Source of the DNA: an uncultured Methanosarcinales archaeon
Lineage (GTDB): Archaea > Nanobdellota > Nanobdellia > Woesearchaeales > UBA12501
Reading direction: 5' to 3'
Length of the DNA stretch: 32,130 nt
Assembly (NCBI GenBank): GCA_964397315.1
Contig: CAYNHV010000017.1
Span: 1 to 32,130 of the forward strand
Both the position numbers and the translations under genes were made by a program. Each line of letters begins with the position of its first letter. Position 1 is the stretch's first letter. The notes under the pieces are model-generated. The model did no database searches, had not been told where the DNA came from, and saw only the letters and a list, made by a program, of their open reading frames with translations. This document shows, in pieces, positions 1 to 32,130 of the stretch.

Positions 1-35
1 AAGAAGGAAAAAGCATATATTATTAAGAGTGTGAA

Positions 36-1199
36 CTAAATATCAACTTGAACAGAATCCTCAGAGCCAGCCTTCCTCACTGCCTCAGCCACTCTCTGCG
101 CAACTCCCTTATCAAGCGCGTAAGGAAGTATATTCTCTTTGCTTGGCTCTTCAACACAGCCTGCAAGGGCCTCGGCAGCAGCTATCTTCATGCCCTCTGT
201 TATCTCGTCTGCTCTTGCATCAAGAGCTCCCCTGAACACTCCCGGAAAAGCCAGAACATTGTTTATCTGGTTTGGAAAATCGCTTCTTCCTGTGGCCACT
301 ACTGCAGCGTCTGCCTCTTTTGCCTTATCAGGCATTATCTCAGGCTCGGGGTTTGCCATTGCAAAGATTATAGGCCCATCATTCATTGACTCAACCATCT
401 CTTTTGTGACCGCGCCTGCAACACTCAATCCAATGAACACGTCAGCATTATTCATTGCATCAGCAAGAGTCCTCGCTTCTGTCTCTGCAGAAAACTCCTC
501 CTTGTATCTGTTAAGCCCTTCTTTCCTTCCATTGTAGATGACACCCTTTGAATCACAAAGGACCATGCTTCCAGCTCCCCTGCTCATGAGTATCCTGGCC
601 ACTGCAATGCCTCCTGCTCCTGCTCCGTTGATCACGATCCTCGCATCGCTTAATCTTCTTCCTGTAACTTTCAGGGCATTGATCAGCGCAGCGAGAACAA
701 CAATGGCAGTTCCGTGCTGGTCGTCATGAAACACCGGAATGTCAAGCTCTTTCTTCAGCCTCTCCTCTATCTCAAAGCATCTTGGAGCAGAGATGTCCTC
801 AAGGTTTATGCCGCCGAACCCTGGAGCAATCCTCCTGACAGTCTCAATAATCTCATCACTGTCCTGCGTTGAGAGGCAGATGGGAAAAGCATCCACATTG
901 GCGAACTCCTTAAACAATATGCATTTGCCCTCCATGACAGGCATCGCAGCCTCAGGCCCTATGTTTCCCAAACCAAGAACAGCGCTTCCGTCAGTAACCA
1001 CAGCCACAAGATTGCCCTTGGAAGTGTATTCATAAACCTTTGATTTGTCCTTTGCTATCTCCCTGCACGGCTCCGCCACTCCAGGGGTGTAGGCTATTGA
1101 GAGGTCCTCCTTTGTCTTCAAGGGGCCGAACCTGCTGATGACAGAAATCTTGCCCTTCTTTTCCCTGTGCATTTCCAGGGATTTCCTGCTGTAGTCCAT
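36..1199 (-). CDS. NAD(P)-dependent malic enzyme (short MaeA/YtsJ-type)
   Basis: Motifs AYTPGVA, VTDGSAVLGLGNIG, PVMEGK, NLEDISAPRCF, FHDDQHGTA, GAGAGG, FAMANPEPEI, NNVLAFPG. Start moved to ATG 1199 (MDYSRK) because TTTATAAA lies at 1222-1229. Confidence 0.93.
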   Translation of the reverse strand: MDYSRKSLEMHREKKGKISVISRFGPLKTKEDLSIAYTPGVAEPCREIAKDKSKVYEYTSKGNLVAVVTDGSAVLGLGNIGPEAAMPVMEGKCILFKEFANVDAFPICLSTQDSDEIIETVRRIAPGFGGINLEDISAPRCFEIEERLKKELDIPVFHDDQHGTAIVVLAALINALKVTGRRLSDARIVINGAGAGGIAVARILMSRGAGSMVLCDSKGVIYNGRKEGLNRYKEEFSAETEARTLADAMNNADVFIGLSVAGAVTKEMVESMNDGPIIFAMANPEPEIMPDKAKEADAAVVATGRSDFPNQINNVLAFPGVFRGALDARADEITEGMKIAAAEALAGCVEEPSKENILPYALDKGVAQRVAEAVRKAGSEDSVQVDI

Positions 1200-1221
1200 G
1201 ACAGAGGAGGAAAACAGAGGA

Positions 1222-1229
1222 TTTATAAA
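1222..1229 (-). promoter_or_regulatory. Archaeal TATA box for the malic enzyme gene (probably leaderless transcript)
   Basis: TTTATAAA 23 nt upstream of ATG 1199; the same spacing occurs at several other genes in the window. Confidence 0.55.
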
Positions 1230-1320
1230 GTTAATTATTGCGGGCAATACACTCTCTACACGCCCCCTCATCTTGGGTAAAGCTTGTAAATACTGCTAAT
1301 ACGAGCTCTGAATTTAATAT

Positions 1321-1625
1321 CTCCTGATATCTCCACCGCCCTCATCACAGTTACAGATGGACAAATCCCGCCCTCCGTCCCCCTCACACATGCTCAGAGC
1401 ACCAACTCCACAGAGCGCTTTAAGCATAATACTGGGTGGGCTTATTGGAAGCAGAAGCAGAGAGTCGTGCTGTTCCAGAAGGTGTAAACCTGCTAAGTGG
1501 TTGTGCAGAAAGGGTGGGAAGTACCAGGAGTTATAAGCATAGGTCTATTACCCCTCAAGGAATTACCAGGAGTAACAATCATAAACAAATTCCTATATGG
1601 GCGGGAAGCATCATGAGCCATAAGC
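1321..1625 (+). repeat. Dispersed intergenic repeat family, copy 1 (conserved core plus three ~45-bp units)
   Basis: Shares ordered blocks CCTGATAT..CCGCCCTC, GCCCTCxGTCCCCC, AGAGCAC, GAGCGC, TGGGCTTATT, GTGCxGTTxCAGAA, AAACCTGC and GGGYGGGAAGYAYCAKGAG with 13845-14310 and 17283-17775. Confidence 0.8.
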
Positions 1626-1655
1626 GCAAGAACATCAACATTTCAGAGCCTGTCA

Positions 1656-3362
1656 TCACATCCTCTCAAGGTATTCAATACCAAGAAGGTCCAGGCTGTT
1701 GGCAATAACCTGCTTTACTCCCTTCAGCAGGAAAAGCCTTGCCTTTTTCGTCTTCTCATCCTTTATGCTGAGCACAGGCACGCTCTGGTAGAATGTGTTG
1801 AATGCCTGGCAGAGTCTTATGAGATAGTTGGCCAAAACATGGGGCCTCATCTGCTCTGCTGACTCTCTTATTATATGGGGGAAGTCGTAGAGAAGCCTTA
1901 TGAGGATCTCCTCGCTCTCGTGCTTCAGCAGCCTGCAGTCAGCTCTTGAGCCTGTCCTCTTTCCGTGCTTTCTCAGTATGGAGCATGTCCTCGCGTAGGT
2001 GTACTGCACGTAAGGCCCGGTCTCGCCCTCAAAGCTTATTGACTCCTCAGGGTTGTAGGTCATGTCCTTGGCAATGTCTGTCTTTGCAAAGTGGAACTTC
2101 AGCGCTCCCATGCCTATCACTTTTGCCCTCTTTTTCGCCTCTGCCTTTTTTATCCTGCTGTCCCTCCTGAGTATCTCCTTCTCTGCCACCTTTTCCATCT
2201 CATCTATCATGTCGTCAGCGTCAACAACACTGCCCTCTCTTGATTTCATCCTTCCGTGAGGAAGGTAGACCATGCCGTAGCTGAGGTGCACGAGCTTTCC
2301 CTCTTTCGCCCACTTGTAGCCGAGCATGTCCAGTATCGCGAACAGCTGCCTGAAGTGCATGTTCTGCTCTGAGGCCACAACATAGAGTGACCTGTCCAGC
2401 CTGAAGTCGCTGAACTTCTTCCGGACCAGGTAGATGTCCTGTGTCATGTATATTGAGGTGCCGTCAGGCCTGAGGAGTATCTTTTCAGGAAGGCTGTAGC
2501 TGCTGAGGTCTGCCTTCACCGCCCCGTTCTCCTCTCTGGTGAAAATGCCCTTTTTCAGTCCCCTGAGCACTATGTCCTTTCCCTTGTTGTAGAAATCGCT
2601 CTCATAATAGTGCTTGTCAAAGCTGACCCCCATCCTTTCATATGTCTCTTCAAACCCGTCATACGCCCAGGCGTTCATGAGCTTCCACAGCTCCACTGCC
2701 TCTTTGTCTCCTTTCTCCCATTTTGCCAGCATCTCCTTTGCCTCTTCCTCAAGCTTGGGGTTTTTCCCGGCCTCATGGTTGAACAGCACATAAAAGTCTC
2801 CGACAAAATGGTCAGGCTTTTTCTTTTCCTGCCAGGGCTTCTTTCCCTTCCCGAATTTCCTGTATGCGAGCATTGACTTGCAGATGTGAATGCCCCGGTC
2901 ATTGTTGAGGTTGGCCCTGACAACCCTGTCTCCGAGGAACTTGAGAGTGTTTGACACTGAATCGCCTATCACTATGTTCCTGATGTGGCCCAGGTGCAGG
3001 GGCTTGTTGGTGTTCGGAGAGGGAAACTCCACCATGACCTTCTCCTTCTTTTTCCTTGTCCTTCCGAAACTGCCCTTCTCCTTTGCTATGCCCTTCAGCA
3101 CAGAGTCTGCCATCTTCTGCTTGTTTATGAAGAAGTTGATGTACGCGCCCTTTACCTCAATCCTTGAGACTGGCTGCTTCAGCTCCAGCTTTCTCACAAG
3201 CTCCTGGGCTATCTCCTGAGGGCTTTTCCTGAGCTTCTTTGCAAGAGAGAAGCACGGAAGGGAGTAGTCTCCGAGTTCAGGCTGGGGAGGCGTCTCAATC
3301 ATTGACCCATCTACATCCACCTCTTTCCTCAGAAGATTTATCACCTTTTTCCTGTAATCCAT
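1656..3362 (-). CDS. argS: Arginine--tRNA ligase
   Basis: EFPSPNTNKPLHLGHIRN (HIGH), YVVASEQ, MKSREG (KMSKS equivalent), GETGPYVQYTYAR, C-terminal LERM. Confidence 0.97.
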   Translation of the reverse strand: MDYRKKVINLLRKEVDVDGSMIETPPQPELGDYSLPCFSLAKKLRKSPQEIAQELVRKLELKQPVSRIEVKGAYINFFINKQKMADSVLKGIAKEKGSFGRTRKKKEKVMVEFPSPNTNKPLHLGHIRNIVIGDSVSNTLKFLGDRVVRANLNNDRGIHICKSMLAYRKFGKGKKPWQEKKKPDHFVGDFYVLFNHEAGKNPKLEEEAKEMLAKWEKGDKEAVELWKLMNAWAYDGFEETYERMGVSFDKHYYESDFYNKGKDIVLRGLKKGIFTREENGAVKADLSSYSLPEKILLRPDGTSIYMTQDIYLVRKKFSDFRLDRSLYVVASEQNMHFRQLFAILDMLGYKWAKEGKLVHLSYGMVYLPHGRMKSREGSVVDADDMIDEMEKVAEKEILRRDSRIKKAEAKKRAKVIGMGALKFHFAKTDIAKDMTYNPEESISFEGETGPYVQYTYARTCSILRKHGKRTGSRADCRLLKHESEEILIRLLYDFPHIIRESAEQMRPHVLANYLIRLCQAFNTFYQSVPVLSIKDEKTKKARLFLLKGVKQVIANSLDLLGIEYLERM

Positions 3363-3366
3363 ATGC

Positions 3367-3690
3367 TCACTTCCTGTTTTTCCTGCTCCCTGCCTTGCTG
3401 GATTTGTCTTTCTTTCTGTTCTTCTCTTTTTCTTTCTCTTCCTCTTTCTCCTTTAGATTGTCAATCTTGCGCTCAACCCTTGCGAGGGATTCCTCAATCC
3501 TCTTTATCTCCCTGTTCATGCGCCTGAAAAGCCTTCTGTTCCTCTTGTAAGCGTATATCCTCCAGATAAAGAGTATTATGTAAAGCCCGAAGATCCCTCC
3601 CACGAAGACGCTGACAATGCTCATCAGCCTCTTTATTGTTTCAGCAACAGGATCAAGGACAGTTATTGTAGTGTTGACATCCATTTGCAT
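3367..3690 (-). CDS. Single-pass membrane protein with coiled-coil and basic tail, function unknown
   Basis: One TM segment (IVSVFVGGIFGLYIILFIW) followed by a coiled coil; ends 4 nt before the argS start. Confidence 0.75.
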   Translation of the reverse strand: MQMDVNTTITVLDPVAETIKRLMSIVSVFVGGIFGLYIILFIWRIYAYKRNRRLFRRMNREIKRIEESLARVERKIDNLKEKEEEKEKEKNRKKDKSSKAGSRKNRK

Positions 3691-3734
3691 CAAGAAACAC
3701 GAAGAATTTATTAAATTTATGCCTGCAGGTGATG

Positions 3735-3929
3735 TTATTGAGCAGGGTCTTCCTCAGGCCCTGTCTTCTCCTCAATCATGTCCTTTAGCTTTCTCGCGTC
3801 GCTTTCAACCTTCACAAGAAGCGAGGGGTCAGCGAAGTGCTCTTTGGCGCACTCATCGCAATAGTATTCAGAGGAGCCCTTTATGCAACGGTCCGCCTCG
3901 CTCCCGCATATCGTGCATTTCTTGGCCAT
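3735..3929 (-). CDS. Small zinc-finger protein
   Basis: CTIC...C...YYCDEC..H pattern in 64 aa; TTTAAA boxes upstream. Confidence 0.75.
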   Translation of the reverse strand: MAKKCTICGSEADRCIKGSSEYYCDECAKEHFADPSLLVKVESDARKLKDMIEEKTGPEEDPAQ

Positions 3930-4024
3930 AATGGTTTAAAAAAGATTTCTCTTTAAAAAGTTTTTTGTTATCAGGGCTTACAAAAGCGTTATTCAGGCTT
4001 TTCAGAAAGAGTGCATGAAGGGAA

Positions 4025-4612
4025 TCATGCTTTCTTGTTCAGCTCAATCTGGGAGATGACCATTGCAACAGGCCCCAGGAGTATCCACAGCACAAAAAGG
4101 AGTATGCTGTTGAAGCCTGTGAGCTCGTTTATTGCCTTGCTGTACTTCCAGTAGTAGTATATCATCACAATCATGCCCACAGGAGGGAGTATTAGTGTGA
4201 GAAGGAGCCAGGGGTTTGGGGCAGAGCTTGTGGAGCTCCTGAGCTCTTTTGTCGTGGAAACAACCCAGTATATGCCGTATATGCCAAGTGTTATTATGCA
4301 GAAGATGAGCACCAGAAAGGGGTTTCTCCTCTTGATGGCCTTGGCTGGCTTGCTGGACTGCCCGCCTGTCTCCTCAGGCCCTTTTTCTACAGGCTTCTGC
4401 TGTTTCCCCTCAGAAGGCTTTTGAGGCTGGGAGGGCTGAGCCTCTTTTGCTGCCTTTTCCTCCTGTTTTTTGGCTGCCTCTGCCTCTTTCAGCGCCTTTT
4501 TAACCTCAGAAGAAGGCCATCCCTCCTTGACAAGCGCTTTCTTGATCTCCTTTTCTGAGAACCCTCTCTTTTCTGTGTTCTTTATGTAGTCCAAAAGCCT
4601 CTGGTCTGCCAT
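4025..4612 (-). CDS. DUF4234-like membrane protein with N-terminal helical domain
   Basis: RRNPFLVLIFCIITLGIYGIYW typical of DUF4234; three TM helices; N-terminus LLDYIK..KRGFSEKEIKKALVKEGW. Start ATG 4612 or 4636. Confidence 0.8.
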   Translation of the reverse strand: MADQRLLDYIKNTEKRGFSEKEIKKALVKEGWPSSEVKKALKEAEAAKKQEEKAAKEAQPSQPQKPSEGKQQKPVEKGPEETGGQSSKPAKAIKRRNPFLVLIFCIITLGIYGIYWVVSTTKELRSSTSSAPNPWLLLTLILPPVGMIVMIYYYWKYSKAINELTGFNSILLFVLWILLGPVAMVISQIELNKKA

Positions 4613-4717
4613 TGGGCCATGCTTTGAGAACTTCATTTAAATAATTTCTTTTTCACTCCAGAGAAATAACTTATAAACAGCCTGCGCAGGCAGGAATTGC
4701 GAATAAGGTGCAGGATA

Positions 4718-4737
4718 AACTTCCGGAAGTTCCGGAA
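4718..4737. promoter_or_regulatory. Candidate operator: perfect palindrome AACTTCCGGAAGTT overlapping a second TTCCGGAA
   Basis: Lies between the divergent DUF4234 and Lrp/AsnC genes; another palindrome GCCTGCGCAGGC at 4680-4691. Confidence 0.4.
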
Positions 4738-4792
4738 ATATTCCTGTTTTTTTACAGTAAAGCTTAAAAATAATAAAAAAGACCTAATCCTC

Positions 4793-5227
4793 ATGAGAAC
4801 CACCCTCACAAAGCCCCACAGGAAAGTTCTCAACTTCCTGCGGAGGAACGCAAGAGTAAAGAAATCAGAGATAGCAAAGGAGACAGGCATGCCTGCCTCC
4901 ACAGTGGCATCATCCATCAGGGCGATAGAGAGGAGGCTGGGAGCAAGGTACTCCTCAATAATCAACTGCAGGCTGCTCGGCTTCAGCACAAGGGCCATGT
5001 TTGTCATAAACGCGAAAGACTCTCTGGCGCTTGACTTTCTGAAAGACCATGAGGGCGTCAACACCATAAACAGGATAGACAATGATAACATCTTCCTGGT
5101 TGAGTGCATGTTTAGGGGCATGAAGGAGATGGCAGAGTTCACAGAGGACATAAGGGACATGGGCGGGGAAGTGGAAAAGGAGTTCCACGTGATTGAGGAC
5201 CTCAAGAGAGAGGAGTTTGAGGTCTGA
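4793..5227 (+). CDS. Lrp/AsnC family transcriptional regulator
   Basis: HTH LRRNARVKKSEIAKETGMPASTV followed by a RAM-like domain; ATG 4793 (MRTTL) preferred to the TTG start of the ORF track. Confidence 0.85.
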   Translation: MRTTLTKPHRKVLNFLRRNARVKKSEIAKETGMPASTVASSIRAIERRLGARYSSIINCRLLGFSTRAMFVINAKDSLALDFLKDHEGVNTINRIDNDNIFLVECMFRGMKEMAEFTEDIRDMGGEVEKEFHVIEDLKREEFEV

Positions 5228-5264
5228 AAAGATTATGTGGGCTTGATGGTTTCTTTATTTTTCT

Positions 5265-5427
5265 TGTCAAAAACCACCTGTCAGAGACCGGTGGCATGAA
5301 GCGAAAGCTTCATTCTCATTCTTTATTGACCTGTGGTTTTTGAGCATGCTCAGAAATATACCCTCTGCGGATATGCCTTTGTGGACTTTGTCCACTGGTT
5401 AAATAAACCAGTGGTATATTTTTGACA
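5265..5427. mobile_element. 163-bp non-autonomous palindromic element (MITE/PATE-like), copy A
   Basis: Identical to 17312-17474 except two positions; ends TGTCAAAAA...TTTTTGACA; central palindrome GAGCATGCTC; two large hairpins; no convincing ORF. Confidence 0.75.
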
Positions 5428-5433
5428 TATTAA

Positions 5434-5600
5434 GAGCAACAACCTTCAAGATGCTTAAAGCACCAAGCTCGCCAGACAGGAGCACACTTATTATCTCTAA
5501 GGGAGGGAAGAAGCAGGCGCAAGCCTTCAATGTTGGGCGGGTTGTTTCCAGAGGGGATATAAAGAGGCAATATTTCCCAGAAGAATATACCATGATGAAA
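5434..5600 (+). repeat. Possible degenerate copy of the dispersed repeat family
   Basis: ATGCTTAAAGCACCAA (5451-5466) vs ATGCTCAGAGCACCAA (1390-1405); GAGCAC, GGGAGGGAAG, GGGCGGG and GTTTCCAGA blocks; follows the MITE as most of copy 3 does. Confidence 0.4.
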
Positions 5601-5638
5601 CACCCAGATTAATCCCATGGAAAGGGATAACAAACAAT

Positions 5639-7591
5639 CTACTCCAGGCATGTTGTTGCAGGAGGCTTGTCAGTGACATCAATGAGAAAAGAGCCTATGT
5701 GATCACTATACCTGCACTTGAGAGCAAGAGCGATGTTCTCAAGACATTCCCATGTCATCCTCACAGGATGTCGGCCTCTCCCCCTCTCAATCTCGTGATA
5801 GGGAATATGAAGGGGCTCTATGGGTGACACGGTCATGAAATCGTCAGTATGCACTGCCCTGAGCACAGCAGCCCTCTTGCCGTTGTTGTAGATGTCAGCT
5901 CCTATGACAGGCACTATTGTCTGGCTTATGTCCTTTTCAAATCCGTAACTGCTTATTATCTCTCTTGCAGTGCTGTCCACCTCCTTGAACAGCCAGGATG
6001 TCTCGTCATTAACCCTTGTCTTTTTCCTGCCTTCAGTGTATTTCTGCTCTATGTTATGAGGGTCAACCTCATAGAACACCCTGTTGACGTCATGCAGCTC
6101 TTTTGGGATCCTCTTTGTGGCTTCCCTTATGAGACTCCAGTCCTTTTCCCCCCTGAGCAGGGCTGAGAATGAGTATGTCCTTCCGTCTCCCTGCACTCCC
6201 ACTGTCTTCACAGGAAGAAGATAGCCCTCAATGCTTCCCCCTGCCCCGCTCTCTCTTGCTATGTCCTCAACCAGCCTGTTCACTTTCCTGCTGAGGCTCC
6301 TGAACTTATGCCTCCCGTAGATGTGCCAGTGCCAGGGCCTCCACGCGTCAACAACCCTTATTGCATAACCAGGGCCGGGATAAGGCTGCCTGCTGTAAAT
6401 GTTCTCAGGAAGGCCTATCTCCTCAGCAGCCTTTCTCACCTCATCCTTGAATATAAGCCTGTTGGGCTCAACAATCATCCCCTTCTTCCTTAACTGCTCA
6501 ACAAGACCCTTCCTGCCCCCTATGTTGTGATGGGTCTTTATGGTGTCAGCCTTGTTGCCGATGCCTTTTCCGCTCTCTATGAGGTCAGTGTAAAGACTGC
6601 CCATGGCAAGATAGGTGTCATCAGGATCAAGCCCTATCTCTCTTATGACTTCATTCTGTATGTCAATGAAAAGATCTGCCACCCTTTTTCTTTTCATCTC
6701 TGGATCGCTGCAGTCCTTTACAGCATCAATGAATCTCTGCTCTGCCCTCACGACCCTGAGGTATATTCCTGCATTAGTGAGGCTTTCAACAACCTCCTCT
6801 GTCTCGTTCCTTCTCATCAGCCCCTCAATGTAGATGCAGTGCACCTTCTCAGGCTCAAGAGTGTCTGATATCAGCTTTGCCACATATGAGGAATCCACGC
6901 CTCCGCTGGCAAAGACAATAACGTGACTGTCCCCCACAGTGTCCATCACATACTTTTTTGACTCTTCAATGAAATTGGCTGGTGTCCAGTCCCTGCTGCA
7001 GCCGCAGATGTCAACAAAGTTGGACATTATCAGGGAGCCCATTGGAGTGTGGGTGACTTCAGGATGGAACTGCAGGCCGTAAATCCTTCTGCTGTCATCA
7101 GCCATTCCCGCAACGTGGTGCTTTGTCCATGCTATGGGTCCGAATCCGGGGGCGAGATTCTCCCTGTCCACGCTGTCTCCGTGGCTCATCCACCCGGTTA
7201 TCCCATCCTCAAGGCCCCTGAATAATCCATGATCATTGTCAACACTGATTCCTGTCTCGCCATACTCCTTCACCACATTATTGCCATGGAGCAGGCTGCC
7301 TCCAAGAAGGTGGTTTTCCAGCTGCATGCCGTAGCATAAGCCAAGCACAGGAACATCCAGGTCAAAGATCCTTCTGTCTATTGACGGAGCCCCCTTATCA
7401 TAAGCGCTTGCCGGGCCTCCTGAGAGTATGATCCCCTTCAGCTTCCCTTCATTCACCTGCTTCTCAAGCTCGCTTACGCTGTAATCATTGGGTATTATCT
7501 CAGAGAAAACATTACATTTCCTCACAGACTTGGCTATGAGCTGGGTGTACTGGCCCCCGAAGTCAACAACAGCAATCTTCTCCTCAAGCAT
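5639..7591 (-). CDS. guaA: GMP synthase (glutamine-hydrolysing), fused long form
   Basis: VDFGGQYTQLI, GLCYGMQ (catalytic Cys), QFHPE, SGGVDS, IKTHHN, FKDEVR, RQPYPGPG, VGVQGDGRTY, C-terminal DVTDKPPATT. Start ATG 7591 (MLEEK). Confidence 0.95.
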   Translation of the reverse strand: MLEEKIAVVDFGGQYTQLIAKSVRKCNVFSEIIPNDYSVSELEKQVNEGKLKGIILSGGPASAYDKGAPSIDRRIFDLDVPVLGLCYGMQLENHLLGGSLLHGNNVVKEYGETGISVDNDHGLFRGLEDGITGWMSHGDSVDRENLAPGFGPIAWTKHHVAGMADDSRRIYGLQFHPEVTHTPMGSLIMSNFVDICGCSRDWTPANFIEESKKYVMDTVGDSHVIVFASGGVDSSYVAKLISDTLEPEKVHCIYIEGLMRRNETEEVVESLTNAGIYLRVVRAEQRFIDAVKDCSDPEMKRKRVADLFIDIQNEVIREIGLDPDDTYLAMGSLYTDLIESGKGIGNKADTIKTHHNIGGRKGLVEQLRKKGMIVEPNRLIFKDEVRKAAEEIGLPENIYSRQPYPGPGYAIRVVDAWRPWHWHIYGRHKFRSLSRKVNRLVEDIARESGAGGSIEGYLLPVKTVGVQGDGRTYSFSALLRGEKDWSLIREATKRIPKELHDVNRVFYEVDPHNIEQKYTEGRKKTRVNDETSWLFKEVDSTAREIISSYGFEKDISQTIVPVIGADIYNNGKRAAVLRAVHTDDFMTVSPIEPLHIPYHEIERGRGRHPVRMTWECLENIALALKCRYSDHIGSFLIDVTDKPPATTCLE

Positions 7592-7734
7592 GAAGGAAGA
7601 AGGGCATGAGAGTATAAATATTTTTCCCGGGCAGTATAATGACCGAACCGGGACAAAATCATAAAGAGACCATAAAGATGGCTGCAATCGCCTGGCTGAA
7701 CCCTGAAGGCATGACTCATCCGGAATCAGGAGGG

Positions 7735-9228
7735 TTATTGAACAATGAACCCGTCAATCTCGTCAAGGAACTCCCTGACATACCTCATCTTATACCTGCT
7801 CTCTGCAAAAACAGTGTAGATGACATCCCCCTTCTTCACCATCTCCCCTTTTTTCTTCCACAGCATCACTCCGGCTCCCTTGTCATTTGGGCATCCTGCC
7901 AGCCTTGCGATCCTCGCTATTGAAGTGTTGCTGATGTGCTTCACCCTTCCGCTCTTCTTTGCCTTCACCCTCAACCTCTGCTTTCCAAGCCTTATCTTTC
8001 TCTCATCAAGAGCTCTGGCTCCCTGGGACTTTATTATCTCAACAAACTTCCTGTAAGCCTCTCCTGAATCAAGTGTTTCCCTGGCCTTGCCATAACCCTT
8101 TTCCCTGCCTGCCCTGCCTGTCATCTCAAGCACCCTGCCTGCCATGTCAAGGGATTTCTCCCTGAGGTCTTCAGGAGCCCTCTTGTTGCCCTTCAGCACC
8201 CACAGCACGTCCCTTGCCTCAAGAGCAGGCCCTATGCCGTTTCCAACAGGCTGGGAGCCGTCTGTTATTATCACCTTTACCCTCATCCCCAGCTCTTTCG
8301 CAACCTTTTCAAACTGGCGCTTGAGATGCCTTGCATCTTTCCTTGTGCCAATCTTAGCGTCCTTTCCCACAGGGATGTCTATTATTACGTGCGTGGCTGA
8401 AACAGAGCCTTTTTTTGCCATTATTGACGCGAGAAGCTGGCCTTCAGAGTCAATGCTCAGGGGATGCTCCACATTTATTATTGTGTCATCAGCAGGAGCC
8501 AGGTCAACTGCTCCGCCCCACACCATGCAGGCCCCTGTCTTCTCCACCACCTTTTTTATGTCAGGCAGTGCAAGAGACACGTTTGCCAGCACCTCCATTG
8601 TATCTGCCGTGCCTGCAGGCGATGTTATTGAGCGGGAGCTTGTCTTTGGAACAATGAGGCCAGCTGCCGCGAGTATGGGCACGATGATCATTGTTGTCCT
8701 GTTGCCCGCAACCCCTCCGATGCAGTGCTTGTCTATTATGGTCTTCCTGCCCAGCTTAAGCATGTCTCCAGTGTATATCATTGCCTTTGTGAGGTTCACT
8801 ATCTCCCTCATGCTCATGCCTTTTGTGTAGTTTGCAGCCACGTAGTAGGTGAGCTCTATTGTTGTCACTGCATTGCTGACTGTGTCATCTATTATCCTCT
8901 TTATCTCCCTGTAATTAAGCTCCTTGCCGTCAAGCTTTTTTCTTATGTAGCCTACAGAAGGGGGCTTGCCCTCTATGGAGATGGACGCTTCATCGCCTTC
9001 TTCTGCGCCAAGGCCTGAGAGAACCTCCTCAAAAAGCCCTATGCTTCCGGAAGGCACTGCTTTTTCTGACTCTGCAAAATCAACAACAGCGATAGCCTCC
9101 TTCCTTCCCTTCTTGAGCTTTATCCTGTCAGAAAGATGAAGGTCCAGCATGAGGGCGTCATTCTCGTTCATGACAGCCACAAGAGGGCCTCCTGTTGCAA
9201 CGTCCATGTCCTTTACTTTGAACTTCAC
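7735..9228 (-). CDS. AMP phosphorylase (archaeal thymidine-phosphorylase family)
   Basis: N-terminal extension typical of AMP phosphorylase, DKHCIGGVAGNRTT, PKTSSRSITSPAGTAD, GIGPALEA; 497 aa. Confidence 0.92.
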   Translation of the reverse strand: MKFKVKDMDVATGGPLVAVMNENDALMLDLHLSDRIKLKKGRKEAIAVVDFAESEKAVPSGSIGLFEEVLSGLGAEEGDEASISIEGKPPSVGYIRKKLDGKELNYREIKRIIDDTVSNAVTTIELTYYVAANYTKGMSMREIVNLTKAMIYTGDMLKLGRKTIIDKHCIGGVAGNRTTMIIVPILAAAGLIVPKTSSRSITSPAGTADTMEVLANVSLALPDIKKVVEKTGACMVWGGAVDLAPADDTIINVEHPLSIDSEGQLLASIMAKKGSVSATHVIIDIPVGKDAKIGTRKDARHLKRQFEKVAKELGMRVKVIITDGSQPVGNGIGPALEARDVLWVLKGNKRAPEDLREKSLDMAGRVLEMTGRAGREKGYGKARETLDSGEAYRKFVEIIKSQGARALDERKIRLGKQRLRVKAKKSGRVKHISNTSIARIARLAGCPNDKGAGVMLWKKKGEMVKKGDVIYTVFAESRYKMRYVREFLDEIDGFIVQ

Positions 9229-9237
9229 AGGATCACC

Positions 9238-10278
9238 TTATCCCTCAAATATCTCTGTTCTCTCCTTCTTGTACACGCTGAGGAAGGACATGAAAAAAGC
9301 GAGTATCAGAGGGCCTATGAAAACCCCTATGAACCCCATGAGGGCTATTCCTCCGAATGCCCCCAGCATTATGAGAAGGGGATGCATGCCGGCCCTGTTT
9401 CCTATTATCTTGGGCTTGAGAAGATTGTCCACAGTGGATATTATAAGGGCTCCGACAATAAGCAGACCAGCCCCTTTCCACATGATAACAGAGGATTCTC
9501 CGAGGTACCCCCCCAGCATCTGGAACGCGCCCATCGGCACCCAGACGAGGCCTGTGCCGACAAATGGTATCAGGGCTGCAACAGCCATCATCAGGCCCCA
9601 GAAGAAGGGGGAGTCTGTTGAGTCAAAGACAGCAAAGGCAGCAATGCCTATCACACCCTGTATTATCGCTATTATGAGGGTGCCGTAGATTGTTGAGAAG
9701 AACAGGTCATCTGTCTGTTTTCTCAGCAGCTCCTTGAAGGATTTCTTAAGCGGAAGCGCGTTGCTCAGGTATGCCATTATCTTCTCCCTGTCCCTTATGA
9801 GGTAGAATGTGGTGAATATGAAGATGATTATGTTGAGGAGGAAGCTGGGTATTGAGACTATAAGGGAGGTTGAGATTTTTGAGATTGTGGACATGACGGC
9901 CTTTTTTGTGTCAGGATTCTTTATGGCGGCTACGAGGTAATTGGCTGCCCTGCAGGTTATGCTCCCGCTCTCGCTGCATCTCGCGTCAATGTCCAGCAGT
10001 GTGCCTTTCCTGGTGAGATTGTCCACCTCCCTGTACACTTCCCTGACAAAGAGGGTGGAGAAGAGGCCAATGACAAGTATTATTATGAGCAGGACAGTAA
10101 AGGCAGCGAGGTTCCTGCTTGAGGTTCTCTTCTCCAGCCAGACAGAAAGGGGGTGGAATATGTATACCACCACAAAGCTTGAGAGTATGGCTGTTATGAA
10201 AGGCTTTACTATGAAGAATGAGAGGACAATAACTAAGGCAAAGAATATGAGGAACGCGTATCTGAAGTATTTTTTCAT
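9238..10278 (-). CDS. AI-2E family transporter (UPF0118/PerM)
   Basis: Multi-TM protein; IPFVGTGLVWVP, DNLLKPKIIG, HPLLIMLGAFGG, GFIGVFIGP. Confidence 0.92.
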   Translation of the reverse strand: MKKYFRYAFLIFFALVIVLSFFIVKPFITAILSSFVVVYIFHPLSVWLEKRTSSRNLAAFTVLLIIILVIGLFSTLFVREVYREVDNLTRKGTLLDIDARCSESGSITCRAANYLVAAIKNPDTKKAVMSTISKISTSLIVSIPSFLLNIIIFIFTTFYLIRDREKIMAYLSNALPLKKSFKELLRKQTDDLFFSTIYGTLIIAIIQGVIGIAAFAVFDSTDSPFFWGLMMAVAALIPFVGTGLVWVPMGAFQMLGGYLGESSVIMWKGAGLLIVGALIISTVDNLLKPKIIGNRAGMHPLLIMLGAFGGIALMGFIGVFIGPLILAFFMSFLSVYKKERTEIFEG

Positions 10279-10349
10279 TCCAGCACCGCCTTTTTTTAAG
10301 GAATTAGGAGGGTTTGTTATATAAATTTAGCGGTTAATGCAGCTGGTGC

Positions 10350-10721
10350 CTATTTGACAAATTCCACGCCCGGGAAGCCTCTGAATCCGCTGTCTCCTGT
10401 AAGGAATATTGCTCTTCTTTTGAGGGCAAGAAGGTATCCAATGCAATCCACGTAAGAGAGATTTCTTTTTTTGTTCCTGGACCTGAATATCATTGCCTCT
10501 TTTATTGTTTCATCATCCAACTCAACACAAAAAGGGAGAAACCTCGTATAATATCTGTCTGCTTGTGACTGTCCAGCTTTTATTAATTGGCCATAGAAAA
10601 ACTCCATCAAATTTAATTTAGAGGTTATAATTGATACTTTGCTATATTTCAGGTAATCGGGATTGCCCTGAACAAGTTCATAAAATGCGTAAGTGTCAAA
10701 AAAATATGTATCTAATTCCAT
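10350..10721 (-). CDS. vapC: PIN-domain toxin (VapC)
   Basis: FFDTYAF, NLMEF, LSYVDCIGY, LTGDSGF: acidic PIN residues; overlaps the upstream antitoxin. Confidence 0.9.
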   Translation of the reverse strand: MELDTYFFDTYAFYELVQGNPDYLKYSKVSIITSKLNLMEFFYGQLIKAGQSQADRYYTRFLPFCVELDDETIKEAMIFRSRNKKRNLSYVDCIGYLLALKRRAIFLTGDSGFRGFPGVEFVK

Positions 10722-10921
10722 CCTTCCCTCACCATGTCTTTAAAAGCTTGGCCAGACATTCTGATTTTTGAAGTGCCAAATACATCACTTAAATCTGCCT
10801 TTTTGACAACCTCAAGCAATATTTTCTGCTTGGGTTTAATATGGTTCTTTTCTACAAATCCCTTGGGAAGTATTATGCCTATTGAATTCCCCCATTTTCT
10901 TGCAACAGCTTCAACTGCCAT
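10712..10921 (-). CDS. vapB: AbrB/MazE/SpoVT-family antitoxin (VapB)
   Basis: RKWGNSIGIILPK motif; 69 aa; directly upstream of and overlapping the PIN toxin. Confidence 0.9.
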   Translation of the reverse strand: MAVEAVARKWGNSIGIILPKGFVEKNHIKPKQKILLEVVKKADLSDVFGTSKIRMSGQAFKDMVREGWN

Positions 10922-11007
10922 TTTATCACCCTGTATCGCCTTGATTATATTTGTGTATAATCTATGTATAACTCATATAAAAAGGTTTTGTTTTTTGGGG
11001 ATCAGAA

Positions 11008-11496
11008 TCAGGCCAGATCAGCCATCCAGTCAAACTTGTATTCCTGGACTGTGGGCAGGGATTCCAGGTCTTTTATCATGTCAGTGAATCTCTGCCTTAT
11101 ATGCCTTATTATCTCGTCAAAATCCATGTAGTCCTTTGCGCAAATGCCTATTGTAAAGTCATACTTGCCTGAGTTCTTGGCAACATAGACAATCTGCTTG
11201 TGGCCTTTGAGATAGCTTATCAGCCTTTTCTCCTCCTCAGGCTTTGTGTTGTAGCAGGCCAGCATCACATAAACATACAATGGATATCCGAGCTTCGCAG
11301 GATTGAGCATTGTGTGGTGCTGCCTTATGACTTTCTCTTTCTCCAGCTTTTTTATCCTGTAAACTATGACATCACGGGGCAGGCAGGTATTCTTGCTGAG
11401 CTGGGCTATGCTCTGCCTCGCATTCCTCTGCAGCTGCTCAAGTATCTTCCTGTCCTTTGAGTCAAGCTTTGCTTTCTCTCCTTTGGCCAGCTCCAT
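11008..11496 (-). CDS. Lrp/AsnC family transcriptional regulator
   Basis: LDSKDRKILEQLQRNARQSIAQLS...YRIKKLEKEKVI; NPAKLGY; SGKYD. Confidence 0.92.
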   Translation of the reverse strand: MELAKGEKAKLDSKDRKILEQLQRNARQSIAQLSKNTCLPRDVIVYRIKKLEKEKVIRQHHTMLNPAKLGYPLYVYVMLACYNTKPEEEKRLISYLKGHKQIVYVAKNSGKYDFTIGICAKDYMDFDEIIRHIRQRFTDMIKDLESLPTVQEYKFDWMADLA

Positions 11497-11710
11497 ATAT
11501 TAGCTTAAAATAGGTTATTATTTATAAATCTTTCCTTGTTTTAAGGGATTTTTTAGGGATAAGGTTTTATAGTGAGGGTTTGTTTCCTTTGCTGGGTGGT
11601 GAAATGAAACCAAGAGATTTATTGATGGTCATAGACAGGGCTGATTTTGAGGATTTTGTTTATTTTGGTGTAAGCTTTGATACAAGTGTTAAATATTCCA
11701 GTGATTAAAT

Positions 11711-13069
11711 ATGAAAATAGCTGCGATATTTCCCGGAGACCAGACTGAAGACAGCCTGGGAATAGACAACTGTCTTGACCAGCCATTGGGCATAGCTTAT
11801 GTTGCTCAGGCAGCCGAGGATGCAGGCCATGATGTAAAGCTCTACTACAAGGCTCCAAATCTGGAAGAGATCGCAGACAGGGATGCTCTCGCTTTCTCTC
11901 TTCTCACAAGAGACGTACCAGCAGCCAGGAGATTGTCCAGGCTTGTAAAGCAGGAAAAGCCCGAAACCAGGATAATAGGGGGTGGCTCCCATGTATCAAG
12001 CGAGTATGACATTGCCCTGGAGGACTGGATTGATTATGGAGTTATAGGAGAGGGGGATGAAACATTTGTTGAGCTGCTGGAATGCATTGAAAAGAATAAG
12101 AGCATTGAATCTGTCAAAGGGCTGGTTTATTCTGACAAAGGAGAGCTTGTGTCAACAGGCCAAAGACCGAGGCTGGATCCGACAGGCCTGAGGCCGATGA
12201 GGCATCCTGATTTCTTTAGAGTCTTTGGCAATGATTTCTATGGTCCTCCTGCATCAGAGAGAAGATTTATCCCAATTATCACTTCAAGAGGCTGCACTCA
12301 GGGATGCGAGTTCTGCGACAGCGAGATTATATGGGGGAGGCAGGTCAGGTACAGGACAGCAGAGGATGTTGTAGCAGAACTGGAAGAGATAGGCCCTTAT
12401 AAGCATGATTTCATACATATTGATGATGACAACTTATTCCTGAAAAGGAATAATGCAAAGGAAATAATAAAGGGACTGATAGGAAAAGGATATAATATGG
12501 CCACTCAGGCTGATATCCGGCTTACAGACTCAGACCTGTTAGGGTTGATGAAACAGGCAGGGTGGGTAACTTTACTCTGGGGCATGGAATCAGTGAATCA
12601 GGATGTGCTTGATAAGGCCAAAAAAGGCTCAACACAAGAAAAGATTTATCATTTGATGGAGGAATCCGAGAATCTTGGGATAATCAACCATGGACTTAAC
12701 ATGATAGGCTTTGATTATGAGACAGAAGAGAGCATCCTGGAGATGGGAGGTAAACTGAAGGAATATCCTGTGCATCAGCTAAGGCTGACAATAGTGACTC
12801 CATTTGTAGGCACAAACTTCAGAAAGAGGCTGGAGCAGGCAGGCCATTCTTTTGATCCTGACCTCACAAAGTGGGACACAGAGCATCTTGTGTATGACCA
12901 TCCATCAATAAAACCTGAGAGGATGCTTGAATTAAGGCAGAAAATCATAACAGACTTCTACAAAAGCCCACAGTGGGACAAAAGAATACATGACATGGCA
13001 AAGAATAACCCTCATCTAAAGCAGTCAGTTGATGAGTTCAGGGAGTATATATCTTCTCATTTAATGTAA
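11711..13069 (+). CDS. B12-binding-domain radical SAM protein
   Basis: PLGIAYVA, IIGGGSHVS, GEGDET, TSRGCTQGCEFC (CxxxCxxC), DDDNL, GMES, TPFVGT. Confidence 0.92.
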   Translation: MKIAAIFPGDQTEDSLGIDNCLDQPLGIAYVAQAAEDAGHDVKLYYKAPNLEEIADRDALAFSLLTRDVPAARRLSRLVKQEKPETRIIGGGSHVSSEYDIALEDWIDYGVIGEGDETFVELLECIEKNKSIESVKGLVYSDKGELVSTGQRPRLDPTGLRPMRHPDFFRVFGNDFYGPPASERRFIPIITSRGCTQGCEFCDSEIIWGRQVRYRTAEDVVAELEEIGPYKHDFIHIDDDNLFLKRNNAKEIIKGLIGKGYNMATQADIRLTDSDLLGLMKQAGWVTLLWGMESVNQDVLDKAKKGSTQEKIYHLMEESENLGIINHGLNMIGFDYETEESILEMGGKLKEYPVHQLRLTIVTPFVGTNFRKRLEQAGHSFDPDLTKWDTEHLVYDHPSIKPERMLELRQKIITDFYKSPQWDKRIHDMAKNNPHLKQSVDEFREYISSHLM

Positions 13070-13081
13070 AAAGGCAAAAAG

Positions 13082-13214
13082 CCGACTTGTAAGCTTCGTC
13101 TTGTGTGCTGTCAGAAAAATGCATATAAAATCCCGACTCGCTAAAGCTCGTCTGGGATTTTAAAGCATTTAAAAACCAATTATGCCGACTCACTCCGTTC
13201 GTCTGGCATAATTG
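13082..13214. repeat. Cluster of REP-like imperfect hairpins (core CCGAC...GTCTGG)
   Basis: TAAAATCCC-GAC...GTC-T-GGGATTTTA (13126-13162); CAATTATGCC-GAC...GTC-T-GGCATAATTG (13177-13214); degenerate CCGAC...GTCTTG at 13082; related AATCCCGACTCGC at 32084. Confidence 0.7.
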
Positions 13215-13224
13215 CTTTCTTAAA

Positions 13225-13379
13225 TGGGCCCGACCGGACTTTCGCCAGCACAAAATACATACTGCGCTGTTTCGAACCGGTGACCCGCGCCTCGCTCAGC
13301 ATCCCACTCATGATGATGCATGTAAGGGCGCTGTCATGTGCGGTCTCCTCTGCGGAAATAGCCGCTAGACCACGGGCCC
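13225..13379 (-). tRNA. tRNA-Val(UAC) with three introns (13338-13359, 13293-13320, 13239-13270)
   Basis: Minus strand: GGGCCCG/CGGGCCC-A acceptor, D arm GTCTAGCGGCT^ATGAC, anticodon arm GCGCC-CTTACA^A-GGCGC, T arm ACCGG-TTCGAA^T-CCGGT. Each junction forms a bulge-helix-bulge; removing 22+28+32 nt leaves a 73-nt tRNA with no encoded CCA. Confidence 0.93.
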
Positions 13380-13402
13380 GCAATGCAGAAGTAACCAGGT
13401 TC

Positions 13403-13416
13403 ATTTAAAAAGTTTC
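13403..13416 (-). promoter_or_regulatory. BRE/TATA promoter of tRNA-Val
   Basis: Minus strand GAAACTTTTTAAAT about 25-35 nt upstream of tRNA position 1. Confidence 0.55.
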
Positions 13417-13469
13417 TGCTGGAGAGGGGAAAGCTATATATACCTGAATTTCCTGCTCAGACCATATGC

Positions 13470-13811
13470 TTGCAGTCAGAACTGCTGGGGGATGAGCTTT
13501 ACAGCAAGCTTGCGGGAATAGCGGAGCATATGAAGGATAATTTCAGCATTTTTCCCATGCGCTGCTGTGACTACGCTTCTGAGATGGTAAGAAAGGCCAC
13601 CAGCCTTGAGATTGCCTGGGGCTACATCATAAACAAGGACGGAAAGGGAGAGGAGCACTATTGGAACTGCTCTCCTGAGCTGGGGCTGATAGTGGACCTT
13701 ACTGCCAGGCAGTTCTATCCTGAGCTGGACATTGTTCATATACTGTGCGACAACACACCTGAGGCAGAAGAGCTGTACTGCGAGCTGGGAAACACAAGAG
13801 ACATAGTTTAG
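13470..13811 (+). CDS. Hypothetical protein with a transglutaminase/papain-like Cys-His-Asp signature
   Basis: CCDYASEM...GY...EHYWN...IVDLTARQF. Start uncertain (TTG 13470 or ATG 13530); TATA-like CTATATA at about 13434-13440. Confidence 0.65.
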   Translation: MQSELLGDELYSKLAGIAEHMKDNFSIFPMRCCDYASEMVRKATSLEIAWGYIINKDGKGEEHYWNCSPELGLIVDLTARQFYPELDIVHILCDNTPEAEELYCELGNTRDIV

Positions 13812-13844
13812 AGAATTTTGCAGATGATCATTCTGTAAAAGTTA

Positions 13845-14310
13845 TCCCGAGTTTGCCGCCTCAATGAGTGTGGGGTATAATAATCCCTCCTGATGTTGCC
13901 TCGTCCTTTTTAGAGTTGGGTTAAATAGGTTATGGGTTTGACATAAAGAATGATCATTCCTCCAGAGTTTGCCTCCGCCCTCAGTCCCCCATCAACAGTT
14001 TTAGAGCACTAACTCCCCAAGCCCAGAGCGCACCCAAGCAAATTTATGGGCTGGGCTTATTAGAGGCAGAAGCTGGAAGTTGTGCAGTTTCAGAATTAAA
14101 AAACCTGCCTGGTTGTTCTGGAATAAGGGCGGGAAGTATCATGAGTCATTAACACAATATCCTCTCTGAGGCGGGAAGTACCAGGATTATAATCATAAGA
14201 ATATCGTCTCCCAGAGGGTGGGAAGTACCTGGAATAACCCTCAAAAACACACCTCTTTAATAAGCATAAAAGTATCATCTCCTCAAGGGCTGGAAGCACC
14301 ATGAGTGATC
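13845..14310 (+). repeat. Dispersed intergenic repeat family, copy 2 (four unit cores)
   Basis: GCCCTCAGTCCCCCATCAACAG (13977-13998) identical to 17541-17562; GAAGTTGTGCAGTTTCAGAA (14076-14095) identical to 17636-17655; unit cores at 14127, 14170, 14216, 14287. Confidence 0.85.
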
Positions 14311-14336
14311 AGCAAAAACATATCTCACTTATTTTC

Positions 14337-14939
14337 TCAGTCAGAAATCATTCTCCTGCAGCTCTCTTTAGGCTCCAGAAGCAGGGCCCTGTTATGACAC
14401 ATATACTCTTTGCCGTTCTTTTCCCTGAGAGGGATTATTATGATTCTGTCAGTGCTGCCGTACTTCTCTTTCCATTCAGGAAGGTCAAGCGTGTATTCAA
14501 CAAAGCCGTCGCCATAAAGCCCTTTGGATGTGGACTCATAATTTGACTTATCATTCACCTCAATGTTGAACCAGAGGCCTGGTATGTCATTGTATCCAGA
14601 GCTCCTCAGGTATATGACCGCCTTTCCGTCGCTTGTGTTGTAGCAGCTCCTGAAGCCCAGCATAATCCTGTCATGATCGCACTGCATTGAGTCAAGTATC
14701 TCCTCCCTCTCCTTTGTCACCACAGCCTCTGCAGGCTCTTTGCTGTCAAAGCGCACATCCTCAACAGAGTCTTCTTCCCCCTGCCCTCCATTACCGCCGC
14801 TTCCCTCATCAGGGGAAGGCCTGCTTATGACATCTCCTGTTATGTGCTTAACTTTGGTGTCAGAAGAGCATCCGCTGGCAAGAGCAAGAATCATTACAGC
14901 AGCTGCAAAAAGCAGTAAGGTGAGTGTTGGGGCTCTCAT
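14337..14939 (-). CDS. Secreted/lipoprotein-like surface protein with a beta-rich Cys-containing domain
   Basis: Hydrophobic signal ending LASGC, acidic linker, C-terminal domain paralogous to 14987-15535. Confidence 0.75.
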   Translation of the reverse strand: MRAPTLTLLLFAAAVMILALASGCSSDTKVKHITGDVISRPSPDEGSGGNGGQGEEDSVEDVRFDSKEPAEAVVTKEREEILDSMQCDHDRIMLGFRSCYNTSDGKAVIYLRSSGYNDIPGLWFNIEVNDKSNYESTSKGLYGDGFVEYTLDLPEWKEKYGSTDRIIIIPLREKNGKEYMCHNRALLLEPKESCRRMISD

Positions 14940-14986
14940 TTTCAAGGACTCTCAAAAAAAAATAATCAGCTAAAAATAAAAAAATT

Positions 14987-15535
14987 TCAGCACCTGTCTG
15001 TGTGCTGTATCACAGCCTGGTTCTTGCAGACGCTGTCCTCGCCGTTGACGGTCATTATAGGCCTTATCTCAACCCTGTCAACATTCTGGAACTTGTTTGT
15101 GGGCAGGGTAAGTGTTGCCTGCGCTCCGCCTTCAACTGCCTGCATCTCCGCGTCCTCTCCGACTTTCTCTCCATTGTCGTCGTAGATGTAGTACTGGAAG
15201 CCAAGCAGTGTTCCGCCTCCCTGGTGGAGTATGGTGAACTTGACATTGCCGTCCTCCACCATGCTGCAGGACTTGTATCCTATGGCTGCTGACTCGTCGC
15301 ACTTCGCTTCCTTAAGATCCAGCTGTGTTGTCTCCTGCTCCTGGTCTGTCTCCTGCTGCTCCTCAGGCGCTGTTGTGGGCTGTTGGCCCTCTCCTGTCTC
15401 TGTCTCGCACCCTCCCCTAACGAGGAGAATCACGACAACTATTATGACAAGAGCAATCACGCCCCACAGGAGGGTGTTGTCTTTCTTCTTAGAACTCTTG
15501 TTTGAAGAGTGAGACTTCTTACTTTTCTTTGCCAT
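14987..15535 (-). CDS. Membrane-anchored surface protein, paralog of 14337-14939
   Basis: Basic N-terminus, TM helix, Q/E/T linker, CDE..IGYKSC...DRVEIRPI...CKNQA; GGGGGTG RBS upstream. Confidence 0.78.
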   Translation of the reverse strand: MAKKSKKSHSSNKSSKKKDNTLLWGVIALVIIVVVILLVRGGCETETGEGQQPTTAPEEQQETDQEQETTQLDLKEAKCDESAAIGYKSCSMVEDGNVKFTILHQGGGTLLGFQYYIYDDNGEKVGEDAEMQAVEGGAQATLTLPTNKFQNVDRVEIRPIMTVNGEDSVCKNQAVIQHTDRC

Positions 15536-15740
15536 TTATGCACCCCCTAGTCAGTTTTAAAGGCAAACTCCTTAAAAAATATAGTGATTATATTTAAATG
15601 TTTCTGTTTTGTTTTTAAATAATCCCTGCAGGCAGGCAGGAGGGGTCTAAAGAGGAGGAATGAGGGGAATAACAGAAAAGTATTTAAATAAGAATATACT
15701 GTAAGCATTAAACAAAGAGGGATAAAGAGGGGGATCATTA

Positions 15741-16298
15741 ATGAAGAAAAACATCCTGGCAGCAGCAATAATCCTTGTCGGGCTGCTTGCAGTGCTATCA
15801 GCATGCCAGACCCAGACAGCAGGCGATGGAGGCAGCAGCGAGTGCACAAAACAGGAGGAGTACACTGTCAAGGTCCCTTATAATGATACTGAGTTCTATT
15901 ATGTGAGAGAGGGGGTTGGCAGGCCCACCTGCAAGGAAGAGCCTTACACAAATTTTGACCTCAATGTTGATTCTCTTGGAAAGAGGTGCGTCATAACAGT
16001 CACCAACAACGGCAACATAACAGGGGAATGGATAATAAAGGCAAAGTTCATAACCACGAACGCAGGCGGGGGCCCTGAGTCAGACCCTCTGACAAAGGAG
16101 ATAGCTCCTGGAGAGACAAAGAAGTTTGAATACACCTACGAGCAGTCAGACACTCCGATGTCCTGCACGAATGTCAATGTTAAAGTCCCTTCAGTGGAGA
16201 AGTGCAAGTACACGTTCTACCAGAATGTCACAAAGAAAAGGACTGTGACAAAGTACAGGGAAGAGACAAGATACAGGACAGTCCCTTGTGATGAGTAA
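15741..16298 (+). CDS. Putative lipoprotein with an Ig-like domain
   Basis: MKKNILAAAIILVGLLAVLSAC lipobox-like signal; TVTN.G...G.W...EIAPGETKKF Ig/CARDB-like pattern; six further Cys. Confidence 0.78.
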   Translation: MKKNILAAAIILVGLLAVLSACQTQTAGDGGSSECTKQEEYTVKVPYNDTEFYYVREGVGRPTCKEEPYTNFDLNVDSLGKRCVITVTNNGNITGEWIIKAKFITTNAGGGPESDPLTKEIAPGETKKFEYTYEQSDTPMSCTNVNVKVPSVEKCKYTFYQNVTKKRTVTKYREETRYRTVPCDE

Positions 16299-16310
16299 GC
16301 AGGTGATAGC

Positions 16311-16691
16311 ATGGCCAAAAAAGAGGGAAAAAAGAAAATCAGTAAGGAACAGGAAAGTTCTGACACAATAAGCAGCGTAAAAACCGCTGTCAAGGAGGTC
16401 ATATCATCCAATGTCATAGGCCATGTGAAGTCCTACATGAAAGACCTGGCGCATCAGGCGCAGGACATAGCCTATCAGACAGAGAGGAAAGTTCTTGAGA
16501 ACCTTTTTGCTGCAACAGGCATCCTCATAGGGGGAGTATTCATAGTGCTTGCTGTAGTGTTCTTCATAAACGATTTCTTCATGCTGGACAGGCACTGGGG
16601 ATTTCTCATAGTCGGGCTTGCCCTTGTGGCAGTCTCTCTTATATACAAGAGAAAGATTGAAAAAACAAAATACTATAATTTCAGGAGGTGA
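16311..16691 (+). CDS. Two-TM phage-holin-family (YqjE/Holin-X-like) membrane protein
   Basis: Amphipathic N-terminus, two TM helices separated by HWGFLIVG, basic tail; AGGTGAT RBS. Confidence 0.6.
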   Translation: MAKKEGKKKISKEQESSDTISSVKTAVKEVISSNVIGHVKSYMKDLAHQAQDIAYQTERKVLENLFAATGILIGGVFIVLAVVFFINDFFMLDRHWGFLIVGLALVAVSLIYKRKIEKTKYYNFRR

Positions 16692-16697
16692 ACAAGA

Positions 16698-16991
16698 GTG
16701 GCAGCAAAAAAGAAGTCAGCAAGGAAAAAGTCATCTGCAGGCAAAAGCTCAAAGAAGAGTTCAAAGGCAGAATCTCCATCAAAATCGGATTTCAGGGCCT
16801 ACCAGCAGAAGGCAAGAAGGATGGCAAAGAAGGAGATTGATGCGGCTAAAAAGAAGCTCACCAGCGCGGAAAAGCAGATCTCAGGCTATGCAAAGAAGAA
16901 CCCTGAGAAGGCAATGGCAATCTCTGCTGCAGTGGGCGCTGCAGTAGGCGCAGGAGTTGTAGCTGCGCTGAGGAGGGCAAAGAAGAAGTAG
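16698..16991 (+). CDS. ElaB/YqjD/DUF883-like tail-anchored protein
   Basis: YAKKNPEKAMAISAAVGAAVGAGV C-terminal anchor; K/S/A-rich N-terminus; GTG start after AGGAGGTG RBS. Confidence 0.7.
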   Translation: MAAKKKSARKKSSAGKSSKKSSKAESPSKSDFRAYQQKARRMAKKEIDAAKKKLTSAEKQISGYAKKNPEKAMAISAAVGAAVGAGVVAALRRAKKK

Positions 16992-17015
16992 GCTCTGTTA
17001 TTTTTTATTATCTTC

Positions 17016-17180
17016 TTACTCCTTCTCAAGCATCTCAGCCAGGATGTCGTCGCTGGCATCCTCTTCAACCACTTTCTCCCTTATTATCTCAACAGTGGCG
17101 CCGTTCTTCAGGCTGTACTCCATCCTCTCCCACTCTATGTCAGGAGATCCCGACCTGGGCCTTGTCTTTTTTATTTTCAT
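17016..17180 (-). CDS. Small hypothetical protein (54 aa, not in the ORF track)
   Basis: MKIKKTRPRSGSPDIEWERMEYSLKNGATVEIIREKVVEEDASDDILAEMLEKE*; GGGGTGG RBS just upstream and TATA-like sequence further up. Confidence 0.6.
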   Translation of the reverse strand: MKIKKTRPRSGSPDIEWERMEYSLKNGATVEIIREKVVEEDASDDILAEMLEKE

Positions 17181-17282
17181 GCTCCACCCCCTTTTATGAG
17201 CAATATAACACCCTTATATATGGTTCTGAGAGTATAAAAAGTTTATGATTAGAATATATGCCCGGCGTGTTTTCATATACCC

Positions 17283-17775
17283 TTCAGGGTTTGCCGCCTC
17301 AAATAGTTTTATGTCAAAAACCACCGGTCAGAGACCGGTGGCATGAAGCGAAAGCTTCATTCTCATTCTTTATTGACCTGTGGTTTTTGAGCATGCTCAG
17401 AAATATACCCTCTGCGGATATGCCTTTGTGGACTTTGTCCACTGGTTAAATAAACCAGTGGTATATTTCTGACATATTAAATGTGGTGCTTTTTCCAGAG
17501 TTTGCCTCCACCCTCCTTGCTTCTACAATCTCTTTTTCCAGCCCTCAGTCCCCCATCAACAGCTTTAGAGCACAAATCCCAGCCTGAGCGCACCTGAGCA
17601 AATTACTGGGCTGGGCTTATTTGAGAGAGTAGAGTGAAGTTGTGCAGTTTCAGAAGGAAAAAACCTGCATGATGGTTGTTGAATAAGGGCGGGAAGAATC
17701 ATGAATTAACTTAATAATCCTCCCACCAAAAGGGCGGGAAGCACCATGAGTTATTAACATTAACCTATCCTCATA
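17283..17775 (+). repeat. Dispersed intergenic repeat family, copy 3 (two units; interrupted by MITE copy B)
   Basis: GTTTGCCGCCTCAA (17289-17302) identical to 13851-13864; core 17494-17700 closely matches 13960-14145; units at 17687 and 17732. Confidence 0.85.
17312..17474. mobile_element. 163-bp non-autonomous palindromic element (MITE/PATE-like), copy B
   Basis: 161/163 identical to 5265-5427, same orientation; both copies followed by TATTAA. Confidence 0.75.
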
Positions 17776-17792
17776 AGCTTTGGAAATTTGCA

Positions 17793-19190
17793 TCAGGACT
17801 TGGTCTTGTATGACTCAACAGCCTTGACTATGTCCTTGCCCTTGCTCCAGTCAAGCACTGTGCATGCCACCAGGTCTCCCATCACGTTCAGGGCAGCCCT
17901 TGACATCTCAAGTATCCTGTCAACGCCGAGGATCAGGGGCACTCCAGCAAGGGGTATGCCCGCGCTCGTAAGCACTGAGGAGAGTATTATTATCCCCACG
18001 CCTGGTGTTGCGGGCGTGCCTATTGATGCCCCGACTGCAGTGACAATAAGGGCGAGCAGGACTGAGAGGGGAAGGTGCAGGCCGAAAAGCTGGGCCATGA
18101 ACATTGTTGCAAGACCCTGGTAAAGGGCTGTTCCGCTCATGTTGACAGTGGCTCCCACTGGTATGACAAACTGGGAGACTGAAGGGTTTATCTTCATCTT
18201 TTCCTCAGCAGTCTTTATTGACAAAGGGATGACTGCTGCAGAGCTGTCTGTGGAGAATGCCATCAAAAGCGCTTCCTTGCTGTCCAAGAGGAACCTCAGG
18301 GGATTCCTCCTTCCAAGGGTCCACACCACAAGCAGGAAGAACAGCATAAGGATGAGAAGGCCTAAAAGCACGGTGAGCACGTACATGCCAAGACCTATAA
18401 GAACGTCAAGGCCTGTGTTCAAGGTCACTTTTGCTATGAGGCCGAACACAGCAAGCGGAGCTATGTACATGACCCACCTCACTATCGCCATGCAGACTGA
18501 CTGCACAGAGCCCATGAGGTCAAGAACCGGTTTTGCTGTCTTCTTGTTCAGGGCCATAACTGCAAAGCCCACTATGAATGAGAGGATGACAACCTGGAGC
18601 ATCTGGGAGTTGAGCATTGCGCCGAGGGGGTTTGTCGGTATTATGGAAACCATCTCCCTGGGCAGTGTCTTGAGGCTGAAAGTCTTGCCATCGCCTGCGC
18701 CTGCAATCTCCTCTGTTATTGCTGTCTGGTTCACGTTCTCCTTAAGGAGTTCAGGGTCAATGAAGCTTCCAGGCTGTACTGCATGGCCTATGACAATGCC
18801 TATGGTGACAGCAATAGCTGATATTATGAGGAAGTAAGCCACAAGTATGATGCCCTTTCTTTTAAGTTTCTTCAGGCTTCCGCTTGCTGTCACTCCCTTG
18901 AGGACAGAAGCAAAGACAAGCGGCACCACAACCATCTGGATTATCGCGAGAAAGAACAAGCCAGGAAGGGAGAGCCACTCGCCTATAAGAGAGGATGTCT
19001 CCCTGCTGACAACACTCATTGTAGGGCCGAGAATCACCCCAACAATAACGCCGAGGATCATGCCCACGATTATCTGAAGCCACAGCTTGTGCTTCAGGAG
19101 CTTGAGAAGATGCTCGTTCATCTCCTTGAGGTGCGAGGGATGCATTAATCCCAGGGAAGTGCCAAGAATCCCTCTTTTTCCCATTGCCAT
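17793..19190 (-). CDS. Dicarboxylate/amino acid:cation symporter (DAACS, GltP/GltPh family)
   Basis: VVPLVFASV, IPTNP, AFSTDSSAAVIP, GATVNMSGTALY, GVDRILEMSR..NVMGD. Confidence 0.93.
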   Translation of the reverse strand: MAMGKRGILGTSLGLMHPSHLKEMNEHLLKLLKHKLWLQIIVGMILGVIVGVILGPTMSVVSRETSSLIGEWLSLPGLFFLAIIQMVVVPLVFASVLKGVTASGSLKKLKRKGIILVAYFLIISAIAVTIGIVIGHAVQPGSFIDPELLKENVNQTAITEEIAGAGDGKTFSLKTLPREMVSIIPTNPLGAMLNSQMLQVVILSFIVGFAVMALNKKTAKPVLDLMGSVQSVCMAIVRWVMYIAPLAVFGLIAKVTLNTGLDVLIGLGMYVLTVLLGLLILMLFFLLVVWTLGRRNPLRFLLDSKEALLMAFSTDSSAAVIPLSIKTAEEKMKINPSVSQFVIPVGATVNMSGTALYQGLATMFMAQLFGLHLPLSVLLALIVTAVGASIGTPATPGVGIIILSSVLTSAGIPLAGVPLILGVDRILEMSRAALNVMGDLVACTVLDWSKGKDIVKAVESYKTKS

Positions 19191-19244
19191 GATGAAGAGT
19201 ATCCTCAGCTTGTATTTAAATTTTCTTTAAAACAAGGGATAATT

Positions 19245-20450
19245 TTACCTCCTCCTCAGAACATAAACCCTGTCGTTCCTCCTCACTCTGTTCCTGAGCC
19301 TGACTCCAACACTCCTGCCTTTCTCAGCCCTCTCAATCTTCCTTCCGTTTATCTCCATTGAGTCTGCAGTCTGCTCAACAACACCTGTGGTGGGGCCCTG
19401 GAACATCAGCCTGTCTCCTTTTTGCAGGCTTCCTGCCTCGAGCATTATCTCGGCAGCAGAGGGCTTTGGGTAGTAATTCCTTACAAAACCAAGGTATGTC
19501 TTCTTCTCTGTCGCTTTTGTCTCAGGGCTTGTCCACTCATCCATGGGCTTTCCAAGGAAGAAGCCTGAGCTGAATCCCCTGTTGTACACGGTGCCGAGCT
19601 TTCTCATGAGCCTGTTCTTCAGCTCTCTTGTGAGCCTTCCCTCAGCATAGGCGTCAATGGCTGCCCTGTAGCACTCAGTGACTGTCTTCACGTATTCAGG
19701 GCTTCTTGCCCTCCCCTCTATCTTGAACGCGTCAATTCCCGCTCTTATCAGCTTTTCAATGAAAGGCAGGGCGCACAAATCTTTAGGGCTCATGACATGA
19801 TCATCCCCAAGCTCAAGCTCATGGCCCTCCTCAACATCTGTAAGATGCACAGCATACTTCCTCCTGCACGGCTGCAGGCAGTCCCCCCTGTTGGCGCTTC
19901 TTCCGAAGACGTGGTGGCTCATGAAGCACCTGCCTGAGATTGAGACGCACATTGCTCCGTGCACAAACACCTCCAGCTGCATTCCTGAATCCCTTTTCAG
20001 GCGCTTCAGCTGGCTGAGGCTGAGCTCTCTTGCAGGGATTATCCTTTCTGCGCCGAGCCTCTTGTAAAACAATGCTGCTTCTGTGTTTGAGACTGATGCC
20101 TGGGTGCTTATGTGCAGAGGCATTCCTGCTCTTTTAGCCTCTTTAATGACTGCAGGGTCCCAGCAGATTACCGCGTCAATGCCTGCCTCTTTTGCCTTCC
20201 TGACAGCCTTCCTCATCCTGTCCAGCTCACTGTCATACACTATTGTGTTGAGTGTGAGGTATGCTTTTACATTGCTCTCATGGCACGCCCTGGCTGCCCT
20301 GCTCAGCTGGCCAAGGCTGAAGTTTCCTGCAGTGGCTCTCATGTTAAGGCCTTTCAGGCCGAAGTACACTGCGTCAGCTCCCGCGCCAACCCCTGCCTTT
20401 AGGCTGGCAAAATCAGATGCCGGGCTGAGAAGCTCTGGTTTTCTTAGCAT
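19245..20450 (-). CDS. Peptidase U32 family protein (Fe-S hydroxylation family)
   Basis: PELLSPA, GADAVYFG, HISTQAS, EVFVHGAMCVSISGRC, NRGDCLQPCR, MSPKDLC, KIEGR. Start ATG 20450 with TTTATAAA at 20473-20480. Confidence 0.92.
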   Translation of the reverse strand: MLRKPELLSPASDFASLKAGVGAGADAVYFGLKGLNMRATAGNFSLGQLSRAARACHESNVKAYLTLNTIVYDSELDRMRKAVRKAKEAGIDAVICWDPAVIKEAKRAGMPLHISTQASVSNTEAALFYKRLGAERIIPARELSLSQLKRLKRDSGMQLEVFVHGAMCVSISGRCFMSHHVFGRSANRGDCLQPCRRKYAVHLTDVEEGHELELGDDHVMSPKDLCALPFIEKLIRAGIDAFKIEGRARSPEYVKTVTECYRAAIDAYAEGRLTRELKNRLMRKLGTVYNRGFSSGFFLGKPMDEWTSPETKATEKKTYLGFVRNYYPKPSAAEIMLEAGSLQKGDRLMFQGPTTGVVEQTADSMEINGRKIERAEKGRSVGVRLRNRVRRNDRVYVLRRR

Positions 20451-20482
20451 AAGCCAGGCACTATCCATGAGATTTATAAATC

Positions 20483-21022
20483 TTAGTATTCTATGCCCTT
20501 GACGTATTCCGGCCTTGAGGGCTGCTTCAGTGTCTTCAGCTCTGTGACAAAATCAGCTATCTCAAATAATTCTTTGGGGTTCTCCCTTCCGGTTATGTAG
20601 GTGTGTGTTTTTGAGGGCACCTTTTTGAGGAGGTCAAGAACATCCTCAAAATCAACAAGCCCTCTTGCTGCCGCAAGCCCGAGCTCGTCAAGCACAAGAA
20701 GATCGGGCCTCTCCTTAACCGACCTTTTTGCGATTCTTATGCCGTCCATGACCTTCTTGCAGTCCTCATCAGAGGGATTCTTCAGGTCTATGAAGCTTTT
20801 TGTTCCTGCCTGGTAAACCCTGTAGTTCTTCAGTTCCTTCTGGATCTTGTACTCACCTATGTCTTTCCTGCCTTTCATGAACTGCACTATCACGACTTTC
20901 TTGTTGTGGCCGAGCATCCTCATGGCAACGCCAAACGCGGATGTGGTCTTTCCAGCGCCCTCTCCTGTGTAGAGGTGCACTGTTGTCCTTATTGCCTTTT
21001 TTGCTCTTTTTATGCAGGGCAT
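20483..21022 (-). CDS. cobO: Cob(I)alamin/cob(I)yrinate adenosyltransferase (CobA/BtuR/CobO family)
   Basis: LYTGEGAGKTTSAFG, VQFMKG, LVLDE, ITGR, IADFVTE, KGIEY. Probable start ATG 21022 overlapping the nrdJ end. Confidence 0.9.
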   Translation of the reverse strand: MPCIKRAKKAIRTTVHLYTGEGAGKTTSAFGVAMRMLGHNKKVVIVQFMKGRKDIGEYKIQKELKNYRVYQAGTKSFIDLKNPSDEDCKKVMDGIRIAKRSVKERPDLLVLDELGLAAARGLVDFEDVLDLLKKVPSKTHTYITGRENPKELFEIADFVTELKTLKQPSRPEYVKGIEY

Positions 21023-22731
21023 ATTCCGCTTGGGCATTTCTTCACCCCCAGGCTGAGGACCTGCTCTTTCCTGCTCCTGTCCCTGTAGACTGTTATCCCC
21101 TTGCACTTTGAATCATAAGCGAGCATGAATGCCTTCTCCACGTCCTTTTTCGTGGCAGTGCTTTTCATGTTTATTGTCTTTGATACTGCATTGTCAGTGT
21201 GCTTCTGGAAGGCTGCCTGCATTTTCACGTGCTGCTCAGGGCTTATGTCATGCGCTGTGGCAAACAGCTTTCTTATGTCTGGAGGCACCTCCCTTATTCC
21301 TCTCAGTGTGCCCTTTCTGGCTATCCTGTAGATGAGGTCCCTGCTGTAGAATCCCCTCTCCTTTGCTGTCTTTCTGAAGAGGGGGTTGACATCCACCAGG
21401 TCCTTTCCGTCCAGCACATGCCTGACAAATGCTACGCCAAATATTGGCTCTATTGAGAATGAGCAGTCAGCTATTATGCTGACAGTCCCTGTGGGCTGCA
21501 GCGAGTTTGTTGTTGCATTCCTCATCCTCCTGTGTTTCTTCCATATGCTCCTGCTGAAGTTAGGGAAGCTGCCTTTCTTTTCAGCTATCCTCTCTGACTG
21601 GCTCTTTGACTCCTCTTTTATGAATTTCATTATATTCTCTCCAGTGCTCACTGCCTCGTCAGAGTCATAGGGTATTCGAAGCATTATGAGCATGTCAGCA
21701 AATCCCATCACCCCCATGCCTATCCTCCTGTTGGCAAGGGTCATCTTTCTTATCTCCTCAAGAGGGTACTTGTTCCTGTCAATAACATTGTCAAGGAAGG
21801 TTATGCCAAGCTTCACGAGCCTCTTCAGCTTCTGCCAGTCTATACTATACTTGTTCCTCTCACCCTTCTTCAGGACTTTTGACAGGTTTATTGCTCCTAG
21901 ATTGCATGACTCGTAAGGCAGGAGGGGAAGCTCTGCGCAGGGGTTTGTGGCCTCAATTCTTCCAACTCCTGGAGTTGGGTTTTTCCTGTTTATCTCGTCA
22001 ATGAATATGAGGCAGGGGTCTCCGCATTTCCATGCAGACTCTGCAATTGACCTAAAAAGCTTTCCTGCATTGACTTTCTTTGCTGTCTTTCCTGTTCTCG
22101 GGCTCACAAGGCTGAAGCTCTTTCCTGCCTTGACAGCCTTCATGAACCTGTCTGTTATGCCGACAGAAAGGTTGAAGTTCTTCATTGCAACAGGGTCCCT
22201 GCTTTTAATCATTATGAACTTCTCAATGTCAGGATGATCAACCCTGAGAATTCCCTGATTGGCCCCTCTTCTCTTTCCGCCCTGCTTTATTATGTCAGTT
22301 GACCTGTCAAAGAGGCTCATGAATGACACCGGCCCGCTTGAAGCGCCCTTGGTTGACATCACAGTATCTCCCTCCTGCCTTAGCCTGCTGAAGTCAAAGC
22401 CTGTTCCACCTCCTGTCTGGTGTATCATAGCAGAATGCTTCAGAGTCTCATAGATGCTCTCAAGAGAGTCCTCTATCGGAAGGACAAAGCATGCTGAAAG
22501 CTGGCCGAGGCTTGTTCCCGCGTTCATGAGCGTCGGAGTGTTGGGAAGGAACTCAAGCTGTGACATTGCATCATAGAATTCTTTTTCCTGCTTTTTTGTC
22601 TCTGCAACAGCCTTCGCCACCCTCCTGAAGAGCTGGTCAGGAGTCTCCCTGACCCTTCTTTTCCTGTCCCTGAGAAGATACCTCTCTTTCAGCACCTTCC
22701 TGGAGTTGGTGCTAAGTCTTGTTCCTGCCAT
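21010..22731 (-). CDS. nrdJ: Class II (adenosylcobalamin-dependent) ribonucleotide reductase
   Basis: FLPNTPTLMNAG, LSACFV, GGGTG, QGGKRRGA, ATNPCAE, ESCNLG, PTGT, NAVSKTIN, KGITVYRD, C-terminal CPSGIC; no ATP cone. Confidence 0.93.
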   Translation of the reverse strand: MAGTRLSTNSRKVLKERYLLRDRKRRVRETPDQLFRRVAKAVAETKKQEKEFYDAMSQLEFLPNTPTLMNAGTSLGQLSACFVLPIEDSLESIYETLKHSAMIHQTGGGTGFDFSRLRQEGDTVMSTKGASSGPVSFMSLFDRSTDIIKQGGKRRGANQGILRVDHPDIEKFIMIKSRDPVAMKNFNLSVGITDRFMKAVKAGKSFSLVSPRTGKTAKKVNAGKLFRSIAESAWKCGDPCLIFIDEINRKNPTPGVGRIEATNPCAELPLLPYESCNLGAINLSKVLKKGERNKYSIDWQKLKRLVKLGITFLDNVIDRNKYPLEEIRKMTLANRRIGMGVMGFADMLIMLRIPYDSDEAVSTGENIMKFIKEESKSQSERIAEKKGSFPNFSRSIWKKHRRMRNATTNSLQPTGTVSIIADCSFSIEPIFGVAFVRHVLDGKDLVDVNPLFRKTAKERGFYSRDLIYRIARKGTLRGIREVPPDIRKLFATAHDISPEQHVKMQAAFQKHTDNAVSKTINMKSTATKKDVEKAFMLAYDSKCKGITVYRDRSRKEQVLSLGVKKCPSGICPA

Positions 22732-22859
22732 AAGGCATCCAGAAGCATGAATGGCCCGGATTATATAAATATTGCCTAAGCGTGTATTTCCTGGAAAACC
22801 CCATGATTAAAAACCTGATGATGATAATCTACAAAGAACATTCCTGCCCCTGAGCCTTT

Positions 22860-23936
22860 TCAGCTTACATACTCTTTCTCACTGTTGCTGCCCATGTGAA
22901 CCTTCAGCTTTTCAAGGTCAGGAGCGTACTCTCCAACAAGGTATCCCCTCTCTTTTGTCCCAAGCGCGAACCTTACTGCATCATTCAGTATGACTGCTGT
23001 TCCCGTGTCCCCGTCGCTCCACTCCTTCAGGTCAAAGCCTGCTGAGTGCTCTGTATTCCCTTTTCTGCCGTACATGTCTATGATGTTCCTGTCGCCTGCA
23101 AAAGGATGCATGAAAAGGTCAAACCATATCCTCCACTCTCCATCATGCGTTATAACACAATGCTCGTGAATGCCCAGAACTTTCCCCTCTTTTACCTTCC
23201 CCCTGCCTTCAAGCACAAAAGGGTCTCCTGCAAGCAGGGGCTGCCTGTAGAACTCCATTTCGTAATTATCCTCTCCAAGAATGTTGTCTCCCAGGAATCT
23301 CATTGAGTCCTCAAGCCCGCAATGCCCTAGCCTGCCCTCTTTTTCAAGCTTTTCAAACTCCTGCACTGTCAGGCCCAGGCCTGTTTTTTCCTGCAGCCTC
23401 TTTCTCCTGTAAAGCGTGTTTGTGTTCCTCTCAAGAATCATGCCCTTAAGACCATCTGGAAGGGAGAAATGCTCCCTGCATTTCATGAGCGCAAACGACT
23501 CAAAGCCTCCAGGGTTTATGCCTGTGGGTATTATGGCGGCATTATTCTCCTGCGCGAGCCTGTCAAGGCTTTCAACATCAGAAGGATAACTGCAGACAGG
23601 ATAGAATGCCTCCTCACAGCAGGTTATTATTGCCTTAACATCCCTTAGAAGGGCCTGCGTCATTGAGGGAATTATGTCTTCCCAGTAGGAGCTTGTTGCG
23701 AGCATGAGAATCTCGGGCTTTTCCTTCTCCAGCATCTCTTTTGGATCCTGGTACACTCTTACCATGTCAGCCCTGTCATCTTCCGGGCGCTTTTTGAGAA
23801 GGTCTCCCAGGCTCTTTCCCTTATAATCATGGTTTACATCTGCAGCCCCCACAATCTCATGCTTCTCCTGACTTAGCATGATCTCTGCTGTCCTGAGACC
23901 TATGTCCCCCAGGCCCTGAAACGCCACCCTTGCCAT
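22860..23936 (-). CDS. NAD(P)-dependent dehydrogenase, DapB-like / 2,4-diaminopentanoate dehydrogenase family
   Basis: Rossmann motif VAFQGLGDIG, IVGAADV, TCCEE, TGINPG, GHCGL, GDTGTA. Confidence 0.7.
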   Translation of the reverse strand: MARVAFQGLGDIGLRTAEIMLSQEKHEIVGAADVNHDYKGKSLGDLLKKRPEDDRADMVRVYQDPKEMLEKEKPEILMLATSSYWEDIIPSMTQALLRDVKAIITCCEEAFYPVCSYPSDVESLDRLAQENNAAIIPTGINPGGFESFALMKCREHFSLPDGLKGMILERNTNTLYRRKRLQEKTGLGLTVQEFEKLEKEGRLGHCGLEDSMRFLGDNILGEDNYEMEFYRQPLLAGDPFVLEGRGKVKEGKVLGIHEHCVITHDGEWRIWFDLFMHPFAGDRNIIDMYGRKGNTEHSAGFDLKEWSDGDTGTAVILNDAVRFALGTKERGYLVGEYAPDLEKLKVHMGSNSEKEYVS

Positions 23937-24019
23937 TGCATGAAAAGAAACAATAATTATTTAAAAAGTTATCTACTCCTGAATAGTATGAGAAACGGTG
24001 TGTCTGCAGAGAAGCTACC

Positions 24020-24664
24020 TCACCTTATGTCCTCAATGTTGATCATGCTTTTCCTGAAGTCCTCAAATATTCTCGGGCAGGCAGTGTTGACCCAGCACTC
24101 AACAAAAGGGAAGTTATCAAGGTATCCCTCCTGCAGGGTGTTGAACGCAAAAAGATAGAAGTTCTTGTCGCTGTACTTCTTCCTCACCTCTTTGATCCTT
24201 TCCGTGCCTCCCTGCACTCTTGCCTGGCCCTTTTTCACTGAGATCAGGATTCCGATATTGTCTGAGGACAGGAATCTTGAGAGGGCGGCCTTCTTTCTCT
24301 TCTCAATGGCTTCTGCATCCTTTTTTGTCATCTTAACAGCTTTTCCTGTGAAGGGGTTTGCAGCTATGACCTCAATGCCTGTTTTCATCATGACACCCAG
24401 GGGGTGGAACCTTCCGGATCCCACATAGATTATCTTGTCAGTATTGTCCGGCACAGGAGGCACCCTGCAGCCCAGGACCTGTCCGCTTACCACTGCGCTG
24501 ATTTTGTTTTCTTCCAGAAACCTTCTTGCCTCCTCAAGCTTGTGGAGGTGCTGTATTGTGCTCATCAGGGCAGCATTGCCCCCTTCTTTCAGGTGCCTGA
24601 ATGCCTCTCTCATGGCAGGCATGATGTCAGCTTCAGACCTTGCCTCAATATGTATTTTTTTCAT
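24020..24664 (-). CDS. dph2: Diphthamide synthesis protein Dph2, N-terminally shortened
   Basis: STIQH, GQVLGC, YVGSGRFH, SVKKGQ, WVNTACPRI; only 214 aa. Confidence 0.85.
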   Translation of the reverse strand: MKKIHIEARSEADIMPAMREAFRHLKEGGNAALMSTIQHLHKLEEARRFLEENKISAVVSGQVLGCRVPPVPDNTDKIIYVGSGRFHPLGVMMKTGIEVIAANPFTGKAVKMTKKDAEAIEKRKKAALSRFLSSDNIGILISVKKGQARVQGGTERIKEVRKKYSDKNFYLFAFNTLQEGYLDNFPFVECWVNTACPRIFEDFRKSMINIEDIR

Positions 24665-24686
24665 CCTGCTCTCCTCTAACCAGTTG

Positions 24687-25025
24687 TCAGCATGTTCCGT
24701 GCATTATTGCAGCAGCCCTTCTGCCCTCATTCTCAAGCCTGTTATACTCCTGGCATGCCTTTCCTGTGTTCTCAACAATGACCTCAATGCCACTGTCTTT
24801 TATGTACCTCAGCGCTTCTTCAGGCACTTCAAGAGCTCCTGAAGCTCCTTTCCCTATGACAATCACCTCAGGCCCTGCTTCAACAAGCCTTTTCATGTCC
24901 TCCATCTTCAGGGAGTGGCTGTCCCTGCTGTCCCACGTCCCTACTTTGTGGTCTATTATTGTTATGTCATAGGTGTATTCCTTTCCGTCTATGACATATT
25001 TTCCAAATTCATAGTGCTCTATCAT
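24687..25025 (-). CDS. Mth938-like (DUF498/598) protein
   Basis: IEHYEFG..VIDGKEY..D, PEVIVIGKG..G, TGKACQEYN, HGTC terminus. Confidence 0.9.
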   Translation of the reverse strand: MIEHYEFGKYVIDGKEYTYDITIIDHKVGTWDSRDSHSLKMEDMKRLVEAGPEVIVIGKGASGALEVPEEALRYIKDSGIEVIVENTGKACQEYNRLENEGRRAAAIMHGTC

Positions 25026-25141
25026 ATGCCTAAATTATGCATCAAACTTTAAAAAGTTAACTAACCTTACAATAAAGAGACTGTCACACTCCGAACTGGC
25101 AGGCTTCCGGAGCATTTATAGAAAACTTTCTCAAGCCTTTC

Positions 25142-26272
25142 TCAAGCGCCAAGCTTTTCCTGCATCTCAGGCTTCCTGGGTTTTTTCCCTGTCCTGAAAA
25201 GAAGGTAAGCAAGCATGAGTATTATTATGAGCGCGAGCTCTCCAAGCACAATGAGAAGGATTGTCATGTTGTCAATGCTGTCATCCTTTGCAGCTTTCTG
25301 CCCTCCTGAGGGCTTTGCAGGCACGTAACTTATTGAGTCCTGGCTGCTCTCCTTTTCCCTGCTGTCATTGCCTGCCTCCTGGCCTGTCTGGTTAGGCGAT
25401 TCTGTGTCCTGGCCTGAGTCCTGGGACTGCTCATCCTGGGGAGTGAAATCACAGCTCTCAACTGTTATGTTGGTTGTCTTGTGCTGCTTCCTGTAGCCCC
25501 TGTCATACTCAACCCTCACAGTAAGCTCATACATTCCAGGGTTGAGATTCTCCTTGACTGTGAATGGGTAGCTTTTTTCAAAGAGGTTTTCATCATCAAA
25601 ATCCTTGTCCAGATAGAAGAACTCTCTTGCATTGACGCCTATGAGGGTGTTTATTGCTGTCAGGTTTATGTCATCCTCATTGTTTGATCCAATGTTCCTC
25701 ACAGAAACATAAAGCCTTGCGTCGCCGCCGCAGTCAACCTTTTGGGGCTCAAAATGTGTTTTTATCATGAGCTCATGGTTCTCTTTTTCAACCCTGAACT
25801 TTCCGAGCTTCTCCTCAATGGATTCCCTGTTATTGTTTGAGGCGTTCTTTGCTTTTACTTTTACGAATATGTCATACCTCTCCGTGTCTTCCACTTCCCA
25901 GGGTATTTTGAATGTGTATTTTACATTCTTGGAGTCGCCCTCATCAAGGTCACGAAGGTCAAATTCAGGGTTTATATTATCTCCGTTATTGTCCTCAAGC
26001 TTTGAGCCTCCCTCCTCAAACCATAGCTCTGCCTCAACATCCTCAAGGTCGTATGAGCCTGTGTTAACCACGTCAAATTTTACAGTGAGCTCCTCTCCCG
26101 GCTTCACCAGCTCGTCATCCCCCTCTGAGTCAAGGTCAAAGTCCTGTATCTCAAGCCCGGCAATGGCTGTGCCTGCGCACAGCACTAAAAGAACTATTAT
26201 TATAAGCGGCAATACCACTTTTGACCTGCTGGCATATCCTATATAAACCACCCCAGATGGCTTTAAAAGCAT
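25142..26272 (-). CDS. Secreted S-layer/CARDB-like protein with C-terminal membrane anchor
   Basis: Signal peptide, two acidic Ig-like domains (VKPGEELTVKFDVVN; VSVRNIG..PGMYELTVRV), S/Q/D linker, C-terminal TM and basic tail. Start uncertain. Confidence 0.8.
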   Translation of the reverse strand: MLLKPSGVVYIGYASRSKVVLPLIIIVLLVLCAGTAIAGLEIQDFDLDSEGDDELVKPGEELTVKFDVVNTGSYDLEDVEAELWFEEGGSKLEDNNGDNINPEFDLRDLDEGDSKNVKYTFKIPWEVEDTERYDIFVKVKAKNASNNNRESIEEKLGKFRVEKENHELMIKTHFEPQKVDCGGDARLYVSVRNIGSNNEDDINLTAINTLIGVNAREFFYLDKDFDDENLFEKSYPFTVKENLNPGMYELTVRVEYDRGYRKQHKTTNITVESCDFTPQDEQSQDSGQDTESPNQTGQEAGNDSREKESSQDSISYVPAKPSGGQKAAKDDSIDNMTILLIVLGELALIIILMLAYLLFRTGKKPRKPEMQEKLGA

Positions 26273-26388
26273 CTTTGATATATAAAGCTTTTGCTATTTT
26301 CAAGGAGTGTCATATATGAAGAATACATGAACAGACCAGCATAGGCATTTATAAAGGAGAGAATGATCTCAAGGCTATCAGGAAGGCA

Positions 26389-27087
26389 TCAGGACATGGA
26401 GAGCTCGTATCTCAGGAAGGACAACACAAGCACGTGGCTCATGTTCCTTATCATGTTCCACCTCTCCTTTGTGTCAGCATCAAGAGTCTCGTGGCCGCAG
26501 TACTCAATATTGCCCTTATATCCCATGTAGTGGGCCATCTTGGCCATGCTCTGTATCTTGCACATCTTGTCGTAGCTTATGAGCTCGTCCTCAAAGTTGT
26601 ATATCCTGTCCTTGCTGCCGTCAGTGTAGAAAGGCTTGTACACTTCCTTGACAGTCCCAGTGCCTAAGTAGCTGAAAAGCTCCTGCACGTTCACATTATA
26701 AGCGTCCTTTCCAAAGAACTCTGAGAAGAGGTAATCCCTGTCTTCCTTCCTGCTTTTCTTCTTCTGCCTTATGCCGAATTTCCTGTTAATCTTCCTGACA
26801 ATGTCCTTTATTGTTGTGTCCTCCCCTCCTTTCTTCCCTGCCTTTACACCTTCCTTGTCAGTTTCGCTGTCATTATCCTTTCCTGCCTCAGCCCTGTCTT
26901 CATTATCTTCAGACCTGCGGACAATCATCTCAAGCTCCTCATCATCCAGTGCATCACGGCCTGGATTTAGGGAGAAGCTGTCTTCTGCAGTCCCCTCATC
27001 ATCAGAAAAAGATTCACCACCCTCTTCTGCCTGCTCCAGAAGCTCAAGAAGCTTTTCCTCACTGATAAGATTTAGCGCAAGCTGCAT
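26389..27087 (-). CDS. Hypothetical protein with acidic low-complexity N-terminus
   Basis: 232-aa ORF with genome-typical codon use and GGGGTGGG RBS; no family recognised. Confidence 0.75.
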   Translation of the reverse strand: MQLALNLISEEKLLELLEQAEEGGESFSDDEGTAEDSFSLNPGRDALDDEELEMIVRRSEDNEDRAEAGKDNDSETDKEGVKAGKKGGEDTTIKDIVRKINRKFGIRQKKKSRKEDRDYLFSEFFGKDAYNVNVQELFSYLGTGTVKEVYKPFYTDGSKDRIYNFEDELISYDKMCKIQSMAKMAHYMGYKGNIEYCGHETLDADTKERWNMIRNMSHVLVLSFLRYELSMS

Positions 27088-27148
27088 TACCCACCCCTTT
27101 GCATATAATCATTACCATACTCATCAAAACATGCCTCCTTAATGGGTT

Positions 27149-28615
27149 TCAATAGCTCTTGGCAATGTAAACCTCATGCTCTGCCTTTTTACCGCAGTAT
27201 ACGCACTTGCCGGAGGGCTTTCCATCTTTTGGGAGGGTGACTATCTTTGCACCTCCTGTCTGATCCTTTATCATGTCCTCGCATTCAACCTTGCCGCACC
27301 ACTGGGCTCTTGTTATTTTTCCGCTTTCAACAGCTTTTTTCAGCTTTTCAAAGCTGTCAGCCTTCACAGTCATGGACTCCCTGTCCCTTCTTGACTTGTT
27401 GAACATATCCTTCTGCATGGCATCAATAAGTTCCCCTGTTCTTTTCTTTATATTGTCCAGCTTAACTGTCTCTTTCTCTCCTGTGTCCCTCCTGACCATT
27501 ACAGCCTGCCCCTTCTCAACATCCCTCGGGCCTATCTCAATACGGAGGGGAACACCCCTCATCTCCCAGTCATTGAACTTCCAGCCGGGAGTGTATTCCT
27601 CCCTTTCATCAAGCTCTATCCTGAAATCATCTGCCATTACATCCCTGAGTTTTCTGCTCTCTTCAAGCACCTTCTTCTTGCTGTTCTCAAAAAGGATGGG
27701 GATTATAACTGCCTGGACAGAAGCTATTTTTGGAGGCCAGACAAGCCCCTTATCATCACCGTGCTGCATTACAGCGAGCCCGATCATCCTAGTTGTTATG
27801 GCCCATGTGTTCTGATACACATATTTGGATCTCTCGTCCCTGTCAATGAAAGTTATGTCAAAAGCCTTTGCGAAATTCTGGCCGTCATGATGAGCGTCAG
27901 GCCCCTGCACCAGCCTGCCGTTGGGGGTTGCAAACTCAATAGCCCAGGTGTATTCTGCTCCTGCGAACTTCTCCTTGTCTGTCTTCTTTCCTGTTATGCC
28001 TGAAAGAGCTATGTATTCCGAGCATATCTCCTCCCACAAGGATACAATATCATTAATCTCCTTCTCAGCCTCTTTTTTTCCTGCAAATGCAGTGTGCCCC
28101 TCATTCCACAGAAACTCTCTTGTTCTTATGAAGGGGATTGGGTGCTTGAATTCCCATCTCACAACATTGTTCCACTGGTTGAGCTTTAGCGGGAGATCTC
28201 TCCATGACCTTATCCACTTGCTGTATGAATCATACATTATTGTCTCTGAGGTGGGCCTCACAGCAAGCCTCTCTCCCAGCTTGGTATCTCCGCCGTAATC
28301 AACCCAGGCTACCTCAGGGGAGAATCCTTCAACATGAGTGGCTTCCTTCTTGAGGAGTGATTCAGGTATGAAGAGGGGGAAATAGGCGTTCTTTATGCCG
28401 AGCTTCTTCAGCCTCTTGTCAGTCTCCTCTTTTATGCGCTCCCACACTGAATAGCAGTCAGGCCTGAATATGATACAGCCTGACACAGCAGAATAGTCAA
28501 TGAGGCCTGATTTGAGCAGGACCTGCTGGTACCACTCAGAGAAGTCCTCTTCCTTCTTTGCTGTTATGCCTATCTCCTTCTCCTGTTTTGAATCCCGGCG
28601 TGTTTCCTTTGCCAT
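27149..28615 (-). CDS. proS: Proline--tRNA ligase (archaeal/eukaryotic type)
   Basis: FSEWYQ, RPTSET, QWNNVVRWE, FIRTREFLWNEGHT, GQNFAKAF, HGDDKG, GVPLRIEIGPRD, Zn-binding Cys, C-terminal AKSY. Confidence 0.97.
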   Translation of the reverse strand: MAKETRRDSKQEKEIGITAKKEEDFSEWYQQVLLKSGLIDYSAVSGCIIFRPDCYSVWERIKEETDKRLKKLGIKNAYFPLFIPESLLKKEATHVEGFSPEVAWVDYGGDTKLGERLAVRPTSETIMYDSYSKWIRSWRDLPLKLNQWNNVVRWEFKHPIPFIRTREFLWNEGHTAFAGKKEAEKEINDIVSLWEEICSEYIALSGITGKKTDKEKFAGAEYTWAIEFATPNGRLVQGPDAHHDGQNFAKAFDITFIDRDERSKYVYQNTWAITTRMIGLAVMQHGDDKGLVWPPKIASVQAVIIPILFENSKKKVLEESRKLRDVMADDFRIELDEREEYTPGWKFNDWEMRGVPLRIEIGPRDVEKGQAVMVRRDTGEKETVKLDNIKKRTGELIDAMQKDMFNKSRRDRESMTVKADSFEKLKKAVESGKITRAQWCGKVECEDMIKDQTGGAKIVTLPKDGKPSGKCVYCGKKAEHEVYIAKSY

Positions 28616-28715
28616 GGCGTTGGATTAACATCACTAGTTTTTAAATGTTTTTAGTATGAGTCCCTACCACTCTTAAATAATAAATTTTTTATATTCCCTA
28701 TCCACAATTGCCTGG

Positions 28716-29981
28716 ATGGATGACACCTTTACCAGGACAGTGTTCACTCGTGACAAATATGGGGATATCAAACAGCATAAAACTGTTTACCGACCTTCTA
28801 AGATGTCCATGTATGCGTTAGGAAGGTCACTCCTTTACCTGTGGGGCAGGCCATTCTGGAGTGATAAGGAACATCAAAGGCAGGTAAAAGCATATACTGA
28901 TACATTCATCAGGAGGTCGCAGAACCATATAATCGAGGCTGTGGAAGCTTTTCAAGGAGGAACAACTGAAAAGAAACCAAAAAAGAAAGAGAAGGATGCA
29001 TTCAAAAAAGAGGTGCAGGATTTCTCGTGTGTCATAAGGGGAGGTTTGCAGAGGATTATTAGGGGGTGCCTTGATGATAAGAAAAACTCTCACAAATATT
29101 TTCCCACTGTTGAATTTCATGATTCTGGAAGGTGGAGCAGGGTACCTCTTAATGAACAAGAAAGGCAGCTCAATGAGAAGATATTTTCAGACAGGCTGAG
29201 AAAAACAATTCTCAACCTTTCCTACTCAGATGCATTCAATGCTGTGCTTCAGGATTACAGGCTTGTCAATGAAGTAGTTCAGGATCCTTCCAGATTCTCT
29301 GAGCTGGAAGAACTGTGCAGGAGTCCCCTCAAGAATTTCATGACTCAGAGGAGGATAAGATACATGGATGAGGCAAGCCAGTATCAGGAAGGTCTCCTTG
29401 TGGTGTGGGCCTGCACGCAGAAGTATGAGGCAAGAGACTTTGCAAGATTCCCAACAATGGTGAGGAAAGGGCTGCACTACAAGTTTTGCAACTTGCTTGC
29501 ATTCTATGATGCTGACTGCAGGAGGACAATGAGAAACACACACCCAATGGGTGACCCCTCCAACCCCGACGATACAGCTCTTGTGAGAAAGGCAGAGAAG
29601 AAAATTGTAAGCTTGTGGGCGGAGGTTCAGGAAGCGATGTCACAGGATCCAGATTCTGATGTTTATGACCCCTTCATGACAGTGGGTGTGTTGGACCCAT
29701 CCTATGCAGATCCGTGTGAGAAAGCAATATGTGAAGAGGTCGCGGTATCCGGTGATGACGAACTGGTGACTCATAATAATTTCCCTCACCTTAATGAGAA
29801 CTATGTAACGAGCATTGACAAAAAGAGGTTTATGCAGAATACATATCTTTATAATCCGCTCCAGATACCAAGACTGGAGGAAGAAGAGGGATATGATTTC
29901 GGTCTTGATGAGAAAGATATGAAAAGGTTGAGGGAGACAAATAATACACGGACAGACTTGGACAAGGAGACACCAATTTAA
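28716..29981 (+). CDS. Hypothetical protein containing a sigma-70 region-2-like segment
   Basis: aa ~178-270 DYRLV..V..D...FSEL...C....K......I...D....YQEGLLVVW....KYE....ARF.T.....L...F.NLL....A..RR resembles SigH/ComX region 2. The ORF is solid; the domain call is by eye. Confidence 0.6.
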   Translation: MDDTFTRTVFTRDKYGDIKQHKTVYRPSKMSMYALGRSLLYLWGRPFWSDKEHQRQVKAYTDTFIRRSQNHIIEAVEAFQGGTTEKKPKKKEKDAFKKEVQDFSCVIRGGLQRIIRGCLDDKKNSHKYFPTVEFHDSGRWSRVPLNEQERQLNEKIFSDRLRKTILNLSYSDAFNAVLQDYRLVNEVVQDPSRFSELEELCRSPLKNFMTQRRIRYMDEASQYQEGLLVVWACTQKYEARDFARFPTMVRKGLHYKFCNLLAFYDADCRRTMRNTHPMGDPSNPDDTALVRKAEKKIVSLWAEVQEAMSQDPDSDVYDPFMTVGVLDPSYADPCEKAICEEVAVSGDDELVTHNNFPHLNENYVTSIDKKRFMQNTYLYNPLQIPRLEEEEGYDFGLDEKDMKRLRETNNTRTDLDKETPI

Positions 29982-30001
29982 AGCTGTCTATAATCAAAGA
30001 T

Positions 30002-31021
<1,020 letters not shown>

Positions 31022-31192
31022 TCATGCAGCAGGTATATTTAAATATTTATTATCATTGGAGAATAGATAAAATGCTTTTTCGGCTCTTTTTCTGCCTGAA
31101 ATCCGCAGCCCCAGAAGGAGAAGCAGAAGGAGAAGGGACGTATGCAAAGATTCCTGAATCTGGCTTTAAGGCCTGCTGAGCCGACAGAAACC

Positions 31193-31200
31193 TTTATAAA
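31193..31200 (+). promoter_or_regulatory. TATA box for uppS
   Basis: GAAACC-TTTATAAA ending 24 nt before ATG 31225. Confidence 0.55.
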
Positions 31201-31224
31201 TTATCTGGATTATGCTCAAGTGTT

Positions 31225-31923
31225 ATGGCTGAAGGACCCAAGCATGTAGGCGTGATTCTGGACGGCAACAGAAGGTTCGCCAAGAGGCTGATGAAAAGAC
31301 CATGGGAAGGCCACACCCTGGGATTTGAGAAGGTCAAGAAGCTCATCCAGTGGTGCTCAAAGCTCGGAATAAAAGAGCTGACCCTCTACTGCTTCTCAAT
31401 GCAGAATTTCAACAGGCCAAAAGAGGAGTTTGACTACCTCATGGACCAGTTTGAAAAGGCATTCAAGGAGGTGGGGAGAAGAAAGGATGCGTGGCAGAAA
31501 GGCATAAGGGTAAGGGCTATTGGAAGGACTCACCTGCTTCCTGAGAAAGTGCAGAAGGCAATAAGAGATGCAGAGGAGAACACAAGGGACTGCAGGGATT
31601 ACACCCTGAACATAGCAATAGCTTACGGCGGAAGAGAGGAGATAATTGACGCTGTCAAGAGAATAGGCAGGGAAATAGAAGAGGGAAAGATAAGCGACGA
31701 TGATGTTGATGAGCAGCTGATAAGGAGCCACTTATACACGCCTGACGAGCCGGACCTCATAATAAGAACAGGAGGGGAGAAGAGAACTTCAAACTTCCTG
31801 ATGTGGCAGTCAAGCTACGCAGAGTGGATATTCATAGAGAAGATGTGGCCTGAGTTTGAGGAAGAGGATTTCCTGGAGTGTATTGAGAACTACAGGCAAA
31901 GGGAGAGAAGATTCGGCAAGTGA
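31225..31923 (+). CDS. uppS: cis-prenyltransferase (undecaprenyl/polyprenyl diphosphate synthase)
   Basis: PKHVGVILDGNRRFA, YCFSMQNFNR, AYGGREEI, PDLIIRTGGEKRTSNFLMWQ, RRFGK. Confidence 0.95.
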   Translation: MAEGPKHVGVILDGNRRFAKRLMKRPWEGHTLGFEKVKKLIQWCSKLGIKELTLYCFSMQNFNRPKEEFDYLMDQFEKAFKEVGRRKDAWQKGIRVRAIGRTHLLPEKVQKAIRDAEENTRDCRDYTLNIAIAYGGREEIIDAVKRIGREIEEGKISDDDVDEQLIRSHLYTPDEPDLIIRTGGEKRTSNFLMWQSSYAEWIFIEKMWPEFEEEDFLECIENYRQRERRFGK

Positions 31924-32027
31924 AGCACAAGCTAGACACCAGCCCCTCCTTCTTTGAAATTTACGCAGGCATGAAGAGCATTTCTGGTCTTATCACCACC
32001 ACAAGGATTATGTAAAAATTCTAGATC

Positions 32028-32130
32028 CTCCTGATATTGCCGCCGCCCTGTTTAGTTCTACAATCGCTTCGCCCGCTAAAAATAATCCCGACTCGCAAGC
32101 TTAAATATAATTCCGACTGAAGTCGAAATT
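32028..32130 (+). repeat. Start of another dispersed-repeat copy followed by REP-like hairpins (cut by the window edge)
   Basis: CTCCTGATATTGCCGCCGCCCT matches 1321-1342; TTCTACAATC matches 17521-17530; AATCCCGACTCGC matches 13129-13141; hairpin AATTCCGACT-GA-AGTCGAAATT at 32109-32130. Confidence 0.6.

Follow-up and report, generated by a model that had tools for sequence, protein, structure and literature searches.

The window, the whole 32,130-nt stretch of archaeal DNA analysed here, carries among others genes for malic enzyme, argS, an HTH regulator, guaA, a putative lipoprotein, a sodium:dicarboxylate symporter and uppS. In its intergenic DNA we have found a family of non-coding repeats of 300-500 bp that is real, far above chance and previously undescribed, occupying about 5% of the fragment. 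The three full copies (c1 to c3, Table 1) have a core of ~150 nt in common, with identities of 71-83%, and the family is directional and modular: one to three left units, the core and two to four right units always follow each other in this order. There are in addition a decayed remnant (c4) and a partial copy (c5).

Table 1. Copies of the repeat family and a nested insertion in the window; boundaries are approximate.
Feature	Position	Strand	Setting and composition
c1	1306..1640	+	between argS stop (1656-1658) and malic-enzyme start (1271); gap 384 nt
c1, left unit	1310-1345
c1, core	1363-1511
c1, right units	1510-1542, 1559-1586, 1596-1630		second unit degenerate
c2	13835..14326	+	525-nt gap with convergent neighbours: 113-aa ORF (stop 13811), 202-aa putative lipoprotein (stop 14337-14339)
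c2, left units	13835-13870, 13875-13911, 13947-13985
c2, core	13968-14126
c2, right units	14124-14158, 14169-14199, 14214-14248, 14284-14319
c3	17271..17771	+	between start of a 54-aa ORF (17180) and sodium:dicarboxylate symporter stop (17793-17795); gap 612 nt
c3, left units	17271-17306, 17480-17519		split by the nested 174-nt insertion
c3, core	17533-17686
c3, right units	17684-17719, 17729-17764
MITE-like insertion nested in c3	17307..17480	+	98% identical to 5260-5433
c4, decayed remnant	5434..5620	+	between HTH-regulator stop (5227) and guaA stop (5639-5641); left units absent
c4, core-like piece	5443-5488
c4, R-like unit	5498-5516
c5, partial copy	32016..32069	+	left unit and TTCTACAATC block common to c3; ~100 nt past uppS stop (31923)

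The full copies lie where a first-pass annotation had placed them, and the repeat search, the exact core patterns and the 3' unit all agree on this. The repeat search of the window returned a 122-nt family with members at 1408-1529 (68%), 14023-14144 (the reference) and 17583-17704 (84%), plus separate families for the 5' and the 3' units. Two core patterns, GCCCTCNGTCCCCC-N12-AGAGCAC and GTGCNGTTNCAGAA-N5-AAACCTGC, had exactly three matches each in the window, with no mismatch and all on the plus strand; with up to three mismatches allowed, neither was matched in 100 shuffles. The 3' unit GGGYGGGAAGNAYCAKGAG was matched nine times (up to three mismatches), again always on the plus strand, for an expected value of 0.23 and a shuffle maximum of 2. 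The core block TGGGCTTATT begins at 1437, 14052 and 17612, exactly as had been claimed. The common strand noted for all copies also held, pattern and profile matches being on the plus strand only, although five out of five corresponds to a two-sided p of only ~0.06.

Decay is apparent in several of the copies. In c4 the core-like piece and the R-like unit are correctly ordered but ~90 nt too close, indicating a truncated remnant. The significance of the degenerate copy proposed at ~5434-5600 is only marginal: the core-like piece gave an nhmmer E of 0.37 and a further profile-scan match an E of 27, and the local alignment score was reached by 2/300 shuffles against c1, 2/300 against c3 and 38/300 against c2. 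The partial copy proposed from 32028 was recovered as a single left unit together with the TTCTACAATC block, with the sequences diverging before the window ends; the E of 2.9e-07 for its left unit comes from a profile that itself contains that unit. The insertion that splits the left units of c3 is a 174-nt sequence with many hairpins and short terminal inverted repeats (TATGTCAAAAA / TTTCTGACATA).

The four largest intergenic gaps of the window (384, 411, 525 and 612 nt) are the four that hold the internal copies, the next one measuring 218 nt. The right ends of c1 to c4 were found 11-22 nt from the stop codon of a minus-strand gene, which agrees with the first-pass annotation. However, the weight that had been laid on this position is not justified, since the right-hand gene is on the minus strand in 25 of the 33 gaps and adjacency to such stops is thus nothing special. 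None of the six divergent promoter gaps contains a copy, as would be expected if selection removes elements that disrupt promoters. Where the flanking genes are co-directional, an element is tolerated only in the stretch from the stop codon to the next promoter.

Arrays of units lie at both sides of the core. The right site, AGGGYGGGAAGNAYCAKGAG, appears two to four times per copy with start-to-start distances of 42-47 nt (once 71 nt), and the left site, CTCCWGAKNTTGCCNCCGCCCT, one to three times with wider spacing, as an imperfect inverse of the right one. The sites are ~20-22 bp long, and the conserved right motif spans ~19 nt. When left units were compared with the reverse complement of right units, the mean local score was 14.36, versus 8.39 in forward orientation, and column permutations of the comparison gave 10.96 +/- 0.66, with 0/300 reaching the observed value. 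In the best pairs about 18 of 22 positions agree. The complementarity between the 5' and 3' motifs described earlier is thus genuine, over a span of about 20 nt. Profile scans of both strands of the window placed all nine right and all seven left units on the plus strand and inside the elements; outside them nothing below E~1 appeared on either strand.

Positionally matching right units of different copies are identical at 84% of motif positions (112/133), while the 23-nt tails of these units reach 55% (94/170) and the core 71-83%; this suggests that the right site is more constrained than the rest, in a comparison of non-independent pairs that is partly circular, since conservation served to define the motif. 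The earlier claim that blocks persist while spacers diverge is accordingly borne out when the right-unit motif is set beside the tail, but in the core the contrast does not clearly exceed what three sequences with 71-83% identity would give. In the alignments, right units in first, middle and last position have their own signatures, which persist from copy to copy, indicating that the array predates copying and that whole elements were copied. Similarity among units is only 62-88%, and the units are therefore too diverged for TRF, which detected no tandem array there. Unlike REP/BIME-type units, which are GC-rich, hairpin-forming short palindromes, they are not palindromic, and the folds of the copies show no excess stability.

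Inverted arrays of this kind could in principle act at the level of RNA. The elements would then be structured non-coding RNAs or 3'-UTR elements that affect mRNA stability or termination, their transcripts being either joined to that of the upstream minus-strand gene or antisense to it. Left and right units would pair as a long stem with interruptions, at the base of a folded core. Many left-right pairs do form predicted duplexes of about -15 to -29 kcal/mol, and such pairings are present in the minimum free energy folds. Besides, c1 to c4 are located directly past a stop codon, and no T-run consistently separates the two, so that they are probably co-transcribed. There is also a local hairpin, AAGCCCAG/CTGGGCTT in c2, AATCCCAGCC/GGCTGGGCTT in c3 and AACTCCAC/GTGGGCTT in c1, in which one compensatory G-C to C-G change was seen by eye. 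Nevertheless, six folds (the three copies on both strands, against dinucleotide shuffles) had z-scores from -0.77 to +0.89, and the RNAalifold covariation terms, +2.46 and +1.46, were penalties, only 2/40 and 5/51 pairs having compensatory changes and many pairs being broken. Pairing of units within an element was no stronger than between elements (-17.4 vs -18.3 kcal/mol on the plus strand, -17.2 vs -17.8 on the minus strand). Rfam gave no match at gathering score over the whole window; at E up to 5, c2 and c3 matched unrelated snoRNA/sRNA families (E 1.2-4.5, 14-21 bits where the gathering scores are 38-60) and the c1 region none. The option of a structured RNA or 3'-UTR element raised in the first reading thus found no support in the fold statistics, the covariation or the pairing preference, and we consider it quite unlikely, on the basis of three sequences, which provide little power.

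Similarly, the copies could be fragments of a decayed protein-coding gene, or small true ORFs spread by duplication. Several frames stay open for 30-90 codons, and c2 and c3 have in common a minus-strand ATG ORF starting with MILPALI. However, this ORF differs at most positions between the two, the indels between copies are not multiples of three, and homologous frames contain stops. Pfam recognized 0/14 of the element ORFs at E up to 1, and 0/10 were present in a collection of 15 billion proteins. No homologue was found for a 45-aa element ORF, and the three matches of a 75-aa frame (E up to 0.001, among 1.84 billion representatives) were all unrelated repeat proteins of 962-2971 aa. None of the element reading frames resembles a gene. 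With Pfam empty and the frames broken by indels and stops, a decayed known gene, which would have spoken against the earlier note, is very improbable as well, and the coding reading is close to refuted.

We have also looked for the family beyond the window. An exact 20-base core pattern scanned over 185,579 species-representative genomes had a single match, in Streptomyces, which is the chance level (by our estimate, 20 specified bases should match about once in the two strands of 596 Gb). Neither blastn of c2 against plasmid and phage collections nor the protein look-ups of the element ORFs revealed any further copy, all of these being narrow searches, and no account of such an archaeal element was found in open-access text. 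The statement that the family matches no known one thus agrees with the empty results of Rfam at gathering score, Pfam and the plasmid and phage blastn.

The best reading, although a tentative one, is that of a mobile element, non-autonomous and in decay, whose ends are asymmetric and carry multiple sites. This would be lineage-specific selfish DNA of about 300-500 bp, mobile or formerly so, with ends made of arrays of one ~20-22-bp site, the putative binding sites of a transposase or recombinase whose gene is located elsewhere. This protein would join the two ends, and the unequal left and right arrays would set the polarity of the element. Copies would survive only where they are harmless, i.e., at gene 3' flanks, and would decay there by substitution, indels and nested insertions. 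Protein binding and mobility are both inferred. In favour of this reading are the dispersal of a multi-copy family confined to intergenic DNA, the inverted relation of left and right units, the restriction of both site types to the elements, the conservation of the right site, the copying of whole elements, the avoidance of divergent promoter gaps, the lack of signs of RNA structure or coding, and the decay and disruption of copies, to which the truncated c4, the varying numbers of units and the MITE inside c3 all testify. Against this, the copies are old, judging from the divergence of the core, and their single shared strand is not predicted by simple cut-and-paste elements. Among the 38 window ORFs scanned there was no transposase or integrase domain, and no DDE transposase of the TnsB/TniA/MuA/IstA type was found in the window. 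No clean terminal inverted repeat was found at the outer edges of c1 to c3 and no listed inverted repeat spanned an element, a 10-bp inverted pair (GCTCTGAAWT, by eye) flanking c1 only. By eye, none of the plausible boundaries of c1 to c3, which are approximate, showed a direct repeat that could be a target-site duplication. A 'CTGA + A-rich' similarity of both outer edges was discarded, as the right edges of c2 and c3 contain TGA stop codons that confound it.

Several transposase sites at each end are also present in Tn402/Tn5053, Mu and IS21, and when Tn7 sits at glmS its denser array lies by the 3' end of the gene, just as the denser array adjoins the gene 3' end here. The ends of Tn7-like transposons are arrays of TnsB binding sites, three left and four right in Tn7, according to PMC8649781. 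Like in that system, our elements have inverted arrays of one ~20-bp site at both ends, with unequal number and spacing and hence polarity, and each copy has several such sites in all (one to three left and two to four right) in a significantly inverted relation. They differ in being only 0.3-0.5 kb and free of transposase genes, and neither 5'-TG...CA-3' termini nor 5-bp duplications are established for them. A single attachment site is ruled out by the four different neighbouring genes. Homologues of Tn7-like transposases were found in none of the archaeal genomes, as PMC8649781 reports.

The family is also short, non-coding, multi-copy, dispersed and intergenic, with inverted sequences near the ends, as are MITEs by the definition in PMC3049150. 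In contrast to MITEs, neither a single clean terminal inverted repeat nor a target duplication could be recognized in it. It is not AT-rich either and lacks a highly base-paired fold, and its copies are far more diverged, being 71-83% identical, versus 98% for the typical 174-nt MITE in the same window.

An alternative is that the elements work for the host as a cis-acting DNA platform, in which the inverted arrays of GGGYGGGAAG-type sites around the core recruit a chromosomal protein, whatever the origin of the element. Candidates for such a retained role would be nucleoid or chromatin proteins, regulators, and factors of replication or segregation. A site conserved above tails and core, arrayed at regular spacing, inverted between left and right and with every copy on one strand speaks for a platform, and the lack of recognizable termini and target duplications fits it as well. 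However, profile scans of the window gave no such site outside the elements, e.g., at promoters, and c4 has decayed, with loss of its left units. The free variation in unit number and the MITE inside c3 make a strong constraint on each copy improbable. No binding protein is linked to the arrays, the HTH and Lrp genes of the window being merely neighbours. We regard the host platform as unlikely; still, it and the old mobile element are not mutually exclusive and both stay alive. A bolder proposal, to which we give a low probability, is that the copies are footprints of an undescribed type of archaeal transposon, with a transposase that would read site arrays at asymmetric ends and insert at fixed polarity by gene 3' ends, in the style of Tn7/Mu, of which archaea have been reported to be devoid. 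Or else the host has co-opted these multi-site modules as a strand-specific chromosomal platform after genes.

Other systems with arrays or small repeats were considered and rejected. A CRISPR or TIGR-like array does not agree with units that are 62-88% alike, with 'spacers' common to several loci, no associated gene and the negative TRF result. The motifs do not appear to fit the consensus sequences of integron attC sites, DGR template/variable repeats, replication-origin ORB clusters, or C/D and H/ACA sRNAs. Outward promoters in the units were dismissed too, their A/T boxes lying at inconsistent distances, versus the clear TATA boxes of the real genes.

Bacteria often carry dispersed intergenic repeats, but in uncultured archaea these are poorly catalogued. 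With about 5% of the fragment and every large gap involved, this family shapes the layout of the genome and will break assemblies. A repeat model would mark such regions and avoid spurious ORF or 'novel RNA' calls. The architecture of the ends points to a trans-acting protein that reads arrays of a ~20-bp site, and its identification would provide either a new transposase type of the archaeal mobilome or a host DNA-binding system.

In its modular build the family resembles BOX of Streptococcus pneumoniae, boxA-boxB(n)-boxC, to which BIME, ERIC and NIME are related as modular intergenic repeats (PMC3049150). Like our family, BOX consists of small non-coding composites that are dispersed over intergenic DNA and made of ordered modules, one of which, of ~45 nt, appears in variable tandem number. 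In both cases a non-autonomous parasite is presumed, by now largely dormant and likely co-transcribed with its neighbours. The variable module of BOX is central, between boxA and boxC, whereas here variable, mutually inverted arrays flank a single-copy core; a tight fold is predicted for BOX but not for our elements, and our host is an archaeon. The likeness is architectural and no sequence kinship is expected.

Two observations concern the surroundings of the incomplete copies. The remnant c4 directly abuts the second copy of the MITE (5260-5433), and downstream of c5 small CCGAC hairpin repeats continue up to the end of the window.

The repeats form a real family: a de novo repeat search of the window recovered, without prior input, families corresponding to the core and to the short modules at its 3' and 5' sides (right and left units). 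The coordinates put forward in the first-pass annotation were correct, off by a few bases at most. For each of two core patterns with 20 specified bases, the three full copies and nothing else matched without mismatch, and 100 shuffles gave no match even with three mismatches allowed. The 3' unit pattern had nine matches in the window, all on the plus strand, versus 0.23 expected. The degenerate copy annotated at 5434-5600 (copy 4) could be detected but only marginally (profile E=0.37); its alignment score was equalled by 2 of 300 shuffles against copy 1, as many against copy 3, and 38 of 300 against copy 2. Its appearance is that of a remnant that lacks left units and has suffered an internal deletion. 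The partial copy annotated from 32028 (copy 5) does share sequence with the family, its content being one left unit and a short block common to copy 3.

Features of the window, with coordinates on the forward strand
Feature	Position	Strand	Remarks
Copy 1, full	1306-1640	+	122-nt core family (de novo search) at 1408-1529, 68%
Copy 2, full	13835-14326	+	122-nt core family at 14023-14144, reference
Copy 3, full	17271-17771	+	122-nt core family at 17583-17704, 84%
Copy 4, remnant	5434-5620	+
Copy 5, partial	32016-32069	+
Ninth right unit	1559-1586		Degenerate; right-unit profile E=0.007
MITE-like element, 174 nt	5260-5433 and 17307-17480	+	98% identical pair
Small hairpin repeats	13075-13215 and 32085-32130	+
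tRNA-Val(UAC) gene	13226-13383	-	Three presumed introns
VapBC-like toxin-antitoxin pair	10350-10921	-
Left-unit 10-mer GAGTTTGCCT	15561-15570	-	5' leader of a 182-aa ORF
Corrinoid adenosyltransferase ORF	20483-21106	-
Ribonucleotide reductase ORF	21010-22731	-
421-aa ORF	28716-29981	+	Between proS and gap

Multiple alignment and profile scans indicated the same order of modules in each full copy, i.e., one to three left units, a single core of ~150 nt and two to four right units. The left units carry CTCCWGAKNTTGCCNCCGCCCT, while the right units open with AGGGYGGGAAGNAYCAKGAG, followed by a poorly conserved A/T-rich tail, and are spaced ~42-47 nt start-to-start, with one step of 71 nt. When profiles trained on eight right and seven left units (so that matches to these units arise by construction) were run on both strands of the window, nothing further appeared below E ~1 except the degenerate ninth right unit, and, on the opposite strand, the right-unit profile failed to pick up the left units. 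The complementarity between 5' and 3' units claimed in the first pass was nevertheless borne out by direct comparison: reverse-complemented left units aligned to right units with a mean local score of 14.36, against 10.96 ± 0.66 in 300 column permutations (none reaching 14.36) and 8.39 in the forward orientation. In the best pairs, the alignment spanned ~22 positions and contained 2-3 mismatches plus one or two small gaps. Since the reverse-complemented left units resemble the right ones, the flanks amount to inverted arrays of one site, unequal in number and spacing. The element might also be a platform for binding of a host protein, although we regard this as unlikely.

The right units also retain position-specific signatures across copies, read from the alignment and profile scan: GTAYCAKGAG in the first, TACCAGGA.T.A.AATCATAA in the middle one (copies 1 and 2) and GCAYCATGAG in the last. 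Because first, middle and last units each keep their own signature, the array is older than the copies, and duplication involved the element as a whole. Corresponding units from different copies are 84% identical (112/133) over the 19-nt motif and 55% (94/170) over the 23 nt that follow; the test is partly circular and the pairs are not independent, but the contrast is large enough to argue that the site matters to the element. Pairwise identities of the cores are 71%, 74% and 83%. Signs of decay are the truncation of copy 4, the variable number of units and the interruption of copy 3 by a nested 174-nt MITE-like insertion.

The first pass had also proposed a structured RNA or 3'-UTR element, an option that found no support in folds, covariation, left-right pairing or Rfam (no match) and that now seems rather improbable. 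The z-scores against dinucleotide shuffles, for the two strands, were +0.89/+0.04 in copy 2, +0.56/-0.77 in copy 3 and -0.18/-0.43 in copy 1. For the three cores, the covariation terms of RNAalifold were positive on either strand, which is a penalty; of the predicted pairs, just 2 of 40 and 5 of 51 showed compensatory changes, and many were broken. A functional left-right stem predicts the best fit within one element, and this is not seen, which argues against such a stem: own pairs averaged -17.4 kcal/mol (n=18) versus -18.3 (n=30) for cross pairs on the plus strand, and -17.2 versus -17.8 kcal/mol on the minus strand. From sequence reading, a small core hairpin keeps its pairing in copy 1 through one G-C to C-G exchange, too little to count. 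Since three sequences give low power, we take the RNA reading as no more than weakened. That the repeats are remains of a decayed protein-coding gene is nearly excluded, given the stops and frame-breaking indels in homologous frames, the absence of Pfam matches in 14 frames and of all 10 ORFs from a large protein collection; one frame had no homologue and the longest matched just three unrelated repeat proteins.

The four largest intergenic gaps of the window (384, 411, 525 and 612 nt, the next being 218 nt) are exactly those bearing the element, which occupies two of five convergent, two of 22 co-directional and none of six divergent gaps. The full copies do end close to the stop codon of a minus-strand gene, 11-22 nt from their right end, as had been noticed, but this does not hold as a special association. 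A minus-strand gene lies to the right of 25 of the 33 gaps (four out of four by chance has a probability of ~0.33), and in co-directional gaps the element sits between a stop codon and the promoter of the gene that follows, the sole harmless place there, so that no functional explanation is needed. All five copies are on the same strand, as claimed, which is suggestive only (two-sided probability ~0.06).

Reading of the copies established neither clean outer termini nor target duplications. An inverted pair of 10 bp, GCTCTGAAWT, flanks copy 1 only, and a "CTGA + A-rich" likeness of the outer edges was discarded, since copies 2 and 3 have TGA stop codons at their right edges that confound the comparison. 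Pfam detected no transposase or integrase domains among the 38 ORFs of the window, NCBIfam had no match for its unassigned ORFs, and blastn against plasmid and phage collections gave no match to the repeat. One core pattern of 20 bases, searched exactly, appeared in species-representative genomes at a single Streptomyces locus, as many as we estimate for chance with 20 specified bases in ~1.2e12 positions.

The family is real and unrecognised; its architecture of multi-site, asymmetric and inverted arrays is unusual, its host is an archaeon, and the evidence comprises five copies from one window. Of the readings considered, the most probable is an old non-autonomous mobile element. Quite possibly, although we propose it tentatively, the element is a selfish one whose inverted arrays are putative binding sites for a transposase or recombinase encoded in trans; such an enzyme would bind the arrays, their inequality would give the element its polarity, and the confinement of surviving copies to the 3' flanks of genes would be due to selection. 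Functionally, the element comes nearest to modular intergenic repeats like the pneumococcal BOX elements, described in PMC3049150 as composites of boxA and boxC, usually with a variable tandem number of boxB between, and judged there parasitic and dormant today. The ends have their closest counterpart in Tn7-like transposons, with three sites at the left and four at the right according to PMC8649781, which reports no homologues of their transposase found in archaeal genomes. The element belongs to neither, as it has no tight fold, transposase or defined termini and its variable modules flank the core, whereas those of BOX lie in the middle. We found no description of an archaeal element of such design in open-access full text.

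The de novo repeat search also returned the distinct 174-nt MITE-like repeat, which is hairpin-rich and ends in short inverted repeats, TATGTCAAAAA / TTTCTGACATA. One of its copies is nested in copy 3 and the other directly adjoins copy 4. The family studied here is much older. Small hairpin repeats, with CCGAC...GTC(T)GG at the top of the stem and A/T-rich arms, occur as three units in tandem behind the radical-SAM gene and appear again where copy 5 breaks off at the window end; they were recognised by eye, and a strict pattern count gives no more than chance. The additional GAGTTTGCCT lies ~29 nt downstream of the TATA box of the 182-aa ORF and may be due to chance (an estimated ~0.06 expected in the window).

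Most genes of the 32,130-nt window are on the minus strand. The gene content is archaeal (Pfam: a diphthamide-synthesis protein, an AMP-phosphorylase-like protein and a class II ribonucleotide reductase), and clear TTTAWATA-type TATA boxes lie 25-60 nt upstream of start codons. The tRNA-Val(UAC) gene, with presumed introns in the D-loop, after position 37 and in the T-loop, was missed by ARAGORN and Rfam in its unspliced form; ARAGORN returned tRNA-Val(tac) after removal of segments of ~18, 28 and 32 nt, the intron borders being approximate. The toxin-antitoxin pair is typical, its PIN-domain gene overlapping by 10 nt the upstream MazE/AbrB-type antitoxin gene. The 421-aa ORF, on the minority strand, had no match in Pfam or NCBIfam. 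The guaA ORF (682 aa, TTG start) seems longer than its Pfam domains require, and the adenosyltransferase and ribonucleotide reductase ORFs overlap by 97 nt as listed, the GTG start of the former being probably placed too far upstream.

Follow-up and report, generated by a model that had tools for sequence, protein, structure and literature searches.

A predicted tRNA-Val(UAC) gene with three BHB introns in a Woesearchaeota-like archaeon

Can a stretch of archaeal DNA in which routine finders report no tRNA encode a functional tRNA-Val(UAC)? The stretch in question is the 155 nt at 13379-13225 on the minus strand of the window, by which we mean the whole piece of DNA that was analysed (32,130 nt). 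On the evidence of its sequence, we consider it very probable that this locus gives a functional tRNA-Val(UAC) from a single transcript, belongs to a Woesearchaeota-like (DPANN) archaeon and has three predicted BHB introns, at positions 20a/21, 37/38 and 59/60.

A tRNA gene in four exons

Searches of the unspliced DNA with ARAGORN returned no tRNA from the window or from the local stretch, with or without the intron option, and Rfam gave none either at its gathering threshold or with the cut-off relaxed to E ≤ 10 for 13000-13600 and to E ≤ 1 for the complete window. The weak Rfam rows that did appear (SNORA79, LINC00901 and sR4) were at chance level, with E > 1, and were discarded. A preliminary description of this DNA had stated that standard tRNA finders often miss such genes, and the silence of both tools on the unspliced gene agrees with that statement. 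The gene is therefore a practical case of a blind spot of ARAGORN and Rfam. Because neither ARAGORN nor the Rfam tRNA model responds to it, a genome annotation would seem to be without a decoder of GUA codons.

The interrupted gene extends from G1 at 13379 to the discriminator base A73 at 13225. It opens with a 7-base acceptor strand and closes with the complementary strand and an A. TTT follows A73 directly and CCA is not encoded, so that CCA addition would be post-transcriptional. Four exons can be cut from the gene, all on the minus strand. Exon 1 (13360 to 13379, 20 nt, positions 1-20a) contains the 5′ strands of the acceptor and D stems and most of the D-loop, and its sequence recurs unchanged at the 5′ end of many archaeal tRNA-Val genes. 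Exon 2 (13321 to 13337, 17 nt, positions 21-37) contributes the 3′ strand of the D stem, A26, the 5′ strand of the anticodon stem and the anticodon TAC. Exon 3 (13271 to 13292, 22 nt, positions 38-59) holds the 3′ strand of the anticodon stem, the variable loop, the 5′ strand of the T stem and the T-loop as far as A59, and exon 4 (13225 to 13238, 14 nt, positions 60-73) supplies the remaining T-loop, the 3′ strands of the T and acceptor stems, and A73.

Joined, the exons give 73 nt, which ARAGORN, run on the spliced sequence, reported as tRNA-Val(tac) with a normal, complete cloverleaf. Twenty of the 21 stem pairs are formed, and the sole exception, U13-U22, is common to most relatives. The spliced product has U8, A14, G18, G19, A21, U33, G53, U54, U55, C56, A58, C61 and A73, all of which we take to be invariant tRNA positions. 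UAC stands at 34-36, preceded by U33; A35 and C36 are present together with A73, and these three bases are presumably ValRS identity elements.

Three introns and their splice register

Intron 1 (13338 to 13359, minus strand, 22 nt) interrupts the D-loop at 20a/21. Its central helix is GCGG/CCGC, its bulges are CT^A and AC^A, and its intron-internal helix, TTTCC/GGAGA, has 5 bp. The exon-side helix h consists of only two pairs in register (A14-U22 and U13-G23), which makes the motif a relaxed one. Intron 2 (13293 to 13320, minus strand, 28 nt) lies at the canonical 37/38 site and is a strict hBHBh′ motif, with the central helix CTTA/TGAG (including one G-U pair), the bulges CA^T and CG^A, the 5-bp internal helix GCATC/GATGC and the 5-bp anticodon stem as helix h. 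Intron 3 (13239 to 13270, minus strand, 32 nt) interrupts the T-loop at 59/60 and has the central helix TTCG/CGAA and the bulges AA^A and AG^T. Its internal helix, CAGCGCA/TGTGCTG, comprises 7-8 bp and is set off from CGAA by a single unpaired G, and the 5-bp T stem serves as its helix h. All three introns thus have four of four central pairs and 3-nt bulges exactly at the exon boundaries. Every helix and bulge quoted in the preliminary description is present; the helices it called 'outer' were right in sequence, although they are the intron-internal helices h′ and were misnamed.

We examined the splice register with our own SPLITS-like solver, which lists candidate introns with both boundaries in 3-nt bulges around a 4-bp helix and keeps those combinations that leave 73 nt, 19 or more of the 21 stem pairs, U33 and a T-loop motif. 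For the 155-nt gene it found exactly one solution, with introns at 20a/21 (22 nt), 37/38 (28 nt) and 59/60 (32 nt). An intron-aware prediction of this kind had been proposed in the preliminary description, and the single solution fell on the coordinates given there; independent calculations recovered the gene, its three intron sites, the BHB architecture and the anticodon.

We then asked how often such motifs arise by chance, shuffling each intron in place (n = 20000). Taken singly, introns 1, 2 and 3 formed a four-of-four central helix in 455, 610 and 834 shuffles, and all three central helices occurred together in 1 of the 20000 shuffles. When internal helices as long as those observed were also demanded, the count was 0 of 20000. 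The three BHB motifs exceed chance.

The cloverleaf and the motifs contribute different things to this result. In a motif-free check, two introns were removed and the third was placed anywhere that kept 20 or more cloverleaf pairs. Introns 1, 2 and 3 could then lie at 12, 5 and 6 neighbouring positions, respectively, and each set included the site proposed above. The cloverleaf thus establishes that intervening sequences exist, and the BHB motifs fix the register, because the strict solver accepts just one set of introns across the gene. The same numbers bear on the idea that the locus is a chance resemblance or is built in another way, for example with different splice registers or as one part of a split or permuted tRNA. 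That the cloverleaf alone permits 5 to 12 neighbouring placements per intervening sequence speaks for another register, but only one register has three motifs accepted by the strict solver, and none of the 20000 shuffles equalled it. A split or permuted gene is contradicted by both acceptor strands lying on one strand, 155 nt apart and in normal order. Chance is further opposed by a crude acceptor-plus-T-arm screen of the whole window, in which 20 candidates included one that was tRNA-like, this tRNA-Val(UAC), so that no further hidden tRNA was found in the window. We regard chance or another architecture as extremely improbable, and retain the single transcript with three BHB introns.

The predicted folding of the precursor was less uniform. 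The three-BHB model had a free energy of -62.5 kcal/mol, or -66.2 kcal/mol with the remaining bases optimised, and the unconstrained minimum was -70.1 kcal/mol. The BHB of intron 3, in the T-loop, belongs to the minimum-free-energy fold and has pair probabilities of 0.82-0.91. The central helices of intron 1 (0.06) and intron 2 (approximately 0.1) had low probabilities, which counts against a functional three-intron gene. For intron 1, the competing fold is one in which its 3′ portion pairs with exon bases 8-13. Partly spliced intermediates and a temperature of 60 °C left the helix probabilities of introns 1 and 2 as they were, so that folding gives no indication of the order of splicing. For calibration, we computed central-helix probabilities in relatives, for which the medians were 0.01 at 37/38 (n = 22), 0.40 at 59/60 (n = 8) and 0.55 at 20a/21 (n = 15). 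A low value is thus normal for 37/38 introns, given the median of 0.01 in 22 relatives, and the 0.06 of intron 1 lies at the low end of the 15 relatives' 20a/21 introns.

This low value, together with the relaxed motif and 2-bp exon-side helix of intron 1, is what would be expected if the locus were a decaying or redundant pseudogene that is not matured, at least at intron 1, with an uninterrupted copy elsewhere doing the work. Against decay, the four stems, the invariant bases and the three 4-bp central helices are all intact, and further points against it come from the promoter region and from the relatives described below. Taken together, these make a pseudogene very unlikely.

Expression signals and proposed maturation

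The sequence TTTTTAAA (13404 to 13411, minus strand) is a TATA-like box centred approximately 28 nt upstream of G1, where an archaeal TATA box would be expected to lie. It is likely to be the promoter element of the gene, as predicted from sequence and spacing, and its presence at the expected distance argues against a pseudogene.

Downstream, the trailer (13171 to 13214, minus strand) contains a hairpin at 13214-13177 followed by UUUUU at 13175-13171. For the 81-nt trailer stretch the folding energy is -25 kcal/mol (z = -4.3), a stability that 0 of 200 shuffles reached. The hairpin with its U run was not among the results of a scan for bacterial-type terminators. It sits between the tRNA gene and a convergent radical-SAM gene that ends at 13069. 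According to the folding model, the hairpin and its five U residues may act as a two-way transcription stop between these genes.

We propose that the gene would be transcribed from the TATA-like box approximately 28 nt upstream, and that the splicing endonuclease EndA would cut each bulge after its second base in all three motifs. An RtcB-type ligase would then join the four exons, with the introns released, probably as circles, and RNase P and RNase Z would trim the ends. Cleavage of both bulges by EndA, ligation of the exons and end trimming follow the archaeal splicing pathway set out in PMC4090602, PMC3239211 and PMC5829648. In the BHB model, G15-G19 pair with intron 1 and U54-G57 pair with intron 3. 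Because introns 1 and 3 occupy these bases, the D-loop/T-loop elbow would be blocked until both are removed.

The weak exon-side helix of intron 1 suggests that the host EndA is probably tolerant of relaxed motifs at non-canonical sites. Tolerance of this kind is reported for the alpha4 enzymes with an extra 'L3' loop that occur in several DPANN lineages; passages in Kaneta et al. 2018 (PMC5829648) link these enzymes to increased tRNA gene disruption. Alpha4 and alpha2 EndAs are described in part of PMC3239211 as requiring strict motifs. A scan of 33 distinct ORFs of the window against Pfam and/or NCBIfam found neither EndA nor RtcB.

Host, relatives and known systems

The host was assigned from a single marker. 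The best match of the ProRS encoded in the window has 70% identity, and all 25 organism-labelled entries among 120 listed matches were Woesearchaeota (15), Nanoarchaeota (8) or Nanoarchaeia (2). By this ProRS sequence, the host is a Woesearchaeota-like member of the DPANN; the NCBI taxonomy places Woesearchaeota in the kingdom Nanobdellati. Apart from ProRS, the window ORFs include ArgRS, GMP synthase, an AMP-phosphorylase-like protein, a class II ribonucleotide reductase, a diphthamide-synthesis protein, GAPDH and UPP synthase, and the G+C content across the window is approximately 41-51%.

Several other features of the window were recorded. Approximately 600 bases at 17200-17790 have no ORF longer than 63 aa and no Rfam match, and hold a 17-nt inverted repeat (17314-17330 and 17374-17390) and a 24-nt direct repeat (17685-17708 and 17730-17753). 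The diphthamide-synthesis ORF (24020-24664, minus strand) is short, with 214 aa covering 65-270 of a 302-position Pfam profile. We considered a split diphthamide synthase with an mRNA intron at 24664-24687 and rejected it, as the upstream ORF (24687-25025) is a complete DUF498 protein. A 376-aa ORF at 25142-26272 (minus strand) matched the NCBIfam entry 'PACE-CTERM-PROT putative S-layer protein' (E 8e-26; 90.8 bits, below the cut-off of 110) and, weakly, CARDB; its product may be a surface protein, as judged from these matches.

We identified relatives of the gene with a pattern scan of genome contigs that used exon 1 as the query, with Y at positions 16 and 20. The scan gave at least 117 loci (designated by L numbers), and the source genome of the window is not among them. 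The listed loci contained 118 candidate Val genes, of which 9 run off the contig, 67 are uninterrupted 73-mers and 42 have another length. BHB solvers accounted for 36 of these 42. Six interrupted or odd-length genes were left unsolved by them (L019, L034, L039, L071, L093 and L111); motif-free enumeration succeeded for L019 and L071 and yielded no placement in L034, L039 or L111. A solution for L086_1 at 14/15 and 21/22 was discarded as an artefact that joins two neighbouring genes, the real gene having one 37/38 intron with a 3/4 helix.

Among the matches listed, the 36 solved genes comprise 22 with one intron, 11 with two and 3 with three, and their intron sites are 37/38 (23), 20a/21 (15), 59/60 (8), 23/24 (4) and 45/46 (3). 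The three-intron genes, L022 (CAC), L083 (CAC) and L092 (TAC), all have introns at 20a/21, 37/38 and 59/60; L022 is from a Woesearchaeota MAG, and L083 and L092 are labelled 'uncultured Methanosarcinales'. By hand count, 9 of the 22 Woesearchaeota-labelled Val genes among the matches listed are uninterrupted and 13 are interrupted. The closest spliced relatives among these matches, L090 and L004, are uninterrupted tRNA-Val(UAC) genes that are 67/73 identical to the spliced product without gaps, and the stem differences from them, at pairs 27-43, 28-42 and 49-65, are compensatory. Such compensatory differences argue against a pseudogene, and the occurrence of the three-site architecture in three other MAGs among the matches listed is hard to reconcile with decay.

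Intron sequences behave differently from intron positions. The Val genes L022, L083, L092, L002, L027, L056 and L102 share exon 1 with the present gene and have introns at the same sites, whereas their intron lengths range over 16-130 nt and the sequences are unrelated from locus to locus, save for the bases that the BHB forces to pair with the exon. We also searched for transposition copies of the introns with blastn-short, covering the one window and the Val loci of other genomes (at least 117), and found none; the best matches were 10-12 nt, with E ≥ 0.26. Given that same-site introns are unrelated and that the window introns have no copies, it is the positions that recur and not the sequences. 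One reading of this pattern is that the triple 20a/21, 37/38 and 59/60 is an inherited, selectively maintained state of tRNA-Val, both CAC and UAC, in a Woesearchaeota subclade, in which positions persist, sequences turn over and the elbow stays blocked until splicing. The sample of Val loci is too small and biased to separate inheritance from repeated gain, and we consider this reading unlikely. If it were true, either maturation would have to pass through splicing as a compulsory checkpoint, or the three-site arrangement would deprive integrases of an unbroken target.

The latter consequence relates to a proposal about why tRNA introns exist. According to the hypothesis of Randau and Soll, as cited in a passage of PMC4033280, introns protect against integration; the preliminary description applied this to the T-loop intron, and interruption of the T-arm and 3′ half would here leave viruses and plasmids without a continuous integrase att site. 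Besides this published hypothesis, the proposal can draw on the concentration of 59/60 Val introns in Woesearchaeota-labelled MAGs, which account for five of the eight among the matches listed (L002, L022, L056, L102 and L117; the other three have generic labels). However, the 33 scanned window ORFs gave no integrase-like family match, the closest relatives among the matches listed (L090 and L004) are uninterrupted, and a 2026 preprint on Asgard archaea reports that their tRNA introns have no general link to mobile elements. Protection is accordingly an unlikely explanation for this gene. Because it concerns why introns persist and not what the locus is, it is compatible with a functional three-intron tRNA-Val(UAC) gene.

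Other observations arose from the same loci. In tblastn searches of 13 neighbouring window ORFs against the listed loci, the one strong match was an AMP phosphorylase at L019 (54% identity). In this Woesearchaeota MAG, the AMP-phosphorylase homologue (1277-2743, compared with window 7735-9228) adjoins an interrupted tRNA-Val(UAC) at 3001-3140, which has intervening sequences at 20a/21 and 37/38, with central helices of 3/4 and 2/4, and no T-loop intron. We did not accept L019 as the orthologous locus because orientation and distance differ from the window. Five MAGs labelled Thermoplasmata or Methanomassiliicoccales (L047, L079, L088, L097 and L112) have in common a two-intron tRNA-Val(UAC), with 18-20 nt at 20a/21 and 13-14 nt at 37/38; L079 and L112 have the same D-loop intron, from which that of L088 departs by one base, and the intron sequence is thus conserved in that clade. 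Archaeal-type tRNA-Val genes also occur on contigs of assemblies labelled Deltaproteobacteria (L004), Cloacimonadota (L012, with a 15-nt 37/38 intron) and Anaerovoracaceae (L042). These are probably archaeal contigs binned with bacteria.

A tRNA-Val with three introns in Woesearchaeota had no published description in a narrow search of the open-access literature, and the supplements of PMC5829648 may list Woesearchaeota tRNAs. The accessible text of that paper predicts tRNAs from one Woesearchaeota genome and describes published DPANN tRNA sets as incomplete. The present gene adds a clean, fully resolved three-intron example for the DPANN. The three other MAGs with introns at the same sites suggest that a motif-aware census of Woesearchaeota tRNAs would recover many 'missing' tRNAs, and such a census would help to define the substrates of their EndA. 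The three-intron tRNA-Val gene implies no new mechanism.

The preliminary description held that multi-intron tRNAs and tRNAs with introns at non-canonical sites are known mainly from Thermoproteales and ARMAN-type archaea, and passages in three papers bear this out: tRNAs with as many as three introns are described mainly for Thermoproteales and ARMAN-2 (PMC3239211 and PMC4033280), and 20/21 and 59/60 are among the known non-canonical intron sites (PMC4090602). By its ProRS, the present gene belongs to neither group, its lineage being Woesearchaeota-like DPANN. Since these sites and three introns per tRNA have already been published, the gene is of a known kind and only the member is new.

The likeness to Thermoproteales, as described in parts of PMC4033280 and PMC4090602 (citing Sugahara et al. 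2008 and Fujishima et al. 2010), extends to the number of BHB introns (up to three), to the combination of 37/38 with non-canonical D-arm and T-arm sites, and to genes missed by simple finders. In contrast, those hosts are Crenarchaeota with an (alpha-beta)2 EndA that has the crenarchaeal loop, and their introns share sequence between tRNAs through transposition, whereas the window introns have no copy in the window or the listed loci. Several introns per gene, BHB motifs and D-arm introns missed by a standard annotator are also reported for Asgard tRNAs in the available part of the 2026 preprint, although these belong to another superphylum. ARMAN-2 (Candidatus Micrarchaeum acidiphilum) is, like the present host, a member of the DPANN, and has T-loop introns at 59/60, some of them strict hBHBh′ motifs; passages in PMC3239211 place 59/60 introns in pre-tRNA-Cys and 53/54 and 59/60 introns in pre-tRNA-Pro. 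It differs in phylum, in the tRNAs concerned and in its epsilon2 EndA, an enzyme that the relevant passages of PMC5829648 report only from ARMAN-1/-2 and the Mancarchaeum group. The pre-tRNA-Glu(UUC) of Methanopyrus kandleri, described in part of PMC5829648, has a relaxed D-loop (HBh′) intron, with the downstream fragment starting at A21, as well as a strict 37/38 intron. In vitro, its canonical intron comes out first, and the D-loop HBh′ intron is cut poorly without the specificity loop. This precursor shares with the present gene a relaxed D-loop intron beside a strict canonical one, but it has two introns, is another tRNA and comes from a euryarchaeal host.
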